Origin: a virus
Length of the DNA: 64,000 bases
IMG/VR virus record: IMGVR_UViG_3300037089_000505
Span: 79,948-143,947 of that record
Direction: 5' to 3' (one strand)
Below, one piece after another: positions 1 to 64,000 of the stretch. The notes beneath the pieces were generated by a model. That model was not told the origin of the DNA. It was given only the letters and a program-made list of their open reading frames with translations, and did not search any database. Within the stretch, counting starts at the first letter, position 1. The number at the start of each line of letters is the position of its first letter. A program made the position numbers and the translations under genes.

Positions 1-329
1 AAAGCGACAATCCTTTAGTAAATTTGCTACGCGAATGGGAATATGAAATGGCCAGCTTAGAACAACACGACTATGACGCTATGTGTAAAAAGACTGACCA
101 AGTTCTTGCGGAGTATAAGCAATGTCCAAAATGAAAGAACCCGAATTCCCCAAATGCAAAGTCACCATAGGTGTAGAATTCTTGGGTGACTATTTTGAAA
201 CTTGGGATGAAGAAATAGATTGGAATGACTTTTGTGATCAAGTCTATGACCTTTCGGCTGATGTAGAAGTTGAAGTAAGAGAGGCAGCTCAAAAGAGAAT
301 AGCCTTGAAAGATGCCCTAAAGAAAAAAG

Positions 330-515
330 ATGGCGACTAAAGAAGAAGTTTTAAAGCTACTCAAAGCAAAATCCAAAGTGATTATTGCCTGTCCAGAATG
401 CGGTTCAGATAAGATCAATCAATATCGTATGCCGACTGGACCAATCTGGTGCGAAGCGTGTGGACTAAGAGTTGAACAAAAAGAAAAGAACAATCCATTT
501 ATTACAAGGATATAA
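330..515 (+). CDS. small Zn-ribbon protein (MxxKEExLxLLK N-terminal family)
   Basis: CPEC...CEAC pairs; N-terminus MATKEEVLKLLK shared with other small ORFs. Confidence 0.6.
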   Translation: MATKEEVLKLLKAKSKVIIACPECGSDKINQYRMPTGPIWCEACGLRVEQKEKNNPFITRI

Positions 516-516
516 A

Positions 517-981
517 ATGGTGTTAAAGTTTAGAATGTGGAATCCAACCACTAAAACAATGATTGATCTTAAAGCAATCACCCCCTTAGCCCTCGATTCT
601 AACTTGAAAGTAGATGGGATCTTTATTCCTTTCAACGGAATGCCCATCATGCAATATACGGGCATGACTGACAAGAACGGTAGAGAAATATATGACGGTG
701 ACATTCTAAGGAAAAGCGATCCTGAATATTGGGATCCAAAAGCTTGGGAAGGTTCAGATCTCTTCAGCCCACCAGACGAACATGATAAAAAACTATTTGG
801 TGGTGGAACTGGCTATGTAGAATCTTGTGCTTTTGGTTGGACAGTAATCGATATCAATTGTGGCGAGTGGGCCTTTAACGGTCCTGAGGGACCAGGGTGG
901 AATGGTTGGGATGTAGAGGTCATTGGCAACAGATACGAAAATCCTGAATTGATGGTGAAAAAAGATGGCCAGAAGATATAA
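517..981 (+). CDS. YopX family protein
   Basis: LKFRMW, MQYTGMTDKNGREIYDGDIL and EVIGNRYENPEL motifs; ATG at 517 is the likely start. Confidence 0.9.
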   Translation: MVLKFRMWNPTTKTMIDLKAITPLALDSNLKVDGIFIPFNGMPIMQYTGMTDKNGREIYDGDILRKSDPEYWDPKAWEGSDLFSPPDEHDKKLFGGGTGYVESCAFGWTVIDINCGEWAFNGPEGPGWNGWDVEVIGNRYENPELMVKKDGQKI

Positions 982-1698
982 GAGTTCAGAAGAGTGGAAA
1001 AAATTTGGCTTTGAGCCGACTGTTACTGGTTGGACGGATAGTCCTGAAGGGGCAATGCGATCTGATCCTAATGGAAAGTGGTTTCCAATTCACGTCCTTC
1101 AGGATTTTGCCGCCGCTGAATCTGATAGAGACGATATGGAAAAAATGTTATACTTACTAGTCAAGAGTCTTGAATCATGGTGGAGGCTTCCAAACGATAT
1201 GAGAAAGCTTGCCGACATAGAGCCTTTAATAATAACGGCATTGGATATAAAAGATGAGATGGATAAAAACTCTGTTTAGTTCAGTTGATGGTTCCTTAGC
1301 TAAAAAGCCAGAAGTAAAGATTGATCCTTCAAAGATTAAACTTTCTTCTACTGGCCAACTACGGTTTCCGTCATTGTCTGAACAGCTTAAAAAAGAAATA
1401 GAAAAGCTATCTGACAAGGATAAGAAATTATTCATTGATGTTGCCATACCAATTATAGCCAAACTCAGACGATTTAGCTACGAGAAAGCCTGTGTAGAAA
1501 CAGTCTGGGGTGAAAGCCTCTGGTTCAGTTTACATTTTGTTCCCGACATTACTGTTCATTTGCAAGTATACGTAAGGCCGCCTAAAAAAGTTTTGCGAAC
1601 TTTCTTTACTTTTTGGAAAGGCAAAATCATGTGGACAAATGGTTATGGTAAGATTGATGACTGTTTGGCCGATATTCAAGCGAACTTAAAGGAATAAA

Positions 1699-2067
1699 AT
1701 GCTCCACGTAAAAACAGCTCTCAAAGAAAGCTCCATCCACGGCCTTGGATTGTTTGCGGCCGAGCCAATAAAGAAAGACACTTTAATATGGGAATTCAAT
1801 CCGTTGTTTGATAAAAGGATATATAACGGAATCCTAAACATGTTGCCCGCAGTGACTCAAGAATTTATCAAGCTATATGGTTTTTTGGATCTAGGTGGAT
1901 ATTGGATTTTATGTAGCGACAATGCTCGCTATATGAATCACTCAAATAATCCTACATGCGAAGATCGAAATCAAAAAGACTATGCCGCAAAAGATATTGA
2001 GATAGGCGAAGAGCTCACTTGCAACTATTACGTTTTTGATCGTTCGGTGAGTCATAGAAAAATATAA
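1699..2067 (+). CDS. SET domain protein
   Basis: SSIHGLGLFAAEPI, RYMNHSNNP and AKDIEIGEELTCNY SET motifs. Confidence 0.9.
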   Translation: MLHVKTALKESSIHGLGLFAAEPIKKDTLIWEFNPLFDKRIYNGILNMLPAVTQEFIKLYGFLDLGGYWILCSDNARYMNHSNNPTCEDRNQKDYAAKDIEIGEELTCNYYVFDRSVSHRKI

Positions 2068-2801
2068 GGAGTTAAAATGAAAAATTCAAAGAATCATTGG
2101 ACTGATGACGAAGGTTGGATGCATGATGATTTGACAAAGAGGCCGGGTAGTGTGGGTTATGCTATTGAAAAATACATGCGACAGATTACTTCAATAGATG
2201 ACGTAGATGAACTTAGAAAACTCTTTTTTGATGTAGTCATGGATCCAATAGAGATTCAGGGCACGAGCGAAGAGAAGAAGCAAGTCTATATGGAAAAGGC
2301 TAATAAGATTGACGATGTAGATGATTTGAGAGAGTTCATATTTGCTATTCATGGCCGAGCAAAAGATTACAAAAGAAAGCTGGCAAGAAAGTGACATTAG
2401 ACGCACAAGGTTTTAATCGGGAGCCGGGCTGGAGAACTTACACTCTAGTTGGACTTGACATCTTTTTAGGAGCAATCTTTATACTCCTAAAATGGTGTGG
2501 AATAATTAATTGGAGTTGGTTTATTGTGTTGCTACCCTTCTATTGGCTTCCGGCCATCTGCTTATTACTTCTTGCGATGGCCATGACAGCCATTCGGTTC
2601 GCCGACGCATATAGAGAAATAGAAAAGGTGGTGGCAAATGGAAAGACTAACGGCGGGACAACTAAAGAAAATTCTAGAAAGAGTCCCTGATAACGCAGAT
2701 GTGGTCATTCGTGAAAGGGGTAAGGATCTTTTTATCAAATTGGCCTTCGCTTGGCAATATGAAAATAAGTGCGAAGCTTTGGTGTTAGTAGAGACAGAAA
2801 C

Positions 2802-3362
2802 ATGCCCGTCTATACCAGATGTTTGAAATGTCCCTTGGGACAATACCGCGAAGTAAATGGCTATAAAATCGTTTGGGGTGATGGTAATCTTTCGGCCCCT
2901 ATACTTATTATTGGGGAAGCACCCGGAGAATCGGAAGCAAAGCTTGGACGTCCCTTTGTTGGTAGATCGGGACAGTTCTTACGACACCGATTAGAGCCAT
3001 ATATTGAGTTTCCAAAAGGGTGCTTCATCTCTAACACTTGCCTATGTCGGCCTCCAGACAATCGTAAACCAACCATAGAAGAACAAACTTCTTGTTCTTC
3101 ACATATACACACCATGTTATTCACAATGCGACCAAAATTGATCATTACAGCGGTCAAAGTTGCATCAGATTATTTGAGCATACTTCTAGGTAGGTCATAC
3201 ACAATCTACTTGGCCGAAGCCGCTGAGCTAGAAGACTTAGTTTTTGTATGGTTGCCTATTTATCACCCGTCTTATGTAATGAGAGCCAAAGAGACGACGG
3301 CTACGTTTGAAAATACATTAAGATCATACGCAAAGCTATTCAAGAGTATAGGAGATTTCTAA
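2802..3362 (+). CDS. uracil-DNA glycosylase, family 4-like
   Basis: CxxC, IIGEAPG, GRPFVGRSG, CRPPDNRKP and YHPS motifs. Confidence 0.9.
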   Translation: MPVYTRCLKCPLGQYREVNGYKIVWGDGNLSAPILIIGEAPGESEAKLGRPFVGRSGQFLRHRLEPYIEFPKGCFISNTCLCRPPDNRKPTIEEQTSCSSHIHTMLFTMRPKLIITAVKVASDYLSILLGRSYTIYLAEAAELEDLVFVWLPIYHPSYVMRAKETTATFENTLRSYAKLFKSIGDF

Positions 3363-3848
3363 TGAAGATAAGGATCTATAAGGTTGGAGAGCTATACGGT
3401 CTTCAAGTGAAAGATGGTTGGTTTGATTCTTGGCATTGCGGTTCTTGGATGATTCCACTAGCTGCAAGAACTGAAGAAGAAAAACAAGCTGGAAAGCATC
3501 CGACTGGTTTCAAGTCACCTGAAGAGGCTCAAGAGTGGGCTGAAGAACACCTTGGAATTAAGGTTGTAAAAGAGCTTAAAGTCAAGAGGGTGGAGCATGG
3601 CCACTAGAGGAGAGGGCCCTCTTAAAGAAGAATGGTATTCAATTTGCTCAATGCATCATGAGCGTGATGAAAATTGCGACATGTGCAATTGTGGGAAGTG
3701 GATAAACGTAGAAGAGCAGAAAAAAGAACACGAACTATTTGAGAGAAATCCAGAAGAGTGGAGAAGAATTCACGCCCGAGACAGATTAGAATTCTTCGAT
3801 TTTAAAACTGGTGAGAAGTTGAATCCCTTTCCGAATTTGAGGTGAAAG

Positions 3849-4361
3849 ATGATAGTTGAGAAGTGGCTCGAAAAAGATTGTGTTTGTATTGTCCATCAGC
3901 ACGACCAAATACCCAGCCTTGTTTGCGGCTATGTGGGTGTTGATGAAGAACATCCTCTTTACGGTGTTCGCTACGATGAAGAGTCGCTTATTCTTGAAAA
4001 AATGCTCAGACAATCTAAAGCATTTCGTAAAAAGCACGACGTGAAGGAAATGCTCAAGGATCGTAGCACAGACAACTGGGCTTATCCTATGGAAGATTTC
4101 TCTGCTACACCAGAAGGTTATTTTATTAAACATAGTATAAGCTTTGCTGATAAAGGTGATGTAGCTAACTTACGTGAATTCAATTGTCCCGCTATTTGGT
4201 TCTTTGGTTTTGATAGTGGCCACCCCGGCTATGAGTGGGAGAACGTAACCAAGCTAGATCTCCAAGCAAAAATCCATCGGCTTTGTTTTGAATTAGCCTA
4301 TGAGCTTGATCAAATCAAGTGGAACATATTACTTCCGAGTCAGGAATACAAACTACTATGA
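3849..4361 (+). CDS. conserved phage hypothetical protein
   Basis: CGYVGV...HPLYG and WFFGFDSGH motifs typical of a phage hypothetical family. Confidence 0.55.
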   Translation: MIVEKWLEKDCVCIVHQHDQIPSLVCGYVGVDEEHPLYGVRYDEESLILEKMLRQSKAFRKKHDVKEMLKDRSTDNWAYPMEDFSATPEGYFIKHSISFADKGDVANLREFNCPAIWFFGFDSGHPGYEWENVTKLDLQAKIHRLCFELAYELDQIKWNILLPSQEYKLL

Positions 4362-4600
4362 GAGCTATATATGAAATCGTTGAAGACATACCTGAAAAAC
4401 CTTTAGTGATTCGAGATATTGGTTGGCGAGACCATATGTCTGTGACTAACGATGCTGAAGCTGTAGTAGAAGATTTATGGAATAAGGGAAAACTATCTGA
4501 CAGACGCTTGTTCTATTATGATAGCGCAGGCGATTTAGATGAGCTTGTTCACATAGATGGTTCTTTTATAAGATTTCGACCAGGTTGAAAGGAGTTCTGA

Positions 4601-4942
4601 ATGAGGACGGTGTGTTTGGATTTTGATGGCGTCGTTCATAGCTACAAGAGCGGATGGAAAGGTTATTCGGTAATTCCTGATCCTCCAGTTCCCGGCGTCA
4701 AAGAAGCTATTGATGAGCTCCGTAAAACTTACATGGTCAAGATTTTTTCTACGCGTTGCAAGAAGGCTGAGGGCATCGCCGCCATTGAGAAGTATCTTGA
4801 GAAGTATGACATCAAGGTCAGTGCTATTTGCGAGAGCAAACCTTCAGCCTTCATTTACGTTGACGATCGCGGTTTTACATTCAACGGCGATTGGCCCGCA
4901 GCAGTCGCAGCAATCAAGGGCTTCAAGAGCTGGCTGGAATAG
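4601..4942 (+). CDS. HAD-superfamily phosphatase
   Basis: DFDGV motif I, ST motif II, K..YVDD motifs III/IV. Confidence 0.8.
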   Translation: MRTVCLDFDGVVHSYKSGWKGYSVIPDPPVPGVKEAIDELRKTYMVKIFSTRCKKAEGIAAIEKYLEKYDIKVSAICESKPSAFIYVDDRGFTFNGDWPAAVAAIKGFKSWLE

Positions 4943-4968
4943 GTTCGAGGAAGTCATAAGTTCTTTTT

Positions 4969-5826
4969 ATGTTTGCTCTCAAAGTAAATGACAGAAACTC
5001 CAAGGAGTCACAAGCTCTCGCCTATTACAACATGATGGATGGGGTGGGACTCCAATATTTTCGTAAAGCTGAAGAAGTCCCACCTGATGCTGTTCCTGCT
5101 GGTTCGGTAGAGTGGTTTCTTGAAGTCACAAGATGGAAAGTTATACCTGATTATTATCCAGAATTTCTCAGACCATATCTCGGCCGTAAAATATGGTGGA
5201 CAGACCAATGGCCGATGCATGGTGGGATCTTCGTCAAGCCAGCTGACAAGTATAAACGCTTCACAGGCAAAATAACTACTGGTGGATATCATGGCAAGAA
5301 GAAGGGCCCATACTGGTGCTCTGAGGTTGTAAGCTTCACCAATGAGTGGCGCTTCTATGTAGCGAATGGAAAGGTTCTATATATTGGTTGGTATTGTGGT
5401 CTTAACGACGATGCAATGCCACCCGATCTTAAAGTCGATTGGCCCCAAGACTATTGTGGTGCTGTAGATTTTGGGACCACACCTGAAGGCAAGCTACTTC
5501 TCATTGAAGCTAATGAACCATTTTCCTGCGGATGGTATGGTCACATTTCAGAGGGCCGCATTTATGGGAAGTGGTTAGAAATAGGCTACGAGTATATGAA
5601 GGAGAAAATGAAAAAGGGAACTGACGGCACTGCTGGTGCTTGGGCTTTAGAAAAAGGTGAAGACGGAAGAGTCTATATTAGCGCAGACGATCTTGGATTT
5701 TGGATCGAAGAAGCATTAAACTACACAGATGGTGCCGGAGCAAGTCTATCAGACGATGCTAAATCCAAATTACTCAAACATCTTTATGAGCGGATCAAAG
5801 AGATAGCAGAGAAGGCTGTTCTGTGA
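4969..5826 (+). CDS. ATP-grasp domain protein (DUF4343/R2K-like)
   Basis: FVKP..YKRFTG, SEVVSFTNEWRFYV and AVDFG...LIEANE..SCGWYG. Confidence 0.75.
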   Translation: MFALKVNDRNSKESQALAYYNMMDGVGLQYFRKAEEVPPDAVPAGSVEWFLEVTRWKVIPDYYPEFLRPYLGRKIWWTDQWPMHGGIFVKPADKYKRFTGKITTGGYHGKKKGPYWCSEVVSFTNEWRFYVANGKVLYIGWYCGLNDDAMPPDLKVDWPQDYCGAVDFGTTPEGKLLLIEANEPFSCGWYGHISEGRIYGKWLEIGYEYMKEKMKKGTDGTAGAWALEKGEDGRVYISADDLGFWIEEALNYTDGAGASLSDDAKSKLLKHLYERIKEIAEKAVL

Positions 5827-6155
5827 AAATAAACTCTTACAAAGAACACCTCACATATACATTTATAGATAGCCCAGTAGGGCGTTTGCTACTCGCAGGA
5901 GACGATCGTGGTTTATGGCAATTAAGTTTCATGAGCACTAAACCAGATATTGGCGATGCGTGGTCTTTTTCAAAAAATGTTTTTCAGGGCACTCGATCAC
6001 AACTCAATGCATATTTTGCAGGAGACTTACATCAATTCGAAGAAATTCCTTTACATCTTGTAGGCACTGATTTCCAACTTGCTGTTTGGAATATTCTACT
6101 TTCTATTCCTTATGGGACGACATGGTCGTACAGCGATGTTGCCCGCGCGCTATAG
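5823..6155 (+). pseudogene. ogt: truncated Ogt-like methylated-DNA-protein cysteine methyltransferase
   Basis: DSPVGRLLL, QLNAYFAG, GTDFQLAVW..L.SIPYG...SYSDVAR; stops before the catalytic PCHR motif. Confidence 0.75.
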
Positions 6156-6292
6156 GCAAAGACATCTATCCGGCCTTCAAGGCTTATCAAAAAGACGGAA
6201 CTACATTTCTCTATGATCACAAGTGGCAAAATCCAACAATCTATCAGGAACGACTCCCAGGGAGAAGTTTCGAAGGTATGGTAATATAAACT

Positions 6293-7633
6293 ATGGACGA
6301 ACTTAAACAACTGAACAAACTGGTCACCGAACTCAACACCACGAACTCCACCACAGACAAAACTGAGATCCTGGCCAAGTATCCGGAATGCAAAAAACTC
6401 CTGAGCTGGACCTATGATCCCTTCATCCAGTTCTACGTCAGCTCGGACAACATTCTCAAGATGGAAAGCCAGATCAAACCCAACGGAGTTCATACCGACA
6501 TCTTCGGCCTCATGGCTGAACTCAACTCCAGAAAGTATACTGGCCACGATGCCATCGCCTACATCCTTCAGTTCATTTCCGAAAACAAGATTTACCGGGA
6601 TCTCATCCTCCGCATACTCGATCGGAACCTCAAGACTCGGGCCGATGCCAAACTCATCAACAAAGTTTGGCCGGGAACAGTCCCTTCTTTCGAAGTGGCT
6701 CTGGCCCACAAATACAACGACTTCAAACAGAAGGTGGATTTCACCAAAGACACTTGGTTCGCTTCCAGAAAACTGGACGGAGTCCGGGTCATCACGGTCA
6801 TCTCCTCAAACGGCGATATCAAATTTCTTTCCCGCAAAGGAAAAGAATTCACCACTCTGGACAATGTCCGCAAAGAGCTCCAGAAGAAACTCGAACCATA
6901 TCGCAATGACTTCGATTTCTTCAAGGGCGGCTTGGTTCTCGACGGAGAAATGTGCATCGTCAACCAGAACGGCGATGAAAACTTCACGGACATGATCAAG
7001 CTCATCCGCCGGAAGGACTACACGGTCGAACATCCCAAGTATAAGATCTTCGATATGATGCCTTTGGTAATCTTCGAAGAGAAAGAACCACCCAAAGGAA
7101 TTCGCAATATCAGGCTGACTCATCGAATCAATCTCATCAACCTCTTCAAAGATCAGGGCATCTTCAATGGGGGCATCTTGGACCCGGTGGAGCAGAGGAA
7201 GATCGGAACCGAGAAAGACCTCACTGACTTCATGGCTGAAGCCAATTCCAAGAATTGGGAAGGACTCATCCTCCGGAAGGATGTCCCCTACAAGGCCGGC
7301 CGCTCTTCGGATATGCTCAAGGTCAAGGAAATGCAGGACGATGAATTCGTGGTCCAGGACGTGGAGATGGGGCCCATCCGGATCATCAAGGGCGGCAAGG
7401 AAGTCACCGAGACAATGCTCTCCGCCATCAAGATCCCTTACAAAGGTAACGTGGTCTCGGTCGGATCTGGCTTCTCCATCCAGCAGAGACAGGAATTCTA
7501 CAAGGATCCTTCTAAGATCCTGGGCAAAACGGTCACCATCAAATACTTCGAGGAAACTATCAATGAGCAGGGGCTCTACTCCCTCCGGTTTCCGGTCCTC
7601 AAGACCATCTACGATGGAGACCGGGATGTTTAA
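6293..7633 (+). CDS. lig: ATP-dependent DNA ligase
   Basis: KLDGVR motif I, LDGE, EGLILR, LKVK and VGSGFS...LRFP OB fold. Confidence 0.95.
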   Translation: MDELKQLNKLVTELNTTNSTTDKTEILAKYPECKKLLSWTYDPFIQFYVSSDNILKMESQIKPNGVHTDIFGLMAELNSRKYTGHDAIAYILQFISENKIYRDLILRILDRNLKTRADAKLINKVWPGTVPSFEVALAHKYNDFKQKVDFTKDTWFASRKLDGVRVITVISSNGDIKFLSRKGKEFTTLDNVRKELQKKLEPYRNDFDFFKGGLVLDGEMCIVNQNGDENFTDMIKLIRRKDYTVEHPKYKIFDMMPLVIFEEKEPPKGIRNIRLTHRINLINLFKDQGIFNGGILDPVEQRKIGTEKDLTDFMAEANSKNWEGLILRKDVPYKAGRSSDMLKVKEMQDDEFVVQDVEMGPIRIIKGGKEVTETMLSAIKIPYKGNVVSVGSGFSIQQRQEFYKDPSKILGKTVTIKYFEETINEQGLYSLRFPVLKTIYDGDRDV

Positions 7634-10052
7634 AGAAACTCTAAAAACAGTCCTTGCTATTTTTGCCATCGTAATAATGGCGGCGCTTCTCCTCTTTCTT
7701 CTTTGGACTGTTTTTCATCCAATCGACCGTTTTGTCGGGACAAAAATACAGGCAGTAGAAAATGTCTAAGGCAAAGCGATCTGAGCTCATCAAACTGATT
7801 GAGCGGGCAGTAATAGTTCAGGGCGTCACAAAGACTTGGCTTGAGGATGCGGTCCTCGTCTTAAAGAAGGAATCGAAATGAAGATGAGAAATGGAATGGA
7901 AATCAAGGATCATATCAGTATCACTATGGACAAGGAAGAATATGAACAGGCAGCCGGGGTCGAGCTGACTGATCGGCAGTGGCAGTCGGTGGTCCGTAGG
8001 ATTCGGGATCCCAATCGGTCCGAGCTTTATAGCATCCTGAATCATATCACTGGCGTCATCAACGAAATGAGGAGGAAGTAATGGGGACTAGAACCAAGAT
8101 GCTTCGGCTCCAGAGAATGGGGCTGATGGAGGAAAGACGCCAGGATCGGCTCAGAGCATACTGGCTCGCCGAACGAGACCGCACTGAGAGAGAGCAGGGC
8201 TACGCAATGCACAAATTCTATGAAGATCAAGCGCAGAAGCGGCTCGCAGAGGAAAAGGCAAAGAGGTTGTCTACCCGCATTCGGAAGTGGTGGAATGGGC
8301 TCTTCTTCAAAGACGCCTCTATTCCTTGCGGCATCGGAATCGATCACAAAGAGGATATGCCTCCGGAGGGGAAATGACACTTTCAGACAAGATCTTCAGA
8401 TTCATAGCCGTCCTCATTGTCGTCGCTCTTTCTTTCGGCGGCGTCTTTTTTATCGACGGTCTCCTCACTGGAGATTGGCCGACCAAACACGATCCCAGTA
8501 TCACCTTCAACCTCATCGGCAGCCAGGTCTACACTTACCATTCGGTAGGTACTATTGTTATCAATCCTCATTTTACCGTAGAAGGAAGTGATAAGCCGGG
8601 AGTTCCTGCTATTCAATATAGCGACAAATATTGGTCAACCGATAAAGAACATCCCGAAAATGACAGTACGACTCTTCTCGTTTCTGACTCTGAAAAGGTA
8701 TTTATTCCTCGGCGTAATTACGTCTTGACTGACTCTAAGGGCAAAAGCTTTTATTCAAACGGACCTTTGGTTATCACGCCCAATGACGTCATAAATGGTC
8801 GAACAGCTCCGACCATTCGTTTTCAAGAGAAAGGCAAAAATCCGAACTACGCAGCCGTCTTTATTCTCAGAGGCAAAGCTTTTGTGGAGGTGGCAAAATG
8901 ATGTTCTTAAAAATTCTTTGGGGCGTTGTAAAGATCGCCCTCATAGCACTACTCATAGCGCTAGCCGCAGTAGTATTCGTTGCCATCTTTGGCAGCCTAT
9001 CCTTTGTATGGTTTGCTGTTTTGGCGATCATCTACATCATACTGCTGATCACTGGCATAATTTTTCTTGTTCGGTGGTTGGCTGAAAAGGGCTGGTTCGA
9101 TGAGTTTCTTTTTTAAGAAAGGAAGGGACATGAAAGCTTTTTACTCGAATCACGAGAGCCGCATTTTGCACATTGCGGGGCTTGTAGCGATTGCTGTTAT
9201 ATTCATCGGTATCTTGGGACTCGTAATATGAAAAGGCGCTACAGGATCTTTCTCGTAATTGTTATTTTGCTCACCTTGGGCAATATCTTCATGTTGGTCA
9301 TAAGCAATAATTGGCCAGGAAGAGTTTCCAGTATCATAGGATGCGCCGGCGGAACTGTAGCGGCAATAGCTTGTATTCGATTAATGAAGAGCGCAGTTGA
9401 CTGATTTCTTTTTCAGAGAAAATCAATTAACGCTCCACAAATATTATCGCTTTCAGATTTCTAGATGGGAAGCTGATTGTAGAAAGTTAGCTGCATTTCG
9501 CATATGGAACTATAAGAAGACTGATCTTGCTGGATTTGGGTTTGTCCTTGAGTTACTTGGTTTGAACATCGTCCTTGAATTTTACGACAACAGGTATTGG
9601 GATCGCGAACACGACCGCTGGAAGAGGAATAAACATGAATCCGAATATTAAACCAGTCCTTGACGACGCAGCAAAACTGATCGACGCAGACTCTGGCGGA
9701 ATGAAGCTCATGGAGCTCTTGCCAGCTATTCTCGTGATTCATAGAAACATCGATCCTGATGACTTGATCGACGGGCTCAAATGCGATTCTCGTTTCAAGG
9801 TCTTTGAATACTATTGGCGGCTTGACGACAATACTTTGCGTCTCAAATATTTCGTGACCTTGACTTACAAATAGGAGAAACTATGTCAAACTTGTTTTTT
9901 CAGCTTTTTTCCTTTTTCCTTTTTCTCTTCATTGTTGCTGTTGTCCTTTACTTGACGATAATGCTTTCAGCGATCTTTGCCGTAATTGTTCTTTGTGTTC
10001 TAGTTGTCATGTGCATTATTTATCCGATCTATCTTTGGTTTAAGAGGTAAAA

Positions 10053-10472
10053 ATGGAGCAGCATCCAAGAAATCCATACGTAGCAGTAGACGCCATCATC
10101 CGGGTGAAAGGTGGCGCTAAAATCATTTGTATCAAGCGCAAGAACCCTCCATATGGTTTGGCTCTTCCTGGGGGTTTTGTCAATTACGGCGAAAGCGCCG
10201 AAGATGCAATCAAACGAGAAGTGATGGAAGAAGTCGGCGTCCGGTTAGATCTCCTGGCCCAGTTCCATACTTACTCGGCACCTGACAGGGATCCTCGTCA
10301 TCACACACTCAGCGTAGTATTCATCGCTTGGTCAGAGGATGAACCGAAAGCGGGAGACGACGCCGCTGAAGTCCTTCTTGTCAATACGCTTGATATTCCA
10401 AAGCTTGAGTTCGCTTTTGATCACGCAAAAATCCTAGAGGACTGGAGAGGACTCGGACAGTATCGACACTGA
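10053..10472 (+). CDS. Nudix hydrolase (ADP-ribose pyrophosphatase-like)
   Basis: Nudix box GGFVNYGESAEDAIKREVMEEVG; RDPR, AGDDA and FAFDH. Confidence 0.9.
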   Translation: MEQHPRNPYVAVDAIIRVKGGAKIICIKRKNPPYGLALPGGFVNYGESAEDAIKREVMEEVGVRLDLLAQFHTYSAPDRDPRHHTLSVVFIAWSEDEPKAGDDAAEVLLVNTLDIPKLEFAFDHAKILEDWRGLGQYRH

Positions 10473-11019
10473 TTTATTATAAAGGTAACGGAGGAAGCAA
10501 TGGTCAAAGATTTTTTCTGGAACCTGTTTTGGAAGCCGGTAAAGTCAAATCTGATACTGGCAGCTCTTTTCCTTGTAGAGATTTTCTGGTTTCTTGTCCT
10601 GGAATGGGAGCGATGGATCCACATCGCATTTCTCATCGGAACTGGCATTCTTTCAATCTACCTCAACGATGGCCGTTACTTCGTGGCGGCTGCCGGTGGG
10701 GCCACAGTCTACAGTCTCCTTTGGTTCAAGCTGGCCGTCTCGAAACGGTGGTAAACTAGAGGCGGCAGAGATCTGGGCCGGTGGAAACACCGGCCTTCTT
10801 TTTACGAAAGGAAGCAGAGATGGCTACCTTCTTACGTTTCATGGTTTTTATTGTCATGGGCGCTGGGGGTCTTTTCCTGGGCATCTTTTTAGTATATCTT
10901 GCCTGGACGTTTCTACCCTTGATACTTTCTATTTTCGCAACAGTCATAGCATTTGTGCTTTGGTGCTGGGGAGTAGTTGAAGTCGGGGCATGGGTCATAA
11001 TTTCGGCATAGGAGAGACA

Positions 11020-11790
11020 ATGACTGATTCACTTGGCGATAGGATGAAAGGCAATTACGAAAACCGTTCTCGGTTTTACCTGACTCGAAGAACGCCTGTC
11101 ATCATTCGTGTAGATGGCCGAGCCTTTCACACTCTGACTCGCAACTGCGAAAAGCCCTTTGATGAGAGTTTGAGCAAATGCATGATCGAGACTACGATCG
11201 GACTCTGTGAAGAGATTCAAGGCGCAAAATGTGCCTACGTCCAAAGCGACGAGATCTCAATTCTGATTACCGATTATGATCGTCTTAGCTCTGGCGCCTG
11301 GTTCGACTACAACCTCCAGAAGATGGCTTCGGTCTCAGCTTCCATCGCCACTCTAGCTTTCGGTCTTTCTATAAGAAAAATCGCTGGCGATTGGAACGAT
11401 TGGAAAAGTCAAGCCAAAGCTACATTCGACTCTCGCGTTTTCAATATTCCGAGAGAAGAGGTGACCAACTATTTCGTTTGGAGACAGCAAGACTGGACTC
11501 GCAACAGCCTTGAAATGCTGGCTCGAGCCCACTATTCACACAAACAGCTGGACAAAAAGAATGGTGCAGCAATGCACGAGATGCTCCACGAGAGGGGCGT
11601 CAATTGGGCGGATCTCCCTGACAAGTGGAAGAATGGAAGTCTCATTGTCAAAGAGTCTATTCTCATAGACCTGAATCAGGACATGGTAGCTTCAAACATG
11701 CGGTCTGAGTGGAAGCCGAAAGATCCATGTCCCATTTTCAAGAACGACCGAGACGCTATCGAGAAGCTTCTCATACCTGAGGAGGTATAA
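11020..11790 (+). CDS. Thg1-like tRNA(His) guanylyltransferase / 3'-5' polymerase
   Basis: RVDGRAFH, YVQSDEIS, FDSRVF and YFVWRQQD..RNS. Confidence 0.93.
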   Translation: MTDSLGDRMKGNYENRSRFYLTRRTPVIIRVDGRAFHTLTRNCEKPFDESLSKCMIETTIGLCEEIQGAKCAYVQSDEISILITDYDRLSSGAWFDYNLQKMASVSASIATLAFGLSIRKIAGDWNDWKSQAKATFDSRVFNIPREEVTNYFVWRQQDWTRNSLEMLARAHYSHKQLDKKNGAAMHEMLHERGVNWADLPDKWKNGSLIVKESILIDLNQDMVASNMRSEWKPKDPCPIFKNDRDAIEKLLIPEEV

Positions 11791-13277
11791 CATGTCAAAG
11801 AAAGAACTTGAACCGGTCGAGCTCATCGACATCACGATCAAGGCTTTCGCTCACGGAGCCCTCATTTTCGAGAAGAGCTACCGCAACATCCAATACACTC
11901 TCGACTATGATGATCAGCTCACTGAAATCCAGATCACTGATAGTCTCGGCAAGACAAAGACCCAGTCATTTTTCAACGTCGCCGTCATCGTCACAGAAGA
12001 CTGAAATGACTTTTGATTGGGTTAAAGGCGAGCCGCCGAAAGAATCAAATAAGAAATGGCTGATTGAAATTCGGCCAGAATTTTTCGGTGGTTCACAGAA
12101 GGATTCTGAATACATAGTCATTTCATGGAATCCCATAACACTTTACTATTTGGACTGGCTGGGACATGTAGTTGAGCCTTTCTATATCGCAAGACATGTA
12201 GAGTTGGAGGTCTAAAATGAAATGGCTTATGTATCGCGATCGCCATAGCTCTGGCGTCTCGCACTGGATTTATCGGCCACTCTACGTAGATAAGATCACA
12301 GACGATCTCAAAAAAGACTGTGAAGAAAGCATGCAGGAAAAGTCCAATGAATGGAATTGGTCTGATCACTTCCGAGGCATAGAGTGGAAAATCGTTGACA
12401 CTCGGCATGTCTCAATGAAAGCTATTGCAGCTACTTTGATCGGCATGAAACGATCGGTAAACTATCACAAGATTGCTATCAAAGACCTCAACGGTCAAAT
12501 CCCTCAGATCTTATCTCTACTGGATAACGGCAAGGGTCGCAAAACTGACCCTGATGATATCGAGCAGGCACGTCGAGACAAGCAGCGAGCCAAGAGCATG
12601 AGGGACTTTCAAAAGCGACAGGCGAAAGGAAAATAACATGGCAATATTCGGATGGATCCTTATAGCCCTTATCATTTTCTTTTTAGCCCTTTGGTTACCG
12701 AAGAACTTAGCCACTTATTTGGCAAAATCATGGTTTGAAAATAACTACCCAGATTGGGCTAATCTTCTCCCGTCCTATAATCGCATGTTCTGGAACCCTC
12801 GCCGATGGACAGTAATGTCGTGGTTGAGTTGGCTTCAGAAAAAATTGACCAAACAGCTTGCTGAAGTTGAAAAACAAATCAATCTTGCTGAAGTCATAAG
12901 CAAAGATCCCGAGTTTGCTTCACGACTTGTCAGCTCGGGTGTGTATGATCAAATCCAGCAATGGATCAAGTCTCCTGCAGGTCAAGAATTCAAGAAAGTC
13001 GTAGACGAAATCAACAAAAAGGGAAAAAATGACTAAGATCATAAACTGGCTCTCTAAAAGAATTGATGAAATGAGCCAACAGGGCTATTGGTATTTTGTT
13101 CTCATAACTGCCTGGTGCATCGGCTGGATCATTGCCGATATTGCAACCGGTGGATGGCCTTGGGCTATTGGACTCGCAATCATCTATATACCCTTCGTGA
13201 TTGCTTTTTATAGAAAAATTCGCAAGAAGAAATCCTGAGCTTCGACAAAACGATAGTATCAATCAAAGGAGAGCTAA

Positions 13278-14465
13278 ATGCCAATAACGCAGTCTCTGCT
13301 TAATACCGACCTTTATAAGCTGTCAATGGCTCAAGCGGCTCTTCATCAATTTCCTGGAGCAGAGGTTGAATATGCTTTTAAGTGTCGTAATAAAGCGCAT
13401 TGGACTCCAGAAATTGTAGCTGCTATCAACAAAGAAATAGACGATCTTTGCTCCCTACGATTTACACAAGAGGAGCTTGAATTTCTTTCCCGTATTCGGT
13501 ATCTCAAAAGAGACTTCCTTGATTTTTTGAGTCTCACACAATTGAATCGAAAGCATATCAAAGCATGGCTCGATGAAAATCAAGAACTTCAAATTCGTAT
13601 TAAAGGTAATTGGTTTTTGACTATCTTATTTGAAGTCCCCGTCCTTGCTATCGTCAATGAAATCTACAATCAATTCACCTATCCCAACGTTGGCCCATTT
13701 GTAGGTGGACGTGGTCGCCTTGAAGAAAAAGCAAAGCTGCTCAAAGCCTATCTTTCAAATGGAAATCTACTCTACTTTAGTGACTTTGGAACACGGCGAC
13801 GATACTCCTTCCATTGGCAAAAGGAAGTAGTCAAATTCTTGAAAGACGAATTTGGGCCGTCTGGAGTTTTCACTGGAACTTCAAACGTTCTTCTGGCAAA
13901 GACTTTCGGTCTCCGGCCTATTGGCACCATGGCCCACGAATGGATCCAGTGCGGTCAGGCAACTGGAGTCAGACTCATTGACTCGCAAAAAAGAATGCTT
14001 CAGGCCTGGGTAGACGAATACCGTGGCGACTTGGGCTATGCACTTTCAGATACACTCGGCACTGATGCTTTCGTCAAAGACTTCGACCAGTACTTTGCCA
14101 AGCTCTACGACGGAGTGAGACAAGACTCTGGTGATCCAATCGCTTGGGGGCACAGGATCATTCAGCACTACAAAAAATTGGGCGTTGACCCCAAGACAAA
14201 GTCGCTCATCTTTTCAGATTCATTGGATTTTCCAAAGGCCATCAATATCAATGAGACTTTCAAGAATCAAGCCAAAGTTTCATTCGGTATCGGCACTTAT
14301 CTGACCAATGATATTGAAGGAATTGAGCCACTCAACGTAGTAATCAAAGTGGTCAGGTGCAATGGCCAGCCGGTTGCAAAACTTTCTGACTCACCGGGCA
14401 AAGGCATGTGTGAGGATCAGGATCACGTCACATACCTCAAGAAGGTTTTTGGCATCAAGGAGTAA
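13278..14465 (+). CDS. pncB: nicotinate phosphoribosyltransferase
   Basis: SLLNTDLYKLSM, DFGTRRRYS, GTMAHEW, RQDSGDP and KLSDSPGK. Confidence 0.95.
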   Translation: MPITQSLLNTDLYKLSMAQAALHQFPGAEVEYAFKCRNKAHWTPEIVAAINKEIDDLCSLRFTQEELEFLSRIRYLKRDFLDFLSLTQLNRKHIKAWLDENQELQIRIKGNWFLTILFEVPVLAIVNEIYNQFTYPNVGPFVGGRGRLEEKAKLLKAYLSNGNLLYFSDFGTRRRYSFHWQKEVVKFLKDEFGPSGVFTGTSNVLLAKTFGLRPIGTMAHEWIQCGQATGVRLIDSQKRMLQAWVDEYRGDLGYALSDTLGTDAFVKDFDQYFAKLYDGVRQDSGDPIAWGHRIIQHYKKLGVDPKTKSLIFSDSLDFPKAININETFKNQAKVSFGIGTYLTNDIEGIEPLNVVIKVVRCNGQPVAKLSDSPGKGMCEDQDHVTYLKKVFGIKE

Positions 14466-15847
14466 CACATGGTTATGCTTATTGGTCTCGGTCTTTTGTT
14501 TGCCGGCGGCTTTGTTTGGCTCTCCGTGACAAATGATAGGGCAAGTTTCGGGGAGATCGGCGTCCTGGTCATAATGGCAATAGCTATTGCCGGCTTTATC
14601 ACTATGGAAGTCTCGAAAGCAGTAAAGAGCCAGATCGTATCTGAGAAGATAAGTGTGACCATCCTCGATGACGACAAGGCTATCTTCCATGATAATGGCA
14701 AAGATATGGATATCAATACTACGAAGTTTGAAAGTATTGTGTTCACAGGCGACAAGCTCTTTGTCCAAAAGACTTCAAGAATGTATCCCAAAAATATTTG
14801 GCTTCTCGACATGACTTCGTCCAACTACGTTTTGATAATTCCAGAGGTGGCAACAAAATATGCTCCCAAAGGAGAATAGAGATATGAGAGTCGGCGACAT
14901 GGTCAGAAACAGCAAAGAACAAAGACTTTATTGCGGATGTGGAATGTATCCATACGCTATAGTCATGTCCCTCGATCCCTTCATCTTGGTATCAGAGGAG
15001 ACTGATATGAGATGGGACCATGTTCTCAGAGAAGAGATGGACGAAATAGTTGGACGGGCAAAGACTTCCACTATTCTGCGATGTCTTTGCCGCCTTTCTC
15101 TAAAAGAAAAGATAAAATTTTTAAATTGGTCTAAATGAATAAGCGTAAGGTCATTCATCTTTTGAAAGGAGTACGCTACGCGAAGATAAGAGCTGATTTA
15201 TCGTTTTTGAATGGCGGTGAAATTCCTTACAAAAATCATTGGGGTAATTGGGTTTGGCGCGATCCTTCTGTACCAGAGGACAAAAATTGGGGCGGGCTAA
15301 AGCCTCCCAATAGTACTTGCATCCCAGTTCTCTATAATGGAATTTGGCACTGGAAACATTTTCTTTAAAGGAAACTCTATGATAATTGCATTGAGCCTTT
15401 TTGCAGCTGTAGTAATAGTTGCACTTATTAGCTATGGGATCACATGGCTTAGTGATCTGTGGTGGAAACATGCAGTAAGTCGAATGCTTCACAAATTAGC
15501 CAAAAAATATTCAACAAAAGATCCTCACGTGCATGATGTCTTAGAAAAATTTGCCAAGGACTGGGATAAAGATCATTTGTTTGGTAAAGGAATAAAATGA
15601 AGCTTGAACAAATGTGTTCCTATAATAGCATGACTGGTATGTATCCAGATCATGTTTGGGGTGGGGAACCCCGATATGAAAAGGCACGGCGGGTACGATG
15701 CCCAACATGTGGGCGATCAATGATGGCCGCAGTACGTTATTGTCATGATGGCTGTTGCGCTTTTCAATGTATTCCGCCTCATAAGAAAAAGGGCTGGTGG
15801 AAAAAACCAAAACCCAAACCAGTTGAGCACAGACATCCGAGGAGAGT

Positions 15848-16165
15848 ATGAAAAAATACGGCACAACTCCAGAGAAGACGCGAGAGATATGGCGTTCTAT
15901 CAATATCCGCAAAGTTCTCAAGAAACATATTGCTTGTCAAAGATGTGGTCTTTGTTGCAAAGCTGGAGTTTGTGGAGTTGGAAAAGAAGATAAAAATGGT
16001 CGATGTATTTTTCTTGTAAAACTAGAGGACAAATATTCTTGTAAACTCTACGCTCAAGGAAAAGTTGAAGGCGGCCGAATAGGCATAGGAAACGGTTGTG
16101 TTGTTCGAGCTTTGCCACGCGAGTTCTTCAGTTTTTATAGCGACAATTATGGGCCATTGCCATGA
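15848..16165 (+). CDS. CxxCxxCC (YkgJ-like) cysteine-cluster protein
   Basis: CQRCGLCC...CIFL...CKLY pattern. Confidence 0.6.
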   Translation: MKKYGTTPEKTREIWRSINIRKVLKKHIACQRCGLCCKAGVCGVGKEDKNGRCIFLVKLEDKYSCKLYAQGKVEGGRIGIGNGCVVRALPREFFSFYSDNYGPLP

Positions 16166-17012
16166 TTAGTGAATTTCTTAAATTTTATGCGTCTCGGTTT
16201 CATCTCATAGATCTTCCGAATACAAGAAAACCTGGAGAAGAAGTTTATAAAGTAGACGATTGGTCTAAAGTAACGCCAGTTGATATTAAAGGAGATTACT
16301 TGGCAGTCTTTGCGGGCTTTGCCTATCCAAACGATACTGACTCTAGCCAGACAAATTTAATTCATATTAAAGAAGCATATGACCTTGTGGGGAATGGCGA
16401 GTGCGTTCGTATCATTTTGGATCCTGGTAAGATGAATAATTTTGCGACACTCGTAGAGGGTAGGGAAAAGACTTTGACTCTACTTAAACTTAAAAGCTGA
16501 TGGGCTTCGAAGTAAATCTATAATCAATCATGGCCAAATTCCGGGTCAGACTCAGAGCGAAAGTTCAACTTTCAACTGGGAAGAAATACTTAGACTTAGA
16601 GGATCTACTCGTTTTCTTCAAGTTAAGCAAAGAAGTCTGTTATGGTTTAACGGCTGATCAAGTTTACGATTACCTCATCAAAATTATGGAACGTTGGAAG
16701 GAAGAATCTCTATGACAGAGCAAGAAGCAAATCAACTCGTTCGAGACTTATTTTCTGGTCTCACCTGCTATATTCGCAATATAGAAGTAGAAGCTATTTA
16801 TGGCGATTACGTTTTGGTACATCACAAAAGCCATCCCGAATGGTGTGGTCGAATGACGGGTCTGCAAACGAAGCATACCACGCTCTTGTTCACAAAGATA
16901 TGAAACGGGGTAGATCAATTAGCGCAGAACGCGAAGCAGTTCTTTACATTTCCGGACGGCTTAACAAAGAGAAACGAGCTCTAATTACCGAGAGAGTAAA
17001 GCAGCCTTTTGT

Positions 17013-17031
17013 TTCGAAGTAGCTATATAAT
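17013..17031 (+). promoter_or_regulatory. example of promoter class A, TTCGAN-N7-TANNNT
   Basis: TTCGAA-gtagcta-TATAAT, 6 nt before the ATG; same spacing at 12 other sites. Confidence 0.75.
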
Positions 17032-17037
17032 TACTCT

Positions 17038-17616
17038 ATGGAACTCTTGAAATTCATCGACACCAATTCTGATTGGAAAGAAAAAATCCAAGCCGAACCT
17101 TTTTGTGTCAAGGTTGAGGAAGACGAACACTACGTCCTTCTGAAATACGATCAGATTCATTCTGACTTCAATATTCCCATGGTTCGGGAATGTCGGGGTA
17201 TCATCCTTACCAAAGACACTCATGAAGTGGTTTGCCATCCCTTCGACAAATTCGGCAACTATGGTGAGGGATACTGCCCAGAGATAGACTGGGCTACTGC
17301 TCGAGTTCAGTCCAAAATCGATGGCTGCTGTGATGCCGATGTTAAACTCATTACCAAAACCGGTGAAAAGGCTATAAAAGAAATCGTTGAGGGCGAAGAA
17401 GTCCTCACTTTCAATTTCGAAAAAGACCAACCAGAATTTAATGTTGTAAAGGCAACTTCCAAAAAATTCAACAACAACGATTGGTATGAAATAGAACTAG
17501 AAAATGACCAGAAAATAAAACTGACTGGTAATCATCGTGTTTGGGTAGAAAATCTGAAATGTTATCGCCAAGTAAAAGATCTGAAAGGCGATGAGGAGGA
17601 GGTTAAATTTATATGA
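17038..17616 (+). CDS. T4 Rnl1-like RNA ligase N-extein (96 aa) fused to split-intein N-fragment (96 aa, from 17326)
   Basis: RECRGIIL and PFDKFGNYGE, then KIDG|CCDAD (intein block A) and KLTGNHRVW (block B TxxH); ends without a C-terminal splice junction. Confidence 0.9.
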   Translation: MELLKFIDTNSDWKEKIQAEPFCVKVEEDEHYVLLKYDQIHSDFNIPMVRECRGIILTKDTHEVVCHPFDKFGNYGEGYCPEIDWATARVQSKIDGCCDADVKLITKTGEKAIKEIVEGEEVLTFNFEKDQPEFNVVKATSKKFNNNDWYEIELENDQKIKLTGNHRVWVENLKCYRQVKDLKGDEEEVKFI

Positions 17617-17996
17617 TTTTAAAAATAATTCTAACAGTAGTAATGTTAGTAGTTGCATTAGTAGTTGGATTTTTACTACCCAATAATATAAGCTTTTTAG
17701 GCTCGCTTATTTTATTGGTAGTATTCTATGTAGTCTATTTTGTTTTTATTAAGCCAGTTATAAAAATGATCGACAAAGAGCTTCATTCATTCGAGCGTAT
17801 AAGCAAAAAAATTATTGCAAAATATGGTACCCCAGATGAGCGAGGAATTTCTATTTTTCCAGAAGAAAAAATGAGAGACGTGGGAGTATTAGAAGAGATT
17901 ACGTGGACATGGCATAAAAAAGAGGGCGACTGGAAAGTCGTTTTTTATAGAGATAAAGATGGATGGGCAGATTATGATGATGCTGCAGAAAGTTAA
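17613..17996 (+). CDS. membrane protein (passenger inside the fractured ligase locus)
   Basis: two N-terminal hydrophobic helices; ATGA overlap with the upstream ORF. Confidence 0.65.
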   Translation: MILKIILTVVMLVVALVVGFLLPNNISFLGSLILLVVFYVVYFVFIKPVIKMIDKELHSFERISKKIIAKYGTPDERGISIFPEEKMRDVGVLEEITWTWHKKEGDWKVVFYRDKDGWADYDDAAES

Positions 17997-18037
17997 GCGT
18001 CCCATCAACTTTTCATTGAATTTGACAAGATAACTCA

Positions 18038-19060
18038 ATGAGAAATATAAAAGAAAGTGTTTGTGTTTGCGGACAAAAAATTACAAACATATCAGCGATA
18101 AATCATAAAAGACATTGCCCGGTCTTTTTAAAATACCGTGATAAGTGTCTCACTAAAGAATTTATTCAAAAAGAATATATTGAAAAGGGTCGGTCTTTAG
18201 AAGAAATACACAGAGAGCTTTCGATCCCAAGAAAATATATTGAAAGCAAAGTTTTAGAGTTTGGTTTCCAATTAAGAAACATAAAACAATCTAAAGCAAC
18301 TCAATACACAAAGAACAAAACGATAGCGACTACTATTGATAGATACAGCGATGTAAATGTTTTGGGCAAGAATTCGCCAATTTACAATGAAAGAAATAAG
18401 ACAGTAAAGCAAAGGTATGGCGTAAATAACGTATTTCAGCTGGCTGCCGTGAAAGAACAAATCACCAATAGTCATCTTGAAAAATACGGCAAGAAAAGAA
18501 TTACTAATGGACAAAAAATATCAACAACGAGAAAAGAAAAATTTAAAGCAGGCGAATATAAATATTTCAGTAGAGCAATGTCAGAGACAGCCAAAAGCAC
18601 TTATAATAAATTAAGCGAAAAAGAAAAAGTAGACAAAATGGTTCATATGAGAAAGTTTATAGACGTGAATTCTTTTATGTCAAGACCAGAAGAGAAAGTG
18701 GCGTTGATATTAACAGAGCTTAAGATTGAATTTCAACATACACTTTTCATAGGTCCATTTTCTTACGATTTTCATATCAAACATACGCCCGTAGTAATTG
18801 AAGTTCAAGGAGATTATTGGCACGCTTCCCCAGACAGATATGAAGCTAAAGATTTACTTAGCAGACCGGGTAATAAGCTTGTTGAAGCTCAAGAGATATG
18901 GGTCAAAGATGCGGCTAAGAGGGCATACATCGAAAAATATGGATACAAAGTTTTTTACATTTGGGAACACGAACTCAAAGATTTGAAGAGTATCGAAGGT
19001 AGGTTAATATCTCTGTATGAAGAGCATAAAAATAAAAAGCATCAAGAAGATTACAAATAA
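18038..19060 (+). CDS. free-standing Vsr/DUF559-like homing endonuclease
   Basis: SRPE...YDF...VIEVQGDYWH...KD..K...GYKVFYIWE; KYG/RYGV repeats; sits between split-intein halves. Confidence 0.85.
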   Translation: MRNIKESVCVCGQKITNISAINHKRHCPVFLKYRDKCLTKEFIQKEYIEKGRSLEEIHRELSIPRKYIESKVLEFGFQLRNIKQSKATQYTKNKTIATTIDRYSDVNVLGKNSPIYNERNKTVKQRYGVNNVFQLAAVKEQITNSHLEKYGKKRITNGQKISTTRKEKFKAGEYKYFSRAMSETAKSTYNKLSEKEKVDKMVHMRKFIDVNSFMSRPEEKVALILTELKIEFQHTLFIGPFSYDFHIKHTPVVIEVQGDYWHASPDRYEAKDLLSRPGNKLVEAQEIWVKDAAKRAYIEKYGYKVFYIWEHELKDLKSIEGRLISLYEEHKNKKHQEDYK

Positions 19061-19910
19061 CTCGAAGAGATATGATGTCCAAACTGACAACGGCAATTTC
19101 TTCGCGAATAATATCCTCGTCCACAACTCTCTCATCAAGGTTTGGTACCATAACTTCTGGCACGTCTCTTCCAACGGTATGATCGACGCTGGGTCTTGCG
19201 ATCTCTCTCTTCCGTTCGGAAGCTACAAGACGCTCGGCGATCTTTTCAGCCAGGCCTTTTTCTTCAAACACAAGAAGAGCTTGAATGATCTCAACAAGAA
19301 CTACACCTATATGTTCGAGCTCATCAGCCCCTACAATCGGGTAGTCATTCCTTACACCGAGATTGACATTTACCATATCGGCACCAGGGAAACGAAGACT
19401 GGAATAGAGCTTATCATTGATATCGGAATTCAGAGACCGAAAGAATTCAATCTTCATACTCTGGATGATGTAATCGCCGCGGCAAAAGTCCTCCCCTTCA
19501 ATGATGAAGGCTACGTGGTGGTTGACGGAAAATGGAATAGAGCGAAGATCAAGTCGCCAGCTTATGTCGCCGTCCATCATCTCAGGGGCGAAGGCAATCT
19601 TTCCTACAAGCGAGTCCTGGTCTTGATCATGTCCAATGAACATACTGAGTTTCTGAACTACTTCCCTGAGTATGTTGAAGTATTCGGTCAGGTAGAAAAG
19701 AAGTATAAAGACTACGTCGAGAAACTCCTTCAGTCTGCAACTGACGCAATTCAGTATAAGAGCTTGCCTCGAAAAGAATATGCCATGTGGGCAACCAAAC
19801 AGGTTGAGCCGGCCTTTCTTTTCCAACTCCTTGATGGAAGGATCAAGACGGCTGAGGAATACTTGGAACAGGTCGGGCCCGAAAAGGTTGCCAAGAAGTT
19901 GGGATACTAA
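19017..19910 (+). CDS. split-intein C-fragment (37 aa, 19017-19127) fused to RNA ligase C-extein (260 aa)
   Basis: basic MKSIKIKSIKK, YDVQT.NGNFFANNILVHN|S; then TYMFELISPYNRVVIPY, EGYVVVD and KIKSPAY ligase motifs. Confidence 0.9.
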   Translation: MKSIKIKSIKKITNNSKRYDVQTDNGNFFANNILVHNSLIKVWYHNFWHVSSNGMIDAGSCDLSLPFGSYKTLGDLFSQAFFFKHKKSLNDLNKNYTYMFELISPYNRVVIPYTEIDIYHIGTRETKTGIELIIDIGIQRPKEFNLHTLDDVIAAAKVLPFNDEGYVVVDGKWNRAKIKSPAYVAVHHLRGEGNLSYKRVLVLIMSNEHTEFLNYFPEYVEVFGQVEKKYKDYVEKLLQSATDAIQYKSLPRKEYAMWATKQVEPAFLFQLLDGRIKTAEEYLEQVGPEKVAKKLGY

Positions 19911-20159
19911 TGCTGAGCAAATTTCATACATTCATCTTGAAGCACTTTTTTAAAATATTAGTGCTGATGATGTCTATCTTTGGTATTGCAATTGGTCTTG
20001 GGTTGAACTACTTTTTCGGCCTCTCGCTTTTCGTATGTATTTGTTCAGGTGTAGTTCTCGGACCACACTTGACTTTCGTGATTTTATTTGCTATCTTTCT
20101 TTTGCCATATACTCAGGGTAAACTTAAACCTAACGCATAATTGAAGGAGAGGTAAACAA

Positions 20160-20987
20160 ATGATTCCTGGTATCCCCCTTCATCATATTTTCGATTGGTT
20201 CTTTCAACCTGTCAAAGAGTCGCCTGAAGACGACGATATGCTCTACTACATGCACATTTCAAATCCCAAATATAAGACGCCCACCAATCTGGCCAAGCTT
20301 TGGGACGACCTCTGGAATGTAGTTTGGCATCGCAATTTCGGAACATATGGACGGTTCACTCACGATCTTTATTGGGGGACTCGTTATCTCCTTCAAAGAA
20401 TTTTCAGAGCTGATCACACTCCTGACATTGAGCTTTTTGATATGATCTATCCTATGACCAAGAGGATTCTACCCAAGCTCAAGGCCTTCAGAAGGTATGC
20501 TGGCGAACACGGTCATGGTTACCCTACATACTTTTGCGATTGGGCGCCCACCAAGCACGACCCCAAGTACGGCGGAATAGGCATGACCAAAGCTCAATAT
20601 GACAAAGCTAAGAAAGAAGGAAAGTTCGCCGGCGGAGGACCTAAAGCTTGGCTCAAGACCATTGATGAAATGATTTTCGGTTTTGAACGGATTCTCTGCT
20701 ACGACAACATCAAAACCAAAGAAGCTGAGGTTTTCCTCAAGAAATATCATCTCCCTAACATTTGGGCTAAGACCGCCAAAAATCGCCACATGTCCTATTA
20801 CTATAGGAGCAAGAGTGGCAACTTCATGAGCTCTGGTGCTCCCATCAAGAAGAGCGAAGAGAAGAAATACACTTTCTTGGGCAAACATACCTATTATCAT
20901 AACTACGACGCAGAGAATAAAATCTACGAAAGGGCACAGAAGGGTTTGGATCTTTTTGCTAAGCACTTCTTGTCGCTATGGGATTGA
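20160..20987 (+). CDS. hypothetical protein
   Basis: long ORF with SD; W..TIDEMIFGF and GLDLFAKHF.SLWD resemble a common phage hypothetical family. Confidence 0.6.
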   Translation: MIPGIPLHHIFDWFFQPVKESPEDDDMLYYMHISNPKYKTPTNLAKLWDDLWNVVWHRNFGTYGRFTHDLYWGTRYLLQRIFRADHTPDIELFDMIYPMTKRILPKLKAFRRYAGEHGHGYPTYFCDWAPTKHDPKYGGIGMTKAQYDKAKKEGKFAGGGPKAWLKTIDEMIFGFERILCYDNIKTKEAEVFLKKYHLPNIWAKTAKNRHMSYYYRSKSGNFMSSGAPIKKSEEKKYTFLGKHTYYHNYDAENKIYERAQKGLDLFAKHFLSLWD

Positions 20988-21636
20988 CCGAGTCAGCAAA
21001 GAAATTTACTCTTCATCTCCTCAAGGGTCATATTTGTTCTAACTGCAAATATGGTATAATTCATAACAGCTACCAAATGCGGGAAGGCAGACGTGTTCCG
21101 GGGTGGACGTGGTGTGTAACCAATAATATGGATGTAGATCCAAGCGATAGTTGTAAACGATATGACAGGAAAGAAAGAGATACTCCGCCTCCTTAAAGGT
21201 TGTAGTTGCGAAAATTGTCGCTTTTCTTTTGGACAAGAAAAGACAACTGTAAAAATTCCCTATGAACACGATCGTTCAATAGGCGGTAGAAAGAATGTTA
21301 CATCTTGGATTTGGTATTGCAATAATAAATTTCAACATCGAGATCTTGACAAAGTAGTTTGCATAGAACCTACTGAATATTGTGAAAGATATGACAGAAA
21401 AGAAAGAAACACTCCGTCTTCTTAAAGATCATTCTTGTCTCACCTGTAAATTTAGTTGGAAGTCTAAAGGAGTTCTTGTTCCTTTTTATGGTGACACTGG
21501 AATACCAATGCCTACTCCACGAATTTGTGATTACGATAACATAGTGATTCACCGTCCTCAAGGTAGAGAATATGCAATGACTAAAGAAGTAAACGATTTA
21601 TACTACTGTCCTTTATATGAAAAGCTTCGTGGCTAA
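20978..21636 (+). CDS. three tandem overlapping paralogous CxxC microproteins (20978-21196, 21162-21425, 21391-21636)
   Basis: shared LxLLKxxxCxxCx(Y/F) N-termini. Confidence 0.7.
21159..21427 (+). repeat. ~40-nt imperfect direct repeat at gene junctions (21159-21198, 21388-21427)
   Basis: gatatgacaggaaagaaagagatactccgcctccttaaag vs gatatgacagaaaagaaagaaacactccgtcttcttaaag. Confidence 0.85.
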
Positions 21637-22377
21637 CATATATTAAACACATGGCTATTACATTAGGCATCATTGCTATACTCTATTTAGCAGGTGGCAT
21701 CACTTTCGGTATGATCTTTGATCGTGAAGCCGAAAACTTTTGCGACCTCTTCGAAGGCACTGCTGGTCGTTTCATGAATTGGATTTTCTGGGCTCATAAC
21801 GGTGGCACCTATTTGGTCTTCATCGGACTTGCTACTATGATATGGCCCATCTCGGCTATACTCACAGCTATTTGTTATTTCAGAGCATAGGAGAAAACAA
21901 TGATTGCTATCGTTATTTTGGCTACAATCATCTATCTCTTTATCGGCTTTGTTGGAGTCATCTACTTGAACGAGGAAGAAATTCTTGACGGTGTCATCGA
22001 CGATGAAGACAGCGTCTTTTCTTGGATTTTGAGCTGGCTCATCTATACGACTCCGATCATCAAGTGGGCTTTCTATTTTTTACTTGCTTTGATCTGGCCT
22101 ATCGGAGCTGTGGTGGCGGCAATCATTTATCTGTCATACATCGTCTAAGGAGATCAAATGGACGACCTAATCAAAGCTCTTCAAATCATGCGGAAGTATT
22201 GTAAAAACGAATACGCTCCGTGTTCTTGTGAACACGATATTCTCTACGTCAATTGCGTGGATCCCGCTAACGTTTCTGAGGAAGACATAAAGGCACTCGA
22301 TGAATTGGGGTTCAGTCCGAATTCTTCTTGGCCAGCATTCTATTCTTTCAGATTCGGATCCTGCTAAGGAAAAACAT

Positions 22378-23682
22378 ATGGAACTTAAAGGAAAATACGC
22401 TAACGCAATCGTCTACAACGACTTAGTCGAGGCTACCTGTATCTCGCAGATTCTTGGCCTGTTAAACCATCCTCTGTCTGAAAACTCCAACCCTCGCTTC
22501 ATGCCAGATTTGCACGCGGGAAAAGGCTGTGTCATCGGCTATACTGCTATTCTTCCGCCTGATGGAAAGGTAGTTCCTAACCTCATCGGTGTAGATAAGG
22601 GATGTGGCGTCTATACCATTTGCCTTGGATTCTTGGCCGATATCGGCGAAAAGTTTGACAAGCTTGACAGGTTCATTCGCAACGAAATTCCTTCCGGGTT
22701 CAAGAGCAACGAACGAACCAATCAGGATCTGGAGGAAATTTTCCGAAAGGGACTTGCGAGCAATGGTCTTTATGCAAACATCCGTGATTTCGATGTCGCC
22801 CTTAAGGAAGTGTGCAAGCGTCAGGATCAGAGCTATGATGCGGTAATGAGACAGATTGGAACTCTCGGCGGTGGAAATCACTTCATTGAAGTTGGACTCG
22901 ACGAAGAGAATCGTCTTTGGCTGACGATCCACTCTGGCTCGAGACACTTCGGAAACATCAGCTGTCTCTTCCATCAGAAAAAGGCACAGAACAAATACCT
23001 CGGTCTCGATGATGAAACCTTCCGAGCAAAGGTGGAGGAAATCAAACGGACCAAGCACGGTAAAGGTATTGAAGCAGCAATTCAGAGACTCCGTTCAGAA
23101 GCCCGGAAGGGTGGCAAGAAACCCAACGGTCTTGAGTGGTTAGAGGGCAAAGATCGCGAAACTTACATTCACGACTTGAAAGTTGCTCAGTTGTATGCAA
23201 AACTCAATCGCCATACGATGGCCTACGCTATTGTGAACGGCTTCTACAAGCTGGACATTTTCAGCCTGAAGAGAATTGAGTCTGTCCACAACTACATCAA
23301 CTTCGAAGATAACATCGTTCGAAAGGGCGCGATCTCTGCTCATATCGGAGAAGAGGTTGTCATTCCCTTCAACATGAGAGACGGTTTGATCATTGGAATT
23401 GGAAAAGGAAATCCTGACTGGAACTTTTCTGCACCGCACGGGTCTGGAAGGAAGATGTCTCGTTCGGCCGCAAAAGGCCTGGACCTTGCTCATTTCGAGA
23501 AAGTTATGAAGGATGCGGGTATCTGGTCTACTTCAATAGGTAAAGACACACTCGATGAATCGCCCATGGCCTACAAGAACACTGAAGACATTGTGGCTCT
23601 TTTAGGGCCGACTGTAGAAATTAAGCATCGCGTGAAGCCAATCTACAATTTCAAGTCTGGCAAAGAAGAGGAAAGAGAATAA
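22378..23682 (+). CDS. rtcB: RtcB family RNA-splicing ligase
   Basis: MPDLHAGKG, GVDKGCG, GTLGGGNHFIE, HSGSR, HNY..VRKGA, SAPHGSGR and DESPMAYK. Confidence 0.95.
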   Translation: MELKGKYANAIVYNDLVEATCISQILGLLNHPLSENSNPRFMPDLHAGKGCVIGYTAILPPDGKVVPNLIGVDKGCGVYTICLGFLADIGEKFDKLDRFIRNEIPSGFKSNERTNQDLEEIFRKGLASNGLYANIRDFDVALKEVCKRQDQSYDAVMRQIGTLGGGNHFIEVGLDEENRLWLTIHSGSRHFGNISCLFHQKKAQNKYLGLDDETFRAKVEEIKRTKHGKGIEAAIQRLRSEARKGGKKPNGLEWLEGKDRETYIHDLKVAQLYAKLNRHTMAYAIVNGFYKLDIFSLKRIESVHNYINFEDNIVRKGAISAHIGEEVVIPFNMRDGLIIGIGKGNPDWNFSAPHGSGRKMSRSAAKGLDLAHFEKVMKDAGIWSTSIGKDTLDESPMAYKNTEDIVALLGPTVEIKHRVKPIYNFKSGKEEERE

Positions 23683-24017
23683 TGGTAATTACTTTGAATT
23701 TTGCAAGCGCGAAAGATTTGATGAGCTGGCATCATCACAAGCAGAACGTCAAGTTGTTCAAGCGGACACGAAGTTTTCAGGTGACAGGTTCTGATGGCCT
23801 GTACTACGGTTATATCACAGGCGTTCTTGATGGAGTTAGAGCTGCCAATCGGGATGTATATTTCAAGATCCCAGACGGAGCAAATATAAAAACTATTGGC
23901 AGTATAGTCGACGAGTTCATTACTAGGAACAAAGAAAACATCGACGAAAACGAATCAGCAGCATCTGTCGTCATTGCAGCGTTACAGGAGAAGTGGCCAC
24001 ACGTAGGAGGGAAATAA
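23682..24017 (+). CDS. Rap1a/Tai-like domain protein
   Basis: GYITGVLD...IP.G.....V..FI..N......AA.VV.AAL..KWP pattern. Confidence 0.5.
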   Translation: MVITLNFASAKDLMSWHHHKQNVKLFKRTRSFQVTGSDGLYYGYITGVLDGVRAANRDVYFKIPDGANIKTIGSIVDEFITRNKENIDENESAASVVIAALQEKWPHVGGK

Positions 24018-25042
24018 TGAACTCTATGAGATTGGCTAATGGCGTAGAAATCAAATTTCTTGACGAGCCTGAGGGTAGGTTTATTTGCATTGCCGACCTG
24101 ATTGTTGGTATCGAACGAGCTGAAAAAACTATGATGGAAAAACCATTCAACACTTGGGTTCAGAAAACTACCAAAGGTTTTATCGACAATCTCAAGCTCA
24201 TAAGAGATGTGAAATGACCAAAGAAATTCGCCATGCTCTTGAAGTATTCAAAGAAAGGCTGGTAAAGAATGGATGATAGAACACTTGAGAAGACAGTAAA
24301 CCTCATGCTCACTCTTTACCATTGCTTAGACTGTGGCCTCAATGGTAACGATTGGGAAGAGTTCAAGAAGCTGAAGGCTGAATTTATGGGTCAAGCGGCT
24401 GATTCACTTTTTTTCAAATGCCCTAAGTGTGGTAACAAATGGGCTACAGTCAATCTCAACATTCTTGACAAACAAAGAAAAGAAAAGGAAGCGGCAAAGG
24501 CAAAGGAATGAGTTGGCGAAAGATTGTAGTAGACGGAGAAGCTTATCGCTGGAAGTGCGGCGGTTCTAATGTTTCCATCCGTAACGAAAAAACTGGCAAA
24601 GGTGTCAATATTGCTATTACAGAGCTGAAGCCGATATCACCCGAAGACGTTGAAGAAATGCATTGGCACAACTTCAATGGTGGTATTACGCCTTCTGATG
24701 TTCATGCTTATATCAACGGCAATCTTCGTAGAGAGGAGCTTGGAATCGACACTATCAAAATTCTACAGGATATTTACTACGAAAAAGTACCTGCGGCATA
24801 CGCAGGTGGAACTTTGACAGTCAAAGATCACGACAAGCTTCTCATGTTTAATGTAGGAAAGGGTTCTTCAGACGAAGAAAATTGTTGGATTGCCCTCAAT
24901 TACGTCAAGAACAAGAATTCTAATTGCGCTTTTTGGGATCAAGCTGTCAGCACTTTACGACTGACGCCTGGCTTTAAGAAGATTGCCACAAAGGCAATGC
25001 TCAAGAGTTTCTAATACTGCATACTTTTTGAAAGGAGAGAAT

Positions 25043-25441
25043 ATGAAGCTGTTGAAGGTTTTCGCAATTCTTTTGGTGGTACTGGCTTTTGCTTCATGCG
25101 GTCAGGGGCAGAAGTTTGTCGACCACACAGTGGATGTCGATACGGCGTTTGGAAACTACGAGTGGTTCCACACTACCTATCAGGACATTCAAGCCATGTC
25201 CCCGAAAATCAAACTCGCTTATGATATGTATCAGGACAAAACGGTGTCTGGGGACACTAAGACAAACTACCAGACGAATTACACCGGCTTGGTGAACATC
25301 CTGAACAACTACGTGGCTGAGTACAACGCCAAGTCCTCCATGTGGAACAGAAGTCTTTTCAAGGACAAGAAATTGCCCTACAAAATCAAGGTAACAGTCA
25401 CCGGTGGTGATGTCAGATTCTCAGATCCAGACGAACAGTAA
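25043..25441 (+). CDS. lipoprotein
   Basis: MKLLKVFAILLVVLAFAS-C signal peptide and lipobox; SD AAGGAG. Confidence 0.75.
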   Translation: MKLLKVFAILLVVLAFASCGQGQKFVDHTVDVDTAFGNYEWFHTTYQDIQAMSPKIKLAYDMYQDKTVSGDTKTNYQTNYTGLVNILNNYVAEYNAKSSMWNRSLFKDKKLPYKIKVTVTGGDVRFSDPDEQ

Positions 25442-25451
25442 AGGAGATCGT

Positions 25452-26021
25452 ATGAAGAAATTGCTTAGTGTCTTGGCATTCCTCGCGGTCGTAGCTGCAT
25501 TTGGGGCGGCCGAAGGTACGCCCGAGTCTTCAATGGCAAAGGGCCAGGCGGCGAAAGAGACCACAATGAAGGCTCTGATTCGCGCTGTGCCAGTCCCCGA
25601 GCTGAAGAACGCTCAGGAGCGCATGATGATCGCCCGCCGAGCTCTCATGTTCGACAAGCCCCACGTGGTCGGCTATGTTTACATTTTCATCGCCGGCACA
25701 TCGACGCCCCTGGGATACTACGTAGTGGATGGAAAGGTTGCCTCGCTGAAGAGCTACCTTGTTCCACAGCAGCGCATTACCGACGAAGCCGTCATTAACG
25801 GTCAGCTGCAGCATGTCAGTGGTTACTACATTGTAGACGACGCTGATATCGATGGAACTTACGGCGACAATATTGATGGAGTCTTTTTCTTCACCGATAA
25901 TGGGGTCTATGTCGAGCTTCCCACTAACGGCCCAGTTGGATACACTTACTCCACCCAGCCGCTTCCAATTCGCGTTCCGAAGCTTACTGTTCAGTACGCT
26001 GTTCCCGATAAGCCACAGTAA
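25452..26021 (+). CDS. secreted conserved phage protein
   Basis: signal peptide; GYVYIF..GYYVVDGKVAS and DGTYG...GVFFFT..GVYVE. Confidence 0.65.
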   Translation: MKKLLSVLAFLAVVAAFGAAEGTPESSMAKGQAAKETTMKALIRAVPVPELKNAQERMMIARRALMFDKPHVVGYVYIFIAGTSTPLGYYVVDGKVASLKSYLVPQQRITDEAVINGQLQHVSGYYIVDDADIDGTYGDNIDGVFFFTDNGVYVELPTNGPVGYTYSTQPLPIRVPKLTVQYAVPDKPQ

Positions 26022-26036
26022 GCCAAGAGTCCTCCA

Positions 26037-26064
26037 AGGGGCCCTGTGAATGGGCCCCTCTTTT
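26037..26064 (+). terminator. intrinsic terminator
   Basis: AGGGGCCC/GGGCCCCT hairpin followed by CTTTT. Confidence 0.7.
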
Positions 26065-26983
26065 GTTTCCTAAAGCATCGACATTGAGTTATTATGTATC
26101 TAAGGAGACAAAAGGCAATGGTGTTTTATGGCATAGCTTTTATCTTGAGCTTCTTCATCGATGCATCTATTGAGTTCAGTGGGCACTTCCCCATCATCAT
26201 GGTTGCTATCTTCATTACTTTGATGATTTTGGGATTTCGCCGAGACTGGAGAATCAACGAGGTCAAAGGTAGCTGGCAGGTTTATGCCTTATTCATCATA
26301 CCGACTTTCCTTGTCATGATCATGGCTCCTTACCTTTGTACAGTCACTGCTTTTCTCATCGCTACAACAATGACCATTACTCACATCATCACTCAGCACA
26401 CCGATCGGCTTCGGTTCGATCAGGCGGCGGAAAAGAGGAGCTAAGTGGAACTCCTATTTATTTACAAAGATACCTTTTGGAAGATCTGGCTCCGCCTGGG
26501 CTACCTTCTATATCTGGTAGACCGTCTGATAGAGAAACTCTTTGACCTGACGACCAAGATAGGCTGGTTCAAAATTGCTGGTTTCATTCGGACCTATGGT
26601 ACAGGCAGCATGGATCCATCAACTAGAGCGTCAGCCTGGGCTGATACTGTGATTGATGTCCGAGACGAAGGGGAAAATTGGCTACTCTGGAGATGCTATT
26701 TTGGCTGGACGCTTTTCAAAGAGACCTTGATCTCTTATTTTCAAAGACGTCCTGCACTACCCCCAACAACTACTGTACTTACTGAAGAAGAAATTCGGCA
26801 ACTCTTAAGCTAAATGCATATTTTATGAGAGGAGAGGTGGATGGCAAAGAACAAAGATAAGACGTGTGATAATTGTAGTTTCAAACACACGACTCACGAA
26901 CACTGCCGCCATGGGGAGTTCATCAACCCAATTCCGGAAGCGCGGATTTGTGACAGCTGGATCATCAAAGAGGAGGCGGCAAA

Positions 26984-27316
26984 ATGATGAAAATCATCGG
27001 TCTCACGCTTTTGGGCTTTATTGTGCTCTTGGGCTTTGTATGGATTGCTGAAGGCAACGACTTTTTCATGTACAAAGTCTTTGCTCCAGCCCAGGCCGCA
27101 GTAGAGCGTCAAACTTTCGAGCAAACCAAGTCTTACAATCAAGGCATGATCCAGACGCTGCGAAGCGAACAACTTCAGTATGAAAACGGCGATGATAAGA
27201 CCAAAGATATGGTCGCGGCCTACGTCTGGGGCCAGTATGCCGACTATAATCAGGACATGCTTCCTGGAGATTTAAAGAACTTCATGAGTGAAGTTCATAG
27301 CCGTCTTAAGAAATAG
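26984..27316 (+). CDS. membrane-anchored conserved phage protein
   Basis: N-terminal TM helix; RQTFEQTKSYNQG. Confidence 0.6.
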   Translation: MMKIIGLTLLGFIVLLGFVWIAEGNDFFMYKVFAPAQAAVERQTFEQTKSYNQGMIQTLRSEQLQYENGDDKTKDMVAAYVWGQYADYNQDMLPGDLKNFMSEVHSRLKK

Positions 27317-27324
27317 GAGGACGT

Positions 27325-27888
27325 ATGAAGAGAGTTTTGTTTGTGCTTCTGACTGCTTCCCTTGTCTTTTTCCTTTTCGCTTGTGCGGATGAGACACCCT
27401 CAGCCGACAAGACCCAACGGGTGAGACAGGAACAGATCCAGCAAGAAGGCGTAGCACAGGTCGGGATGCCGGCTATTACTTCGTTTTTCGAAGCGAAGCA
27501 ACTGAAGCGCATCTACGAGATTCGTGATCACGGCTTTGACGGATCGGGGCCTATGCACACCTATACCTACACGGAGAACATGATACCGACTATCGTTCAC
27601 GGTCATACTGCGATGGGCGGCAAGTTTACTTTCATGTTCGACTCGGTTGGCTATGGATTCCCGTACGCCACTCAATTCTCAAACCCTTCAAAGCTAGAAA
27701 GGGTTTACAATGCCAGCGCTTATTATTTTGTCATGCCTCAGGCAGAACCGAATCTTTTGTTCACGCCGAGCGCAGCAGCTGGTACTTGGGTCCTCGTAGC
27801 AGACCCTACGGGCAAGTCTAAAGAGCTGATGCCTATCTACTGCGAGCCCAATGTCCTGGTTGTCCCTTTCAAGCTTCCGCTTGATTGA
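27325..27888 (+). CDS. lipoprotein
   Basis: signal peptide ending FFLFA-C; GYGFPYATQFSNP and PQAEPN..F..S.A.GTWV. Confidence 0.75.
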   Translation: MKRVLFVLLTASLVFFLFACADETPSADKTQRVRQEQIQQEGVAQVGMPAITSFFEAKQLKRIYEIRDHGFDGSGPMHTYTYTENMIPTIVHGHTAMGGKFTFMFDSVGYGFPYATQFSNPSKLERVYNASAYYFVMPQAEPNLLFTPSAAAGTWVLVADPTGKSKELMPIYCEPNVLVVPFKLPLD

Positions 27889-27899
27889 TCTAACTACAC

Positions 27900-27932
27900 G
27901 GGGCTCTCTAACCGAGAGCCCCTCATTGTTTT
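27900..27932 (+). terminator. hairpin, probable terminator
   Basis: GGGGCTCTC/GAGAGCCCC stem with a weak U-tract. Confidence 0.55.
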
Positions 27933-27945
27933 AATAGGAGTCTAC

Positions 27946-29085
27946 ATGGTAACTACAAATCAATTACAGGATCTAGCCAAAGAACATGGTACACCTTTGT
28001 TTATCGTTGATCACGACGAAATTCGTGAAAACTTCAAAATGTTTAGGGGGTGTCTTCCGCGAGTAAGGCCATTCTTTGCCATCAAGGCCAACTCTGATCC
28101 TGGTATTGTGCATACTCTTTTTCAAGAAGGTGCTGACTTCGATGTAGCCTCGCTACCAGAATTCAAAATCGTCTACGAGAACATAAAAGATTTGTCATGC
28201 AAAGAGCGCCACGATTGGGTCCACGATAAGGTCATTTACAGCAACACAATCAAAACTCCCTCAACTCTTCAAAAACTTGACGGCTACAAGCCGTTGGTCA
28301 CATTTGACAACAGCGATGAAATCCACAAAATCAAAGAGTACGCCCCGAACGCAAGGTTACTCTTGAGGCTTTGTGTTCCAAATCGTGGAGCTATGGTTGA
28401 GCTTTCTTCTAAGTTTGGGGCAAATCCAGACGAGGCAATTGATCTTATCTTCAAAGCCGTTAGTCTCGGTTTGGTAGTCGAAGGTATCAGCTTTCACGTT
28501 GGAAGTCAAACAAGCGACTTCAGCAACTATATAAACGCCCTGACACTAACTGATCATGTCTTTCAAGAGGCCAAGAAATGGGGATACTCTGGAATGCACG
28601 TGGTAGATATAGGAGGGGGCTTCCCTGCTGCTTACGACGACACTGTCAAACCACTTTGTGAATTATCGAGAACAATCAATACAGAATTGGCTTATCGCTT
28701 TGGCATGGACGTCCAGATCATTGCAGAACCTGGTAGGTTCATGGTCGCTTCAGCATGTTATGCTGTTTCAGAGGTCATCGGAGTTGCAACTCGTAACGGA
28801 AAGAAATGCTACTACGTCAATGACGGAGTCTATCATACTTATTCGGGGAAGATCTTTGATCATTGTCATTATCACATGAAGGCTTTCAAAGAAGGTCCTT
28901 CACAAATCAGTACGGTTTACGGACCTTGCTGCGATGCCCTCGACATGATTTCAAATGGGGATAGTCTGCCAGAATTGTTCAGGGGAGATCTTCTGTATAG
29001 CGACATGGTTGGAGCTTATACGACCGCTTCAGCTACACACTTCAACGGATTTCCGCCAGCAAAGATTGTTCACATCAATCAGTAA
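27946..29085 (+). CDS. type III PLP-dependent ornithine/lysine-type decarboxylase
   Basis: PFFAIKAN, FDVAS, KFGA, SFHVGSQ, DIGGGF, EPGRF, GPCCDALD and GAYT. Confidence 0.92.
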   Translation: MVTTNQLQDLAKEHGTPLFIVDHDEIRENFKMFRGCLPRVRPFFAIKANSDPGIVHTLFQEGADFDVASLPEFKIVYENIKDLSCKERHDWVHDKVIYSNTIKTPSTLQKLDGYKPLVTFDNSDEIHKIKEYAPNARLLLRLCVPNRGAMVELSSKFGANPDEAIDLIFKAVSLGLVVEGISFHVGSQTSDFSNYINALTLTDHVFQEAKKWGYSGMHVVDIGGGFPAAYDDTVKPLCELSRTINTELAYRFGMDVQIIAEPGRFMVASACYAVSEVIGVATRNGKKCYYVNDGVYHTYSGKIFDHCHYHMKAFKEGPSQISTVYGPCCDALDMISNGDSLPELFRGDLLYSDMVGAYTTASATHFNGFPPAKIVHINQ

Positions 29086-29088
29086 AAG

Positions 29089-30647
29089 TTATCGATTAGG
29101 ATTATCGTACCAATCAGCAACGGCAGAGTAAGCCTTGTCAATCTTTCGTAGTTGTTTTTTATCCCACTTAGTGATGCCTAATTTTTTAGCAGCTTTATAC
29201 CAATCCATACTTACTAATCCATATTTTATGTTAATATAAAGATTGCTTTCGAGTTCCGTAAATTCTCCAGATAGAGTTGGATCCTTATATTCGTCTTCTA
29301 TGTCGTAGGCATCACCATCAGCGCCATAACTGTATCGAAAATAATCTATATCATCATCACCATGAATATGTTTCTCGTATAGATTTTCTGTCGACATCCC
29401 GTCTAAAATGTCTTCTAAGAAATCGCGGTGGGCCGATTCATCCCAATCACTACCATTGCCAAAAATAGGAGTGTCTTTACCATTTAACATAGCGAGAAAA
29501 ATTGTTGCACCATGTCTTCTGATAAAGCTCTTCATATTTGTAGGCATATCTGGCGCGCCCTTAACTTCAAAACTTGGTCTACCTTTAAACTTTAATTTTT
29601 CTTCGCCTAATATGACTCTGATAAAAAAATGTTTGGTGAGGCTGTTGGCGGGGTAAAACCAAGGCGCTAACGGTAAATCTTTTAATTGCATTATTTTTTC
29701 TTCTTTCTATTGTTTAAATAACGATTAAATATCTCTCGAGTTACTCTAGCCCAATCGTCTTCTGGTAAGTCGAACAACTCTTGTTCTATGTCTTCAACAG
29801 TATCGTTATAGAAGAACTCACTGTGTTCGCGCACAGGGTCGACACCTATCATTTTTGCTATTTGCGTTAATTGTCCATTAGTTAAATTTCTCAACGCCTC
29901 TTTGACGGCATCTTCAAAATTCTCGAAGATGCCTTTTATCTCATAACGATCGTTGTTCATTTAGTCTTGGTTAGGAGCTCCAGACGGTTTTGCTTTATTG
30001 ATTATAGGAGCCCGAGCAGGAGCAGGATTTCTAGCAATTCTTTTTGCTTCTATTTCATGTTGCTGACCTTTAGCTTGTGCTTCTTTAGCAGCCAAATCTG
30101 CACCCTTTTCTTTCTGTTGAGTTGCAGCACCAACTTTTTGTTGATAGTTCGCGTCTACAACCTTAAATAATATTTCATCAGCTTTGTCTATTGGTATTTC
30201 TTGTTTTGCAAACTCAGCTTTTAGTTTATCTACGCCCTTATAACCTTCCATATTTGCCAGCCATTGAGCAGCATATTGATTAGCAGCTGCTTGACCCTTA
30301 GCTTGAACTAATTTGGCATACTGAGCTTTGAAGCCAGCCCAATCTCTTACTATCATGGGCAAGTTCCTTTCATTTAAAGGTTTTTCAATTGCATCATTTA
30401 ATTTCATATTTCATCCTCGTTTATTTAAGTTGAATGCGGGCTTTTTTAGTTTACTTACCCTATCATACCATTCTTTAAGTTCCTCTTCACCGACAGAATA
30501 TTCATCTCCGCCTCGAGGAGTGACATGGTATAAATTACCAACTTTCTTTACTTTGTTACCCTCTTTCTCTAGTGCTTTTATAACATCCGCCATATTTACA
30601 GCCTCAAAGTTTTCAGTCAAAAAATTAGCCCATTCCTTTAAAGTCAT
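29089..30647 (-). CDS. minus-strand operon of four hypothetical proteins (30411-30647, 29961-30407, 29691-29960, 29089-29691)
   Basis: abutting ORFs with SD, downstream of an AAGATAA motif at 30666-30672 (minus strand). Confidence 0.7.
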
Positions 30648-30694
30648 ACTCTTCTCCTCTTATACTTATCTTTCGTTTGGCATACTTAAATCAA

Positions 30695-31261
30695 ATGACC
30701 ATTTTCATAGACCAAGACAACGTATTGAATAAATTCATTGATAATTGTGTGGTTTATATTAACAGACTATACAATTTTGATATAAAATTCACCGAGGAAG
30801 ATTGTAAGAATTGGGATGTATTTAAACAGATATTCCCATTTGCCTCTGAAAAATTCACAAATGAGATGGCCGAAAGAGTATTTAGTGCAACTGGCTTTTG
30901 GTCTACAATGAAAATCAAAGACAGCGCTGCTGAAGTCATGCAAAAACTAATAAACGATGGGCATGAAGTTTTTATTGCTACTATGCCCTGGGAAACGGCA
31001 AGAAATTGTATATCTGAAAAAATATCTTGGGTTGAAGAAAACTTACCCTTCTTCAGAACAAAAAACATAATCACCTGTCCTAATAAAAAATTTCTCACTG
31101 GCGATGTCATTTTAGACGATGCCCCACATATTATAGAAAATACACCACATTGTAAATATAGAATTATTTATGATTATCCATACAATCAAAATGTAGAAGC
31201 TAGCTTTCGTATTAAAAGCTGGAATGAAGCTTACTCAGTCATAAGCAACTTAGAACGATAA
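30695..31261 (+). CDS. 5'(3')-deoxyribonucleotidase (NT5C-like HAD)
   Basis: IDQDNVL, FIAT.P, EK..WV..N.PF, K....GD.ILDD and YPYNQ. Confidence 0.85.
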   Translation: MTIFIDQDNVLNKFIDNCVVYINRLYNFDIKFTEEDCKNWDVFKQIFPFASEKFTNEMAERVFSATGFWSTMKIKDSAAEVMQKLINDGHEVFIATMPWETARNCISEKISWVEENLPFFRTKNIITCPNKKFLTGDVILDDAPHIIENTPHCKYRIIYDYPYNQNVEASFRIKSWNEAYSVISNLER

Positions 31262-32420
31262 GTTAACTTCAAGAGGTATTAATATTGAGGCTCAGTAGTA
31301 GTCGGGACAATATAGCTGTTGATATTCAAGCGAAAATTTTTAACAAACATAATGTATGGTCACTCATCTTTAAGCCCACAGAAGGTCTGAAATTTATTAC
31401 AAGTGATTCCTTTACAAGCGGTAAGGATCTATATCAGAACATGACGCGTAATGTTATAGATAAAATTCAACCTTTTGGTGCGACCCTGAAGGAAACTTTT
31501 GTCCTTATTGAAGATGAAAAAATAAAATTAGATAGAGACAATGCTGAAAAATATATGAACAAAATTATCAAAGAAGATTTAACAATAGTTTTTCGAATCA
31601 TGATAAATAATAAGAACTATGAGTATCAAGTTAATTCATAGAGGTGCTATATGAAGTTAAATAAATTGTTTGAAATGCACGACGAAGAGCTTGATGAGAA
31701 AACTCGAAAAAAGATAGCTAAGTTATTCCCAGCAGCATGGAAAAAGGCCCCAGCTAAATTTCATGCAGAAGTTAAAAAAGAATATGACGGAGCCGATTTA
31801 TCAACTGATATAGATCCAGACGATATTGACAATGAAGATGGACCTATTGAAATAATGACTTCACCGGCTAATCCTCCTGAAACGGTAAATGATGATGATA
31901 CAGATGTAGCCGTTGAGGTCGAATTTGAGAATGGAGTGTTAACCGTAATTGGTTGGCGAATAATGAGTTGATTTATTATTTTACATCAAGCGACGAAAAA
32001 TTAACTAAAGACACGTGGGACATTTGGTCATTTTTTATTTCGTTCAAAAAAGAGAGACCAGTTGTTGGATCAAAAGGAATAATCTTTCGGTACAACGATG
32101 ACCTCTGTGAAGTAGAAGAATTAGTTTCTGGAGCTGAACTAATGCCGATACCTTTCTTGACTGAAGAAATGAAACACGCATTTATAGATGGATGCTTCAA
32201 AGCATTTAGAAGGGGATAATATGGAAGAAATGGAAGCTAGAGAATTAGCAAAACAGCGCAATCTTAAACGTGCCGCTAAAAGATACGAACAAAACAAAAT
32301 GGCAATAGAAAAAGCCAACGAAGATTTACAAAGACGCATATCTAAAAGAACATTAGAGATATTAGATTCAAGTATGAAAAATTTTAAGAAAGGTAAAGTG
32401 AGTGATCCCATTGACATTTA

Positions 32421-32773
32421 GGGGACGTTAAGGTTTCGACTGGAATTGGTTCGGTCTTGGATCGCAAGTAGAGTGCTAAACTCTTAAATTAGCAAAAACA
32501 CAACTGCCGAAAATTTTGACGCAGATTTTGCTCTGGCTGCTTAAACAGTCCTCGCACGGGTCTTCAGAGTCTAGTCTCCAACATCTGAATTAACCTGAAA
32601 CAAATCGAGACTTACTTATAGATGATTTCGTTACATCTCTAAGAAAACTATAACGAATTTGATAAAGAGCAGAAGTTGGCTCTTAACTCTTTATCGAGAA
32701 AACAATACCAACTAAACTTGTAGAAGTTCTTGATCAGCATTCCAACACGCGGGTCCGACTCCCGCCGTCTCCA
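32421..32773 (+). ncRNA. ssrA: tmRNA; tag (A)AENFDADFALAA at 32506-32544
   Basis: GGGGACG/CGTCTCC-A acceptor with G3.U; GGTTTCGAC 5' motif; T-arm GCGGG-TCCGACT-CCCGC; tag ends in ALAA-stop. Confidence 0.95.
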
Positions 32774-32849
32774 TAAAGAAGATAAAATATTATCTCTTCT
32801 TGAAATTAGAAAGTGTCTAAAGATAAAATACACGAGGTAAAAAATAAAC

Positions 32850-33029
32850 ATGCAAATAGGCGATGTAGTTTTATTAAAAAGCGACATGAGACACGCTATG
32901 ACAATTGGTTTGAAGTCTAAAGATTATGAAGGATATTGGTGGTGCTACTTTTGGCCACTTGATGGCAGTACAGTAGCGCATATTCAATTACCTGAATCAG
33001 TACTAATACTAGTAAAACCGAATAAATAA
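32850..33029 (+). CDS. YodC/DUF2158-like small protein (not in the ORF track)
   Basis: MQIGDVVLLKS...MTI...CYFW...LPE..L; SD GAGG. Confidence 0.6.
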   Translation: MQIGDVVLLKSDMRHAMTIGLKSKDYEGYWWCYFWPLDGSTVAHIQLPESVLILVKPNK

Positions 33030-33073
33030 AAAAGCTTAATTAAAAATGTTGTAAATCAATAAGTCTTATAAGC

Positions 33074-33109
33074 GCAGGGACCCTGGCAACAGGGTCTTTG
33101 CCTTTGTTT
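33074..33109 (+). terminator. intrinsic terminator
   Basis: GCAGGGACCCTG-GCAA-CAGGGTCTTTGC followed by a U-rich tract. Confidence 0.7.
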
Positions 33110-33176
33110 AAAGGAGGGTATTTATTGTCAATTGAATTTCTGTGTTAATTTAAATTATGTAGGAGGAAAAATGTAA

Positions 33177-35519
33177 ATGCCCTGGATTTGGAATCAACCC
33201 ATAAGCAAAGATGTATTTGATATTAAATATAAGTTTCACAGAGAATCTGTAGAACAGGTTTTCGATGATATATCTACCGTTGTTTCAACGGTAGAAAAAC
33301 CAGAAAAAAGAGAGGAGGTTAAAAAACTATTTTATGATACGATGATAGCTGGACGATTTATTCCAGCTGGTAGAATTTTGGCAAATGCTTGGCCGAAAAG
33401 TAAAATCAAAAACTTTATGAATTGTTTTACAATCGGAATTCAAGACGACATGAATGCCATATATGATTCCTTGAAAGAGGACGCTAAGATTAGTAAAGTA
33501 GGCGGGGGAGTTGGATTTGATATCTCACCGCTGAGACCGAAAGGAACTCCGCTTTCTGTAGGCGGAGAAGCTTCAGGCCCAATTTCATTTTTGAGAATTT
33601 TTGATGCTTCAGCAAAAATAATAATGACGGGTGGAGCTAGACGAGCCGCTCATATAGCCCTCTTAGCAGTAGACCATCCGGACGTTGAAGATTTTATTAC
33701 CTGTAAACAAGGTGATAAGAATCGTGCCCTCACTCAGTTTAACATTTCTGTAAAGATTACCAATAAATTCATAGATGCTGTCGAGAAAGATTTAGATTGG
33801 GACTTAGTGTTTGATGGCAAAAAGTACAAGACGGTCAAAGCAAAATATTTATATGACTTGATGGTCAAGAATGCTTATACTAATAACGAACCAGGCATGT
33901 TCAATGTTGATACAATCAACTTCTATAACAATGGCTGGTGGATTTTTGAGATTCACGAGTGCAATCCTTGTGGCGAGATTTCTATGGAAAAATATTCTTC
34001 TTGTAATCTTGCGTCACTAAATCTTACTACCTACATACTAGAAGCTTTTACACCAAAGGCTTCATTTGATTTTGATCTGTTCAAAAAAGATGCTGCAATG
34101 GGAATCAGATTTTTGGATGACGTATTAGATGCCGCCGACTATCCGTTACCAAAAATAGCCGAACGCATGATGCAGACTCGGCGAATTGGTTTGGGGATTA
34201 CTGGACTTGGGGATGCCTTCGCTATGATGGGCATGAAATATGGAAGCGAAGAATCAAAGAAGCTGACAAAGAAAATTGCTACAGTCTTTAGGAATGCCTC
34301 ATATGAAACTTCGGTAGGACTTGCTGCTGAAAAGGGTATGTTCACAGTTTGCGATAAAGAAAAGATTCTCCAATCTAATTTTGTTAAGAAGTTACCTGAA
34401 GCTATTCAAGAAGGAATTAAGCAATACGGCCTCAGAAACATAGCTTGTAATGCTATTGCGCCGACAGGTACAATTTCTTTGACCTTTGGCCAAAACTGTT
34501 CGTCGGGTATTGAACCCATCTTTTCCTTTGAATATAATCGACGCGTTCGCACAAAGAATGATCCAGATGTATATACTGAACAAAAAGTTATGGACTATGC
34601 GTGGCGCCTATGGACCGAGCAGAATAGTCATAGCAAAGAAGCGATTATCAACGCTTTGAAAGAAGAACCAAAACCCAAAGATGTATCAGCTCAAGCTTGG
34701 GAACCTCGCCGAGATCTGACTGATGTCGTGAAACATCCAGAGTTCTTTGTAACTACTAAAGACGTATCGGCCAAAGACTCAATAGATATACAAGCAATCT
34801 TCCAAGAGTATATTGATCAAAGTATTTCTAAGACTCTAAATCTTGCTCCAGGGACTACGTTTGAAGAGTATAAGGATCTTTTCATGTACGCTTACAAGAA
34901 AGGCCTTAAAGGGTTCACTACGTTCAATCCAGAAGGTTCTATGAAAGGTATTCTAGAGTACAATGAACCAGTTGAAACTAAAGATTCTGATTATGTAGTA
35001 AGACGTAACGCTCCTAAGCGTCCTGACGAGCTTGAATGCGACATACACCAAGTAACAGTTAAAGGGCAAAAGATCGTAGTCTTAGTTGGAAAACATAAAG
35101 GCTCTTTATATGAGATTTTTGCCGACGATGATCAATCTAATAAAATTGACATCAAGTATGACAAAGGCATCATAAGAAAAATAAGTCGTGGACGTTATGA
35201 TCTTATTGTCAAGAACGGCGAAGAGAAGCTCATAGTAGAAAATTTGAGTAAAAACTTTGGTGGAACCTACGGCGTGTTGGCTAGACTTGTTTCTATGTCA
35301 TTGAGGCATGGGACGCCGCTGCAATTCGTAGTAGACCAACTTGGAAAATCAAACGAGTTCGTTGGATTTGAAAAATCAGTATCACGTGTTCTTAAGAAAT
35401 ATATTAAAGACGGCGAGAAGGTCATGACTGGTGAAGTTTGTCCTGAGTGTGGAAACGAACTACAATTCAAAGAAGGTTGCGTAAGCTGTCCTAATTGCTC
35501 TTGGAGTCGATGTTTATAA
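33177..35519 (+). CDS. nrdJ: class II (adenosylcobalamin-dependent) ribonucleotide reductase
   Basis: PAGRIL, NCF, GGGVG, GGARR.A, NPCGE, SCNL.S, IAPTGTIS and C-terminal CPEC..EGC..CPNC; no NrdB partner nearby. Confidence 0.92.
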   Translation: MPWIWNQPISKDVFDIKYKFHRESVEQVFDDISTVVSTVEKPEKREEVKKLFYDTMIAGRFIPAGRILANAWPKSKIKNFMNCFTIGIQDDMNAIYDSLKEDAKISKVGGGVGFDISPLRPKGTPLSVGGEASGPISFLRIFDASAKIIMTGGARRAAHIALLAVDHPDVEDFITCKQGDKNRALTQFNISVKITNKFIDAVEKDLDWDLVFDGKKYKTVKAKYLYDLMVKNAYTNNEPGMFNVDTINFYNNGWWIFEIHECNPCGEISMEKYSSCNLASLNLTTYILEAFTPKASFDFDLFKKDAAMGIRFLDDVLDAADYPLPKIAERMMQTRRIGLGITGLGDAFAMMGMKYGSEESKKLTKKIATVFRNASYETSVGLAAEKGMFTVCDKEKILQSNFVKKLPEAIQEGIKQYGLRNIACNAIAPTGTISLTFGQNCSSGIEPIFSFEYNRRVRTKNDPDVYTEQKVMDYAWRLWTEQNSHSKEAIINALKEEPKPKDVSAQAWEPRRDLTDVVKHPEFFVTTKDVSAKDSIDIQAIFQEYIDQSISKTLNLAPGTTFEEYKDLFMYAYKKGLKGFTTFNPEGSMKGILEYNEPVETKDSDYVVRRNAPKRPDELECDIHQVTVKGQKIVVLVGKHKGSLYEIFADDDQSNKIDIKYDKGIIRKISRGRYDLIVKNGEEKLIVENLSKNFGGTYGVLARLVSMSLRHGTPLQFVVDQLGKSNEFVGFEKSVSRVLKKYIKDGEKVMTGEVCPECGNELQFKEGCVSCPNCSWSRCL

Positions 35520-35523
35520 GCTC

Positions 35524-35537
35524 AAGATAATTACATG
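35524..35537 (+). promoter_or_regulatory. example of promoter class B, AAGATAA-N4-ATG
   Basis: identical motif and spacing at 18027, 36249, 39220, 45200, 51864, 58435 and 63616. Confidence 0.75.
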
Positions 35538-38378
35538 AAAGACACGAAGGCCATGAAGCCTGTTCCTCTAATTGGCGATCATTGGCGATCAACTTATGGC
35601 CTATTGTTTGAATCTATTTTCGCTGGCGATCCAGACGCAGAATTCGAAAATAGTCGAGAGGATCTTAAGAAAGGCAAACTCCGCTTTGATTTAGTATTGA
35701 CCACCGGAATATTGCGAGAGTTAAAGTCGGCAATCAAGAAAGTAGATTCCGATTTCAAATGCATTAACAAAACTGGCGAGATTGCTTATACTACTATAGA
35801 TCTTAAAAAGAACTTACTCTATACACAACTATTCACAGACAAGACTGCTTATGCTGATCCTGACGACTATAATTACGGCAACCAAGATTGGTACGCTGAA
35901 ATTGGAATCAATCTTAGCTCAGGTTCTATAGTAGATTTCAATGTGAGTTATGATACATGAACGTCTTGACTTTACAACAAAATGAGAGCTATTATTCAAA
36001 AAGCTTAAAGTGGTTCTTTACAGTAGTACGAAAAGAGCCGCTCGAAGTCCTAACCTTTTACTTTGATGATTATCCAAGAAACAGCGGATGGGATATAAAA
36101 CCCTTGAAAAAGTTACCAGGACTTCTAAGTGAAGTCATACGAAAATCTAATAACACTTTTCTTAAAGCTGCTAATAAAGACTGTGAAAGAATAGTCAAAC
36201 AGATATTTAGATCTAAGAATTTCACTTACGGCGAAGAATACTAAACTCAAGATAACTACATGAACTTCCAACACTTACTCAAAGACTCAATATTTACGCG
36301 TCCAATAATTCGCTGGGTCTTTGAAAAAGATAAACTTAAGTGGGCTGCAACTATTTCTAGTGTAGAAAAAGCATGCCCATTAATGTGGGCTGCTATAGAT
36401 GAAGTGTTGCCACATGTAACACGTCGAGTAAAAGAAACATTAAAATCTACTACCAATCTTTTTGCAAGTAGTGTTGGCGACAATTTATGGCTTAGTTTTT
36501 CAAAGCCCAAACAATCGGCATTCGATAGTAAAATAAGTTTTTCTTCTCCAGCTATAACTTTCGTAATAGACAAAAACTTTGATGTGTCGGCGAGAATACC
36601 TTGATAGAATATAGACAAAAAGGTTTACCAACTTACAGATATTATTTTATCAAAGATGTTTTCGAAAAAGAAGAAGACATAGTTGAGCGCTGGGATAAAG
36701 ATATAAAGCTTAAGCTTGATGGATATACAACTGAATGGATTTTGAAAATTAATAGACACAAGACTAACTATTCTAAGTTGTCCATAACACTCGCTCGAAC
36801 TTTCTACAACGAACATCAGATATATACTAATTTAGAAATAGGTCTTTACAGAGATGGTTTTCATATAACACTTGTAGATCTTAACGATACAGAGTTACGA
36901 AAATACCTATTTGGAGATATAAACAGGTCTACTGCATGGACACAAGAAGTGGCTAAAGTTGCTCTGATAGCTAATGAAATAACAACTGAGATTAAGAAAT
37001 TCATCGGCGAGAAAAATAAAGAATGAAAATTCATGACAGCCGAGACAATAACGATTACATAGTCAGTCTCGATTTTGTAGGCAATGCAGCCACTCTAAAA
37101 TGGGATTCGTTTGCAGCCAAGGAGACTGCTCCTACAGATCAAAAGTTTTTCCTACATGATCTATTCTCTGAACTAAGAGCAGGTGAGACTACCATAATTT
37201 CAATTAATATTTTTGAACGCAGATTTTTGATTAAGAAGATTTGGGAAATGGAATGAAGCTTAAAATTTGGCAATATCCAGACGACTTTGACCAAGAAAAT
37301 TTACCTCGGAGCAAATGGAAGTATGATTACTTTATAACAGGCTTGGACAAAATTATTTCCCGTAATGCCATGCCGCGTATGATGCCAGTACATCTTTGGT
37401 ACAACTACCATGAAGAGAAATGGAATATTCAATTTTGTCAAAGAGCCTATAAAGTTGAACTAATAGTAAAACCAGAATTTAAATCAGAGATAAAACAATT
37501 GAAAGGTCTACCAGAAGAAGTTAGTTTCTTCTATAGGATTCTAATTTTGTTTGCTTTTGTCCATAACGATTATGAAGAAGTCCACAAAATTAGAGAGAAA
37601 TACTTTGGCAACAATGATACTACACTTATGAAAAGCGACGAATGATATGTGGATACAACGACGTGAGACTAATTATATCGCTGACGTCTATTTCAAACAT
37701 TCTTGGAAAGACAAGGTTACAGTCATGTGGACCAGCACAGGAACTGATCCAAAAGAACATGTTTGGACAATGACGTTTGATGAATTTGTATTGAACTACT
37801 TAAAGCATGCTAAACTAATAACACACGACACTAGCGCTGAAGACTATTTTGTTATAAAGAGCATCTTTCACAAAAGATAATCTAATGGGGATGATCTGGT
37901 ATAAAAGAGCTGTTAGTTATAATGTACAAGTAGGAACTGGCGGTGCGGCTGTTCACTATTTATTGTATAAGGAAACTCCTCCAACATTAAAAACTATCAG
38001 ATTTGAATCTGGTGCAGAAGAACGTTATGCAGGCCAGAAAACTGGACTAACGACTTGGAAGGTTACTCCCGTCCTAGCTGGTAAATTAACACTAGCTGAC
38101 GATCCGCCAAAAATAGACGAAGAAGATTGCAGAAAATTTTTTCGTTGGATTTGGTGGGCTGACTTATGAAGTTAAAACTATTAAAAGGAGCAACGGCCAA
38201 GTTTACTATAAACTTTAGTTCTGATGAAGTTGTTTTAAGGTGGTCAAGTGGCAGCGAGGGTTGGATTAACACTACGATAATGCTCAAACAGTACTTGACT
38301 CAAGATTTTAAAGTTTTAGAAGTAAGTGAAACAGAAGCTCGTTATTTAATTAAATCAGCATTCTCGTTAATCAACTAA
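35535..38378 (+). CDS. run of small hypothetical proteins, most carrying a (F/L)IxxIF-type helix
   Basis: overlapping or abutting ORFs 35535-35960, 35957-36244, 36260-36604, 36601-37026, 37023-37256, 37241-37645, 37647-37880, 37885-38169, 38166-38378. Confidence 0.65.
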
Positions 38379-38426
38379 AGATAATTTCGACACACATATA
38401 TACTATACACAAGGTGGTAACGTATC

Positions 38427-39053
38427 ATGGCTGACGTTTTAGCGCAGAGAGTCCTTGTGCTTAACAAGGGCTACAATCCAATCAGAATCATCAGCGTGCG
38501 CGAAGCGTTCATAAAACTCTACGCAGAAGTCGCTGAAGTAGTCACCGTCGAAGAAGGTAACTACTGCAACTATGATTTCAACTCTTGGGCAGAAGTCTCT
38601 GAGTTGAAAGAAAAGTTGGAAGATCTTGGAGAGCTCGATGATGTAGTCTACACTGCTAGATTCATACTCATCGTGCCCAGGATCATCAGACTTCTGGCTT
38701 ATGACAAGGTTCCAAAGAGGACGCTCAAGCTGACCCGAAAAAACATTTACGCACGAGACTTGAGTACTTGTCAGTATTGCGGTAAGGAGTTACCAACTGA
38801 AGACTTGAATCTCGACCACGTCATGCCAAAGTCTCAAGGTGGTCAGGCGACTTGGACAAACCTTGTTTGTTCTTGTATCGTTTGTAACACTAAGAAAGCA
38901 GGCAGGAGTCCGAAGGAAGCTCACATGAAATTGATCAAGCTTCCGGTCGAGCCAAAGTATAATCCAATGCTCCAGGTCCACATCGAGAGCGAGAAGTATG
39001 GTGCCTGGAAGAGCTTCATCAGCGAAGCTTATTGGACCACTGAATTGCATTAG
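38427..39053 (+). CDS. HNH endonuclease (HNH_5/McrA-like)
   Basis: VLVLN..Y.P, TRKNIYARD..CQYCG, LDHVMPKSQGG..W.NLV.SC..CN..K. Confidence 0.9.
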   Translation: MADVLAQRVLVLNKGYNPIRIISVREAFIKLYAEVAEVVTVEEGNYCNYDFNSWAEVSELKEKLEDLGELDDVVYTARFILIVPRIIRLLAYDKVPKRTLKLTRKNIYARDLSTCQYCGKELPTEDLNLDHVMPKSQGGQATWTNLVCSCIVCNTKKAGRSPKEAHMKLIKLPVEPKYNPMLQVHIESEKYGAWKSFISEAYWTTELH

Positions 39054-39138
39054 GGAAGACAGCGGGAAGATAAAATCTCTTAAAGAGATAATGAAGCATC
39101 GGTTTGCTATTCAATCTTCCCGCTAATTCTCCATATAC

Positions 39139-39211
39139 GCCGGCTTAGCTTATTTGGCAAAGCGCCTGATCCGTAATCAGGAGAGGCCCGGTTCGAGCCC
39201 GGGAGTCGGCT
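39139..39211 (+). tRNA. tRNA-Thr(CGT), C33
   Basis: GCCGGCT/AGTCGGC acceptor; CCTGA-TC CGT AA-TCAGG; TTCGAG T-loop. Confidence 0.88.
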
Positions 39212-39230
39212 TTCTACACAAGATAATTAA

Positions 39231-40490
39231 ATGATCTACTATTACAATAGGGGCGCATCGCACGGCACTGGCGTCGATAAAGGCAAACACTGGATAGAGT
39301 TTTTAGTGACGTTCGACGGGGGCATGGGTGGTACTGAACTTACTCAGCAAGAATTAATCAAAGAAGTATTTAGTTACGCTCAGCGCGGATATATAATAGA
39401 ACTAAACATATCAAAAAGTTTTTTGATACAACAGCAAGCTAAAAGTCAAGGCCTTAAGTATGTAGATCTTAAATTGGAAAAAATGTGTGACTTACTATAG
39501 AGAATTTTGGACAGAAGGCAATAAACATATAGCTGATTTTTATGCTACCTATGGAGAGGCGCCAAATATTTTTGCAGCTTTAAGCGAACAGAAATTCATA
39601 CGGAGAATATTTAAATACGCTGCTGATGGTATGATCCTTCGACTTCATATTGATGACAGGCTAAAATGAAAATGGTTAAATCATTTACTTGGTTCGGTAA
39701 TAAACTTTTCAGGGTCTTTCTCTATAAACGCATATCTGCTACTACAAAAGCAAAAGCTATTTGGGCAGAAAGGAATTTTTTGGGTTGGGAAAAGGGTGAA
39801 TTACTTCACACAAAGTATGGTTGGAGTTTAGAGTATCATTCTACGGGACAAGGACCGGGCTCTATACATAAACATATTTCCTTAAACTCAGTAGAGCTAC
39901 CAACAGAGACGCTTCCGAAGCTAAAAGAAATTTCTTGTCAAAACTTAATGAAGCAAATTTTTGAATGGGAGTGGCAATGAAATTCACAAGAATGGACCCA
40001 CAATATTATAGTAAAAATATTTTTGCTTTTAACTATGGGGAGTATAAGACTGGACAGGGCTTGGCCGCCTATTATGACTATGATCTTCCGAGCCGCAATA
40101 AATGGTCTTGGGGTATAATGATGTCCCATAATGAGTTAACTAAAAATAATTTATTGCCGCCAATTAAATATGATGAAATACCCAGTCAAGCCCTTCATAG
40201 TTTGATAGTAGACTTATTTACTTTACCAAAAATAAAATTTAATCCGGCTCAAGATCCTGTCCATAGTAAATTTGAATGGTCTTAGCGAAATTATGAAAGT
40301 GGCCTACGGAAAATATAGCAAATGGTATAAGCCCAGCGACCACATGGTTATTGGTTGCTCAACAAAAGAAAAGTCCATATTGATTCTTCCGAGTCTTTTA
40401 GATATAACTTGGTATATAGCTAGTATAAAAGAATATCAGATGTTAATAAAAAATATATTTGAGGCCATAAAAATAGAGAACAAAACTTAG
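39231..40490 (+). CDS. five small hypothetical proteins with LIxxIF-type motif
   Basis: ORFs 39231-39500, 39487-39669, 39666-39980, 39965-40285 and 40272-40490 after AAGATAA-N4-ATG. Confidence 0.65.
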
Positions 40491-40529
40491 TTTCGATCAC
40501 AAGATAAATTACCAATGAAAGGCATAGAT

Positions 40530-40589
40530 ATGTATATGAATCAGTCGCTCGCAACATTCCAACAGACCCAAACTACAGATACTGTTTGA
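40530..40589 (+). CDS. leader peptide 1 MYMNQSLATFQQTQTTDTV (alternative in-frame start 40515)
   Basis: GAAAGG 7 nt upstream; Thr/Gln/Asp-rich; directly followed by antiterminator/terminator. Confidence 0.75.
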   Translation: MYMNQSLATFQQTQTTDTV

Positions 40590-40640
40590 ACTTTTGCGGG
40601 GAGTGCGTAATACAGACTTCCCAAAGTGGAAGTCTTTTTT
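40590..40640 (+). promoter_or_regulatory. attenuator 1: alternative antiterminator and intrinsic terminator
   Basis: terminator AGACTTCC-CAAAGT-GGAAGTCT-T5 (40614-40640); competing ACTTT..GGGGAGT (40590-40604) pairs with ACTTCCC-AAAGT (40616-40627). Confidence 0.75.
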
Positions 40641-40848
40641 GTTGAAGGTGGCATATGAGGAGGAAAAAGAAAAGGATTCAGCGTTGGAGACAGAATTCTT
40701 GCGAAGGCAAGGTTGACTTCAAATCTATCGAGACGGCGGAGAAAGCAGCAGCCAGGTTGAATGAAAAGAAGAACAGACCTGGATATCATGAATTAGAAGC
40801 TTACCAATGTTCCTTCTGTAAAGGATGGCATATTGGTAAAAAGTATAC

Positions 40849-40920
40849 GCCGGCGTAGCTCAATGGCAGAGCGGTACCTTTGTAAGGTAAGGGTTGGGGG
40901 TTCAAGTCCCTCCGTCGGCT
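40849..40920 (+). tRNA. tRNA-Thr(TGT)
   Basis: GCCGGCG/CGTCGGC; TACC-TT TGT AA-GGTA; TTCAAGT T-loop. Confidence 0.88.
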
Positions 40921-40927
40921 TAAACAT

Positions 40928-41000
40928 AGAGCCGTAGTGTATCGGTTTAGCACGCGAGACCGTCAATCTCGAAGGGCGGGTTCAACTCCCGTCGGTTCTG
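40928..41000 (+). tRNA. tRNA-Asp(GTC), C33
   Basis: AGAGCCG/CGGTTCT-G; CGAGA-CC GTC AA-TCTCG. Confidence 0.88.
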
Positions 41001-41001
41001 T

Positions 41002-41610
41002 ATGAGAAAATTATTTCTTGTTTTGTTTTTATTCGTAGCTGCTCTTTCATTTGCTAATAAGAGCTGGTATGTAGATCAGAATGGAACTGGCATAGGAAAC
41101 TGTGGACCGGCAACGGTAGCTATGATGATTTCTTATACAGAACACGTTCGCATTCCAGTACAAGTAATTCGGGAAGAGATAGGATATACAAGAGATGATG
41201 GCAGTACAGATCTTGAAGAGTTATCAGGTGTTCTTGAGCGTCATAAAATTCGTTATTCTAAAACAGAAATAAAGACGAAGGTTGATTTGGATGAGCTTTT
41301 GGAAACTCATCACATAGTTTTAGTTGACGTAGATATGAGCTATATCCCTAATAAGAGCAACTATGATAAAGGTCACTACTTGATTCTGTCTAGCTATAGT
41401 GAAGGGACTTATGAGGCTCAAGATCCTCTTAATGGATCTGATGTTCATTACAACGCTGATGCAATATGGTCAGCTATGAAAACGAGAGAAGTACTTGTAA
41501 CTGGTAATGGAAGACTGCCACTAGTAGGTTTTGGATTTATTACCCAAATACTATTAGTCATCGACATTAGTGCTATCGTAGTTCCGAAGAAAATTATTTT
41601 GCCGTGTTAG
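41002..41610 (+). CDS. secreted C39-like cysteine peptidase
   Basis: signal peptide; Q....NCGPATVAM, GHYLIL and QDP. Confidence 0.75.
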   Translation: MRKLFLVLFLFVAALSFANKSWYVDQNGTGIGNCGPATVAMMISYTEHVRIPVQVIREEIGYTRDDGSTDLEELSGVLERHKIRYSKTEIKTKVDLDELLETHHIVLVDVDMSYIPNKSNYDKGHYLILSSYSEGTYEAQDPLNGSDVHYNADAIWSAMKTREVLVTGNGRLPLVGFGFITQILLVIDISAIVVPKKIILPC

Positions 41611-41702
41611 CTCAGTTGGTAGCAGCGTTTCCTTGGAGAATGCTTTTTTAAGAGAGCACTGTCCTAAGGAAAAGGTCCCCAGTTCAATTCTGGGACACGG
41701 CT
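41601..41702 (+). tRNA. tRNA, probably Thr(GGT), with a 28-nt insert in the anticodon loop
   Basis: GCCGTGT/ACACGGC-T acceptor like the other Thr tRNAs; TTTCC/GGAAA stem encloses 35 nt instead of 7. Confidence 0.75.
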
Positions 41703-41893
41703 CTCGTCTCGACACATAGACGCATGGGTAAAACTCGAGTCAAGACCCAAGTATTCTAAAGTCTAATAGAGCAGCTTTCTAGAAAGCTATCGAGTACTTA
41801 ATTAGACATTAGCTGAACGATATCGCATTGCGATAGTAGGCGAAGTATTCAATGGCAAAGCGGTAAAGGTGCGACAGCCGGGAGAGACCGGCT
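41703..41893 (+). ncRNA. candidate structured non-coding RNA
   Basis: successive stems CGTCT/AGACG, TGGGT/ACCCA, GTCTAAT/ATTAGAC, TATCGC/GCGATA and AGCCGG/CCGGCT. Confidence 0.5.
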
Positions 41894-41946
41894 TTATTTG
41901 GAATCATTGCTCGTTGAGCAAAAGTAATATTTATAGAGGAGTTAAA

Positions 41947-43143
41947 ATGAAAAGATTCAAGAATCTGTTCTTGTTTTTGGCTGTTCTTGTATTAGCGTCA
42001 GCTAGTGCTTGGGCGATGCCAGCGGCAGGTAAGACTCTTACCATCGGATTGGTACTGGTCGGACCTTACAATGATCTAGGATGGAGTCAGGCAAATTATG
42101 ATGGCGTTCAATACGTCGTCAAGAATGTTCCTGGAGTTCAGTTCATTTATATTGACAAGGCTAATCCAGCAGACAGGCCGGGAACGACAGTGTCTCAACT
42201 AGCTGAAAGTTTGGTTGCAAAGGGCGCGAAGCTAATTATCTTCAGCTCAGATGATATGGGTGATGAGGCAGTTAAGTTTGCTACAGCGCATCCTGATATT
42301 TTCGTTGTTATGACTTCTGGTAGCCAGGTATGGAATGCTGGAAAAACCTATCAGAACCTACCGAACATGATTAACATCATGGGTCGTATGGAATTTGGCA
42401 AGATGATCGCAGGAGTTGCCGCCGCCATGACGACAAAGACTGGTAAAATTGGTTACCTCGGACCACTTATCAATGATGAAACGAGGCGATTGTGTTCTTC
42501 AGTATATCTTGGAGCCAAGTACGCTTGGACAAATTACTTGAAGAAAGATGCTGCTAAGCTTCAATTCAAGGTAACTTGGATTGGATTCTGGTTTAACATT
42601 CCGGGTATCACTTCAGATCCCTCACAAGTGGCCGATGCATTTTTCAATGATGGTTACGACGTGGTAGTTTCTGGTATTGATACTAGCGAAGTTGTTACAG
42701 AGGCAGCAAAGTTTACGGCTCAAGGCAAGAAAGTTTTCGCAATTCCTTACGATTACTCAAGCGCCTTCGCCGCTTCACCTGAGGTTAATTTGGGCGTTCC
42801 TTATTTTAATTGGGGTCCTGCTTATGTAGTAGCTGCAAAAGCTGCAATGGGTGGTTCTTGGGTTTCCCACTTTGAGTGGAACTCCCCCGACTGGAAGAAT
42901 GTTAACAACCCTGATACATCAGCGGTTGGTTTCAACAAGGGCAAGGCACTTTCACCTAAGGCTTCGGCTGCAGTTGATAAGTTTCTTTCCGAACTTGCAT
43001 CAGGACTTAACCTATGGAAAGGTCCTATGAAGCTTCAAGATGGTAAGACCTACTTGGTCGATGACCAGAAGGCAACAGATCAGCAGATCTGGTATTTGCC
43101 TCAACTCTTGGAAAATATGCAAGGACAGAGCGTTTCGAAGTAG
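41947..43143 (+). CDS. BMP-family ABC transporter substrate-binding protein
   Basis: signal peptide; GPYNDLGWSQA, AG.AAAMTTKTGKIGYLG, WIGFWF and FNWGPAY. Confidence 0.88.
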   Translation: MKRFKNLFLFLAVLVLASASAWAMPAAGKTLTIGLVLVGPYNDLGWSQANYDGVQYVVKNVPGVQFIYIDKANPADRPGTTVSQLAESLVAKGAKLIIFSSDDMGDEAVKFATAHPDIFVVMTSGSQVWNAGKTYQNLPNMINIMGRMEFGKMIAGVAAAMTTKTGKIGYLGPLINDETRRLCSSVYLGAKYAWTNYLKKDAAKLQFKVTWIGFWFNIPGITSDPSQVADAFFNDGYDVVVSGIDTSEVVTEAAKFTAQGKKVFAIPYDYSSAFAASPEVNLGVPYFNWGPAYVVAAKAAMGGSWVSHFEWNSPDWKNVNNPDTSAVGFNKGKALSPKASAAVDKFLSELASGLNLWKGPMKLQDGKTYLVDDQKATDQQIWYLPQLLENMQGQSVSK

Positions 43144-43153
43144 TATTACAATT

Positions 43154-43179
43154 AGAGGGCAAGGCTTCTTGCCCTCTTT
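43154..43179 (+). terminator. hairpin, probable terminator overlapping a promoter start
   Basis: AGAGGGCAAG-GCTT-CTTGCCCTCT-TT. Confidence 0.65.
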
Positions 43180-43182
43180 CAC

Positions 43183-43256
43183 TCGCCCTTGGCCAAGTGG
43201 ATTAAGGCAGAAGACTTTGGATCTTCTATGCGCAGGTTCGAATCCTGCAGGGCGAA
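43183..43256 (+). tRNA. tRNA-Gln(TTG)
   Basis: TCGCCCT/AGGGCGA; GAAGA-CT TTG GA-TCTTC. Confidence 0.92.
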
Positions 43257-43265
43257 TATTTACAC

Positions 43266-43340
43266 TGTCCCGTAGCTTAGCTGGCCGAAAGCGTCTGTCT
43301 CTGGAACAGAAGAGCCTCCGTTCAAATCGGAGCGGGACAA
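43266..43340 (+). tRNA. tRNA-Gln(CTG)
   Basis: TGTCCCG/CGGGACA; TCTGT-CT CTG GA-ACAGA. Confidence 0.92.
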
Positions 43341-43354
43341 AAAGAAAGGGAAAC

Positions 43355-43771
43355 ATGGAACTAATAATTTCAATCGGTCTCCCCGGCTCTGGCAAATCTA
43401 CTTACTATCGCACAGCGCTTGCGAAAAGTCACACACAAATCTCCAAGGATCTAATGAGCGGCTCTCCAACTAGAAAAAATCAGATTCAGATTGACATGAT
43501 TACTCAATCTCTAACTAAAGGATTGAATGCAGTAATCGACAATACTAGTGTCACAGCTGAAGTTCGGAGGCCTTTAATTGAGCTCGGCCACAAACTTGGC
43601 GCAAAGGTAATTGCGTATTACTTTCCGACTTCAGTCAAAGATTGTATTGCTCGCAATGCTCAGCGAACGGGTAGGGCTAAAGTACCAAATGTGGCTATCT
43701 ACACTATGGCAAAGAAGCTTCAAGGGCCAACAAAAGCTGAAGGCTTTGACGACATAATTACGATCAATTGA
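43355..43771 (+). CDS. P-loop polynucleotide kinase-like (AAA_33) protein
   Basis: GLPGSGKST, ISKD, VIDNT....R, C.ARN..R...VP and P...EGFD. Confidence 0.85.
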   Translation: MELIISIGLPGSGKSTYYRTALAKSHTQISKDLMSGSPTRKNQIQIDMITQSLTKGLNAVIDNTSVTAEVRRPLIELGHKLGAKVIAYYFPTSVKDCIARNAQRTGRAKVPNVAIYTMAKKLQGPTKAEGFDDIITIN

Positions 43772-44038
43772 GGCATCTATGAATGAAACTGATCATCCTA
43801 TTTTTCAAAGCTTGACTGATTTTAATTGGTATAAGTCTTCGCTAGACGTTGCCAGTCGTTACCATTTCCGCCACCGTGGAGAGCCTAAGAAATATCCTTG
43901 CAAGCTTCTTCACTCCGAATTTGATTCAGATTCTAACGGACCTGACGGTTATAATCATTCTTTCATTTACTTACAGGAAGTCAAGTGTCCGATGTGTGAA
44001 CACAAAGAGTTTGTGTGGCCACAAATTGAGGACGAAAC

Positions 44039-44569
44039 ATGAACCAAGAAAATACAAAAAAGCTTTTAGATCGATTCAATTTCTTTCAGCCCACTATGCA
44101 TAATCCAAGAAGATTTTGGGGCTTTGAATGCGGAGACGGTTGGTTTGAGTTGATTTGGAAGCTATGTGAAGATTTAGATGAAATGCGAAAGCATTTAATC
44201 ATTATTCCAGAAGATCCATTTCAGGCTCTTCAAGTCAAAGAAAAATTCGGCGGATTAAGATTTTACATCAATGGGTGTAGCAATGACATGTTCCAGCGAA
44301 TTCTCAAAGCTGAACATGATTCTTTTTCAATTTGTGAAAATTGCGGAAAGGCAGGCGAGCTCAGACCGGGCGGATGGGTTAAAACTCTTTGTGATGAATG
44401 CTGCGAAGCTCGCTATGTAGAAGATTGTAGCATGTGTCATTTGTGCCATGATCCAAACGAAGAAACTATTCAAGCTATTCAAGAAGCTCGTGGAAGCGAA
44501 AATATTTCTCCCGAGCCATTAGAGCCTATTGAAAAACTACTTGAGGACTATGATAAGAGGAATCCATGA
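44039..44569 (+). CDS. conserved phage hypothetical protein
   Basis: ECGDGWFELI, QVKEKFGGLRFY, CENCG and W..TLCDEC. Confidence 0.7.
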   Translation: MNQENTKKLLDRFNFFQPTMHNPRRFWGFECGDGWFELIWKLCEDLDEMRKHLIIIPEDPFQALQVKEKFGGLRFYINGCSNDMFQRILKAEHDSFSICENCGKAGELRPGGWVKTLCDECCEARYVEDCSMCHLCHDPNEETIQAIQEARGSENISPEPLEPIEKLLEDYDKRNP

Positions 44570-44935
44570 TCTTAGCGTTTAAACTAACAATGCCTGGTTC
44601 GCCAAGTTGGAATGGAAAATGGAGCGGCGAAGGTCGACTCTATGCACGAACTCGAACAGTCACAAAGAAAAAAGGCGAAGAGGTTTTGGGCGGATCTGAC
44701 AAGAAATTCTTCGGCTATCGCTGGTCTGATGGTTGGTTTGCTAGTGTTGAAGTTGAACAAGTGAACAGCAACGAAAAAAGAAAACTCACAAAAGATTCAG
44801 TTGGATTTGCTAGCTATGATTGGATGATAGATTCAATTCTAACTCACGGCAAAATCTTAGCCTCTTAGCTTTTTCAAAAACGTACCAAACATTGGCAGTA
44901 AAGACGCAAAGATAAAAGCGAAGGAGGGACCGCTA

Positions 44936-45148
44936 ATGAGTGATTTCAATGTTGAAGATGATCTAGTATATAAGGTGTCCGATGGCGACCCAGATACTGA
45001 CGACAGCGATGATTTGGATCCATCCGATTTTCCTGATTTCGACATTCCAGATGATTTTGATCCCGATGATGACGATGCTTTCGATGACGACAACGTCCTT
45101 GATGATTTTGAGGATGACGATATCGACATCGATATAGACGAGCAGTAA
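44936..45148 (+). CDS. hyper-acidic small protein
   Basis: 35 of 70 residues are D/E; SD AAGGAGG; own AAGATAA motif and terminator. Confidence 0.75.
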   Translation: MSDFNVEDDLVYKVSDGDPDTDDSDDLDPSDFPDFDIPDDFDPDDDDAFDDDNVLDDFEDDDIDIDIDEQ

Positions 45149-45162
45149 AAACAAAACAATTG

Positions 45163-45186
45163 GCCAGCTTTGTCGCTGGCTTTTTT
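45163..45186 (+). terminator. intrinsic terminator
   Basis: GCCAGC-TTTGTC-GCTGGC-T6. Confidence 0.8.
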
Positions 45187-46550
45187 GTGTGTAGTAAGAA
45201 AGATAATTCTATGGCAAGAGCAGTAAAGAGATTAGTCGTCGGTCAACAATATATAGATAAATCGCCAAGTGTACCAAAGGCCTTTTTCTTAATAAAAGTT
45301 AAATATATTGATAAACGTACTCGCCGACCAGCTATAAGTCGATTAGCTAAAATAACTCGTAAAGGTGTCACTTCAGACATATACCCTTTGAGTGGCGGCT
45401 ATGAGTTTCAAGATGACGCTCATACCAAACGCACATACAACAAACATGAGTTCATCAAATTCATTTACAAAAAAATAGATACGGAGTTTTAATATGAAGA
45501 AGCTATTATTAACCTTAGCCTTATTATTAGTAGCAGCAATAAGTTTTGCTACTTCAACTGTTACCGACTGGAGCAAATATTGGACTAATAGACTCACTAC
45601 TGTCGGCGTAGTAGCTGGCGTAACTAAAGTCAATGCGTTATATTTAGTGAACTTTGTAGGAACACCAACAAATAACGAACTTAGAATAATAGTAACCTGT
45701 AGTGATCCTACTGTTGTGTTTACTAAGTATGATAATATAGCTATATCAGCCGCTATCATAAAGAATTTGAGTGCCATCAAAACATATAATGGATTGACAA
45801 CAATATACATAGTCACTTTTCCTTACACGAGAGCTATGTTTGTCAAAGATTTATTAGCACCACCGAAGAAACAAAATTTAATGAGTATAACGGTATTAAA
45901 AGATGAAACCCAAAAAAAGAAATAATACTCGAAAACCTCGAACGACACTACCAGCAGCACCAGTCATTGTTCAACTTCAACAACCGCCAGCTCTCATTGA
46001 AGAAAAAAAGTCTCCTCTTAGAAATTTATTTGAAAAGTGGATTGCTCCTCTTATCTTAGCAATTATTGTGGCAGCTGTTAGCTACACATTTTTAGATCGA
46101 CTAACTAAAGTTGAAAATATTCTGGCCGATTTACAAAAAACTGTAACTGAATTAGATACTAGTTATTCCAAAGACTCTGAAACTAAAGGGTCGATGGCTG
46201 CTGACGTTAAGCAATTAGATAGATGTTGGCATCTTGAAGGACGAAGATGATTTATTACCACAAGAGCGATAAAGAATGGTATGAAACATGGGCGTGGCCG
46301 AAAGCTGACGTTCAAATTTATGTAGAAACACTAGGCCACGTGAGTGCTTCATTTAAGCGTTCTCTTATTATTGATGAATGGAATTATGAATATATAGTTT
46401 CTCACTTTGATTATGAAGAAGAACGTTTCGTTCAAGCCGCTGATCATCAATTAGAAACACTTGTTAAAATGATCTTCAATCCAAAATGGACTATCGAAGA
46501 TCAAAGACCCGCAAAATAGCATATTTTATTTCATTAAGGAAGTAATATAA

Positions 46551-47459
46551 ATGTCGACTAATATACCTGTAATTAACGTCAAAGGAAAAACTTTACCTGA
46601 AGCTTATGAAAAAGCAATCATGGCTCTTTATGATAATGGTTGCCGTATGAAGACTCAATATGATAATCCAGATTCGCCACCTTCAATAGATGCTACTGCC
46701 AACATCACAATTGAAGATCCCGAGGCTGAGCCCATGATTTATAAATTCTTTCCGGGCGGAATTGAAGACCTTCATGAATACGTGATTGAACTTCAGGGAG
46801 CTAAAAATCATTGGGTCAGGGCTATGGACGATCCAAATGACAAACGATGGGAATATACTTACAATCAAAGGTTGACTAAGTGGGGCGAGTGGAAAGAAAA
46901 GTCGGGCCAGATGACGCCCACATATACTGCAAAAGCATTTGAACAAAATGGTCCAATTAATCAAATCAAGTTAGCTGTCAAGAAATTGATCGAAACGCCA
47001 CATTCGCGAAGAGTTCAAGCAATCACTTGGATGCCTTTTATAGATAATGAAGTAAGTGATCCGCCATGTCTACAGTCGATGTGGTTTAGAATGCTCAAAG
47101 AAGATGATGTTTATTACCTTAACTCTAATATTCGATTTAGAAGTAATGACGCGTGGGGAGCTGCATTTCTAAACATGTTTGGTCTCACTATGTTCATTCG
47201 AAAGGAAGTAGCCAATCCAATTGCAGTTGGTCTAAACGCAACTGTAAAACTAGGAAGAATCAATTGGCAAGCTGATAGTTTTCACATATATGGAAAAGAC
47301 ATTAAAGGCGTAGAGCAAAAATTGCTTCCAAGACTCTCCCCCTATAGTTTTAATGATAGAGTTTGGAACTTTAATGATCCTATAGTGCAAGATATCTGGA
47401 AAGACGCTAAAGATGAAGTTTTGAACAAAATAAAAGAATACGACAAAACTCACCAATGA
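46551..47459 (+). CDS. thyA: thymidylate synthase (ThyA family)
   Basis: YTY..R, SRR, PPCLQ, FRSND....A..N (Asn at the dUMP-specificity position) and SFHIY. Confidence 0.85.
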   Translation: MSTNIPVINVKGKTLPEAYEKAIMALYDNGCRMKTQYDNPDSPPSIDATANITIEDPEAEPMIYKFFPGGIEDLHEYVIELQGAKNHWVRAMDDPNDKRWEYTYNQRLTKWGEWKEKSGQMTPTYTAKAFEQNGPINQIKLAVKKLIETPHSRRVQAITWMPFIDNEVSDPPCLQSMWFRMLKEDDVYYLNSNIRFRSNDAWGAAFLNMFGLTMFIRKEVANPIAVGLNATVKLGRINWQADSFHIYGKDIKGVEQKLLPRLSPYSFNDRVWNFNDPIVQDIWKDAKDEVLNKIKEYDKTHQ

Positions 47460-48109
47460 CAGGAATTTATATACTAACAAACAAAATAAACAATAAAAAA
47501 TACGTGGGACAAAGTGTAAATATAGACCTAAGAAATAAACGACACCATAAGGACTCTATAATCGATCGGGCAGTCAGGAAGTATGGTCGCATTAATTTTT
47601 CAATAGAAAAATTTGCTTGCTCTGAAAATAACTTAGATTGGTTAGAAAAAGAGTGGATTAAATACTTAGATTGTTTAATACCAAAAGGCTATAATATTCT
47701 TGAGGGCGGCCAAAATAATAAACACCATCTTACAAAAAATCAGAAAGAAAATTTAAGCTTAAAATTAAAAGGCGTAAGAAAATCAGAAATTACTCGGCTG
47801 TCAATGAAAGAAAATCATGCCGATTTTTCGGGAGAGAAAAACCCTATGTTTGGTAAAAAACAATCTGAAAAAACAAAAAGTGAGATTAGAGAAAAGAACA
47901 AAGACAAAACTTTTTCTAATGAAGCTCTTTCAAAAATGAGCGTCTCTGCAAAAGTTCGGACCAAAAGATCTTCAAGAGATGAAAAAGGTAGATATTGCCA
48001 AAAGCCAATAGAAATTATAGCTAAAACACCAGGGGCCATTAGGAAGATTGAATATTCTGGCTCAGCCGCAGTTGAGGTAGAAACCTTTGGCAACCAAGGA
48101 ACTAACTAA
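47456..48109 (+). CDS. GIY-YIG homing endonuclease with NUMOD3-like repeats
   Basis: GIYILTNKINNKKYVGQS..R, E..WI..GYN and GEKNPMFGKKQSEKTK. Confidence 0.9.
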   Translation: MTGIYILTNKINNKKYVGQSVNIDLRNKRHHKDSIIDRAVRKYGRINFSIEKFACSENNLDWLEKEWIKYLDCLIPKGYNILEGGQNNKHHLTKNQKENLSLKLKGVRKSEITRLSMKENHADFSGEKNPMFGKKQSEKTKSEIREKNKDKTFSNEALSKMSVSAKVRTKRSSRDEKGRYCQKPIEIIAKTPGAIRKIEYSGSAAVEVETFGNQGTN

Positions 48110-48462
48110 ACGACTTCTTAGGGGTCTAGGTACTTGTGAGAGCTGTAAGTTCGGTATTAAAATAGAGTTTTGGACTAACATAAAATGGCCAGCTCATTCA
48201 AACCCAGGTAATTGGAAAATAGAAAAAGACGGTTATTCTTGTCTTAAGAAAGAGAGCCCAGAAATTGATAGAATCTTTTGTGAGACAGAGTGGGAAAAAC
48301 ACGACATTGAACCTTCAAAAGAATTTATGGGAGCATCTTCAAATGAGAGGTATGCAATAAGAACTACGTTTAATCGCAATCTTTTAAACCAAAGAAGGTT
48401 CTGTAAAAGAATTGATGACCTTAGGTATAGTGCTCACGATTATCTTAAATGGAAAGAAGAAA

Positions 48463-48783
48463 ATGACAATTAATGATTTTCTATTTGAAGTAAAAAATGC
48501 ACTTAATAAGTTAAACGACGAAGATAAAGACTACATAAAGTCTACTAAAGATGGCGGCGAATTACACTTCAGTCTTGGAATGTGGCTTCGAAATAATTGG
48601 AACTTATGGCGTGGTGGCCCAATGGTAGATTTCTTTAAAGAGCATGGAATTTGGCATGCCGACGACATGAGCGCAATTATACTTTGTTCCTATACGCGAA
48701 TGCTTAAGAACGAAGATGTAAAATTTGAGGAACAAGTCCAATTCTATAAAGACTATTGGGCTAAAAATAAGGTACAAGAATAA
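48463..48783 (+). CDS. DUF6794-like protein
   Basis: HFSLGMWLRNNW.LW...GI.HADDMS.IIL. Confidence 0.6.
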   Translation: MTINDFLFEVKNALNKLNDEDKDYIKSTKDGGELHFSLGMWLRNNWNLWRGGPMVDFFKEHGIWHADDMSAIILCSYTRMLKNEDVKFEEQVQFYKDYWAKNKVQE

Positions 48784-50544
48784 ATGACTCTACAAGAAGC
48801 AGAAAGATTTGTCGGCAAAGAAGTCAACTATATGAATTTGACTGGCGTCTTACAAAGAGTAAGCGAATTAAATAACACCCAGATGATTCTTGGTTATACT
48901 GATAATGGCATTGTAATCAACATAGTTCTTTATAGGTGCAAAGATGAAAAGGGTGATTGGGTAGACATCGAACAACTACCAAAGGAAGCATAATGGACTT
49001 TAATAAATTTCCCGTAAGCAAAGAACCATTTACGAAAACATTTACTGATGAGCAAAAAATAGATTGGCCAGAAAATTTGAGTGCTCGATTAAAGAGTTGG
49101 ATGATTCTTCTTATGCAGTCAAAAGCTGATGAACTAGGCATCACTGAAGATAATTTAGACTTCATGTATATGTTTAAGCTCGAAGATAATTACGGCGTCA
49201 TTGCACGTTGGAGAAAGACACCAGACAGACCAATTACAGTCAAGATGCCATTTGATTTGATCAAGACGGCTTATAGTTGGAAATTGACAATAGAAGAATA
49301 TTTTTCGCCAGTCTAATAACTCTATTCACTACCATGTTTTCCGCCGCCGAATATAATGTCTATTAATTTAAGCTTAGCGTAGCGTGGAATTTTGCTTGAG
49401 GAATTTATAAATTTTACAGCAGGGTTGTTGCCAAGGCTATCTACGTCGTGCCCGCCGCCACTAAAACCACCATCTGCATAATAAGCAACAAAATAATAGC
49501 CAAAGTCTTTTGTATCTATACCATAGCCCGGACTTTGGATGCCATTATCGGTTTGCCATCCATAAATAAAGAGTCTCATTTTAATTATCTTTGCATATAT
49601 AATCCTGTTATGACTCCTATTGAAAATGAAGTTTATGTAATAGATGTGTTGAAAGCAGCTAAACTATTGGGGAAAGAAGGAACGCCTAAAGTGGCTCAAC
49701 TATTTTTCCTCTACAAAGATTTTAAAGATGGCGATTTCGTTTTCAAGGAGAAAGAGGCAGATAAAAAGATATATGAAGTTAGAGTAACACCTGATCAACT
49801 TCAAAAACTCATTAAACTTAAAGCAATATCCAAAGCAGAAAAAGGACCAGATAGAACGAAAACACTTCTATCACTAATGTAACAAAGAAAAGGAGAAAGA
49901 CAATGATAACGATTCCAGAATTGATCAAGAAAGACAGAGAGGTTAAGAGGACCCCAATCGGCAAGATCGCAATCCGCGATTTGGTTGGTAACAAGAAAAG
50001 GGTTTTCGGTGGTGGCAAAATTACAATCGAGTCACTAATTCGCAAAGAAGGCCGTGAGCCAGGCGGTGAACCATACGGTTATAAGATCTAGCCTGATGGT
50101 AATTGTGGTCGCTTCTCTCAAGATAACTAAGAAGCGACCACAATAGAGAGGACACTAATGACACAGGATATGTATAATTTACTTAAGCAGATAGACGAAG
50201 AGACCAAGCCCACTGGCAAAAAGAAATTGAACGAGGCTAAAGGCGGCGATCCTAGAAAAATAGCAAAGAAGATTTTTATAGAATTAATGGATCCCGATAT
50301 TGTCGAGGGCGGAATGGAAAACATGGAAGACAATCTAGACGATGTGATGGTTGGAAGCGATCCAAATAGTCCAGAAAGCTCAGCGCTTCGAAAAGAAGTT
50401 AAGAAAGCCATAATGGACTATATTAAACAGACCAAAGCTTTTATAAAAACTTTGAAATAATTTCTAACTTATCCGCATAAGTAATAAGATAAAACAAACA
50501 CAAGTTTCGAAGTAGAGTTATACTTCAAACTGAAGAAGGAGCAA

Positions 50545-50622
50545 ATGACAAAACTTTCTTGGCCGATCAGACACCCCATATACCCAGTAGCAGCCTTTAA
50601 TTATGAAGGAGAAGGTGTGTAG
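50545..50622 (+). CDS. leader peptide 2 MTKLSWPIRHPIYPVAAFNYEGEGV
   Basis: SD AAGGAG at 50536-50541; promoter TTCGAA-N7-TATACT at 50506-50524; stop codon is part of the antiterminator. Confidence 0.8.
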   Translation: MTKLSWPIRHPIYPVAAFNYEGEGV

Positions 50623-50689
50623 CAGGCGCGGCTGACTTTGTCACTTGGAAAGCCCCCTGCTAGGTTCAAACCTGGTAGAGGGCTTTTTT
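50620..50689 (+). promoter_or_regulatory. attenuator 2: alternative antiterminator and intrinsic terminator
   Basis: terminator AAGCCC-C-CTGCTAGG-TTCAAA-CCTGGTAG-A-GGGCTT-T4; competing TAGCAGG..GGCT (50620-50633) pairs with AGCC-C-CCTGCTA (50651-50662). Confidence 0.8.
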
Positions 50690-50893
50690 ATTGCCCGGAA
50701 ATCGGGGAGAAGTTAAGGCCTGGTCAATCAATGAGAATGACCTGAGAGCCGCTTTATTGACAAACAGTGAACTTAGGCCAGAGGCACGGTAAAACGGAGT
50801 CGTTACCTAATTCACTCATATCGTATTCCTAAAGGGAATACGGCTAGACAATTAGTAATTAATCAGGGGCTCAGTGCACTAGACTGGGTCCCT
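50690..50893 (+). ncRNA. candidate structured non-coding RNA
   Basis: stems CCCG/CGGG, GTCAAT/ATTGAC, GTGAA..TTAGG/CCTAA.TTCAC, CGTATTCC/GGAATACG and GGGGCTCAGT/ACTGGGTCCC. Confidence 0.5.
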
Positions 50894-50899
50894 TCTATT

Positions 50900-50971
50900 C
50901 AGGGTGTGGCCTAGTGGTAAGGCGCGACGTTCGGGACGTCGACATCGGTGGTCCGAATCCACTCACCCTGA
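50900..50971 (+). tRNA. tRNA-Pro(CGG)
   Basis: CAGGGTG/CACCCTG; CGACG-TT CGG GA-CGTCG; T-loop TCCGAAT. Confidence 0.9.
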
Positions 50972-50975
50972 CTTT

Positions 50976-51050
50976 CGGGATGTAGACCAGTTGGTAGGTC
51001 GCCTGCGTTGGAAGCAGGACGTCGCGGCGGTCCGAATCCGCCCATCCCGA
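50976..51050 (+). tRNA. tRNA-Pro(TGG), atypical loop (G32, A37)
   Basis: CGGGATG/CATCCCG; CCTGC-GT TGG AA-GCAGG; T-loop TCCGAAT. Confidence 0.8.
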
Positions 51051-51104
51051 AATCGAGACTCAAGCTTTCGACTCGAACCCGCAAGATAATTTTAGGAGTC
51101 GAAA

Positions 51105-51482
51105 ATGAGTCAAACAAAAGATAAGCATCACGAATATATGGTTGAACGTCTCAAAGATGTCGAAGCTCGTAATAGAAGAAATAAGATACATAATGAAAGA
51201 AGACGCGAATTAAAACAATGGTTTTTTGATTATAAGAGTAAACTGAAATGTATCAAGTGTGGCGAAAATCCACATCCTGTTGCTATGGATTTTCATCATC
51301 CAAATCGCGATAATGAAAAAGGAATTTACAAACTGAAAATTCGCTCAGATAGAACAGAACTTCTAAAAGAGCTTAGTAAATGTATCCCAGTCTGCGCCAA
51401 TTGTCATAGAATAATACATTGGGAAGACAAAACACTAGGTAGAAGTCGTAAGAACTTAATGGTCCCATCGAATATCAGCTAG
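51105..51482 (+). CDS. HNH endonuclease in the tRNA cluster
   Basis: CIKCGE...DFHH...KC.PVCANCHRIIH. Confidence 0.85.
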   Translation: MSQTKDKHHEYMVERLKDVEARNRRNKIHNERRRELKQWFFDYKSKLKCIKCGENPHPVAMDFHHPNRDNEKGIYKLKIRSDRTELLKELSKCIPVCANCHRIIHWEDKTLGRSRKNLMVPSNIS

Positions 51483-51532
51483 TTCGCCAGCCCTTCAAGT
51501 TGGAGAAGGCGGGTCGGCACCGCCTGGGACTA
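51461..51532 (+). tRNA. tRNA-Glu(TTC), C33, atypical D/T loops
   Basis: GGTCCCA/TGGGACT; CCAGC-CC TTC AA-GTTGG; GGCGG/CCGCC T-stem. Confidence 0.78.
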
Positions 51533-51536
51533 TACA

Positions 51537-51692
51537 TGCTGCTGAACGGTTCGAAAAGACATTGAACGTTATGGCCCGCTTATTTAAAAGCCGTCTATAA
51601 AATCAGTCTCCTGCTCTATCCCCTAGTCAGCCGAAGGGCTTCTTAGGCCTCTCAGGTCATGAGCAAGGATGGTTCTAGATAAGTAAGTAGCA
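51537..51692 (+). ncRNA. candidate rod-shaped structured RNA
   Basis: nested pairs TGCTGCT/AGTAGCA, GCTTATTTA/TAGATAAGT, AGCCGTCT/GGATGGTT, TGCTC/GAGCA, CCTAG/TTAGG and AGCC/GGCT. Confidence 0.6.
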
Positions 51693-51698
51693 TTTCTT

Positions 51699-51783
51699 GG
51701 GAGAGCGGCGAAGTTGGAGAGTCGCGGGAGTCCGTAAAATTCTTGCCGTTCGGCTGAGTCGGGTTCGAATCCCACCTCTCCCA
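51699..51783 (+). tRNA. tRNA-Tyr(GTA), C33
   Basis: GGGAGAG/CTCTCCC-A; GGAGT-CC GTA AA-ATTCT; variable arm GCCG-TT-CGGC. Confidence 0.85.
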
Positions 51784-51791
51784 TATTTCAT

Positions 51792-51858
51792 GCGTCGGTG
51801 GGTGAGTGGTCAATGCCGGCCGTAACCCGGCTGCCTCGAGCGGAGTTGGGTTCTCCAA
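51792..51858 (+). pseudogene. degenerate tRNA-Tyr-like remnant
   Basis: 5' GCGTCGGT identical to the tRNA at 52198; GCCGG-CC GTA AC-CCGGC arm; no 3' acceptor strand. Confidence 0.5.
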
Positions 51859-51874
51859 TATACAAGATAATATT

Positions 51875-52207
51875 ATGAAAATGAAATTTGAAGATTTAAA
51901 GACAGGCCAAATTGGCCATGCTACTTATGGGCAGTTATCTTATTATTTGTATGTCAAACAGAAAACTGCTAACTCTGTGTTAATCTGGACTAACTTCAGA
52001 GACGCACTCAAAAAGAATACGCCGCCTAACTTATTACCACCAGCAATGTTGAGTAGTCCAAAACCAACAAAATTCATTTACGAATTGAATAATAACGAAT
52101 GGCATCAAAGCTATTTTATTACATTCAAGCCTTCTAAGTCGATTAAGAAACTAATCATTGATATTTGGGAAGATCCACCAGATGGTCTTTCTCTCCTGCG
52201 TCGGTAG
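51875..52207 (+). CDS. hypothetical protein with LIIDIW motif
   Basis: AAGATAA-N4-ATG start; stop lies inside the next tRNA. Confidence 0.6.
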   Translation: MKMKFEDLKTGQIGHATYGQLSYYLYVKQKTANSVLIWTNFRDALKKNTPPNLLPPAMLSSPKPTKFIYELNNNEWHQSYFITFKPSKSIKKLIIDIWEDPPDGLSLLRR

Positions 52208-52279
52208 TGTAGCGGCGAGCACAAGTGCCTGTAAAGCACCCACAAAGAAACACCGTTGGTTCGAGTCCAACCCGGCGCA
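52198..52279 (+). tRNA. tRNA-Tyr(GTA) with unpaired long variable region
   Basis: GCGTCGG/CCGGCGC-A; GTGC-CT GTA AA-GCAC; GTTGG-TTCGAGT-CCAAC. Confidence 0.75.
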
Positions 52280-52307
52280 TACTTAAAAGTGAGAATATTA
52301 AAAACTT

Positions 52308-52380
52308 CCGGCGGCAGCTTAGGTGGTCAAGCAACGGTCTGAAGAACCGAAGAGCGCCCGTTCAAATCGGGCCCGCCGGA
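52308..52380 (+). tRNA. tRNA-Phe(GAA)
   Basis: CCGGCGG/CCGCCGG-A; CGGT-CT GAA GA-ACCG. Confidence 0.88.
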
Positions 52381-52385
52381 CTTAC

Positions 52386-53162
52386 ATGAGAAAATATTTA
52401 AGACAAAAGAAAGAGTGCTCAACTTGTCATCGACTGATTAGTTTGTCAAATTTTGAAAGACACGTTCATACAAATAAAGTTCACATTCACTTAGATGCAT
52501 CTTGGCTCAAAGAGAGTGGTCTTTATTCATGTCCTTACTGTCAAAAAGAATTTGTGAAAAAGGGTATTTCAACTCACATTTGGAAAAATCATGGAGAAGG
52601 CATAGATAAGTCGCCTATAACTAAAGGTAGTGGTTTTGAACCTTGGAACAAAGGTCAAACTAAAGAGACTAATAAGAAAATAGCTGAATATAGTCAGACA
52701 TTAAAAGATTTTATTAAAACGAATGGTCATACTTGGCTAGGGCGACATCTCGAAGAAGAACACAAACAAAAAATTAGTAAGAAGCTTTCAATAAACAACA
52801 AAGGTGGTCGCTGTAGTTGGTTTGAGGTTGAAGGACAAAAAGTTCAAGGCACATGGGAAAAGAATTTAGCTGAACACATGACAAAGTTAAAAATTACTTG
52901 GCAAAAACTAAAAGTGAATAACTATACTTTGAAATTCATAGACGATGAAAATAAAGTGAGAAGTTATACGCCAGATTTCCTTATCGAAAATACACACCTA
53001 CTTGAAGTCAAAGGTTTTTGGTGGGGAGATGATGAAAGAAAAATGCAGCTCGTTTTAGAACAAACAGTAACTAAAATTCTCGTTATAAGAAAACAAAAAT
53101 ATAAGGACCTTCTAAAAATTGAAAATAGAGAAGTTTTCTTAAGCTTTTTGCTGTCGGACTAA
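52386..53162 (+). CDS. PD-(D/E)xK homing-type endonuclease with Zn fingers
   Basis: CxxC..H fingers, PWNKG.TKET, GTWE and YTPDF...LEVKGFW. Confidence 0.8.
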   Translation: MRKYLRQKKECSTCHRLISLSNFERHVHTNKVHIHLDASWLKESGLYSCPYCQKEFVKKGISTHIWKNHGEGIDKSPITKGSGFEPWNKGQTKETNKKIAEYSQTLKDFIKTNGHTWLGRHLEEEHKQKISKKLSINNKGGRCSWFEVEGQKVQGTWEKNLAEHMTKLKITWQKLKVNNYTLKFIDDENKVRSYTPDFLIENTHLLEVKGFWWGDDERKMQLVLEQTVTKILVIRKQKYKDLLKIENREVFLSFLLSD

Positions 53163-53171
53163 GGAACAAAA

Positions 53172-53729
53172 TTGTATACAAACAATATTGATGACTGGAT
53201 GGCTGTATCAGATCTTGAATTAGATTACTTATATGAGACAGCCAAAACTATGGACTCTATTGTTGAAATAGGATCTTATAGAGGGCGAAGCACAGACGCC
53301 TTACTAAATGGTTGCAAAGGCACTGTATATGCAATAGATCCTTTTATAATTCCCACAGTAGGTCCTAACGCAAATAGTTATGAGATATTCGTAAAGAATG
53401 TAGGTCACTATCCAAATCTTAAAGTGCTCAAGATGCAAAGCCAAAGTGCATTAGCCCACTTTATGGATCAATCCGTCGATATGGTTTTTATTGATGGATG
53501 CCACATTTTTTCCGAGTGTCGATTTGACATTACACATTGGTTGCCCAAAACTCGTAAGTTAATTTGTGGGCACGACTATTACCCAGAATCTTTCCGCGAA
53601 ACAATGTCACAGACGCTTCCACTATGGCGTTATACTATACAAGTAAGTCAAGCAGTGAATAGTGTATTCAACCCTACAGAAGTAAATTTACCAGTCGGGA
53701 CAATTTGGGCAGTTAAACTTGGAAAGTGA
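53172..53729 (+). CDS. class I SAM-dependent methyltransferase (Methyltransf_24-like)
   Basis: VEIGSYRGRST, YAIDPF, DMVFIDGCH and ICGHDY. Confidence 0.88.
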   Translation: MYTNNIDDWMAVSDLELDYLYETAKTMDSIVEIGSYRGRSTDALLNGCKGTVYAIDPFIIPTVGPNANSYEIFVKNVGHYPNLKVLKMQSQSALAHFMDQSVDMVFIDGCHIFSECRFDITHWLPKTRKLICGHDYYPESFRETMSQTLPLWRYTIQVSQAVNSVFNPTEVNLPVGTIWAVKLGK

Positions 53730-53735
53730 GCTTAT

Positions 53736-55046
53736 ATGGCATTTGATGTAATCCTTATCGTTGGAAGTAGAGTTATGAACAACGATTACGGACACACACT
53801 TCCTATTGGGGCAATCTACAATAAGCTATTAAACAAATGTGATATGAAAGTGTGTAACGTCGAAGATGGCAGCAGTAAAATTCCTGAAGCTAAATTTTAT
53901 GGCATATCGGCTTATTACCATGAATGGGACAGAACTCAGAAAATTATTGAAAAATTGAAATCAAAATATCCTAAATCAACTGTTATTGTTGGGGGATGTT
54001 TTGCAACAGCTTTTCCAGAAATGATCCTTGAGTGTTCTTTTGTTGATTATGTGTGTCTTGGTGAAGGCGCATTTACCATGGAAAAATTGGTATTGAAAAA
54101 TATACCGCCGGAGTCTATACCAAATATTCAATCGAGGACAAAAAAAGGAATTTTGGATATATACGAAATAGCTGATTGTTCGAACATCATCAGAGAAAAC
54201 ATAAAAGGCACTTGGAGAAATGTATGGCTACCCACAATGAGAGGATGTCCTTTCAAATGTTCTTATTGTAGTGCATCCGCATCAGAGTTTATGTCAAGAA
54301 ATTTTTTCTATCCGATTAACCAAATAGAAAAGGATGTAGAGTTTCTATCACAAAATCAAGAAAATTTTCAACACGTATTTTTCACTTCAGCCAATGGATG
54401 GTTACCAAGTCTTGATAGTTTCGTAAGATCCGTTTTAGATTTATTTGTTAAATATAAAGTATATGTTCCTATCTGTTTTATGATAAGACCAGAATGTTGT
54501 GTACACAGTAAATTTCGAAAATTACTTAGCGACTATTCTAGTCTAAGATTTGGGCTATACACCGGAGTTGAAAATTTTGACGATAAAATACTTGCTGATT
54601 TCAATAAGGGTTACACAGCACAACGAGTCTATAGCTGGTTAACTGAAATAGCAAAATACGATAACGTTGATATGTTAATGGTAAATTTAATTGTAGATAC
54701 TCCAAAAGAAAATGCTGAGTCTATTCAAATAAACAAATATTGGGTGCAGAAAATTTACAAAGACATCTTTAATAAAGAAGAGTATCTCCCGAAGAACTAT
54801 GCTTTTTCGAGTGCTACTTCGATTATTCCTTTACCTGGAACAAAATACTTTGGATATCAAAAGACAAACATTTATATTGGACTTCAAAGACTTCCAGACG
54901 ACGAAAATGAGAAGAGAAAGAACATTCATTTTGGACTTCAACGAATCATCAATGAAGAAAACGAAAAGAGAAAAAACTTGATTTTATCAAAAGGAATTTC
55001 ATCAAAAATGTTGTTAATTCAGCGGGAGAAAAACCTCATGATATAA
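53736..55046 (+). CDS. B12-binding radical SAM protein
   Basis: IVGG.FAT.FPE, DYVCLGEG, RGCPFKCSYC, GVEN and I...P.E. Confidence 0.85.
   Translation: MAFDVILIVGSRVMNNDYGHTLPIGAIYNKLLNKCDMKVCNVEDGSSKIPEAKFYGISAYYHEWDRTQKIIEKLKSKYPKSTVIVGGCFATAFPEMILECSFVDYVCLGEGAFTMEKLVLKNIPPESIPNIQSRTKKGILDIYEIADCSNIIRENIKGTWRNVWLPTMRGCPFKCSYCSASASEFMSRNFFYPINQIEKDVEFLSQNQENFQHVFFTSANGWLPSLDSFVRSVLDLFVKYKVYVPICFMIRPECCVHSKFRKLLSDYSSLRFGLYTGVENFDDKILADFNKGYTAQRVYSWLTEIAKYDNVDMLMVNLIVDTPKENAESIQINKYWVQKIYKDIFNKEEYLPKNYAFSSATSIIPLPGTKYFGYQKTNIYIGLQRLPDDENEKRKNIHFGLQRIINEENEKRKNLILSKGISSKMLLIQREKNLMI
54867..54974 (+). repeat. 2 x 54-nt in-frame tandem duplication
   Basis: NIYIGLQRLPDDENEKRK / NIHFGLQRIINEENEKRK. 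Confidence 0.85.
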
Positions 55047-55065
55047 TTCGCATATTTCTTTCTTT

Positions 55066-55138
55066 CGGGGTGTAGCCCAGTGGCTAAGGCGCTTGGTTTG
55101 GGACCAAGAAATCGGCGGTTCAAATCCGCCCACCCCGA
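55066..55138 (+). tRNA. tRNA-Pro(TGG)
   Basis: CGGGGTG/CACCCCG-A; CTTGG-TT TGG GA-CCAAG. Confidence 0.93.
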
Positions 55139-55140
55139 CA

Positions 55141-56664
55141 ATGGATAAACGAGAGGTCATTGAACTACTGAAATATCCACGATGTAAAAATTGCTATCTA
55201 TATGACAAACATGGAATAGTAACGACCGGCCTTAACCGAACAATATGTTATGAGCGGTCGCCCGATGAACCAGCTTGTAATCATTGGTGGGACAAAAATG
55301 GATAAGCGGAAAATTATTGACCTATTAAAATCTCACACTTGCGACAATTGCTACTATCACTCTATTCATTGCCATTATTTACAGTTACTCGGAGGCACCT
55401 GAGCGCGGTAGAGAATTACCACCAGAACATATTTGTATTCATTGGTCTAAAGATGGATAAACGAGAAGTTATTGATTTACTAAAGCCTCATATCTGTGAA
55501 AACTGTTATTTTTACGGTTTTGTGTCTTATCGCAAGGATGTCGATCCCACGCCTTGGTGTGGCGGAAGTGCTTTTCATGTTAATCATCCTATACCTAAAA
55601 GTCATACTTGCTCTAAATGGTCAACTGAAACAATGATCAAAGCTATTGATAGGCAACTCAATGAATCTAACAAATAATAAAGAAACTACTCTCGGCCTTT
55701 TACGCGGAGGATGCTGCTACGATTGTAAGCATTGCGTAACCGATGTAGATCCCAAGACTGATTCTTACTTTGCCTATTGCGACTTGAGACCTTCTATTCA
55801 CTTTCCTGAAAGGCAAAACTTACCAGACGTCATACATAGATCCTGTAGAAAATTTGTGAAATACCCAATGTTGCAACATGCAACTACGCAAATTAAGTTA
55901 AGCGAAGCATTGATTGACTTATTCAAAATATGACCAAAAAAGAAACAACTAAGTCAGCACTAAAAGGCTATATTTGTCTTTGGTGCCTCAATCTTTTTAA
56001 TAGAACTAAAGCTGAATGCATACGCGAATTAGAATATGGACATCGCTGCATACATATCCGAATGGAAATGAAATGACTAAAAAAGAAATAACGAAGTCAG
56101 TCCTAAGCAATAACGTTTGCGTTGAATGTGCCAGAAAGTTAAAGTCAAAAATCAACGCTGATGTAAAGTATGGGTGGATTTGCGTACACTCAGTCAAGCA
56201 ATCATCATTCGTTCGAACAGTACATGCTGTTGCGGAACAAAATGCCAAAGCAGGTAGAGTTTTTCCACCATTATCCTGGAGTAAAGATGACTAAAGAAGA
56301 AGTCATTAAAATGCTCAAGACGTTCACACCACTAGAAAGAGCATTAGAGTTTGAAAAACTCTTTCTTTTAGAGTGCTCTAAGTTGAACGTCAAACCAATG
56401 TATTCTAAGCCGATAATTTGTGGGGATGGCTCCTTCATGATTGAGGTTTACTACGGCAAACAAGGTGCTTGGAATAGTAAACGATTGGGATTTGATTTTG
56501 AACCAGATGGTGGAAATTTCTTTTGGTATATTGGTCGAGGTCGTTTCAAACACTCTGATTTTCGAGGTGATGGTCATATAGAAGACTTGAGTCTACCAAG
56601 ACTATTGAAGCTATTTTACAAAGAAGCTCTTTGGAGGCAACTCACAATAGGTAATCACTACTGA
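55141..56664 (+). CDS. tandem array of paralogous microproteins (starts 55141, 55298, 55453, 55661, 55930, 56073, 56287)
   Basis: MDKREVIELLK/MTKKETTKSAL-type starts, mostly followed by CxxC; the 55298 copy appears frameshifted. Confidence 0.7.
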
Positions 56665-57415
56665 GCATAGTTCTTAATATGACATACAAGATCAAGTTGA
56701 TGAAACGCTTTAACATCAGTGAAGGCGATATTGAAAATCCTTTTCTTTGGCTTTCCCTTGAAGAGGAATTCAACTTCGTTCCGTTTCATGATCTTGAACT
56801 TACATGGGGCAACTTAGTGATAGAGTTGACGTAGTATCTTACGATCTAAAGTGTGATTTATTTACTGTCACACTACGCCCAGATACAATTACATATATGA
56901 CTCCTCTCGAGCAAAGAATCAAGCCTTATACACTTAGAGGTTGGAAAAAGATATGACGCACCAAGAAGAAATAGAATCCACCGAAAGAGCCAAAAGGTGG
57001 CTTCTGGGCCGTCTCAAGAAAATCGACAAACCAGTTTCCCTCATGAAGCTAGAACAAAATGGTCTACCAGAAGATGTTGAGTCGACTACCCTTCACAGAT
57101 GCTTCTGGTATCTCTTGGAAGATAGACTCATTAAGTTGACTGATGAGAATTTAGTCTACATCACTGAAAAAGGAAAACGTCAAACTCCAGATGAAGAAGA
57201 TGTCATGGGCTATGCGGAGCTTGCAAAATGTCCACCTGGGAAAAAGAAAGCTAGAGATTATGCGATCCACGGCCTCATGACAGACGGGGCTCATCATAAG
57301 CAATGGATCCTTGAGCAAATCCTTATTGCTCTTGGCTATGATTTAGAAGAAATTCACGAACAATTACATAATGTAGATTACGATTGGGAGCCGGGCATCC
57401 CGCCGTAAAATATTT

Positions 57416-57541
57416 GGGAGTGTAGCTTAGAGTGCATAGTAAGGGCGCTACAGCATTGATCACACTACTGTAGAAGAGCTACTATGACGGCAGAGCGGTC
57501 TCTAACCGGGGCGAACGCTGGTTCGAATCCAGCCACTTCCG
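57416..57541 (+). ncRNA. tRNA-like RNA with a 56-nt D-loop insert and a non-canonical anticodon arm
   Basis: GGGAGTG/CACTTCC-G acceptor (G3.U70); GCTGG-TTCGAAT-CCAGC; GCTT/GAGC D-stem; insert stems CATAGTA/TACTATG and CTACAG/CTGTAG. Confidence 0.7.
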
Positions 57542-57638
57542 CGATCTTAACAGGAGGTAGAGTAATGCCACCGCCTAGTTGAAATTTTTATTGTTATGTG
57601 AACTAATTATGATTTAAGCCGAAATGATAGTAGGTGAG

Positions 57639-57678
57639 ACCTTGTCCCATACCTTTTTATGGGACAAGGTTTTATTTT
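57639..57678 (+). terminator. hairpin, probable terminator
   Basis: ACCTTGTCCCATA/TATGGGACAAGGT followed by a U-rich tract. Confidence 0.65.
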
Positions 57679-57832
57679 CAGGAGAACAAAATGCTTATTG
57701 GGGCTTGTAATTGCGAATCTTGTAATGCTTATTATGAGATGCAAAAAAGACTATATGAGAATGAAAAGAAAAATGAAGCCATAAGGCTTTCTCTTCAAAA
57801 AAAGAAAAAACTTTCAGCTCGGAAAAAGAAAC

Positions 57833-58306
57833 ATGACAATACGTAGCACAGTTTTTCCAAGTGATATAGAGAAGGTCAGAGCAATTCTTCAATCGACAAA
57901 CTTCTTTCGGCCAGACGAAATCAAAATAGCAGAAGAGCTCGTAGAAGACGCAGAGAAATACTCACAGTCTGGGTATCATTTTTTCTTCGCCGAAGAAGAC
58001 AAAGAGATGATAGGGTTTACCTGCTATGGTCCTATTGCTTGCACGCTTAGTAGCTTTGATCTTTTTTGGATAGCAGTATCTAGCTCTTCTCAAAACAAGG
58101 GCGTTGGCAAACAATTACTTAAGATCACTGAAGACGCTATTAAAGAAGCATCCAAAGGAACTCGAGTATATATTGAAACTTCAATGAAGGAACTTTACGA
58201 ATCGACAAGAAGTTTCTATGTTAAACAAGGCTATAGAACAGTATCAGTCATATACGATTTCTATGCACCGGGCGACGACAAAGTCACTTACGAAAAAATC
58301 CTTTAA
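57833..58306 (+). CDS. GNAT family N-acetyltransferase
   Basis: FDLFWIAV...QNKGVGKQLL, IETS...Y..TR.FY...GY and DFYAPGDDK. Confidence 0.9.
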   Translation: MTIRSTVFPSDIEKVRAILQSTNFFRPDEIKIAEELVEDAEKYSQSGYHFFFAEEDKEMIGFTCYGPIACTLSSFDLFWIAVSSSSQNKGVGKQLLKITEDAIKEASKGTRVYIETSMKELYESTRSFYVKQGYRTVSVIYDFYAPGDDKVTYEKIL

Positions 58307-58312
58307 TCACAT

Positions 58313-58385
58313 GGTGGATATGGCCTATCGGTTGGGCGCCAGACTGTGGATCTGGTCCAGGCGGGTTCAACTCCCGCTATCCACC
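58313..58385 (+). tRNA. tRNA-His(GTG) with genomically encoded G-1
   Basis: G-GTGGATA/TATCCAC-C; CCAGA-CT GTG GA-TCTGG. Confidence 0.92.
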
Positions 58386-58445
58386 CAAATTATTCTACTA
58401 CTCTTGGGAACTGCATTTTTACTCTGAACTAAGAAAGATAATTTT

Positions 58446-59249
58446 ATGAAAAAAGTAAAATACATTTGCGATGGATGCGGTGTAGAAAAAGAAACTCAAA
58501 TAGGGCATCTCAAAGAAAACGAAAAAAGACATAATGGGAAAATATATTGTATTTCTTGTTCAGCCAAACTTAGCGCTATAGAAAAACATAAGAAGCTTAA
58601 TAAACATCCCCGACTAAAAAATAAATGGAAAAATTCGATAAAGAAAGCTTCGCATAAACGAAAGTCGTTTGCAATCTGTGAAAAATGTGGAAGAAAATTA
58701 TCTTCAAATCAAAAAAATCAACACTTCGTAACATGTGATGGTAATCCAATTCCTAAGAAAAAGAGACACGAAAAACTAAACGGCAAAACAGTTTGGAATA
58801 AAGGGCTTACTTGCGAAACAGATGAAAGAGTTTTAAAAGGAACTATAAATGCTAAGGCTGCGTGGCGGAAAGCTTATGAAAATGGAACGTTCATACCATA
58901 CAGAGCCAAAAACAATTCATTCTTTCGAGGTAAATGTGGTTGGCATAAAACTTGGAATGGTAAAGACGTATTCTATCGAAGTTTATTGGAAAAGAATTAT
59001 TACATAGTCCTTGATAATCAGAAAGTTGATTATGATGTTGAAAATCTTAGAATCAAATACTTTCATCCTAAGCTTAATAGAATTCGATTTGCTATTCCAG
59101 ATATTTATATTCCGTCTACTAATACTATAGTAGAAATAAAACATAAAAATACATTAGACGTAGATATAATGAAGATTAAGAAAATAGCATATATAAACGA
59201 GGGATACAACTTTAAACTTATTTTAGAAGGTAAAGAAATACCTTTTTAA
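58446..59249 (+). CDS. PD-(D/E)xK (TnsA-like) homing-type endonuclease
   Basis: CxxC fingers, WNKGLT.ETD.R, YRSLLE and IPDIYIP..N.IVEIK. Confidence 0.8.
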   Translation: MKKVKYICDGCGVEKETQIGHLKENEKRHNGKIYCISCSAKLSAIEKHKKLNKHPRLKNKWKNSIKKASHKRKSFAICEKCGRKLSSNQKNQHFVTCDGNPIPKKKRHEKLNGKTVWNKGLTCETDERVLKGTINAKAAWRKAYENGTFIPYRAKNNSFFRGKCGWHKTWNGKDVFYRSLLEKNYYIVLDNQKVDYDVENLRIKYFHPKLNRIRFAIPDIYIPSTNTIVEIKHKNTLDVDIMKIKKIAYINEGYNFKLILEGKEIPF

Positions 59250-59256
59250 AACACAT

Positions 59257-59328
59257 TCCTTCTTGGTGAAATAGGCATCACAGTAGACTGTTAATCTATT
59301 ATTCCCAGTTCGAGTCTGGGGGAAGGAG
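59257..59328 (+). tRNA. tRNA-Asn(GTT)
   Basis: TCCTTCT/GGAAGGA-G; GTAGA-CT GTT AA-TCTAT. Confidence 0.9.
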
Positions 59329-59332
59329 CTAA

Positions 59333-59790
59333 GGCTCTATAAGTAGGCGACCCAACGCTACATAAAGAGTTGTTAATTCTCGTGTATTAATTAGATAAGT
59401 AAAGGTAGAGCCACTTACAGATATGAGGAGGCTAACTATGTTAGGCTACTACTTCATATCATTGTAGTGGCCTTACAAATTATGGCGTATACTACAATGA
59501 TTGTGGCGTATGTCGTAGTTGCAAGACACTACAGATAAGGCGCCTGAGCCTGGGAAGTTCAGGCTCTTTATCTAACTGACGGAGATGGGTTTCTCCGCCC
59601 GATATGGCGAAGGCAGTTCGAGTCTGCCTCTGGTTAAACTGGGTTCGAGGCCCAGCGTCAGTTATATCGTTGAGTGCCTAATGATGACTCTGAATCTACA
59701 TTATATCGCCGAAAGGACTTTAAATAGCCACAGCTTAATTCTGTTGGTTTTGCAAGTAGGTGGCCTCAACATTTTCACATACTTATCTCT
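59333..59790 (+). ncRNA. candidate large structured RNA including a double-T-arm module (59573-59664)
   Basis: ~460 nt without a credible ORF, many stems; TAACTGACG/CGTCAGTTA closes a 5-way junction with two GTTCGAG loops. Confidence 0.6.
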
Positions 59791-59796
59791 AGTAAT

Positions 59797-59868
59797 GCGG
59801 TATTGGCCGAACGGTAAGGTGGTAGACCTCCAATCTACTCTTCGTGGGTTCAACTCCCACATACCGCT
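59797..59868 (+). tRNA. tRNA-Gly(TCC), C33
   Basis: GCGGTAT/ATACCGC-T; GTAGA-CC TCC AA-TCTAC. Confidence 0.9.
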
Positions 59869-60393
59869 TGAGTTATTAGACTTTGGAACCAGGCTCATAA
59901 CCTGGGCTGAAAGGTCCGCTATCCCGAGAGGGGGTCTATTTAATTAGAGACAATCGGTGCGACTCCGATAGGTAAGTAAGTGAGCCAAAGTCTAGTAACT
60001 TTTCTTTATGCCTCTAAGCTAACTATATGGAGGCAACACATGACAGAGAACTTAGAAGTATTTTTAGTTTTGAAAGACGGGACGACTATTAAGATTAGTG
60101 GCGAGGCTTCTGTTCTCGTCGTCGAAGAAAATGGAAAGCCTTTATCTACAATAGAAGAATGGTTTAAGAATGCTAACCCTGGCGATATGCGAATTGAAAA
60201 AGACGCTAAGGTAGCACTGAAGAAACTATGAAAGACAATCTAACCATCTTTATACGCTTAAAAGATGGAACAGACATCATGTTTAAGGGCGAAACACAAA
60301 TCGTTTTAGGTAAAGAAAATGACGGTAGTTTACTTAAAGCAGAATTTTAATTTATGGCAATGATGAGTTATCAGTTTCTTTACATCATATTGA

Positions 60394-60992
60394 TTAAACT
60401 ACATCAATCCAATGATTGAAGAGCTCGCCATCTAAGTAAGCAGTTACTCTAAATTTGTAATCTATTGGGAAGCTACCTACAGTAGCACAAAAACCAGTTA
60501 TATGAATTAGATCATCTATAGTTACCCATACTCTTTTGTCAACTTTCTTGTCGAGGTAATTGCTCAATTTATTGGCAAGTTCAACACTTTTAAGCTCGCC
60601 ACCAGCACCAGGCCTAGTATCGAAAATAGTCAACATCAATTTATGTTTATCAGTTATTTTTGAAACGACTTCTTTGAGTATGTTCATCCTACGCGCTCAT
60701 CAAATATGTTACCTTGGAAGTCAATCATTACTTGAAAATCTTTGTCACCATCATCGCCCCAAGTTCCGGTGACGGCCATGTAATCATCCTGTATCTCAAA
60801 GAAGAAATCATTAGGCACATCTATTTCATAGCCTTTAGATCTGAAGAATATTTTAAGCTTCTTGGAAAGTGAAGTGCTTACTAGATCATCATCTTCTATA
60901 TAATCATTTGAGCCAAAAATGATTTTGATGAATTTTCGCTTTTTAGTTTCATCAAGTTCGTTAAGTCTTAAATCTGTGAAGGTTATTCTCAT
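60394..60992 (-). CDS. two minus-strand hypothetical proteins (60684-60992, 60394-60687)
   Basis: overlapping ORFs after AAGATAA-N5-ATG; FIKIIF and LMLTIF motifs. Confidence 0.65.
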
Positions 60993-61033
60993 CTAAGTTA
61001 TCTTTCGAGATAGACTTAGTATCAACTAAACAT

Positions 61034-61119
61034 TGTGGTATAGCTCAGCCTGGTCAGAGCGGCCGCCTGTTAAGCGGAAGGCCGAAAGGTTCACGGGGGT
61101 TCGAATCCCTCTACCACAG
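61034..61119 (+). tRNA. tRNA-Asn(GTT) with a long variable arm
   Basis: TGTGGTA/TACCACA-G; CCGC-CT GTT AA-GCGG; variable region AGGCCGAAAGGTTCAC. Confidence 0.82.
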
Positions 61120-61138
61120 CGAAGAAGGAGCTTTTGTT

Positions 61139-61786
61139 ATGATTGAGTATCCATCAATAATCAATAGTTCAAAAGCTCCACGTAAGCCAATGATAGCTTT
61201 TGAAAAAATCGATGGCAGCAATATCCGCATTAAATGGACACACAAAAGGGGCTTTGACCTTTTTGGTAGCCGGCAACAGTTGCTTGACTCTAGTCATCCT
61301 AGTCTGGGCGGAGTAGTCCAGATCTTCAACGAGCGCTACAAAGATGCTCTTGAGGAAACTTTCAGACATGAGTATGGGAAAGAGAATGAGATCATTGTCT
61401 TCGGCGAATACTTTGGACCCAGCTCTTTCGCCGGAATACATAGCGATCCAATTTCAGCAATGAATTTCTATCTGTTTGATATCCTTTTTGTAAAAAAGAG
61501 CTACACAGAATTTCTTTTGCCACAAGATCTCGTCAAGATCTTCCCCAAATTCGAAAGATTTGGGATGCCTGTACCAAGAGTTGTCTATGAGGGGAACCTC
61601 ACTGATGATTTTATCAGACGGGTCCGCGAAAATGAATTCAATTTGAATGAGGGCGTCGTCTGCAAAGGCACTCAACGTCTTGGATCTTTCCGTGGCAAAG
61701 TCTGGATGTGCAAAATCAAAACGAACGCCTATCTTCAACGTCTCAAAACTAGATTCCAGGAGGACTGGAACAAGTATTACGAATAG
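61139..61786 (+). CDS. RNA ligase (Rnl2-like nucleotidyltransferase domain)
   Basis: YPSI, EKIDGSN, FGEYFG, F.LFDI, EGVVCK and KIKT. Confidence 0.85.
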   Translation: MIEYPSIINSSKAPRKPMIAFEKIDGSNIRIKWTHKRGFDLFGSRQQLLDSSHPSLGGVVQIFNERYKDALEETFRHEYGKENEIIVFGEYFGPSSFAGIHSDPISAMNFYLFDILFVKKSYTEFLLPQDLVKIFPKFERFGMPVPRVVYEGNLTDDFIRRVRENEFNLNEGVVCKGTQRLGSFRGKVWMCKIKTNAYLQRLKTRFQEDWNKYYE

Positions 61787-62800
61787 CATAATTGATCTTA
61801 TGCCCAAGTTCATAGTTGAATTAGAATTAGATGGATACACAGATAAAGAAGAAATGACGAAAGCTTGCAAAATCTTTATAGAAGATCAGCTTAACTTTTC
61901 TGCTTCATCCGTTAAGGTTGAACGATTTGAATTAGACCACTGTGCAAAATGCGGGAGAGTAATGGACTTGGTTCTTACTTGTCCATTATGCGGTGAGCAC
62001 ATGCCAGACCTAAAGAAACGAAAAAAACACAAGCAACAAGATACTGCCACTAGTTTTTGTCCGAAGTGCTGTCGTTATTTTACTCCTCAAGGATACAAGA
62101 CACACGCAAAAACTTGTAAAGCAATTCGTCCTAGAACAGCAGCAGAAATCGATGGCATACCCGATTGTTTTGGATAAGAAAATGAAACTTAGAATTGGAA
62201 CTAATAACAATTTTTATTGGGTAGAGCAAAGACGCTGGTATGGTAGCTGGAAGCTTTGTCATGTTTATCCAGGACGTGATCTATTTGAATCAGGCCAACG
62301 TTGGCCTAATATCCGTTTTTACGAAACTTCTAGAAGCAAAGATCATTTTGAGTCTCATGAAGCAGCATTAAAATACTCAGAAGTATGGTGGCTGACTTTT
62401 TCTTTTGCAGCCCAGAAACTTCGAAGAATAGAAAACATGAAAAGGGGCAATAAGATAAGCCGTCTCAATTACGAAACGTTTTCTACACCCTTTTTCAGAA
62501 AACAAATAACTATCGACAATTTGAAGGAGAAAGCAAATGGACATTTTTGAGGCAGCAAAACTTCTTGATCAGCAGATCAATCCAGCTGGTTGCGACAAGA
62601 GATACGTAATTGGCATTGGCGATGGTGAACTCTTCATCTATTACCATGACCATAGATCGGCTTTCTTAAAAGAGACAACTGAGATCGAAGGTATCCCAGT
62701 TCGGCACAAATACGCTGGAAGAATGATGGGATAGATAGATTTGAAGATTTGAACCCCAGACGAAAGATAAATACATTATCTGATATGGGGGTTCAAATCT

Positions 62801-63361
62801 ATGATTTGCGAAAATTGCAGCAAAGATTTCTCTGAAGATTGGCGAATAGGTAAAAAGAGAGGACTATTACGGTTCTGCTCTTCACGATGTGCAAAGCGTC
62901 GAAAACAAACTGATGCGATTAGAGAGGCAAAAAGTAAAGCTAGCAAAGCTGCTTGGAAAAGAGGTGTCTATAAAAATCAATACAATCACACTTTTTCAAA
63001 AGCAGACAGAAAAAAGGGCATTGATACTTGTATAGAAAAAGCTAAAACAAGAAACGCAGAACTATTAGCCACTCATCAATATGAAAAAATGAGCAATGAG
63101 GTTAGAAGACGATTTATCCTCGACGAAGTTAATCATGCCTGTGAGTCATGTCATAATTCAGAGTGGCTTGGAAAACCAATATGGTTAGAAATACATCACA
63201 AGGATGATGATAATACGAACAATAAACGCGACAATCTTTTAGTTCTTTGTCCAAATTGTCATTCAGCAATAGATGAGAAATATAGGTTTAGAGGGCGAAG
63301 TAGAAAAAAGACCGAAAGTAGCTCAGTTTGGCTTAGAGCATCTGCCTTATCGGAAGCATAG
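62801..63361 (+). CDS. HNH homing endonuclease
   Basis: FCS..C, CESC...W...I.LEIHHKD....NN..DNL..LCPNCHS; 3' end runs into tRNA-Ile. Confidence 0.88.
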   Translation: MICENCSKDFSEDWRIGKKRGLLRFCSSRCAKRRKQTDAIREAKSKASKAAWKRGVYKNQYNHTFSKADRKKGIDTCIEKAKTRNAELLATHQYEKMSNEVRRRFILDEVNHACESCHNSEWLGKPIWLEIHHKDDDNTNNKRDNLLVLCPNCHSAIDEKYRFRGRSRKKTESSSVWLRASALSEA

Positions 63362-63414
63362 GTTGAGTGCTTCAGATAAGCAGGGGGTCGGTGGTTCAAA
63401 TCCACCCTTTCGGA
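63312..63414 (+). tRNA. tRNA-Ile (TAT or GAT) with a 27-nt insert in the anticodon loop
   Basis: CCGAAAG/CTTTCGG-A; TCTGC/GCAGG encloses 34 nt: CT TAT...GAT AA. Confidence 0.78.
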
Positions 63415-63417
63415 TAC

Positions 63418-63488
63418 CTTCGAGTGGTTTAACGGTAGAACACTTTTTTCACACGAAAGACGTGGCAGTTCAACTCTGTCCTCGAAGA
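63418..63488 (+). tRNA. tRNA-Val(CAC)
   Basis: CTTCGAG/CTCGAAG-A; CTTTT-TT CAC AC-GAAAG. Confidence 0.85.
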
Positions 63489-63491
63489 AGG

Positions 63492-63562
63492 CCCCAAATA
63501 ATTTAACGGAAGAATATCTGTTCGACATACAGGAGGAAGTAGTTCAACTCTACTTTTGGGGA
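63492..63562 (+). tRNA. tRNA-Val(GAC), C33
   Basis: CCCCAAA/TTTGGGG-A; TCTGT-TC GAC AT-ACAGG; AGTAG-TTCAACT-CTACT. Confidence 0.8.
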
Positions 63563-63626
63563 TATTAGACGGAAGGTTCAACTCCTTCTTCGAAGAAAGA
63601 TTTCGTCCGTCAGTAAAGATAATTCA

Positions 63627-64000
63627 ATGAACGAATTTACTAACGGATTCATTGGTCTATTTGGCCAACTTAAGAAGGACCTCATAACTGAGGCTTTTTC
63701 AAACTTTGAATATGCTCTTCCCGACGACCCTGAAAAAATGCTGTATGACTTCTATTTTCTTACATGGGCCGGCAGTTTAGAAACATCCGATATTAAATTC
63801 AACTACGCCATAAAAGATGCCAAAGACACTATAGTAGAGTCGCTAACTAAGCACATGTTGGCAGCCGTCAAGTTTTCAATGCTTGCTGAAGTTCTCGTTT
63901 ATATGAGTATAGACGTTAAACTCTCATCTGATGCAAAGGCCTTCTTTCAACTTTGGAATGAGAATTGTAGAAAAAATAAAGTTCAGAAAGATGAATCGCC
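63627..64000 (+). CDS. hypothetical protein, runs off the window end
   Basis: AAGATAA-N4-ATG; frame MNEFTNGFIGLFGQLKKDLITEAF... appears open to the end. Confidence 0.6.
   Translation, partial: MNEFTNGFIGLFGQLKKDLITEAFSNFEYALPDDPEKMLYDFYFLTWAGSLETSDIKFNYAIKDAKDTIVESLTKHMLAAVKFSMLAEVLVYMSIDVKLSSDAKAFFQLWNENCRKNKVQKDES

Follow-up and report, generated by a model that had tools for sequence, protein, structure and literature searches.

A probable fractured rnlA locus in a large uncultured phage, with a split intein and an EDxHD-type endonuclease gene inside ligase motif I

The rnlA locus of a large uncultured phage, known from metagenomic data, is very likely a 'fractured' gene, in which a mobile cassette, composed of a split intein and the free-standing gene of an EDxHD homing endonuclease, interrupts motif I of the Rnl1-type RNA ligase. 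As read from the sequence, a working ligase would probably require that two gene products are joined at the protein level. The locus (Table 1) lies in a window of 64,000 nucleotides, i.e. the whole stretch of DNA analysed here, which belongs to a 144-kb record that is only ~63% complete. The host-gene halves are the plus-strand ORFs 17038-17616 and 19017-19910, both having a start and a stop codon of their own, with 1.4 kb and two genes between them. As in other fractured genes, two same-strand halves of one conserved gene are linked via split-intein parts only, and a free-standing endonuclease gene, here of the Vsr-like and not of the GIY-YIG kind, is present between them; likewise, as in other split inteins, the fragments are carried on separate genes with their own start and stop. 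An intein scan of the whole record identified this cognate pair as the sole intein.

An earlier note, made from the sequence alone, had described both ORFs with an acidic IntN of 96 aa, a basic IntC of 37 aa and a spliced product of 356 aa and ~41 kDa, with reference to fractured phage genes that have an intervening Vsr-like endonuclease, and every detail of it that could be checked was correct (calculated mass 41.4 kDa, net charges of -5 for IntN and +5 for IntC, endonuclease EDxHD/Vsr-like by sequence and fold). The locus extends the split-intein layout from enzymes of DNA replication and nucleotide metabolism to an ATP-dependent RNA-repair ligase, and the cut is placed three residues past the catalytic lysine, which would leave the enzyme inactive until the protein is spliced. 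DNA ligase, one of the split-intein hosts described in 2009, belongs to the same enzyme superfamily as Rnl1.

Table 1 Features of the fractured rnlA locus and the downstream RtcB gene (window coordinates).
Feature	Position	Strand	Remarks
Promoter-like CTATATAAT	17023..17031	+	TATAAT at 17026-17031; its end is 6 nt from the start codon of the N-half
N-extein	17038..17325	+	Rnl1 residues 1-96, ending with motif I K93-I-D-G96 (VQSKIDG)
IntN and stop codon	17326..17616	+	96 aa; Cys1 = C97, block B T163-G-N-H166 (LTGNH), acidic tail GDEEEVKFI
Passenger ORF	17613..17996	+	127 aa; ATG overlaps the IntN stop (ATGA)
RNA hairpin (predicted)	18010..18044	+	10-bp outer stem; 3' arm holds the endonuclease AUG (18038-18040)
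Homing endonuclease (predicted)	18038..19060	+	340 aa; 3'-terminal 44 nt shared with the beginning of the C-half gene
IntC	19017..19127	+	37 aa, Lys-rich start, block F Asp20, block G His36-Asn37 (LVHN)
C-extein and stop codon	19128..19910	+	S38 (Ser+1), Rnl1 residues 97-356 (260 residues)
RtcB	22300..23682		2.4 kb downstream; without intein match in the whole-record scan

The two halves and the rebuilt ligase

The N-half ORF encodes 192 aa and matched PF09511 (RNA_lig_T4_1) on residues 51-97 and phrog_562 (RNA ligase) at positions 23-108, and its extein shares 41-55% identity with the first ~100 residues of uninterrupted Rnl1 homologues. Across 48 N-halves there is no variation at R53, F72, N74, E77, K93, D95 and G96. 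The window ligase and its nearest relatives deviate from the family consensus K-F-F-N by reading K-F-G-N, a variant also seen in some uninterrupted Rnl1 homologues. The C-half ORF encodes 297 aa and matched phrog_562 at positions 107-360 (E 1.9e-31) as well as the T4 Rnl1 structure 2C5U (E 1e-6), the alignment of the C-extein to the latter covering residues 153-328. In this extein, which shares 40-48% identity with uninterrupted homologues, starting at their residue ~95-100, we found motifs III (FEL, E101), IV (E164-G-Y-V) and V (K177-I-K179), of which E101, E164-G165 and K177/K179 are invariant in C-halves and aligned with T4 Rnl1. PF20819, the Rnl1-specific C-terminal helical domain, was unreported in the C-half of the window at E <= 1 and is present in the C-halves of two related loci (L003, L020).

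Uninterrupted homologues, which the earlier note had proposed to look for, were found, and the exteins abut on them without gap or overlap, with the junction at their residues ~99/100. On one of them (P0094) the N-half aligns to residues 2-101 and the C-extein begins at residue 100, and both exteins can also be placed end to end on the uninterrupted ligase of Pseudomonas phage phiPMW; the spliced product would therefore be collinear with such ligases. Because motif I resides on one half and motifs III, IV and V on the other, a complete enzyme would be obtained only on joining.

In T4 RNA ligase 1, motif I reads K99-E-D-G-S. The window ligase resembles this enzyme (RnlA, gp63; 2C5U, 5TT6) in its motif I K-x-D-G-S followed by motifs III, IV and V in like order and spacing, in the matches to PF09511, phrog_562 and TIGR02308, and in its context of phage RNA repair and tRNA genes, whereas T4 rnlA is a single uninterrupted gene. 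TIGR02308, the T4 RnlA equivalog model, matched the C-half over part of the protein only and with 49 bits, and because this is far below the cut-off of 242, the predicted product is filed as an Rnl1-like ligase (PF09511, phrog_562) and not as a T4 RnlA orthologue or equivalog.

Upstream of the N-half, no Shine-Dalgarno sequence precedes the ATG, and since the TATAAT box ends 6 nt before it, the transcript may have a very short leader or none. In four of six related loci, a TATAAT-like box likewise precedes the ATG by 6-10 nt; the promoter-like 9-mer itself has only two copies in the window, a number without significance when taken alone.

Given that the source is a metagenome assembly, and that in one case (L014) the gene caller annotated an antisense ORF in place of the C-half, the split might be suspected to be a contiguous intein-containing gene broken by chimeric assembly, sequencing errors or gene calling. 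However, several projects yielded contigs with the endonuclease of the window locus, 21 in total, and in the six contigs compared, which derive from different projects and assemblers, the locus-covering stretches are 100% identical, three of them spanning all 2873 nt; this excludes the assembly artefact that the earlier note had named as a way for its reading to fail. Moreover, the three-part layout is repeated in divergent relatives, with the gene order N-half, endonuclease, C-half conserved in L001, L003, L005, L020 and others, and start and stop codons are present on both halves, with two full genes in between. The artefact reading is thus effectively refuted, with a negligible probability left to it. 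For annotation, such loci are a pitfall, as halves called hypothetical proteins or an antisense ORF lead to the ligase being missed in phage RNA-repair inventories.

The split intein and its proposed trans-splicing

In the HMM search against intein families suggested by the earlier note, both fragments scored above the TIGR cut-offs, IntN with TIGR01445 (intein_Nterm, 27.9 bits, cut-off 24.5) and IntC with TIGR01443 (intein_Cterm, 16.0 bits, cut-off 15.6), complemented by matches to PF14890 (E 4e-8 for IntN; positions 122-155 for IntC). C97, T163 and H166 are invariant in the 48 N-halves, with G164 and N165 conserved in at least 90%, and D20, L34, V35, H36, N37 and Ser+1 (S38) are invariant in 12 C-halves. 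The use of Cys1 and Ser+1 is shared with gp41-1, NrdJ-1 and IMPDH-1. The AF2 model of IntN (pLDDT 88.7) has NrdJ-1 (8UBS), a BIL2 domain, gp41-1 (6QAZ) and Npu DnaE-N (4LX3, TM 0.79) as its top PDB matches, and a HINT fold is accordingly predicted with model support for the N-fragment only. The split-intein interpretation of the earlier note is borne out insofar as the defining class-1 features are present and invariant across homologues and the IntN model matches known split inteins. By sequence (both halves) and fold, NrdJ-1 is the nearest solved intein, the similarity being weak (E 0.03 and 3e-4, the latter value being the 2.8e-4 of IntC against the C-part of NrdJ-1). The acidic IntN and basic IntC also agree with NrdJ-1 and IMPDH-1, opposite fragment charges being reported for NrdJ-1, IMPDH-1 and NrdA-2 in the 2009 paper (PMC2677866).

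From these features we infer two precursors, one of 22.5 kDa (ligase residues 1-96 and acidic IntN) and one of 34.4 kDa (basic IntC and ligase residues 97-356), whose intein fragments would associate, helped by their opposite charge, and fold into a single HINT domain. Class-1 trans-splicing would then begin with an acyl shift at Cys1, followed by transfer to Ser+1, His36-assisted cyclisation of Asn37 and an O-to-N shift, and the resulting Gly96-Ser peptide bond would recreate K-I-D-G-S-L-I-K in the 356-aa, 41.4-kDa ligase. Ligase activity would be expected only after joining of the halves, since one precursor carries the K93 to be adenylylated and the second one motifs III, IV and V. The ligase would most likely reseal broken tRNAs, together with neighbouring RNA-repair genes and the many tRNA genes of the phage; the context within the window comprises a DNA ligase, Thg1, RtcB, a P-loop (AAA_33) kinase, 16 tRNA genes and a tmRNA.

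Alternatively, the halves might associate via the intein fragments while splicing is conditional or absent, so that the intein acts as a regulated switch (e.g. redox-dependent through Cys1-Cys2) or as a non-covalent dimerisation module gating activity in time. The intein indeed opens with Cys-Cys in most N-halves, its position in the catalytic motif strictly ties activity to joining, and the two genes between the halves leave room for separate expression controls. Nevertheless, several homologues have Val, Ile or Leu in place of the second Cys, a sensor domain is absent, and Asn37, His36 and Ser+1, which are needed for the covalent steps only, are invariant, which makes this alternative very improbable. 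Being small (96 + 37 aa), oppositely charged, equipped with Cys1 and Ser+1 and only distantly related to NrdJ-1, the pair is a candidate orthogonal split intein, and dozens of natural variants are at hand for comparison in protein engineering.

The genes between the halves

The endonuclease consists of an N-terminal Cys-containing stretch, helical modules of DNA-binding type (DUF7487) and a C-terminal EDxHD/Vsr-like nuclease (~residues 215-335). Its matches to TIGR00632 (vsr, E 1e-5), PF18741, PF04480 and PF24308 are all under the Pfam/NCBI cut-offs, phrog_3339 ('homing endonuclease') was matched with E 1.8e-12, and the best PDB match of the model is the catalytic domain of I-Bth0305I (3R3P, TM 0.84), followed by Vsr (1CW0). 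D244, E255, D259, H262 and D291 are invariant in eight endonuclease homologues. With I-Bth0305I, the EDxHD prototype (PMC3239194, where the motif is defined), it shares the C-terminal nuclease fold at 24% identity, the composite acidic/His motif and an N-terminal multi-module DNA-binding region; the prototype comes from a group I intron in a phage recA gene, whereas the gene described here is free-standing between split-intein halves. Sequence and model thus support an EDxHD/Vsr-like homing endonuclease, for which cleavage and homing are predicted.

The hairpin over the start of this gene has a predicted energy of -9 kcal/mol and a z-score of -2.8 against shuffles for its 46-nt core, the 86-nt region not being significant. 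Its stem is kept in four related loci, with no pair showing compensatory changes, and it is a weak candidate for a translational brake; hairpins at the endonuclease start are also described for other fractured genes (PMC2677866). A scan of the spaces between the genes for terminators and promoters gave nothing convincing.

The 127-aa passenger ORF, absent from the earlier note, is predicted by hydropathy to have two transmembrane helices and a soluble tail of ~80 aa. It has no family in Pfam, PHROGs or NCBIfam, no homologue but itself was found among 5.8 billion proteins, and the ESM Atlas gave no usable lead. In close relatives the same slot between IntN and endonuclease holds unrelated ORFs (122 aa in L026, 146 aa in L005) or is empty (L025), and the passenger shows no similarity to these same-slot ORFs. 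In the proposed cycle, the endonuclease would probably cut intein-free rnlA alleles of co-infecting relatives, and repair would copy the entire insert, including whatever is located between IntN and endonuclease.

It might also be argued that the cassette destroyed rnlA and that the ORFs are decaying without splicing, the phage relying on RtcB or another ligase. RtcB is encoded 2.4 kb downstream, a second, intact rnlA may exist elsewhere in the phage genome as the record is incomplete, and the endonuclease frame of one relative (L007) contains seven in-frame stops under the standard code. However, these stops are all TAG, for which reason decay of this gene was rejected in favour of recoding. 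Furthermore, both frames of the window locus are open, the catalytic residues of splicing and ligation are invariant in dozens of homologues down to 32-35% identity, and dN/dS is far below 1 with ~0.06 for IntN and ~0.07-0.09 for the endonuclease, which are rough values as dS is near saturation. Exteins and IntC are saturated at synonymous sites and hence yielded no estimate. Taken together, a dead relic is very improbable.

Distribution, mobility and relation to known systems

Two-gene 'fractured gene' layouts with split inteins were reported in 2009 by Dassa, London, Stoddard, Schueler-Furman and Pietrokovski (PMC2677866), with gp41-1 to -9, NrdJ-1/2, NrdA, IMPDH-1, DnaE, DNA ligase and TerL as hosts. 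The locus described here agrees with those systems in having a phage host gene as two ORFs at one locus, class-1 intein halves, a Vsr-like endonuclease between them and the insertion in a conserved active-site motif, and differs in the extra variable passenger gene between IntN and endonuclease and in its host, an Rnl1-type RNA ligase, which is not among the hosts listed there. No earlier description of an Rnl1 split intein was found in the full-text literature searched, which takes in few subscription journals. The suggestion of the earlier note that the RNA-ligase host may be new therefore holds only for the searched literature, within which the Rnl1-type ligase is a new host for a known layout; the arrangement itself is widespread in public metagenomes. 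Inteins in RtcB-type RNA ligases are known, e.g. in actinobacteriophage RtcB (bioRxiv 10.1101/2025.01.02.630785), and NCBIfam NF038162 is named 'intein-containing RtcB family protein'. They likewise interrupt an RNA-repair ligase of phages or archaea, whereas RtcB is unrelated in fold and chemistry and its inteins are not termed split in the family name or in the list of that paper.

In other metagenomes we found at least 47 further N-halves and at least 11 further C-halves, in which all catalytic residues for splicing and ligation are kept (identity range 32-91% for the 48 N-halves and 35-46% for the 12 C-halves). The junction K-x-D-G/C (the slash marks the splice site) recurs in the 47 further N-halves and LVHN/S in all 11 further C-halves, which places the split arrangement far beyond chance. 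When the 5-kb locus was compared with the phages in GenBank by megablast, no match was obtained; the relatives there are recognisable at the protein level only and are all uninterrupted ligases.

Contiguous inteins are present at the same Rnl1 site in four metagenomic proteins (P0095, P0137, P0193 and P0201, with a LAGLIDADG domain), and a mini-intein was found there in a kinase-HD-Rnl1 fusion (P0226). They share the insertion point (K-x-D-G/C ... VHN/S-L) and their IntC-equivalent ends are 37-52% identical to the window IntC, whereas they are single polypeptides for cis-splicing, with an embedded endonuclease of another family where one is present. Because their N-parts are only ~23-27% identical where alignable, they may represent a separate lineage sharing the insertion site. 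As this one site is found empty or occupied by a full intein, a mini-intein or a split intein, Rnl1 offers a natural series for the origin and spread of split inteins in large phages.

Homing of the cassette is suggested indirectly by two observations. In the extein tree the split alleles are scattered among intein-free ones, with eight changes, at least three of which are forced by well-supported branches, and between relatives, the intein parts are 82% conserved compared to 66% for the exteins. The IntN tree, built on few columns, requires at least one extein switch. A second RNA-ligase family is fractured by related cassettes of intein and endonuclease as well. We tentatively propose that one split-intein and EDxHD cassette family might specialise in RNA ligases, having moved between non-orthologous families and inserting at or near motif I, with the gap between IntN and endonuclease as a cargo slot whose orphan genes co-travel on homing; at this stage it is a possibility that we hold with considerable doubt. 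For Rnl1 the junction is K-x-D-G/S, in PHA02142/PF21189-PF09414 ligases the cassette junctions are K-x-D-G/C, K-I-D-G-S-S/C and, at a site ~20 residues further upstream, K-T-D-E-P-R/C, and in a ligase with an HNH-like N-terminal region the junction is K-L-D-G-E-N/C.

Anatomy of the fractured ligase gene

The earlier note had read two ORFs as a single ligase of the T4 RNA ligase 1 family (Rnl1) broken by a split intein, and a search for uninterrupted homologues bore this out. The upstream ORF (N-half) begins as a ligase, with a PF09511 match on residues 51-97 and a profile-search match to positions 23-108 of phrog_562 'RNA ligase', and passes at K93-I-D-G96/C97 (slashes mark extein-intein boundaries) into an intein N-fragment, IntN (TIGR01445, 27.9 bits, cut-off 24.5; PF14890, E 4e-8). 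The downstream ORF (C-half) opens with the C-fragment, IntC (TIGR01443, 16.0 bits, cut-off 15.6; PF14890 positions 122-155), which ends in L-V-H-N37, and from S38 onwards it matches phrog_562 positions 107-360 (E 1.9e-31) and T4 Rnl1 (PDB 2C5U residues 153-328, E 1e-6), with motifs III, IV and V covered. Both intein domains thus score above cut-off in the profile search, the claimed KIDG/C and VHN/S junctions are present in the two ORFs, and recomputation returned the claimed sizes of 96 aa for IntN, 37 aa for IntC and 356 aa (41.4 kDa) for the spliced product.

With the C-half as query, 4836 matches came from 1.84 billion representative proteins; the best 150 are mostly uninterrupted ligases of 350-380 aa (40-48% identity) whose alignments begin at C-half residue 35-38, corresponding to their own residue ~95-100. 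By direct comparison, the end of the N-extein and the start of the C-extein fall on adjacent residues of these homologues, as seen in the uninterrupted protein P0100 (D-I-D-W-D-S-A-R-V-Q-E-K-I-D-G-S-L-I-K-V-W) and the window across the junction (E-I-D-W-A-T-A-R-V-Q-S-K-I-D-G/S-L-I-K-V-W). A GenBank example is Pseudomonas phage phiPMW, whose intact RNA ligase is matched by the two halves head to tail. An assembly artefact, the alternative raised against the split in the earlier note, is excluded: 21 contigs of up to 310 kb, produced in several projects with several assemblers, carry the endonuclease of the locus, and on the six contigs compared the stretches covering the locus are 100% identical to the window. 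Moreover, the order N-half, endonuclease, C-half is retained in the divergent metagenomic loci L001, L003, L005 and L020, with the endonuclease on the opposite strand in L003 and L020.

The same layout characterizes the fractured genes of Dassa et al. 2009, whose hosts are gp41, IMPDH, DnaE, NrdA, NrdJ, DNA ligase and terminase (PMC2677866). Rnl1 is not among them and our literature search found no published report of a split intein in Rnl1, in keeping with the proposal that an RNA ligase may be a new host; inteins in RtcB RNA ligases, which are unrelated to Rnl1, are already known (bioRxiv 10.1101/2025.01.02.630785). Sequence-level evidence solidly supports the locus as a fractured gene sensu Dassa et al. 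2009 with Rnl1 as its host, which is of moderate relevance to intein biology and, with splicing predicted, offers a possible orthogonal split intein.

A 318-aa antisense ORF (window 18975-19931, minus strand) overlies the entire C-half gene, and in one public gene call (L014) this antisense ORF is annotated in place of the C-half, so that the ligase is hidden. A TATAAT-like box lies 6-10 nt upstream of the N-half ATG, which has no Shine-Dalgarno sequence (window 17023-17037; same position in L005, L025 and L007), suggesting a promoter that gives a leaderless or nearly leaderless mRNA.

Coordinates of the fractured locus, its variable slot in related loci, and neighbouring end-repair genes
Feature	Sequence	Position	Strand	Remarks
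N-half	window	17038-17616	+	192 aa; Rnl1 start and intein N-fragment
Passenger ORF	window	17613-17996	+	127 aa
Endonuclease ORF	window	18038-19060	+	340 aa
C-half	window	19017-19910	+	297 aa; intein C-fragment and rest of ligase
Slot IntN-endonuclease	L026	176-544		unrelated 122-aa ORF, hydrophobic start; L026 endonuclease 81% identical to window's
Slot IntN-endonuclease	L005	6599-7039		unrelated 146-aa ORF
Slot IntN-endonuclease	L025	863-910		no ORF
ORF between endonuclease and C-half	L021	2111-2377		88 aa
ATP-dependent DNA ligase	window	6293-7633		
Thg1	window	10990-11790		
NAPRTase	window	13278-14465		
RtcB	window	22300-23682		
P-loop AAA_33 kinase	window	within 43040-43771		

Conservation and relatives of the split intein

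A collection of 5.8 billion proteins holds dozens of ~195-aa proteins built like the window N-half. In an alignment of the window N-half with 47 further proteins (32-91% identity), C97, W149, T163 and H166 of the intein and R53, F72, N74, E77, K93, D95 and G96 of the ligase are without variation, as are, among the window C-half and 11 further C-halves (35-46% identity), D20, L34, V35, H36, N37 and S38 on the intein side and E101, E164, G165, K177 and K179 on the ligase side. These invariant residues are those that a class-1 intein needs for all four splicing steps, and the split intein of Rnl1 looks splicing-competent. IntN has a dN/dS of ~0.06 (from non-saturated synonymous sites only).

When the N-half was modelled with AlphaFold (pLDDT 88.7), the IntN part was best matched by the NrdJ-1 split intein (8UBS); further matches are the Npu DnaE N-fragment (4LX3; TM 0.79, rmsd 2.1 Å) and gp41-1 (6QAZ). 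By sequence, too, no solved intein is closer to either fragment than NrdJ-1, though the similarity is weak (E 0.03 and 2.8e-4). The net charges of -5 for IntN and +5 for IntC share the acidic/basic polarity reported for the N- and C-fragments of NrdJ-1, IMPDH-1 and NrdA-2 (PMC2677866).

The insertion site is also used by other inteins. Four metagenomic Rnl1 proteins of ~750-800 aa (P0095, P0137, P0193, P0201) carry a contiguous, LAGLIDADG-bearing intein at the same position in motif I (K-x-D-G/C ... VHN/S-L), and P0226, an 838-aa fusion of AAA_33 kinase, HD phosphohydrolase and Rnl1 that would constitute a three-part RNA-repair enzyme, has a mini-intein there. The C-terminal ends of the contiguous inteins are 37-52% identical to the window IntC; their N-parts show only distant similarity to IntN. 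Closer to the window IntN (38-50% identity) are N-fragments on a second ligase family, with PF21189 OB domain and PF09414 (P0059-P0091), and similarly close is that of P0063, in which the host ligase starts with an HNH-like region and the junction reads K-L-D-G-E-N/C. Junctions in non-Rnl1 ligases further include K-x-D-G/C, K-I-D-G-S-S/C and K-T-D-E-P-R/C, the last marking the largest group of PF21189/PF09414 ligases, with the insertion ~20 residues before motif I. In two loci of this second family (L021, L023) the fractured layout is like the window's, IntC is 68-74% identical to the window IntC, the +1 residue is Cys, and the endonuclease, of DUF7487/EDxHD type, is 27-29% identical. Judged from these alignments, related split inteins and DUF7487/EDxHD endonucleases also fracture this second RNA-ligase family, and on the short intein alignment the host family must have changed at least once.

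Endonuclease, variable slot and probable mobility

A Vsr-like endonuclease gene lies between the halves: the 340-aa ORF matches phrog_3339 'homing endonuclease' (E 1.8e-12) and, weakly and below cut-off, Vsr TIGR00632 (E 1e-5), PF18741, DUF559 and DUF7487, and its homologues all lie within fractured Rnl1 loci. D244, E255, D259, W261, H262, D291 and E310, including the EDxHD residues, are invariant (n=8), and the structural model, with pLDDT 71.5 overall and 80-90 for the C-terminal domain, finds its best match in the catalytic domain of I-Bth0305I (3R3P, TM 0.84) and its second in Vsr. The EDxHD family, for which I-Bth0305I serves as prototype, was first spotted in fractured genes (PMC3239194). 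The dN/dS of 0.07-0.09 indicates that the gene is maintained.

Its AUG, without a Shine-Dalgarno sequence, is part of the 3' arm of a hairpin with a 10-bp stem (-9 kcal/mol, z -2.8) kept in four relatives, across which we found no compensatory changes; the structure resembles the translational hairpins described for other fractured-gene endonucleases (PMC2677866) and may tentatively be grouped with them.

In locus L007 (5566-6504, Logan SRR31228043), the endonuclease between the ligase halves is unusually rich in TAG, with seven in frame and no other internal stop, and it retains the conserved motifs of the nuclease. Elsewhere in that locus, three genes have one in-frame TAG each and the ligase halves none, and none of 15 called genes checked ends in TAG; TAG is probably a sense codon in this phage.

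The passenger ATG sits in the ATGA that terminates IntN, and hydropathy indicates a pair of hydrophobic helices plus a soluble tail. The passenger has no family in Pfam, PHROGs or NCBIfam and no relative in the 5.8-billion-protein collection, and the ESM Atlas gave no usable lead. The small ORFs at this place in the window and close relatives are unrelated, two of them with hydrophobic N-termini, L025 has none, and the endonuclease 5' leader downstream is conserved in the window, L026, L005 and L025; the gap is therefore a variable slot, which would lie inside a unit that homing would copy whole.

In a tree of 137 C-exteins, 12 split alleles need eight state changes, at least three of them forced by well-supported branches, and in several cases the sister of a split allele is intein-free. 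Between the window and L005, IntN is 82% identical vs 66% for the N-extein, and IntC 78% vs 67% for the C-extein. Both the scatter and the greater likeness of the intein parts fit a mobile cassette; repeated loss could also cause the scatter.

Genomic context and presumed role

RNA and DNA end-repair genes (DNA ligase, Thg1, NAPRTase, RtcB, P-loop kinase) extend over ~37 kb around the fractured ligase, in a window that also encodes a class II-type ribonucleotide reductase, 16 tRNAs and a tmRNA. L005 is syntenic with the window from DNA ligase through Thg1, NAPRTase and the fractured Rnl1 to RtcB. In T4, Rnl1 and polynucleotide kinase repair tRNAs cut by host anticodon nucleases. Such repair by the phage enzymes is also covered in a jumbo-phage survey (PMC7824862), and the gene context fits a presumed tRNA-repair role for this Rnl1. 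Because the window's kinase ORF overlaps two tRNA-Gln genes, its true start lies after 43340; in L020, the gene right after the C-half encodes a kinase.

Follow-up and report, generated by a model that had tools for sequence, protein, structure and literature searches.

Candidate ribosome-dependent transcription attenuators ahead of tRNA genes in an uncultured peat jumbo phage

The tRNA genes of phages are more and more regarded as tools against codon mismatch and against tRNA-cutting host defences, and how phages choose the timing of tRNA gene expression is, to our knowledge, essentially unknown. In the 64,000-nucleotide stretch of phage DNA analysed here (the window), two short open reading frames (ORFs), each followed by an intrinsic terminator, precede tRNA genes. 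This raises the question of whether translation of these leaders decides if the genes behind them are transcribed. Both elements prove to be genuine and conserved RNA switches, and their most likely role is that of translation-sensing attenuators. We put the probability that both modules are ribosome-dependent (leader-peptide) transcription attenuators, heading tRNA-containing transcription units in an uncultured peat jumbo phage, at roughly 0.5.

The two leader modules and their transcription units

Both modules combine a phage promoter motif that recurs elsewhere with a short ORF and a strong intrinsic terminator, and in both a post-stop segment is able to pair with the 5′ arm of the terminator. 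The first module and the genes behind it comprise the following features.

40490–40510, plus strand: variant promoter motif ahead of leader 1, with 4–5 nt between the end of its −10-like hexamer and the first ATG
40515–40589, plus strand: putative leader-1 ORF of 24 codons, with additional in-frame ATGs at 40530 and 40536
40557–40590, plus strand: conserved hairpin within leader 1 with compensatory changes, the stop codon in its 3′ arm and a conserved 16-nt loop
40591–40626, plus strand: predicted leader-1 antiterminator (alternative pairing of 40591–40604 with 40616–40626; duplex −12.5 kcal/mol, shuffle p 0.019)
40614–40641, plus strand: leader-1 intrinsic terminator, an 8-bp stem at 40614–40635 followed by a T run
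40655–40858, plus strand: 67-aa zinc-ribbon-like gene matching PHROG families of unknown function; it starts 14 nt past the T run and its final 10 nt overlap tRNA-Thr
40849–41001, plus strand: tRNA-Thr(UGU) and tRNA-Asp(GUC), the first tRNAs behind leader 1
43132–43340, plus strand: complete promoter motif and, immediately behind it, tRNA-Gln(UUG) and tRNA-Gln(CUG), a leader-independent unit

The second module is composed as follows.

50504–50524, plus strand: promoter motif ahead of leader 2, including a −10-like hexamer; invariant in the relatives L013, L015, L016 and L017
50545–50622, plus strand: putative leader-2 ORF of 25 codons, with a strong ribosome-binding site at 50537–50542, 5 nt before the ATG
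50620–50662, plus strand: predicted leader-2 antiterminator, 50620–50634 (stop codon first) with about 50650–50662 (terminator 5′ arm)
50648–50692, plus strand: leader-2 intrinsic terminator, a two-part stem at 50648–50686 of about −24 kcal/mol followed by a T run
50715–50899, plus strand: conserved structured non-coding RNA (84–97% identical) between terminator and tRNA-Pro
50900–51051, plus strand: tRNA-Pro(CGG) and tRNA-Pro(UGG), the first tRNAs behind leader 2

Further copies of the promoter-like motif are located at 16504, 17011 and 43132, giving five or six places in all, and they precede ordinary genes as well as the tRNA-Gln pair. The spacing from motif to −10-like hexamer in the leader-1 variant equals that at 16504, 17011, 43132 and 50504. 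The original prediction placed a promoter, a Shine-Dalgarno sequence, a short ORF and a terminator in this order at both loci. For leader 2 the series is complete, with the ATG about 14 nt downstream of the predicted transcript start, whereas leader 1 has either a weak ribosome-binding site ahead of 40530 or a leaderless start at 40515, which would resemble two other copies of the promoter.

The tRNA genes were found at the predicted places, but instead of two clusters or arrays they form more than 10 small groups among protein genes. Internal promoters and terminators, which had been anticipated, are indeed present: a promoter of the same class is located at 43132, and the terminators at 45162 and 57638 are strong. 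That the two leaders control all of the 23-kb stretch was considered and is unsupported. The scattered groups have their own promoters and terminators. A 250-kb relative (G001) carries 63 tRNAs, yet just two of its strong terminators are found in the 400 nt upstream of a tRNA, so that the combination of leader and terminator is a local trait rather than a general design. Directly behind leader 1, the terminator and the next gene are only 14 nt apart, too little for a promoter, and this gene overlaps tRNA-Thr. Behind leader 2, the 207 nt of spacer and structured RNA that separate the terminator from tRNA-Pro hold no convincing consensus promoter; the consensus may not be that of the host, and a promoter may lie within these 207 nt. 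The structured RNA itself has a consensus fold of −57 kcal/mol with some compensatory changes.

Conceivably, each module is nothing but ordinary transcription punctuation: a tiny gene or spurious ORF with its own promoter and terminator, where the pairing and codon matches are coincidental and the downstream tRNAs stem from leaky read-through or unrecognised promoters. We consider this unlikely. It would suit the fact that small ORFs are common near terminators, that no leader precedes the terminators at 45162 and 57638 in the tRNA region, and that the tRNA-Gln pair has a promoter of its own; conservation, as described below, argues against it.

Conservation and co-variation of the leaders

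The leaders were compared with diverged relatives from other metagenomes, which represent only four or five independent sequence types, so that the evidence from co-variation rests on few events. The block from promoter to stop codon of leader 2 is 98.5–100% identical in L013, L015 and L017, whereas at the same loci tRNA-Pro(UGG) is 88–96% and the upstream flanking gene 74–85% identical. Across four relatives, 76–78 of the 78 nt of the ORF are identical, and in L017 the block is intact despite the insertion of two genes upstream. A higher nucleotide conservation than that of the adjacent tRNA genes, and survival of the module upon gene insertion, are difficult to reconcile with mere punctuation. 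In L013, the post-stop segment and the terminator sequence have both been replaced, and a terminator is retained. The cognate duplexes between post-stop segment and terminator arm (−18.9 and −18.8 kcal/mol) are about 5–6 kcal/mol better than the cross duplexes with the other lineage (−13.7 and −12.7 kcal/mol). This co-variation of the post-stop segment with its own terminator arm is likewise at odds with punctuation. Together, conservation above the neighbouring tRNA genes and the co-varying switch mark the leader-2 block as an important regulatory RNA, even if something else is sensed.

Could the product of the leader-2 ORF itself be what is conserved? It might be a peptide of 25 residues with a function of its own, or it might arrest the ribosome as a nascent chain in response to a small molecule or factor, with no role as a tRNA sensor and with an RNA structure that serves mRNA stability. 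The peptide sequence is invariant in three of the four relatives, and the ORF has its own promoter, ribosome-binding site and terminator. We nevertheless regard this as very unlikely, because the synonymous sites of leader 2 are almost invariant too, which a peptide alone does not explain, and because the co-varying antiterminator implies regulated termination. The single amino-acid change, Pro to Leu in L017, retains the RNA pair as a wobble. The frozen synonymous sites and this paired change fit a constraint at the RNA level as well as or better than a constraint on the peptide.

The original prediction depended on homologs with an open frame and a codon match. For leader 1, the frame is open in L022, with one synonymous change, and in L021, where it has 17 codons, the length expected from 40536; L021, however, loses part of the Thr/Gln run. 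Between the window and L021, two pairs of the leader-1 hairpin differ at both positions and two at a single position, and in the terminator four pairs differ at both. On the 5′ arm of the hairpin, Thr/Gln codons are partly swapped in L021 for other residues and the pairing is preserved.

These patterns bear on another reading, namely that the modules are ribosome-independent riboregulators or stand-alone structured small RNAs whose open frames are incidental or secondary. The invariant 5′ part would then be a sensor or functional domain that binds protein, RNA or tRNA, and the variable 3′ part, with terminator and antiterminator, an expression platform, an anatomy that resembles that of riboswitches. 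Supporting this idea, synonymous sites are conserved like other sites, and the compensatory changes in the leader-1 hairpin alter the peptide while the 16-nt loop is conserved. Moreover, in the minimum-energy folds of both leader-2 types the start-codon region pairs with the segment directly before the terminator, so that the RNA forms a rod with closed ends, as stable small RNAs do. Against it, a permissive Rfam scan of positions 30000–64000 (E up to 0.1) returned only tRNA and tmRNA families and no T-box (RF00230), and the near-ideal ribosome-binding site and start codon of leader 2 would be unexpected in an RNA that is not translated. With further evidence on both sides given below, we judge such a riboregulator to be improbable.

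Alternative pairing and ribosome position

In every variant, the complementarity between the post-stop segment and the terminator 5′ arm beat that of shuffled sequences (p 0.012–0.049), compared with a median p of 0.37 for 39 control terminators in the same test. These p-values depend on the chosen boundaries, and an automatic boundary gives 0.106 for leader 2; single values of only 0.01–0.05 that shift with the boundary are what advocates of punctuation would point to. Pairing between the ORF and the post-stop segment was not significant against shuffles in the window leaders (p 0.28 and 0.12). As originally predicted, the 5′ strand of the leader-2 antiterminator begins at the first base of the stop codon, whereas that of leader 1 begins 2 nt past it. 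In leader 1, the alternative fold amounts to a longer hairpin, whose end is still just 2 nt away from the T run.

Folding with a ribosome mask, a thermodynamic model, indicated that 13 antiterminator pairs of leader 2 persist with codons 1–22 in the A site and are lost at 23–26; the antiterminator is thus blocked only by a ribosome on the last four codons. Leader 2 of L013 behaved in the same manner. That the stop codon is the first antiterminator element in both leader-2 types, and that according to the model only a ribosome at the end of the ORF blocks it, is not expected of a ribosome-independent element. Leader 1 of the window switched classically in this model, with the antiterminator forming when the ribosome is on codons 3–18. 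In the leader-1 homologs of L021 and G001, by contrast, the alternative pairing was not gated by ribosome position, which would favour a riboregulator. The proposed architecture of leader-peptide attenuation is supported by conserved open frames, terminators with compensatory changes, a leader-2 antiterminator that co-varies with its terminator and a coherent switch in the mask model, but less so for leader 1, where the alternative hairpin still adjoins the T run. The sequence anatomy, conservation, co-variation and folding logic are shown directly.

For both leaders we infer translation of the ORF, ribosome stalling and read-through; no RNA run was found that contains the sequence. In the case of leader 2, transcription would start from the phage-specific promoter at about 50531, and the strong binding site would load a ribosome that translates the 25 codons. 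The 15 nt from the stop codon onward could pair with the terminator 5′ arm, and the nascent RNA would favour this antiterminator pairing as long as neither the last four codons nor the stop codon is covered by a ribosome. Because a ribosome at this position would block the antiterminator, brisk translation that keeps pace with the polymerase should result in termination, and slow, stalled or absent translation in read-through into the structured RNA and the tRNA-Pro pair. Leader 1 may follow the classical scheme: without a ribosome, the ORF would pair with the post-stop segment and the terminator would form, while a ribosome stalled on codons 3–18 would free the post-stop segment to pair with the terminator arm.

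Codon content of the leaders and comparison with known systems

Leader codons had been predicted to match the tRNAs encoded downstream. In leader 1, Thr, Gln and Asp account for 10 of 16 codons (binomial p 1.8e-5; nucleotide-shuffle p <1e-4), as opposed to two such matches in each of the other two frames, and the top decoding score among 13 sliding tRNA windows belongs to the next four tRNAs. Leader 2 shows only a chance-level match (6 of 24 codons, p 0.087; 5 of the 13 windows score equally well) and no run of one codon, and it looks more like a sensor of general translation speed. In G001, a 10-codon ORF precedes the homologous gene and has Asp or Glu at five of nine codons (p 0.003); the next tRNAs are Asp, Glu, Glu and Glu, the unique best of 62 windows. 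The expected co-variation of codon and tRNA content in relatives is thus seen for Asp/Glu in G001, but not in the Pro-to-Leu change of L017 leader 2 or the Thr/Gln loss in L021. Similarly, the idea that each leader would sense shortage of its own tRNAs agrees with the matches in leader 1 and G001, but not with leader 2, which has no specific match, nor with the separate promoter of the tRNA-Gln pair and the ungated leader-1 homologs of L021 and G001.

The chance-level match of leader 2 would be in line with punctuation. Furthermore, the window phage, like its relative, probably carries tRNAs for most amino acids, for which reason broad matches between codons and tRNAs mean little. The leader-1 enrichment and the matching shift of codons and tRNAs in a relative argue to the contrary, and since base composition does not explain this frame-specific enrichment, it also weakens the case for a riboregulator. 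We raise, tentatively and with more doubt than confidence, the possibility of a homeostatic circuit in jumbo phages: a leader that is being translated would gauge how much of particular aminoacyl-tRNAs is available and would open a terminator ahead of replacement tRNA genes, the leader codon set (Thr/Gln/Asp in the window phage, Asp/Glu in G001) co-evolving with the tRNAs behind it. In the mask model, five of the leader-1 Thr/Gln/Asp codons are so near the stop codon that a ribosome stalled on them would cover the antiterminator. The conserved hairpin loop of leader 1 presents Gln, Thr and Asp codons, and it would be a bolder proposal still that this loop directly contacts tRNA anticodons.

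Leader-peptide attenuators are known from enterobacteria for amino-acid operons and pheST (trp, his, thr, leu and pheM-pheST). Like these, the phage modules have a short ORF close to the promoter and an intrinsic terminator ahead of the genes to be regulated; the terminator 5′ arm can also enter an alternative hairpin, and ribosome position would decide between the two structures. The energies are comparable (about −18 kcal/mol for the leader-2 alternative hairpin and about −24 for its terminator). The phage modules differ in that the genes to be regulated are tRNA genes of a phage, accompanied by a small protein gene or by a structured RNA, in that leader 2 lacks a run of one codon, and in that leader 1 may come from a leaderless transcript. 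In addition, leader 2 would according to the model read through by default unless a ribosome reaches the end of the ORF, and the termination without translation that is seen in trp would be absent. A T-box riboswitch would also couple tRNA status to the choice between terminator and antiterminator upstream of translation-related genes. As a candidate it was rejected: the permissive Rfam scan (E up to 0.1) gave no covariance-model match, neither Stem I nor a T-box bulge could be recognised, and the modules contain a translatable ORF.

The tRNA cluster of phage T4 contains two small stable RNAs, and T4 encodes the tRNA repair pair Pnk and Rnl1. In both phages, conserved structured RNAs whose role is not known lie among the tRNA genes, and the window phage also encodes an Rnl1-type RNA ligase and an AAA_33 kinase gene. 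We know of no leader-peptide attenuator in T4, and a full-text literature search (leader peptide, attenuation, tRNA genes, bacteriophage) returned no paper that describes one. If our reading is correct, a translation-sensing terminator before tRNA genes would be a simple feedback device by which tRNAs are made when decoding slows, and classical attenuation would thereby gain a new class of target genes and a place in viruses. Should the circuit that reads tRNA availability also prove true, it would be the first case of attenuation acting on tRNA genes, and would give the phage its own means of responding to starvation or host anticodon nucleases.

Layout of the tRNA genes and a recurrent putative promoter motif

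The source contig, an IMG/VR virus of 143,947 bp from a peat metagenome, was estimated to be 63% complete, and the window makes up its final 64 kb. The window contains one tmRNA gene and at least 16 tRNA genes, the latter all located on the plus strand between 39139 and 63562. Instead of the two tRNA clusters of the original prediction, we observed more than 10 small groups with protein genes in between, which encode HNH and GIY-YIG endonucleases, thymidylate synthase, a radical SAM enzyme, a Bmp-type lipoprotein and an AAA_33 kinase. Nor was there support for the two leaders controlling the entire 40492-63562 region, because an internal promoter (43132) and strong terminators (45162 and 57638) interrupt it. 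Three tRNA-like sequences were missed by ARAGORN (63312-63414, 57416-57541 and 51699-51788); two of them, 103 and 126 nt in length owing to long inserts, are Rfam tRNA matches, and the third stretch resembles, by BLAST, tRNA-Tyr of Streptomyces and Bacillus phages. The tmRNA (32421-32773; Rfam 128 bits) carries a 12-residue tag and precedes the first tRNA by about 6 kb.

Leader 2 is preceded at 50504 by a 12-nt motif with a -10-like hexamer 2-4 nt further on. The motif recurs as follows, together with the elements of both leaders.

Promoter motif copies and leader elements
16504, 17011, 43132, 50504 and genome position 5039: promoter motif, full or near-full
40490: variant of the promoter motif, before leader 1
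40515-40589, plus strand: leader-1 ORF; two more ATGs in frame, 40530 and 40536
40614-40635, plus strand: leader-1 terminator, an 8-bp stem followed by a T run
50545-50622, plus strand: leader-2 ORF, with a near-ideal ribosome-binding site
50648-50686, plus strand: leader-2 terminator, very strong and two-part, followed by a T run

For the copies at 16504 and 17011, the ATG of an ordinary gene follows 6 nt after the end of the -10 element, a spacing that suggests leaderless messages and a phage-specific promoter class that would yield them. The copy at 43132 is located directly before a tRNA-Gln pair, for which we therefore predict a promoter of its own. A repeated sigma-70-type -35 box was not found as a pattern before the tRNAs. 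The 12-nt motif lies upstream of, and would drive, the N-terminal part of an intein-interrupted T4 Rnl1-type RNA ligase (17038-17616), and the AAA_33 kinase gene (43397-43771) is positioned just 3′ of the tRNA-Gln pair; ligase and kinase resemble a tRNA repair kit. A promoter, ribosome-binding site and short ORF had been proposed for both leaders. This held for leader 2, whereas leader 1 is missing the ribosome-binding site, which could be because its first ATG lies only 4-5 nt past the -10 element.

Conservation and alternative pairing of leader 2

Near-identical strains from other samples (L002-L012) had both leaders 100% identical and were uninformative. Diverged loci were reached via homologs of flanking proteins, giving L013, L015/L016 and L017 for leader 2 (flanking protein 90%, 53% and 49% identical, respectively) and L022, L021 and L023 for leader 1. 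L023 resides in G001, a 250-kb relative with 63 tRNAs that cover all amino acids and with its own tmRNA; a further locus, L038, ends short of the leader and gives no leader sequence. No match was obtained in viral contigs by single-protein scans with two flanking proteins or by DNA-pattern scans (tRNA-Pro arm, leader-2 core and leader-1 core), in metagenome contigs with one pattern for each leader (codon-degenerate for leader 2), in genome contigs by an alignment scan, or by alignment of a 100-aa protein. In the phage database, neither leader region had a relative, tRNA-like matches aside. No RNA run was listed for the stretch, and three peat metatranscriptome runs returned short unrelated pieces only.

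In the relatives, the leader-2 block, which starts about 14 nt ahead of the promoter motif and runs one base past the stop codon, was 98.5-100% identical. At the same loci, identity was 88-96% for tRNA-Pro(UGG), 74-85% for the upstream gene and 49-97% for the terminator region, and the spacer downstream contained many indels. Even where two genes are inserted upstream, in L017, the block is intact. The only changes in the ORF were one synonymous Glu codon and, in L017, one Pro-to-Leu replacement, by which a predicted C-G pair becomes U-G. In L013 the entire stretch past the stop codon has been replaced and a terminator of the same design retained, and the 15 nt from the stop codon onward pair again with the new terminator arm. 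The cognate pairings of the window and L013 types (-18.9 and -18.8 kcal/mol) were stronger than the cross pairings (-13.7 and -12.7 kcal/mol), which, on sequence comparison, is the best single evidence that the alternative hairpin of leader 2 is probably selected.

Across both leaders, the post-stop segment paired with the terminator arm better than its 2000 self-shuffles in 8/8 variants (p 0.012-0.049), which represent about five independent sequence types. Applied to 39 other strong terminators of both phages, the test gave a flat distribution with a median p of 0.37; four reached p ≤0.05, two of these being overlapping calls of the G001 leader-1 homolog. The shuffle p depends on the boundary chosen, an automatic boundary giving 0.106 for leader 2. 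Such boundary-sensitive statistics and the small sample would fit terminators that are ordinary punctuation, a reading we consider unlikely; the anatomy, the conservation and the co-varying alternative hairpin argue for regulated termination. A functional or arrest peptide encoded by leader 2 is a minor rival, and a highly improbable one.

We modeled the switch by folding the nascent RNA to the end of the terminator 5′ arm with a ribosome footprint masked at each codon. For leader 2, a 13-bp antiterminator was preferred both in the absence of a ribosome and for A-site positions at codons 1-22, and it disappeared only for positions at codons 23-26; L013 behaved likewise. Termination at leader 2 is therefore predicted to need a ribosome at the end of the ORF by the time the terminator is transcribed. 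If translation were slow or absent, read-through would result.

Between the leader-2 terminator and the tRNA-Pro(CGG) and tRNA-Pro(UGG) pair lie 207 nt of non-coding sequence. A block of about 185 nt therein, adjoining tRNA-Pro (50715-50899), is 84-97% identical in four relatives. Its RNA has a consensus fold of -57 kcal/mol with four hairpins, the first of which shows compensatory changes; no Rfam family corresponds to it, and tRNA 5′ processing may set it free. The tRNA-Pro(CGG) position is occupied in L013 (~833-905) and L017 (9239-9312) by a different, non-homologous tRNA-like sequence, which ARAGORN calls Pro(CGG) in L017 and leaves uncalled in L013. G001 has no leader ahead of tRNA-Pro(CGG).

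Leader 1 and its codon content

A 67-codon zinc-ribbon-like gene begins 14 bases past the leader-1 terminator and T run, and its 3′ end overlaps tRNA-Thr(UGU) by 10 nt (40849-40858), with tRNA-Asp next. This overlap is kept in L021 (~1586-1595) and L022 (~350-359). G001 retains the gene, but ARAGORN calls no tRNA-Thr behind it, and in L018-L020 the gene is found among replication genes without tRNAs.

From the third ATG, the leader-1 ORF spans 17 codons in both the window and L021. It contains a hairpin (40557-40565 / 40582-40590) in which, relative to the window, L021 differs at both bases of two pairs and at one base of two more, so that the peptide is partly altered by pairing-preserving substitutions. 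Window and L021 share a conserved 16-nt loop, and the stop codon contained in the 3′ arm is conserved as well. Since this loop encodes Gln-Thr-Thr-Asp-Thr, the peptide end, what is conserved of the codon run doubles as a conserved RNA loop, and a ribosome stalled on it would, in the model, cover the leader-1 antiterminator. Amino-acid changes that preserve pairing, together with the nearly frozen synonymous sites of leader 2, would fit a ribosome-independent RNA switch or a small RNA. We regard this as unlikely; the ribosome-binding site of leader 2, its stop codon within the antiterminator strand and the mask model implicate the ribosome as effector.

When the window's leader 1 was folded without a ribosome, 21 pairs formed between the ORF and post-stop segment and the antiterminator was absent; a ribosome on codons 3-18 allowed 7-12 antiterminator pairs, and one on codons 19-23 none. 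In this model, leader 1 of the window would follow the classical attenuation scheme. In L021 and G001 the alternative pairing lies farther from the stop codon and was present at every ribosome position. The alternative fold of leader 1 in the window forms an extended hairpin whose end remains within 2 nt of the T run, which makes its anti-termination effect uncertain.

The leader codons had been proposed to match the downstream tRNAs, which stood for leader 1 and not for leader 2. Past the third ATG of leader 1, 10/16 codons specify Thr, Gln or Asp (proteome frequency 0.149; binomial p 1.8e-5, nucleotide-shuffle p <1e-4), the other two frames having two hits each, and the next four tRNAs decode more of the leader-1 codons than any non-overlapping four-tRNA window along the contig. 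The L021 homolog has 6/16 such codons (p 0.023). In G001, the homologous 67-codon gene is preceded by a 10-codon ORF with Asp or Glu at 5/9 codons (binomial p 0.003, nucleotide-shuffle p 0.0007), and the next tRNAs, Asp, Glu, Glu and Glu, are the unique best among 62 two-tRNA windows. Covariation of codon content with downstream tRNAs was thus seen once. Leader 2 has Pro, Tyr or Phe at 6/24 codons (p 0.087), and 5/13 tRNA windows decode equally many; a previously claimed match of 16/19 leader-2 codons carries no weight because the relative G001 has tRNAs for all amino acids. For the leader-1 family, sensing of the matching tRNAs is plausible; for leader 2 it has no support.

In G001, the strongest terminator before a tRNA (97444) was rejected as a candidate because its 24-codon ORF has neither a good ribosome-binding site nor codon enrichment. 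G001 also encodes two CUA-anticodon tRNAs (amber suppressor type) and one four-base-anticodon tRNA (e.g. 193117-193367 and 209805-210079); stop-codon reassignment, considered on account of the CUA-anticodon tRNAs, was dropped, TAG ending many long ORFs in both genomes.

Comparison with known attenuators

The evidence for regulated termination and for the ribosome as effector therefore ranks leader-peptide attenuation first for both leaders, with a probability of roughly 0.5. The trp/his/thr-type attenuation originally envisaged agrees with the anatomy, the conservation and, for leader 1 of the window, the modeled switch; the leader-1 homologs of L021 and G001 are not ribosome-gated in the model. 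Rfam contained no family matching the leaders, T-box included, and a full-text literature search returned no report of attenuation ahead of phage tRNA genes. The nearest known kind are the trp, his, thr and pheST attenuators. In contrast to these, the regulated genes would here be tRNAs, in a phage, and leader 2 lacks a codon run and, according to the mask model, would read through by default.

Follow-up and report, generated by a model that had tools for sequence, protein, structure and literature searches.

Why would a virus place a short reading frame rich in threonine, glutamine and aspartate codons shortly before a transcription terminator, with tRNA genes for the same three amino acids behind it? 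The locus lies in what is here called the window, the 64,000-nt stretch of DNA that was analysed and with which a 144-kb IMG/VR virus record, of an estimated completeness of about 63%, ends. The long ORFs of the record are all on the + strand and tightly packed; in the window, tRNA genes are interspersed with small protein genes from 39 kb onward, and a phage tmRNA is encoded at 32421 (32421–32773). Both the short ORF and the terminator are held in a 165-nt gap between a 72-aa gene (stop at 40490) and a 67-aa gene (start at 40655). The features of the locus are the following.

40487–40507, + strand: conserved intergenic block TTAGTTTCGA-N4-AAGATAA, upstream of the leader
40519–40522, + strand: weak Shine-Dalgarno-like AAGG, 7 nt upstream of the ATG at 40530
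40530–40589, + strand: leader ORF, encoding MYMNQSLATFQQTQTTDTV and a stop; 19 codons, or 24 codons if the start is 40515
40542–40565, + strand: segment 1, the 5′ strand of hairpin P1, variable codons 5–12 (from minimum-energy folds)
40560–40583, + strand: regulatory core CAA CAG ACC CAA ACT ACA GAT ACT (QQTQTTDT), top of hairpin P1
40582–40608, + strand: segment 2, the 3′ strand of P1, which includes the stop codon and the bases after it
40614–40641, + strand: intrinsic terminator, with 5′ arm (40614–40621), loop, 3′ arm (40628–40635) and T6
40655–40858, + strand: gene of a 67-aa basic, Cys-rich protein, the proposed first regulated gene; its stop codon lies inside tRNA-Thr
40849–41001, + strand: tRNA-Thr(TGT) at 40849 and tRNA-Asp(GTC) at 40927
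41601–41702, + strand: tRNA with a 28-nt anticodon-loop insert, probably Thr(GGT)
43183–43340, + strand: tRNA-Gln(TTG) at 43183 and tRNA-Gln(CTG) at 43266

Relatives of the locus are metagenome contigs with readable DNA, reached through homologues of the 67-aa protein, which has close homologues in metagenomes. They define five lineages of the module: the window together with the near-identical L007; L009; L011, the homologue of the 67-aa protein of which is only about 60% identical; L006; and L010, a locus belonging to G001, a 250-kb phage with 63 tRNAs. A blastn search with 38400–45200 against a phage GenBank collection gave no match, and single-protein scans of IMG/VR with the 67-aa, 72-aa, 106-aa and 202-aa neighbours yielded nothing useful. 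Another contig, L002, was dismissed as a relative because its match lies inside a helicase gene. In P0004, a further homologue protein, an N-terminal extension suggests a leader of the G001 type with an additional in-frame codon.

The leader ORF and the tRNA genes behind it

In-frame ATG codons are found at 40515, 40530 and 40536, and the frame is closed by TGA at 40587–40589. The last 11 sense codons read ACA TTC CAA CAG ACC CAA ACT ACA GAT ACT GTT; nine of them specify Thr (five: ACA twice, ACC, ACT twice), Gln (three: CAA twice, CAG) or Asp (one), as the preliminary description of this DNA had pointed out, and composition and coordinates are both borne out by the sequence. Among 1050 ATG ORFs of 12–40 codons on both strands of the whole 144-kb record, the leader is the sole one with more than seven Thr/Gln/Asp codons in its last 11. 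An additional argument drawn from the absence of ACG from the leader and the position of tRNA-Thr(CGT) upstream of it is not significant: the tRNA is indeed located at 39139, but ACG makes up only 14% of the Thr codons in the phage, so that its absence from five leader Thr codons is hardly informative.

Signals for expression of the leader are modest. The AAGG is present at the same position in L009, and a Shine-Dalgarno sequence is nearly missing in L011; genes of the phage are typically enriched in G at −11 to −8, and about half of them carry a Shine-Dalgarno sequence of four to five matching bases. In the window, L009 and L011 the TTAGTTTCGA-N4-AAGATAA block stands 15–25 nt upstream of the leader ATG; it is possibly a promoter or a start signal. 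AAGATAA itself occurs 63 times on the + strand and 20 times on the − strand of the whole record (about 29 expected), often exactly 4 nt upstream of the ATG of tightly packed genes (in the window, for example, at 35524, 36249, 37874, 39220, 40501 and 58435); it is neither a Shine-Dalgarno sequence nor a clear −10 box. A role as the −10 of a leader promoter is not supported, as no −35-like hexamer is found 16–18 nt away and the motif mostly sits 4 nt before starts. The core was also considered as a sigma-70 promoter, with GATACT as −10; this was rejected, since a −35 element is missing and no spacing would survive the 11-nt deletion in L010.

The tRNAs that had been proposed to read the leader codons, namely Thr(TGT), Asp(GTC), Gln(TTG) and Gln(CTG), are all encoded where expected; in the window a Thr/Gln/Asp leader precedes Thr-Asp-Thr-Gln tRNAs. 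The remaining one, the insert-bearing tRNA at 41601–41702, is real as a tRNA gene, but what it decodes depends on the point at which the 28-nt insert is taken out. ARAGORN, when allowing introns, calls it Ser(GGA) with a 28-nt intron; its best alignment is with a Thr(GGT) of G001 that has no insert, and this places the insert between GG and T and favours the GGT assignment given originally. Its homologue in L011 scores 38.5 bits in Rfam. Inserts of 25–55 nt in or next to the anticodon loop are seen in several tRNA genes of this phage clade (window 41601–41702, 57416–57541 and 63312–63414; L011 3085–3186; L007 350–450).

The 67-aa gene is followed by tRNA-Thr(TGT) in the window, L007, L009, L011 and L006. 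In L011 the arrangement is compact, with leader, Thr(TGT), insert-bearing tRNA and Gln(TTG) within 1.3 kb; in the window the five tRNAs span 2.7 kb, with three protein genes and two hairpins among them, and it is assumed here that the stretch from the leader to the Gln tRNAs is one transcription unit. Both hairpins lie between the leader and the Gln tRNAs: one (41876–41893) is AGCCGG..CCGGCT followed by TTATTT, and the other (about 43150–43178) is a 10-bp AGAGGGCAAG/CTTGCCCTCT stem without a U-run. At either, transcripts of the proposed unit could be terminated or processed.

The relation between leader and cargo extends to a second version of the module. In G001 it precedes Asp(GTC), two Glu(TTC) and Glu(CTC); a Thr tRNA is not among them. 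The leader at this locus, L010, contains three Glu and two Asp codons in nine; at least five Asp/Glu codons are found in three of 1134 ORFs of 8–14 codons. That leader codons track the tRNA cargo, a proposal made for Thr, Gln and Asp in the window, has thereby passed an out-of-sample test, one that rests on a single cargo change.

Conservation of the element and its alternative pairings

An ATG-started ORF of 10–20 codons, in frame with GAT ACT, is kept open in all five lineages, and the distance from the leader stop to the next start codon is 65–68 nt in each; an ATG ORF in another frame across the core occurs in L010 only. The deduced leader peptides are as follows.

Window and L007: MYMNQSLATFQQTQTTDTV
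L009: MNMNQTTVITQQTQTTDTFE
L011: MNMNRNANMIQQTQTTDTT
L006: MEIHAINIQVAQTTDTA
L010: MRCEREDEDT

The 24-nt core CAACAGACYCAAACTACAGATACT is almost invariant, whereas the codons before it and the bases after the stop are scrambled and yet still complementary to each other. Window, L009 and L011 differ in the core by a single synonymous exchange (ACC/ACT); L006 keeps CAA ACT ACA GAT ACA, with a change of ACT to ACA. All these core changes are in third positions and preserve Thr. The variable part of the leader is Thr-rich in L009 only. Judged from the sequence comparison, the leader element is a real and conserved one, not a product of chance.

The intrinsic terminator follows the end of the leader ORF by 24 nt. 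Its arms, AGACTTCC/GGAAGTCT (40614–40635), form an 8-bp GC-containing stem, with a hairpin energy of −10.3 kcal/mol in the window and −10 to −13.7 kcal/mol across the lineages; the stem shows compensatory changes in L006 and L010. The terminator 5′ arm doubles as the 3′ strand of an antiterminator, in which ACTTT..GGGGAGT (40590–40604) pairs with ACTTCCC-AAAGT (40616–40627) and which, at −11.1 kcal/mol, is the minimum-energy fold of the window RNA before the terminator 3′ arm exists. Terminator and competing pairing had both been recognized in the preliminary description; they are present, and the pairing covaries with the terminator arm. This does not apply to its ACTTT:AAAGT extension of 5 bp, the part that a terminating ribosome would cover, which is lost in L007 and absent from the other lineages.

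Of the parts of an attenuator, ORF, terminator and antiterminator had thus been listed correctly, but a long hairpin enclosing the regulatory codons, P1, had been missed. In every lineage P1 is formed by the scrambled early codons paired with the stop/post-stop stretch, with the core on top and the terminator next to it; the stop codon lies within its 3′ strand. Segment 2 of P1 overlaps the antiterminator 5′ strand (40590–40604, with the core of this pairing, GGGGAGT, at 40598–40604). How far the two structures exclude each other varies: P1 shares bases with the antiterminator strand in the window, in L007 and, to the extent of 2 nt, in L011, whereas in L009, L006 and L010 P1 and the 2:3 hairpin, that is, the post-stop strand paired with the terminator 5′ arm (−10 to −11.5 kcal/mol in all lineages), do not overlap and are able to coexist.

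RNAalifold on a MAFFT alignment recovered only the terminator and no positionally conserved P1; since P1 could not be aligned in this way, swap and shuffle tests were used instead of a covariance model. When strands were exchanged between lineages (120 permutations), the native 1:2 pairing was the best of the 120, and the native 2:3 pairing ranked within the best 2 of 120. Shuffles at the individual loci gave p = 0.007–0.094 for the 2:3 pairing, compared with a median p of 0.27 for 17 ordinary terminators of the same two phages, five of which had p ≤ 0.075. The five leader values are all among the lowest 10 of 22, for which chance is about 0.01; this figure is indicative only because the lineages are related, and the swap and shuffle p-values are not independent, owing to shared ancestry. 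A search of Rfam with the element returned no leader family at gathering score (the best weak match being Phe_leader, at 21.6 bits versus 55 and E = 0.18) and no match to the T-box (RF00230), for which the element is too short. Taken from its sequence and predicted folds, the element is most likely a switchable terminator.

The proposed sensor and its alternatives

What would operate the switch? The best-supported mechanism, which in our estimate stands about evenly between being right and being wrong, is a ribosome-mediated (leader-peptide) transcription attenuator of tRNA supply that senses the decoding of Thr, Gln and Asp codons. We infer that the leader ORF is translated, that stalling switches the fold and that tRNA supply is the signal. 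In one fold, P1, joining the early codons with the stop region, would form together with the terminator and transcription would stop; in the other, the post-stop strand would pair with the terminator 5′ arm and permit read-through. A ribosome waiting at Gln, Thr or Asp codons for a scarce aminoacyl-tRNA would hold P1 open and thereby free the post-stop strand, the antiterminator would form, and RNA polymerase would go on to transcribe the 67-aa gene and the tRNA genes. A fast ribosome, on the other hand, would reach the stop, mask the first 10 nt or so beyond it and leave, upon which P1 would re-form and the terminator would win.

The effect of ribosome position was modelled on RNA truncated from the 5′ end to 12 nt beyond the first base of the A-site codon, for which the probability of the terminator stem was computed. 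For the window this probability is 0.93 without a ribosome, 0.05–0.24 with the A site on codons 6–16, and 0.97 with the ribosome at the stop, the pattern expected of an attenuator. Masking of 12 nt past the stop, the check suggested along with the original description, makes the antiterminator disappear in the window; unmasked, the antiterminator is preferred (−14.8 versus −10.3 kcal/mol). The accompanying claim that a ribosome at the stop codon favours termination therefore stands for the window model, but it does not carry over to L009, L006 and L010, where the terminator probability is 0.82–0.98 at every ribosome position; in L011 the terminator is likewise favoured at every position, and modelled ribosome-dependent switching is confined to the window's own variant (window, L007). 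Further, the antiterminator core begins 8–11 nt past the stop, and a terminating ribosome covers only 0–2 of its bases. In L009, L006 and L010, where P1 and the 2:3 hairpin do not overlap and the terminator probability is high at every position, any switch would have to be kinetic. In the trp attenuator, too, the terminator is more stable than the antiterminator and the choice between them is kinetic, so that the equilibrium models used here neither refute nor show the mechanism.

An explanation that dispenses with translation, and which we consider unlikely, takes the leader as a structured RNA whose P1 loop, CAAACUACAGAUAC, is bound by a protein or RNA that, by stabilizing or opening P1, sets the terminator, or as an insulator between transcription units; the ORF would then have arisen incidentally in an unpaired loop rich in A and C. 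It would suit the conservation of the core at the nucleotide level and its presentation atop a hairpin with covarying stems, which fits a binding site in RNA or DNA, as well as the ribosome-independence of the equilibrium models in three lineages and the fact that CAACATTC, common to the window and L006, stands in different frames there. Also, the element is always found together with the 67-aa gene, which encodes a product with an N-terminus rich in arginine, and in G001 no leaders were found for the Thr(TGT) and Gln clusters, where hairpins lie inside ORFs; the element thus follows the 67-aa gene and not tRNAs in general. Left unexplained are the retention of open frame, start codon and stop position in five of five lineages, and the cargo-matched reading of the sole open frame, as Thr/Gln/Asp in one version and as Glu/Asp in the other. 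Moreover, L011 keeps the leader though its 67-aa homologue has lost the arginine-rich N-terminus, and homologues with such an N-terminus occur without a leader (L003), observations by which autoregulation by the 67-aa protein, also considered, is weakened. Neither a convincing trans target for the core in the phage nor an Rfam family match was found.

Somewhat less probable again is an ordinary terminator that closes the upstream block of small genes and is sufficiently leaky for expression of the 67-aa gene and the tRNAs, with an ORF that is either untranslated or encodes a small peptide of its own, and a codon match that is coincidental. Terminators are normal at such places, some of the control terminators have weak alternative pairings (the five of 17 mentioned above), sequence complexity as low as that of the leader is met in about 3% of small ORFs, and the comparison set is small and related by descent. 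However, 95–124 nt, within which the mini-ORF lies, separate the leader terminator from the preceding long ORF, whereas the other clean terminators in both phages lie 10–30 nt after such an ORF, the exception being 50652–50683, at about 190 nt. A leaky terminator would also not account for an intergenic element that is better conserved than the neighbouring protein gene, for the covariation of both alternative pairings or for the recurrence of the codon match with different amino acids in L010, and the scrambled N-terminal half of the leader is unlike a functional peptide. A gene for a small regulatory RNA of about 110–130 nt, reaching from the AAGATAA block to the terminator and using the P1 loop as seed for a host or phage target, is improbable: conserved upstream block, invariant-loop hairpin and U-run terminator are the typical layout of a bacterial sRNA, but with only 11–21 nt between U-run and next start codon a separate promoter does not fit, and the downstream genes can be transcribed only by read-through; a plain sRNA, moreover, has no use for the covarying 2:3 pairing, and no convincing target is found in the phage.

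If ribosome-mediated attenuation is retained, a more general proposal may be attached to it, for which we would put the chances a little short of even: phages with large tRNA sets would carry portable sensors of codon-decoding speed, each of which switches on tRNA genes for exactly the codons it contains, with leader codons co-evolving with the cargo. This would constitute a feedback loop on tRNA supply itself, useful when host tRNAs are degraded or cleaved during infection. Giant phages would then meter their tRNA sets codon by codon, with the ribosome as sensor, rather than simply express them, which would have a bearing on what tRNAs are for in phages and on the ways in which phages withstand anticodon nucleases or the depletion of host tRNAs; and a mini-ORF whose codons mirror the downstream tRNAs would become an annotation rule for such switches. 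As the element is short (about 150 nt) and self-contained, it is directly testable in a reporter or cell-free system.

Known attenuators and neighbouring features

With the enterobacterial attenuators (trpL, hisL, thrL, leuL, pheL, ilvL) the element shares a short ORF with regulatory codons, a terminator, a 2:3 antiterminator and a 1:2 hairpin. The former control biosynthetic enzymes, whereas the phage element precedes tRNA genes and a gene for a small phage protein; their regulatory codons lie in the 5′ strand of the 1:2 hairpin, those of the phage in the hairpin top. The phage leader also mixes several amino acids (Thr, Gln, Asp), its 1:2 and 2:3 pairings are non-overlapping in three lineages, and there is no relation in sequence or in Rfam. 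Leader-peptide control of the translation apparatus for the sensed amino acid is known from the pheST (pheM) attenuator of E. coli phenylalanyl-tRNA synthetase; there the target is a synthetase on the bacterial chromosome, while the phage element would control the tRNAs themselves. In T-box riboswitches, as well, the choice between terminator and antiterminator reflects the state of a particular tRNA, but there the uncharged tRNA itself is bound, by means of a long Stem I and a specifier codon, and translation plays no part; the phage element is about 110 nt long, carries an ORF and has no T-box match in Rfam.

Control of bacterial tRNA genes is thought to act at promoters. In a full-text literature search no published case of a leader-peptide attenuator in front of tRNA genes was found, and a leader ORF looked for before E. 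coli pheV is not present. Leader-peptide attenuators do respond to the supply of charged tRNA and, with it, to tRNA gene dosage, the loss of one tRNA-Phe gene de-repressing pheA 6–7 fold (PMC3082878).

A second candidate leader is located in the window at 50545–50622. This ORF, MTKLSWPIRHPIYPVAAFNYEGEGV, has 25 codons and a strong ribosome site (GAAGGAG), and its terminator (50652–50683, −20.6 kcal/mol) is upstream of Pro tRNAs; tests for an antiterminator gave p = 0.49 when based on folds and p = 0.046 when based on duplexes, and a search of G001 for a homologue was negative.

Small phage proteins of a widespread family, to which the 67-aa protein belongs, share the motif C..K[IV]D[YF]KS...LEAY.C..C.GWHIG; members were found at 34 IMG/VR loci (L012, L028–L060), mostly without nearby tRNAs, and one of them (L012, 4158–4396) lies inside an array of 25 tRNA genes. 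The predicted fold of the 67-aa protein (pLDDT 72.7) has no PDB match at E ≤ 0.001, and no Pfam family scored above threshold.

In L007 (451–633), L009 (1015–1230) and L011 (about 2940–3050), but not in the window, some 190 nt of structured sequence lie between tRNA-Thr and the tRNA that follows. An Asp-like anticodon arm, CCTGTCAAG, is part of this sequence, and neither ARAGORN nor Rfam recognizes a tRNA in it. The 63 tRNAs of G001 (L014–L026; 193117–193367 and 209805–210079) are largely sorted by amino acid, and a tmRNA is encoded there as well. Among the tRNAs are two with a CTA anticodon, that is, amber readers, and one call with a four-base anticodon (gaaa); as the G001 leader ends in TAG, suppression could carry ribosomes through the terminator. 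In the window, finally, the stop codon of the 67-aa gene lies in the acceptor stem of tRNA-Thr(TGT) (40846–40858), a layout shared by L007, and an RNase P cut at the tRNA 5′ end would leave an mRNA without a stop codon, in a phage that encodes its own tmRNA.

Follow-up and report, generated by a model that had tools for sequence, protein, structure and literature searches.

Protein-catalysed tRNA splicing is, to our knowledge, regarded as archaeal and eukaryotic, and the only splicing we know of in the tRNAs of bacteria and their viruses is that of self-splicing group I introns. Group I introns in the anticodon loops of bacterial and phage tRNAs are often mobilised by homing endonucleases, some of them free-standing. 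SegB of phage T4 is reportedly such a free-standing homing endonuclease, encoded in a tRNA cluster. The hairpins processed by RNase III, for example the R1.1 site of phage T7, are imperfect rods. The RNase III sites known to us separate RNAs or trim ends; we know of none where the flanks are religated into a tRNA. Phage T4 also mends anticodon loops: PrrC cuts host tRNA-Lys, and Pnkp and Rnl1 heal and seal the loop. Anticodon-loop repair by T4 has been reviewed (PMC3400036).

Archaeal tRNA introns occur at non-canonical positions, where EndA cuts a bulge-helix-bulge and RtcB seals the exons (reviewed in PMC4090602). For huge phages, Devoto et al. (2019, PMC6784885) described "enigmatic" introns in the tRNA genes of Lak megaphages and gave no mechanism. 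There, the Tyr and Phe inserts (Table S6) are 79–93 nt long with an internal T-arm-like sequence, and a Thr intron is predicted to encode a tRNA. A 2026 survey (PMC13037316) reports tRNA introns in 262 jumbo-phage genomes, also with no mechanism given. Our literature searches turned up nothing on short plain-hairpin inserts or a Thr design split at 35/36, and no paper that describes an RNase III-like geometry or ties such inserts to Rnl1 or HNH genes.

Here we describe a huge-phage gene for tRNA-Thr(GGU) in which a 28-nt hairpin splits the anticodon. We lean, by a modest degree, towards reading the insert as a protein-spliced mini-intron, which would be cut out of the transcript before the exons are rejoined.

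An interrupted tRNA-Thr(GGU) gene

The stretch of DNA that we analysed (the window) is the final 64 kb of a 143,947-bp IMG/VR virus record with an estimated completeness of 63% (CheckV). It belongs to an uncultured, giant phage with no DNA match in 50,697 phage records. Its encoded proteins include a tail sheath, a DNA polymerase and UvsX-, SbcCD- and DnaB-like proteins, and its RNA genes a tmRNA and 18 or more tRNAs, among them a long-armed tRNA-Tyr of the bacterial type. From this protein set, the tmRNA and the long-armed tRNA-Tyr we conclude that it is a large tailed phage with a bacterial host. Open reading frames are dense under the standard code. The interrupted gene lies on the coding strand, within a unit closed by a terminator-like hairpin. 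It and the related features are as follows (positions are those of the window).

39139..39211, + strand: tRNA-Thr(CGU), uninterrupted; GCCG.../...CGGC and U73 as in tRNA-Thr(GGU)
40849..40920, + strand: tRNA-Thr(UGU), uninterrupted; acceptor signature as in tRNA-Thr(GGU)
41601..41636, + strand: exon 1 of tRNA-Thr(GGU), with the acceptor 5' strand, D arm, anticodon-stem 5' strand and loop positions 32–35 (TTGG); from the Rfam alignment and a gap-free alignment
41637..41664, + strand: 28-nt hairpin insert (putative mini-intron) between anticodon positions 35 and 36; from a 28-column alignment gap, the rod fold and its single occurrence
41665..41702, + strand: exon 2 of tRNA-Thr(GGU), with U36, A37, A38, anticodon-stem 3' strand, variable loop AGGTC, T arm, acceptor 3' strand and U73
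41876..41893, + strand: terminator-like hairpin and T run (consensus scan), ending the transcription unit that holds tRNA-Thr(GGU)

The gene at 41601-41702 (+) has an acceptor stem GCCGTGT/ACACGGC followed by U73, a D arm, the variable loop AGGTC and a T arm CCCAG/CTGGG. Its anticodon stem, TTTCC/GGAAA, surrounds TT GG(28 nt)T AA, just as the initial annotation had described. Searched as a short stretch with Infernal, it matches RF00005 with 48.1 bits (E 2.4e-9; the gathering score is 29) over model positions 1-71, and all extra bases form one insertion in the anticodon loop. ARAGORN calls the gene with a 28-nt intron when introns are allowed. Default ARAGORN and two larger Rfam scans did not detect 41601-41702, a filter effect. 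Hence, interrupted tRNA genes of this kind stay unannotated.

When the exons are joined, ARAGORN assigns the product to Thr(ggt). A metagenome scan with the D-arm 20-mer of the gene, which turned out to be generic, returned 119 tRNA genes, ten of them uninterrupted tRNA-Thr(GGU) genes with four distinct sequences. Their D arm, variable loop AGGTC and U73 are identical to those of the interrupted gene, and the joined exons align with the four sequences without gaps at 73–81% identity. An alignment with these four and with Thr(CGU) and Thr(UGU) from the same phage leaves a single clean 28-column gap at TTGG/.../TAA. The loop TTGGTAA arises from no other placement of a 28-nt deletion, and no other register yields a Thr anticodon. 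The clean gap and this sole placement put the insert between anticodon positions 35 and 36 (41637-41664), which is the site, and GGT the anticodon, that had been proposed from the sequence at the outset.

The Thr-type acceptor end named in the same proposal recurs in the phage itself: G1-C72, C2-G71 and U73 are common to its Thr(GGU), Thr(CGU) and Thr(UGU) tRNAs. The two other anticodons that had been considered, CCT and GGA, are both incompatible with this Thr-type body. Bacterial tRNA-Ser always has a long variable arm, and the Ser(GGA) label, which ARAGORN gives for a forced 37/38 register, would go to a tRNA with a variable loop of 5 nt. Arg(CCU) would have U at position 20, where the E. 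coli tRNA-Arg identity element is A20. The locus is almost certainly a genuine interrupted Thr(GGU) gene. The predicted spliced junction reads ...TTTCCTTGG/TAAGGAAA..., or TTTCCTTGGTAAGGAAA, and the unspliced boundaries read CCTTGGAGAATG and CTGTCCTAAGGA.

It is also the sole GGU tRNA in the record. GGU reads ACU and ACC, and the phage's Thr codons are ACT in 40% and ACC in 17% of cases (57% together). A working tRNA-Thr(GGU) would serve the phage's commonest Thr codons.

The predicted rod and its recurrence in huge phages

The whole 102-nt RNA is predicted to fold with –41.4 kcal/mol (z = –4.3 against shuffles), and the pairs of the rod have probabilities of 0.8–1.0. When the 28-nt insert alone is shuffled, 10 of 1000 sequences reach the stability of the native anticodon arm. 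In the predicted fold the insert lengthens the anticodon stem, and the two form a rod of about 20 bp. At the base of the rod 32:38 and 33:37 are paired and U36 is bulged, followed by G34:C(i-1), G35:C(i-2) and A(i1):U(i-3), where i counts the insert from its first (i1) or last (i-1) base. At the top a G-G mismatch, an A-U pair and an A-C mismatch lead into a 7-bp hairpin, UGCUUUU/GAGAGCA, closed by UUAA. The initial annotation had recognised this hairpin and the GGA/UCC helix, and both recur here; its sketch has to be amended in that UU/AA joins GGA/UCC, U36 is bulged and an A-U pair lies between two mismatches. It had also held that the insert hides the anticodon. Since the anticodon is fully buried in the predicted helix, the 102-nt precursor would be unable to decode.

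The 28-mer occurs once in the 144-kb record, so it is not a repeated palindromic element. Nor is it a group I intron or another ribozyme, for which, as noted from the start, it is far too short: it has 28 nt, the core P3-P9 needs more than about 200 nt, and an Rfam scan of 41500-41950 returns only the tRNA.

The phage carries a second interrupted tRNA with the same rod design.

63312..63414, + strand: tRNA-Ile with a 27-nt hairpin insert

In IMG/VR, a pattern that combines a common D arm with 15–45 extra bases before the T loop gave at least 118 matches. The matches listed, all of them exact matches to the patterns, yielded 62 interrupted anticodon arms with 60 distinct sequences, and several of these arms sit in dense bacterial-type phage tRNA arrays. 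Many of the 60 listed arms resemble tRNAs of eukaryotic giant viruses. A Thr-specific pattern found at least four contigs.

L194 (342 kb) and L261 (246 kb): tRNA-Thr(UGU), identical tRNA, 42-nt insert
L262 (490 kb, rated 100% complete): tRNA-Thr(UGU), 33-nt insert
L245: tRNA-Thr, 22-nt insert

Our tRNA-Thr(GGU), L194 and L262 share one pairing register: 32:38, 33:37, bulged U36, 34:i-1, 35:i-2 and i1:i-3, above which the rods run for 9–11 further steps. The register is the same although the insert sequences are unrelated. The 34:i-1 pair varies with the anticodon (G-C, U-G, U-A), and pairs of the upper helix show compensatory changes with both sides altered. Such changes of 34:i-1 in step with the anticodon would fit selection on RNA structure. 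Common descent of the three Thr inserts is possible, so the shared geometry does not amount to three independent trials. Across isoacceptors, the rod-insert design is found in Thr, Ile and Lys tRNAs.

Outside huge phages the searches returned no case. The Thr-specific pattern had 20 matches in 185,579 bacterial and archaeal species genomes, none a true hairpin insert: they are either duplicated anticodon arms or ordinary tRNAs followed by a chance match downstream. In the 50,697 phage records we found no similar interrupted tRNA, and the insert is not spanned by any of 190 matches to cultured phages. Within reach of the patterns used, the design is confined to huge phages. Exon patterns of the interrupted tRNA-Thr(GGU) found no orthologue in IMG/VR, and the metagenome scan with the D-arm 20-mer found none either. 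Its upstream neighbour, a C39-like peptidase, has no relatives there either. The downstream Bmp-like protein has relatives in unrelated small phages, with no tRNA nearby, and the tail sheath has one weak relative.

Homology fixes the putative cuts between G35 and A and between C and U36, and the first base of the insert pairs with its third-from-last. Because i1 pairs with i-3, the intron would be released as a hairpin whose 3' end overhangs by 2 nt, and an overhang of 2 nt would also be left on the 5' exon. In the minimum-energy fold this geometry arises in only one of eight possible registers, the one fixed by homology. The cuts would fall about halfway up the rod, leaving 9 bp below them (5+2+2 pairs) and 9–11 above (11 steps, two of them mismatches). 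As in RNase III substrates, the predicted rod offers about two turns of double-stranded RNA and a stagger with 2-nt 3' overhangs. The implied cut geometry is suggestive of RNase III, in the shape of the site as well as of the product.

In L262 the 2-nt-stagger register is likewise unique for the Thr anticodon. L194 and the tRNA-Ile allow it, and in the tRNA-Ile (63312..63414) it yields the anticodon UAU. The fourth Thr insert, in L245, has a register off by one nucleotide, and in a Lys insert (L240) the 2-nt stagger and a canonical loop are irreconcilable. As a general rule the 2-nt stagger finds no support: it gives a register with a plausible loop in 10 of the 60 interrupted viral tRNA arms listed.

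Candidate enzymes and competing explanations

The window encodes several proteins that might act on such an RNA, and an endonuclease that may be linked to the inserts.

17038..17616, + strand: N-terminal fragment of a T4 Rnl1-type ligase fused to the N-part of an intein, candidate sealer (PF09511, 23 bits, below cut-off; Intein_splicing/Hint)
19017..19910, + strand: open reading frame with a C-terminal intein motif (Pfam Intein_splicing, weak)
22300..23682, + strand: RtcB RNA ligase (PF01139, 192.9 bits)
43349..43771, + strand: P-loop kinase (AAA_33), candidate polynucleotide 5'-kinase, directly after a tRNA-Gln pair
61139..61786, + strand: PF09414 RNA ligase, nucleotidyltransferase-type (59.7 bits)
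62801..63361, + strand: HNH endonuclease, abutting the interrupted tRNA-Ile; its subfamily adjoins interrupted tRNAs in other huge phages

RtcB and two other RNA ligases had been reported in the window. RtcB and the PF09414 ligase stand, and the Rnl1-type ligase has a Pfam match of only 23 bits. The open reading frame at 19017..19910 is presumed to be the C-terminal part of this split ligase; Pfam detects no ligase homology in it.

In the reading we favour, the insert would pair with the anticodon loop in the transcript to form the rod, a precursor that does not decode. Proteins would make staggered cuts at G35/A and C/U36, and the intron would leave as a hairpin with its 2-nt 3' overhang. A double-strand-specific nuclease would leave 5'-phosphate and 3'-hydroxyl ends. 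Host RNase III would be the simplest candidate for this step, and the HNH nuclease of the tRNA array an outsider. The phage's ATP-dependent Rnl1-type ligase would then seal the anticodon loop. Alternatively, cleavage might leave 2',3'-cyclic phosphate and 5'-hydroxyl ends, to be sealed by RtcB or by the kinase together with Rnl1. RtcB joins 3'-phosphate or 2',3'-cyclic phosphate ends to 5'-hydroxyl ends.

We compared the enzymes of this phage with those of two near-complete phages (92% and 100%) that have the same Thr design. The Rnl1-type ligase and the P-loop kinase are present in all three. In the 92% and 100% complete phages the kinase lies near the Rnl1-type ligase, and in the 490-kb phage it is fused to a metallophosphoesterase. 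RtcB is found only in the present phage. Since the same-design phages lack RtcB and have Rnl1, the common enzyme would be the Rnl1 system rather than RtcB. Because all three phages have the kinase, both end chemistries are possible and the inventory does not discriminate between them. None of the three phage records holds an RNase III gene; hence, a host RNase III must be assumed. An RNase III-type cut with Rnl1-type sealing is a tentative suggestion, which may well be wrong. The cyclic-phosphate route, through RtcB or through the kinase and Rnl1, is unlikely, and HNH as the RNA nuclease is more improbable still.

The HNH gene is of interest for another reason. Only ten open reading frames of our phage have tblastn matches in both same-design phages, and the HNH gene at 62801-63361 is one of them. 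The 342-kb phage has a single HNH homologue, 79 nt from its only interrupted tRNA. In the 490-kb phage two of three homologues flank interrupted tRNAs (Thr and Lys), and the copy in L245 lies 46 nt from the interrupted Thr gene. Counted over inter-tRNA slots, six of ten HNH copies adjoin an interrupted tRNA where 1.5 are expected (Poisson-binomial P about 0.001, in a post hoc test). The subfamily also occurs in tRNA arrays that have no interrupted tRNA. The excess beside interrupted tRNAs nevertheless suggests that the inserts, like group I introns, travel with an endonuclease of the homing type or guard against one. Beside the interrupted tRNA-Thr(GGU) we found neither an HNH gene nor a remnant of one, so this insert would be an orphan copy.

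The same linkage feeds the strongest competing explanation. The insert could be a hairpin inserted at the DNA level and never removed from the RNA, perhaps blocking the target of a homing endonuclease in tRNA arrays. The excess of HNH genes beside interrupted tRNAs points to mobile DNA as its origin, and our searches identified no splicing endonuclease. A gene left unspliced could persist, since phage tRNAs are often dispensable. However, the exons show no damage: they score 48 bits and are 73–81% identical to working Thr(GGU) genes. The insert, moreover, pairs with the anticodon bases, 34:i-1 follows the anticodon (GC, UG, UA), the rod register is kept despite unrelated insert sequences, and tRNA-Thr(GGU) itself has no adjacent HNH gene or remnant. 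We regard a dead or dispensable gene as rather unlikely, yet as the rival to be taken most seriously.

Another explanation takes the unspliced RNA as the product. With its anticodon arm closed, it might act as a decoy or sponge that diverts a host defence nuclease directed at tRNAs, or a tRNA-binding protein. It is known that phages use tRNAs against anticodon nucleases (eLife 2023, PMC10264068; Nature 2024, PMC11464382), this phage is rich in RNA repair genes, and the predicted rod does conceal the anticodon loop. The last point cuts both ways, as a decoy would be expected to expose the loop that the nuclease recognises, not to bury it. Exact removal of the insert, in contrast, restores the canonical UUGGUAA loop of a needed isoacceptor, and the design occurs in isoacceptors as different as Thr, Ile and Lys. 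A decoy is thus improbable.

Splicing of the archaeal or eukaryal type, with an EndA/TSEN-like endonuclease cutting a bulge-helix-bulge and RtcB sealing the exons, is largely refuted and scarcely credible, although RtcB is encoded in the window and ARAGORN can be forced into the canonical 37/38 register. The initial annotation had proposed looking for a relaxed bulge-helix-bulge and for a splicing endonuclease, and both searches came back empty. The insert lacks the two 3-nt bulges around a 4-bp helix with splice sites in the bulges: its predicted splice sites lie in or beside a continuous helix whose sole bulge is U36, and the 35/36 register leaves no way to form the central 4-bp helix. The 37/38 register forms three of four central pairs with the distal helix out of frame, and its product would carry the anticodon GGA on a tRNA without the long variable arm of bacterial tRNA-Ser. 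A search for PF01974 (EndA), in which the archaeal controls matched, found nothing in this 63% complete record, nor in the two same-design phages (92% and 100% complete), which are without RtcB as well. The tmRNA and the long-armed tRNA-Tyr point to a bacterial host.

Comparison with known systems

If tRNA-Thr(GGU) becomes functional, then a cut-and-rejoin pathway must exist in the infected bacteria, because the hairpin is unable to splice itself. The widespread phage RNA "repair" ligases (Rnl1, RtcB) would gain a routine role in maturation. A bolder extension is that huge bacterial phages have a protein-only tRNA splicing of their own, with a double-strand nuclease that leaves 5'-phosphate and 3'-hydroxyl ends (host RNase III or the HNH enzyme of the phage's tRNA array), resealing by Rnl1 and introns carried among phage tRNA genes along with free-standing HNH homing endonucleases; we put it forward as a speculation that is itself doubtful. 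On this extension, a third form of tRNA splicing would join group I and EndA/TSEN, the first in the bacterial domain to be catalysed by proteins. The HNH link suggests a route by which the introns spread, and their persistence might reflect protection of the phage's own tRNA genes. The recurrent rod and the 2-nt stagger would turn "enigmatic" introns into a specific, testable RNase III/Rnl1 hypothesis.

The Lak tRNA introns resemble the tRNA-Thr(GGU) insert in that they lie in the anticodon loop, in a huge bacterial phage, and have no self-splicing fold. However, the Lak Tyr and Phe inserts are longer and contain a T-arm-like sequence, whereas ours is a plain 28-nt hairpin that prolongs the anticodon stem. 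Unlike the Lak inserts, it splits the anticodon at 35/36, and the phage that carries it can be read well with the standard code.

Archaeal tRNA introns are short as well and can lie inside the anticodon and pair with it, and this phage has RtcB. In contrast to them, the phage insert has no bulge-helix-bulge, no EndA gene to accompany it and a bacterial host, and its putative sites are staggered by 2 nt within a continuous helix. Group I tRNA introns share the insertion into the anticodon loop and the statistical link to a homing-type (HNH) gene in tRNA arrays, but 28 nt hold no group I core and match no Rfam intron or ribozyme.

RNase III processing hairpins come close in shape: an imperfect rod of about 20 bp with internal mismatches and a 2-nt 3'-overhang stagger, about one turn from the ends. 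Phage T4 repair comes close in its enzymes, a phage kinase and an Rnl1-type ligase, whose genes are common to all three same-design phages. However, T4 repairs a single cut, whereas here the phage's own tRNA would routinely lose 28 nt through two cuts in the course of its maturation.

An HNH endonuclease subfamily in phage tRNA arrays

Phage tRNA arrays are home to one subfamily of HNH endonucleases. Its copies include:

window 62801-63361 (+), HNH endonuclease gene
G006:C1:70585-70779, one copy, in a 342-kb phage with the same interrupted tRNA-Thr design
G008:C1:68359-68553, 331818-332099 and 335635-335850, three copies, in a 490-kb phage with that design
L245:8072-8194, one copy, on a contig whose tRNA-Thr has a 22-nt insert

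Interrupted tRNA genes adjoin six of ten copies of the subfamily, whereas chance would give 1.5; the post hoc test puts P at about 0.001. Possibly these enzymes are homing endonucleases that are coupled to the mini-introns.

Among the matches listed, other phage arrays carry several interrupted tRNAs together, side by side:

G008:C1:68156-68280, Lys, interrupted by 48 nt
L240:1811-2036, Arg(UCU) and Lys, interrupted by 30 and 31 nt
L172:1588-2701, Ile, Lys and Asn, interrupted by 14-29 nt

Most interrupted tRNAs in these three arrays read codons starting with A.

Such genes are easily overlooked. The interrupted tRNA-Thr of our phage scores 48 bits, and Rfam scans of at least 28 kb miss it with default or permissive filters, as does standard ARAGORN. 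Routine annotation probably under-counts interrupted phage tRNAs.

Other genes in the window

Three further genes lie on the same strand:

window 41002-41610 (+), ORF with a weak match to C39-like peptidases (22 bits, below cut-off)
window 43349-43771 (+), small AAA_33 P-loop kinase, directly 3' of two tRNA-Gln genes
window 57416-57541 (+), third odd tRNA-like gene, 126 nt, Rfam 33.8 bits

In two other huge phages similar kinases adjoin Rnl1-type ligases, which suggests that this one, too, belongs to an RNA repair set and acts as a polynucleotide kinase. The stop codon of the C39-like ORF (TAG) falls within the first 10 bases of the interrupted tRNA-Thr; no relatives of this ORF were found in IMG/VR.

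The tRNA-like gene has a good acceptor and T arm. In the Rfam alignment an insertion of 68 bases separates its D and T arms, and a large share of this insertion is predicted to fold as a hairpin inside the D-arm region (MFE fold). A possible anticodon arm is CGGUC-UCUAA-CCGGG, whose loop would have just 5 nt.

Interrupted and rearranged tRNA genes elsewhere

L073:1705-1800 and L118:1575-1672, related pair of interrupted tRNA genes, metagenome contigs
L286:1212-1269, tRNA-Thr with tandem duplication, uncultured Clostridiales RUG758
L277:3930-3999, tRNA-Thr with tandem duplication, Acidobacteriaceae SbA1
L168, L177, L181, L206, L207, L235, L241, L246 and L248, short-variable-arm tRNA family, IMG/VR

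The metagenomic pair, labelled Ile(tat) by ARAGORN, shares an identical D arm with our tRNA-Thr. Its anticodon-loop inserts are AT-rich, 20-22 nt long and flanked by repeated CTTAT. The tandem copy comprises the anticodon arm in the Clostridiales gene; in the Acidobacteriaceae gene it runs on from there into the T arm. Each is one gene with two anticodon arms, not a hairpin insert.

Among the IMG/VR matches listed, about nine viral contigs form one family with a common short-variable-arm tRNA (loop TTGTAA...CTAAAC). Its insert is 39-40 nt long and contains two hairpins. Because the tRNA body is short-armed and Tyr-like, the family suggests viruses of eukaryotes or archaea rather than phages.

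Follow-up and report, generated by a model that had tools for sequence, protein, structure and literature searches.

The leaders of amino acid operons (ilvL, thrL, hisL, trpL, leuL and pheL) combine a translated leader ORF with an intrinsic terminator and a competing antiterminator, and the position of the ribosome selects the fold. Their regulatory codons specify the amino acids that the operon provides. Multivalent leaders are known, as ilvL (of ilvGMEDA) and thrL sense two or three amino acids. The pheM leader of pheST attenuates an aminoacyl-tRNA synthetase operon according to the level of charged tRNA, and so acts on part of the decoding machinery. T-boxes likewise sense tRNA status by means of a terminator/antiterminator switch upstream of translation-related genes, but the tRNA is bound directly, without a ribosome, via a specifier codon and a UGGN bulge.

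We describe leader 2 of a giant peat phage, a short ORF that shares the layout of the amino acid operon leaders, including codons cognate to the supplied products, and differs from them in several respects. The genes under its putative control are phage tRNA genes instead of biosynthetic enzymes, and a separate region 1 is not evident. Amino acid operon leaders rely on runs of codons for one to three amino acids, whereas in leader 2 the 18-19 isoacceptors covered (13 amino acids) are represented by approximately one codon each. A preliminary description of this DNA had set the leader apart from classical single-amino-acid leaders, a contrast that was overstated, since multivalent leaders such as ilvL exist. 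The feature distinguishing leader 2 from the multivalent leaders is its one-of-each codon catalogue over the tRNA species of the phage. The pheM/pheST system differs in being bacterial, in responding to one amino acid through a run of Phe codons and in controlling a synthetase and not tRNA genes. A T-box identity was rejected, as there was no Rfam T-box hit and the UGG present in the loop of our sequence is not kept in a related lineage (L015, see below). Searches of positions 50400-51100 with the Rfam leader families (Thr_leader, His_leader, Trp_leader, Leu_leader and others) gave no match at E <= 10; in the reading proposed here, leader 2 works like the amino acid operon leaders, yet belongs to none of their Rfam families.

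Why phages carry tRNA genes and how these genes are controlled is a long-standing open question. No report of leader-peptide attenuation of tRNA genes was found in full-text literature searches. Recent publications contain passages that link phage tRNAs to escape from tRNA-cleaving defences (PMC10264068, PMC11555353). We propose, with a probability of roughly 60%, that a ribosome-mediated transcription attenuator with leader 2 as its sensor ORF heads the main tRNA region of the phage and reports decoding capacity.

Genomic context and the tRNA genes behind leader 2

A single virus contig of 143,947 bp ends with the stretch of DNA analysed here (64,000 nt, hereafter the window), at window base 64000. 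Its genes for a tail sheath, for UvsX-like and DnaB-like proteins and for several RNA ligases indicate a large myovirus. No close relatives of the contig were present among GenBank phages or in IMG/VR. The sequencing runs containing the locus came from peat, lake, pond and soil metagenomes, and no RNA runs were listed among those with the leader 2 locus. Longer contigs of the same phage exist, including a 180,159-bp ENA contig (k141_164141) that is 99.3% identical across the shared 11.2 kb and extends the tRNA region beyond the window end. The tRNA set used below is drawn from this contig up to base 172,751, i.e., up to the last 7.4 kb; the genome may extend considerably further, as contigs of more than 200 kb also exist for this phage.

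The tmRNA and all tRNA genes of the 144-kb contig are located within the window, on the + strand. They do not form the 13-kb tRNA array of the preliminary description, being interspersed with HNH, endonuclease, methyltransferase, radical-SAM, GNAT and RNA-ligase genes. Eight tRNA specificities follow leader 2 in the window according to ARAGORN and Rfam (Pro, Tyr, Phe, His, Asn, Gly, Ile and Val), and not nine as had been counted, because neither program identified a tRNA-Glu in the window. Past the window end, the 180-kb contig encodes, in order, Met (two genes), Ala(CGC), Ala(GGC), Trp(CCA), Ile(GAT), Pro(GGG), an amber suppressor (CTA), Gly(GCC), Arg(TCT), Arg(CCT), Glu(CTC), Val(TAC), Glu(TTC), Gly(TCC) and Ala(TGC). 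Ala and Arg(TCT) tRNAs had been predicted just past the window, and a search for them together with Val(TAC) had been suggested for the next window. There is no next window, as the contig stops at base 64000, but the longer contig carries all of these genes (Ala three times) and also Glu(TTC); they lie 7-27 kb beyond the window end, not directly behind it. A tRNA-Ser(AGA), called by ARAGORN in intron mode 6.8 kb past the window end, had no Rfam backing and was left out of the tRNA set.

A leader ORF followed by mutually exclusive RNA folds

The coordinates of the features are collected in Table 1. The 25-codon ORF, the terminator and the antiterminator were all found as previously claimed. The complete element is compact, comprising about 200 nt, and is suited to reporter testing.

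Table 1. Features of the leader 2 locus and of the related leader 1 unit (window coordinates).
Feature	Position	Strand	Basis and remarks
Leader 1 unit: 24-codon ORF (40515-40589), antiterminator and terminator	40515..40640	+	Ahead of Thr/Asp/Gln tRNAs
AAGATAA motif	50486..50492	+	Likely phage promoter or start signal; conserved block starts here
5' hairpin of the leader transcript	50503..50531	+	Single-sequence and consensus folds; invariant in four lineages
Shine-Dalgarno sequence AAGGAG	50536..50541	+	3 nt upstream of ATG; read from the sequence
Leader 2 ORF, 25 codons and TAG stop	50545..50622	+	ATG at 50545, TAG at 50620-50622
Codon catalogue, codons 6-25	50560..50619	+	All read by downstream-encoded tRNAs; 18 distinct anticodons
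Antiterminator 5' strand	50620..50633	+	Pairs with 50651-50662; begins at the U of the TAG stop codon
Intrinsic terminator, hairpin and U tract	50648..50689 (hairpin 50648-50687)	+	-25.4 kcal/mol; stem kept by compensatory changes in L015 and L019
Conserved structured RNA between terminator and first tRNA	50716..50893	+	Five hairpins; four pairs with compensatory changes
tRNA-Pro(CGG) and tRNA-Pro(TGG), first genes past the attenuator	50900..51051	+	ARAGORN, Rfam

The AAGATAA motif in front of the leader occurs 63 times on the + strand and 20 times on the - strand of the 144-kb contig. Many of the copies are situated 4 nt before a gene start, or 10-30 nt before it with a ribosome-binding site in between. 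The short ORF in the 5' leader is preceded by such a site, though the spacing from AGGAG to the start codon is 3 nt, compared with the 5-8 nt usual in the genes of this phage, a point against the attenuator reading. The site can pair with codons 4-6, and a second site of this type is present at the ORF end (GAAGGAG, followed by 5 nt and GTG TAG). The encoded peptide contains Trp and three Pro residues. The fold z-score of the leader was only -2.7, and neither the leader nor the 178-nt RNA behind it corresponds to an Rfam family. We considered a longer protein produced by read-through of the TAG codon and rejected it, since the extension differs between the window and L015, with different stops. 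A repeat or mobile element was rejected as well, since 172 kb of sequence contain no second copy of the leader.

The terminator is located between the leader ORF and the tRNA genes. When the nascent RNA was folded from the stop codon to the terminator loop, the antiterminator formed at -17.9 kcal/mol. The helix starts from the U of UAG, which confirmed the earlier claim that the stop codon is itself part of the antiterminator strand. Pairing to the 5' arm of the terminator was better than in shuffled sequences (P = 0.012 in the window) and excludes formation of the terminator. The start at the U of UAG is common to both sequence variants of the antiterminator, i.e., those of the window and of L015. 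It follows from known ribosome footprints that a ribosome terminating at UAG would mask the antiterminator. On the other hand, the terminator (-25 kcal/mol) greatly exceeds the antiterminator (-18 kcal/mol) in stability and offers a free toehold, which counts against the attenuator reading.

The structured RNA behind the terminator is 82-96% identical among the lineages and had no Rfam match. Neither an AAGATAA motif nor a sigma-70-like site was detected between positions 50690 and 50900, and expression of the tRNA-Pro genes should therefore depend on read-through of the terminator. Further strong terminators at 57638 and 59546, which are accompanied by several downstream AAGATAA motifs, limit direct control to approximately 7 kb. 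The codon list of the leader, in contrast, spans about 40 kb, and the distance of the listed tRNAs (up to 40 kb) counts against an attenuator with a direct reach of about 7 kb.

The codons of leader 2 match the tRNAs encoded downstream

The preliminary description had assigned 16 of the 19 codons at positions 7-25 to amino acids whose tRNAs follow in the window. With tRNA-Glu missing from the window, the number is corrected to 14 of 19, and strict codon matches to the window tRNAs amount to 10 of 19. The match was better than expected by chance, with a nominal P of 0.003 for the window tRNAs only, or 0.008 when corrected for the chosen suffix; for the whole peptide against the window tRNAs alone, P was 0.05. 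When the tRNA set of the 180-kb contig was used, every one of codons 6-25 (20/20) was readable by downstream tRNAs, against a background of 0.585, the share of the phage codon usage readable by the tRNAs encoded downstream of the leader (P = 2e-5). None of the other ORFs among 259 small ORFs ended in a run of even 14 such codons. Codons 2-5 (Thr, Lys, Leu and Ser) have no downstream tRNA in the sequence covered so far. The statistic would weaken if tRNAs for Leu, Lys, Ser or Cys were located beyond this sequence, and the statistic on distinct anticodons given below would be less affected.

The catalogue covers 18 of the 23 sense anticodons, whereas random codons from the readable set gave 12.4 +/- 1.5 (P = 2e-4). 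In the L015 and L017 relatives, which carry GAG at codon 23, the number rises to 19, a value reached in 0 of 200,000 random draws and the maximum attainable given the peptide (P = 0.004). The three Pro codons correspond to three tRNA-Pro species, and the pairs of Ile, Val, Ala and Gly codons each correspond to two different isoacceptors. Codons 6-25 are the unique maximum among approximately 344,000 twenty-codon windows in the six frames of 172 kb. This maximum holds for window lengths of 15-25 codons, and the best twenty-codon window outside the leader scored 16. The codons are thus cognate to the tRNAs supplied downstream. We argue that the leader 2 frame is read, because only translation connects codons to anticodons and the signal is frame-specific. 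A leader specific for Pro, or for Pro, Glu, Tyr and Phe, was not supported (P about 0.08 each, from a hand tally against background frequencies).

Conservation of the element in further lineages

Four relatives were found through the 100-aa protein encoded upstream of leader 2, and their contigs provided three further lineages of the element. The upstream protein is 90% identical in L015, 53% in L017 and L018 and 49% in L019. Other searches were less productive. Neither the DNA nor the peptide of leader 2 has a relative among GenBank phages, scans for exact 22-mers in IMG/VR and in the JGI metagenomes returned zero matches, and IMG/VR yielded no usable relative when queried with the upstream, radical-SAM and tail sheath proteins. 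The HNH protein retrieved unrelated loci only, and contigs found via a kinase gene (approximately 50% identity) were set aside as bacterial in appearance.

The 137 nt from AAGATAA to the stop codon, comprising the 5' UTR and the ORF, are 97-100% identical in the four lineages, compared with 49-90% for the flanking protein. In L019, which has an extra gene upstream, the similarity to the window begins exactly at AAGATAA. Within the ORF, 76-78 of 78 nt are identical; codon 23 changes from GAA to GAG, codon 7 from CCG to CTG, and there is no other difference. Three of the four lineages share one and the same peptide, and the fourth, L019, has a single change (Pro to Leu at codon 7). The tRNA-Pro(CGG) gene, in contrast, is 43-90% identical. 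If each codon had been chosen for one isoacceptor, the ORF should stay frozen at the nucleotide level while this tRNA gene drifts, as seen here. The 5' UTR is nevertheless as invariant as the ORF, and codon choice cannot account for that.

Between the stop codon and the terminator, identity drops to 46-96%, yet both pairings are kept. This segment has diverged most in L015, where it has 52% identity to the window and the letters after UAGC are different. The L015 antiterminator has 10 bp, starts at UAG and has an energy of -22.6 kcal/mol (shuffle P = 0.004), and its terminator is perfect, although built from other letters. When the four lineages are taken together, the first antiterminator helix pairs in 27 of 28 cells and shows one compensatory pair and two one-sided changes; with four sequences, the power of this count is low. 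The gene content behind the tRNA-Pro pair varies, as a tRNA-Glu(TTC) follows tRNA-Pro(TGG) in L015, L017 and L018 and an HNH gene (51105-51482 in the window) takes its place in the window and L019. The leader does not track these proximal tRNAs: the window and L019 retain the Glu codons without a nearby tRNA-Glu, and L019 has lost Pro codon 7 to Leu, which counts against the proposed function.

A second leader unit ahead of other tRNA genes

A second unit of the same layout, leader 1, is located ahead of the Thr/Asp/Gln tRNAs and is also preceded by an AAGATAA motif. Its ORF is unrelated to that of leader 2 and ends in TFQQTQTTDTV. Among 11-residue windows, its Thr/Gln/Asp content is the genome-wide maximum, tied with one other place on the - strand. 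In L019, Phe and Val of leader 1 are both replaced by Thr, which adds more Thr, and in L029 the N-terminus is very different while the open frame still ends in QTTDT and one residue. Judged from these sequences, the pattern is one of selection on codon content rather than on the peptide.

Discussion

The idea of an attenuator acting over many tRNAs, which the preliminary description had advanced, is supported in silico by the architecture of the locus, by the rebuilt antiterminator of L015, by the recovery of the predicted tRNAs and by the genome-wide codon extreme. Four other explanations were weighed against it.

The best placed of these, although unlikely, is that the catalogue is real and translated but uncoupled from termination as proposed. 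The transcript might, for example, be a 190-nt mini-mRNA or a dual-function small RNA that reports or titrates tRNAs, with the alternative pairing tuning its stability or translation instead of read-through. This would suit a 5' UTR as invariant as the ORF, a terminator much stronger than the antiterminator, a ribosome-binding site able to pair with codons 4-6 together with the second such site at the ORF end, and a list of tRNAs reaching far past the next terminators. It is opposed by the position of the only promoter seen for the tRNA-Pro genes, which is upstream of the leader, by the antiterminator rebuilt in L015 and still anchored at the stop codon, and by the same layout ahead of the other tRNA cluster.

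With somewhat lower probability, leader 2 may simply encode a small protein, with a terminator of the usual kind behind it that closes the upstream transcription unit, the tRNA match being a by-product of peptide composition. Such a gene would not have been expected to give a codon maximum across six frames of the genome, with synonymous choices maximising the number of distinct isoacceptors, nor a conserved alternative pairing, nor synonymous sites that stay frozen while the adjacent sequence drifts. The identity of the peptide in three of four lineages, the abundance of small ORFs in phage genomes and the modest match to the window tRNAs alone for the whole peptide speak, however, in its favour.

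We regard as very unlikely a non-coding structured RNA, or a small RNA with its own terminator, in which both the open frame and the codon match are coincidental. All 137 nt are conserved at the nucleotide level and the substitution pattern is uninformative, the ribosome-binding site is closely spaced, and chance alone leaves a frame of 25 codons open in about 30% of cases; the frame-specific first rank among some 344,000 windows is nevertheless hard to obtain by chance, and the lack of an Rfam match and the modest fold z-score do not favour a structured RNA. Most improbable of all is an attenuator based on an arrest peptide, in which the conserved peptide would stall the ribosome on a small molecule or factor independently of tRNA supply: the peptide is invariant at all but one position, and known arrest peptides such as TnaC and SecM repeatedly contain motifs rich in Trp and Pro, but the one-codon-per-isoacceptor pattern and the synonymous choices are left unexplained, and the leader 1 peptide evolves fast while its Thr/Gln/Asp codons are retained.

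From the parts, their conservation and the codon-anticodon statistics, we infer translation of the ORF, the ribosome footprints, coupling to the polymerase and regulated read-through, and the attenuator would then operate as follows. Transcription would begin just past the AAGATAA motif, and a ribosome would translate the 25-codon ORF as RNA polymerase proceeds. If decoding is fluent, the ribosome at TAG would cover the next 12-15 nt, i.e., the 5' strand of the antiterminator, so that the terminator would form and transcription would stop at 50689. If slow reading of a listed codon (up to codon 21-22 or thereabouts), owing to scarcity or cleavage of its tRNA, holds the ribosome upstream, the strand containing the stop codon would pair with the 5' arm of the terminator. 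Polymerase would then read through and transcribe the structured RNA, the tRNA-Pro pair and sequence farther downstream. The tRNAs are thus probably made when any listed codon is read slowly, as the leader is a test gene with about one codon per downstream tRNA species. With nearly every tRNA species of the region represented once in codons 6-25, the leader would behave as an OR gate across many tRNAs and provide negative feedback on the tRNA supply of the phage. A stall at approximately codons 23-25 would place the ribosome itself over the antiterminator, so that the last three or so listed codons would not give read-through, which counts against the model.

Single codons are weak sensors of mild starvation and strong sensors of the near-total loss of one tRNA. 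A strong response to such loss fits a role of phage tRNAs in replacing host tRNAs that are cut by defence nucleases (PMC10264068, PMC11555353). We tentatively suggest, as a possibility that goes further than the attenuator itself, that one transit of the ribosome would check about 19 isoacceptors and that a stall at any single codon, caused by a host anticodon nuclease or by phage-induced loss of host tRNA, would elicit the replacement tRNAs. The leader would then be a circuit of surveillance and homeostasis directed against tRNA-targeting immunity.

If the attenuator reading is true, leader 2 would represent the first regulatory logic shown for phage tRNA genes. It would extend leader-peptide attenuation from amino acid supply to decoding capacity and would constitute a many-input OR sensor made of single codons. 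A codon catalogue located beside a terminator would, in that case, be a search signature for such switches in other tRNA-rich viruses.

Leader 2 and the adjoining proline tRNA locus

The leader peptide reading frame of the second tRNA unit (leader 2) contained an internal element, GTAGCAGCC (50584-50594), which recurred as GTAGCAGGC at the stop codon (50618-50628). The internal copy gives the terminator arm a second possible partner. A second ribosome-binding site, followed after five nucleotides by GTG TAG, was located at the antiterminator and could possibly represent a start-stop element. TAG accounted for 16% (35/219) of the phage stop codons, despite the presence of a phage-encoded amber suppressor tRNA; the stop codon of leader 2 itself is TAG.

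A conserved structured RNA was identified behind the terminator, with compensatory changes in four of its pairs. No Rfam family matched this RNA, which could serve as a processing platform or constitute a stable RNA, in the latter case resembling small RNAs from the tRNA region of T4. The following tRNA-Pro(CGG) site (50900-50972) was occupied by two very different genes, depending on the lineage (43-50% identity when the window was compared with the related contigs L015 and L019), within a block that was otherwise 82-96% identical across lineages. Further downstream, an HNH-like gene was found at the position that holds an odd tRNA and tRNA-Glu(TTC) in three relatives (L015, L017 and L018). 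The gene had no match in Pfam and was read as HNH-like from the motifs of Cys and His residues that it contains. This arrangement looks like a homing-endonuclease cassette that took the place of tRNA genes.

Additional elements of the tRNA region

Three tRNA or tRNA-like genes carried insertions. The Y RNA-like family YrlA was matched weakly, below the family threshold, at two places on the sequence L020, 18279-18410 (33.8 bits) and 19777-19911 (28.7 bits); these matches adjoin tRNA-Ala genes. A mini-ORF ahead of a GNAT gene and tRNA-His was followed, 55 nt further on, by a strong hairpin (57638-57671, −21.9 kcal/mol) that carries a U tract; this may be another translation-sensing unit. Across the whole contig, the AAGATAA motif occurred 63 times on the plus strand and 20 times on the minus strand. 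It was often placed exactly 4 nt 5' of an ATG, or 10-30 nt 5' with a ribosome-binding site in between, and probably functions as a promoter or start signal specific to this phage.

Features of the tRNA region and its leaders (window coordinates unless another sequence is named)
Feature	Position	Remarks
Conserved structured RNA, ~178 nt	50716-50893	Between terminator and tRNA-Pro(CGG); five hairpins
HNH-like gene	51105-51482	Cys and His motifs
GAAGGAG, 5 nt, GTG TAG	50604-50622	Second ribosome-binding site, at antiterminator
tRNA-like gene	57416-57541	~50-nt insert; Rfam 33.8 bits
tRNA-Ile(TAT), interrupted	63312-63414	27 nt 3' of anticodon
Ser(GGA) or Thr(GGT) tRNA, interrupted	41601-41703	28-nt insert
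Mini-ORF of five codons (Met, three Pro, Ser) and hairpin	57566-57680	Strong ribosome-binding site
AAGATAA motif (examples)	40501, 50486, 51083, 58435	
Amber suppressor tRNA, anticodon CTA	L030 8525-8600	Phage-encoded; ~16.2 kb beyond window end

Genome extent and exchange

A 772-nt stretch (window 1119-1890) was 100% identical to L019 13206-13977, in a different genomic place; recent exchange is one possible origin, and a mobile segment is another. The 144-kb contig, which breaks off at the window end (64000), is incomplete. Since the same phage was present on a 180-kb contig and, according to the index of the sequence collection, on contigs as long as 310 kb, it may be a jumbo phage.
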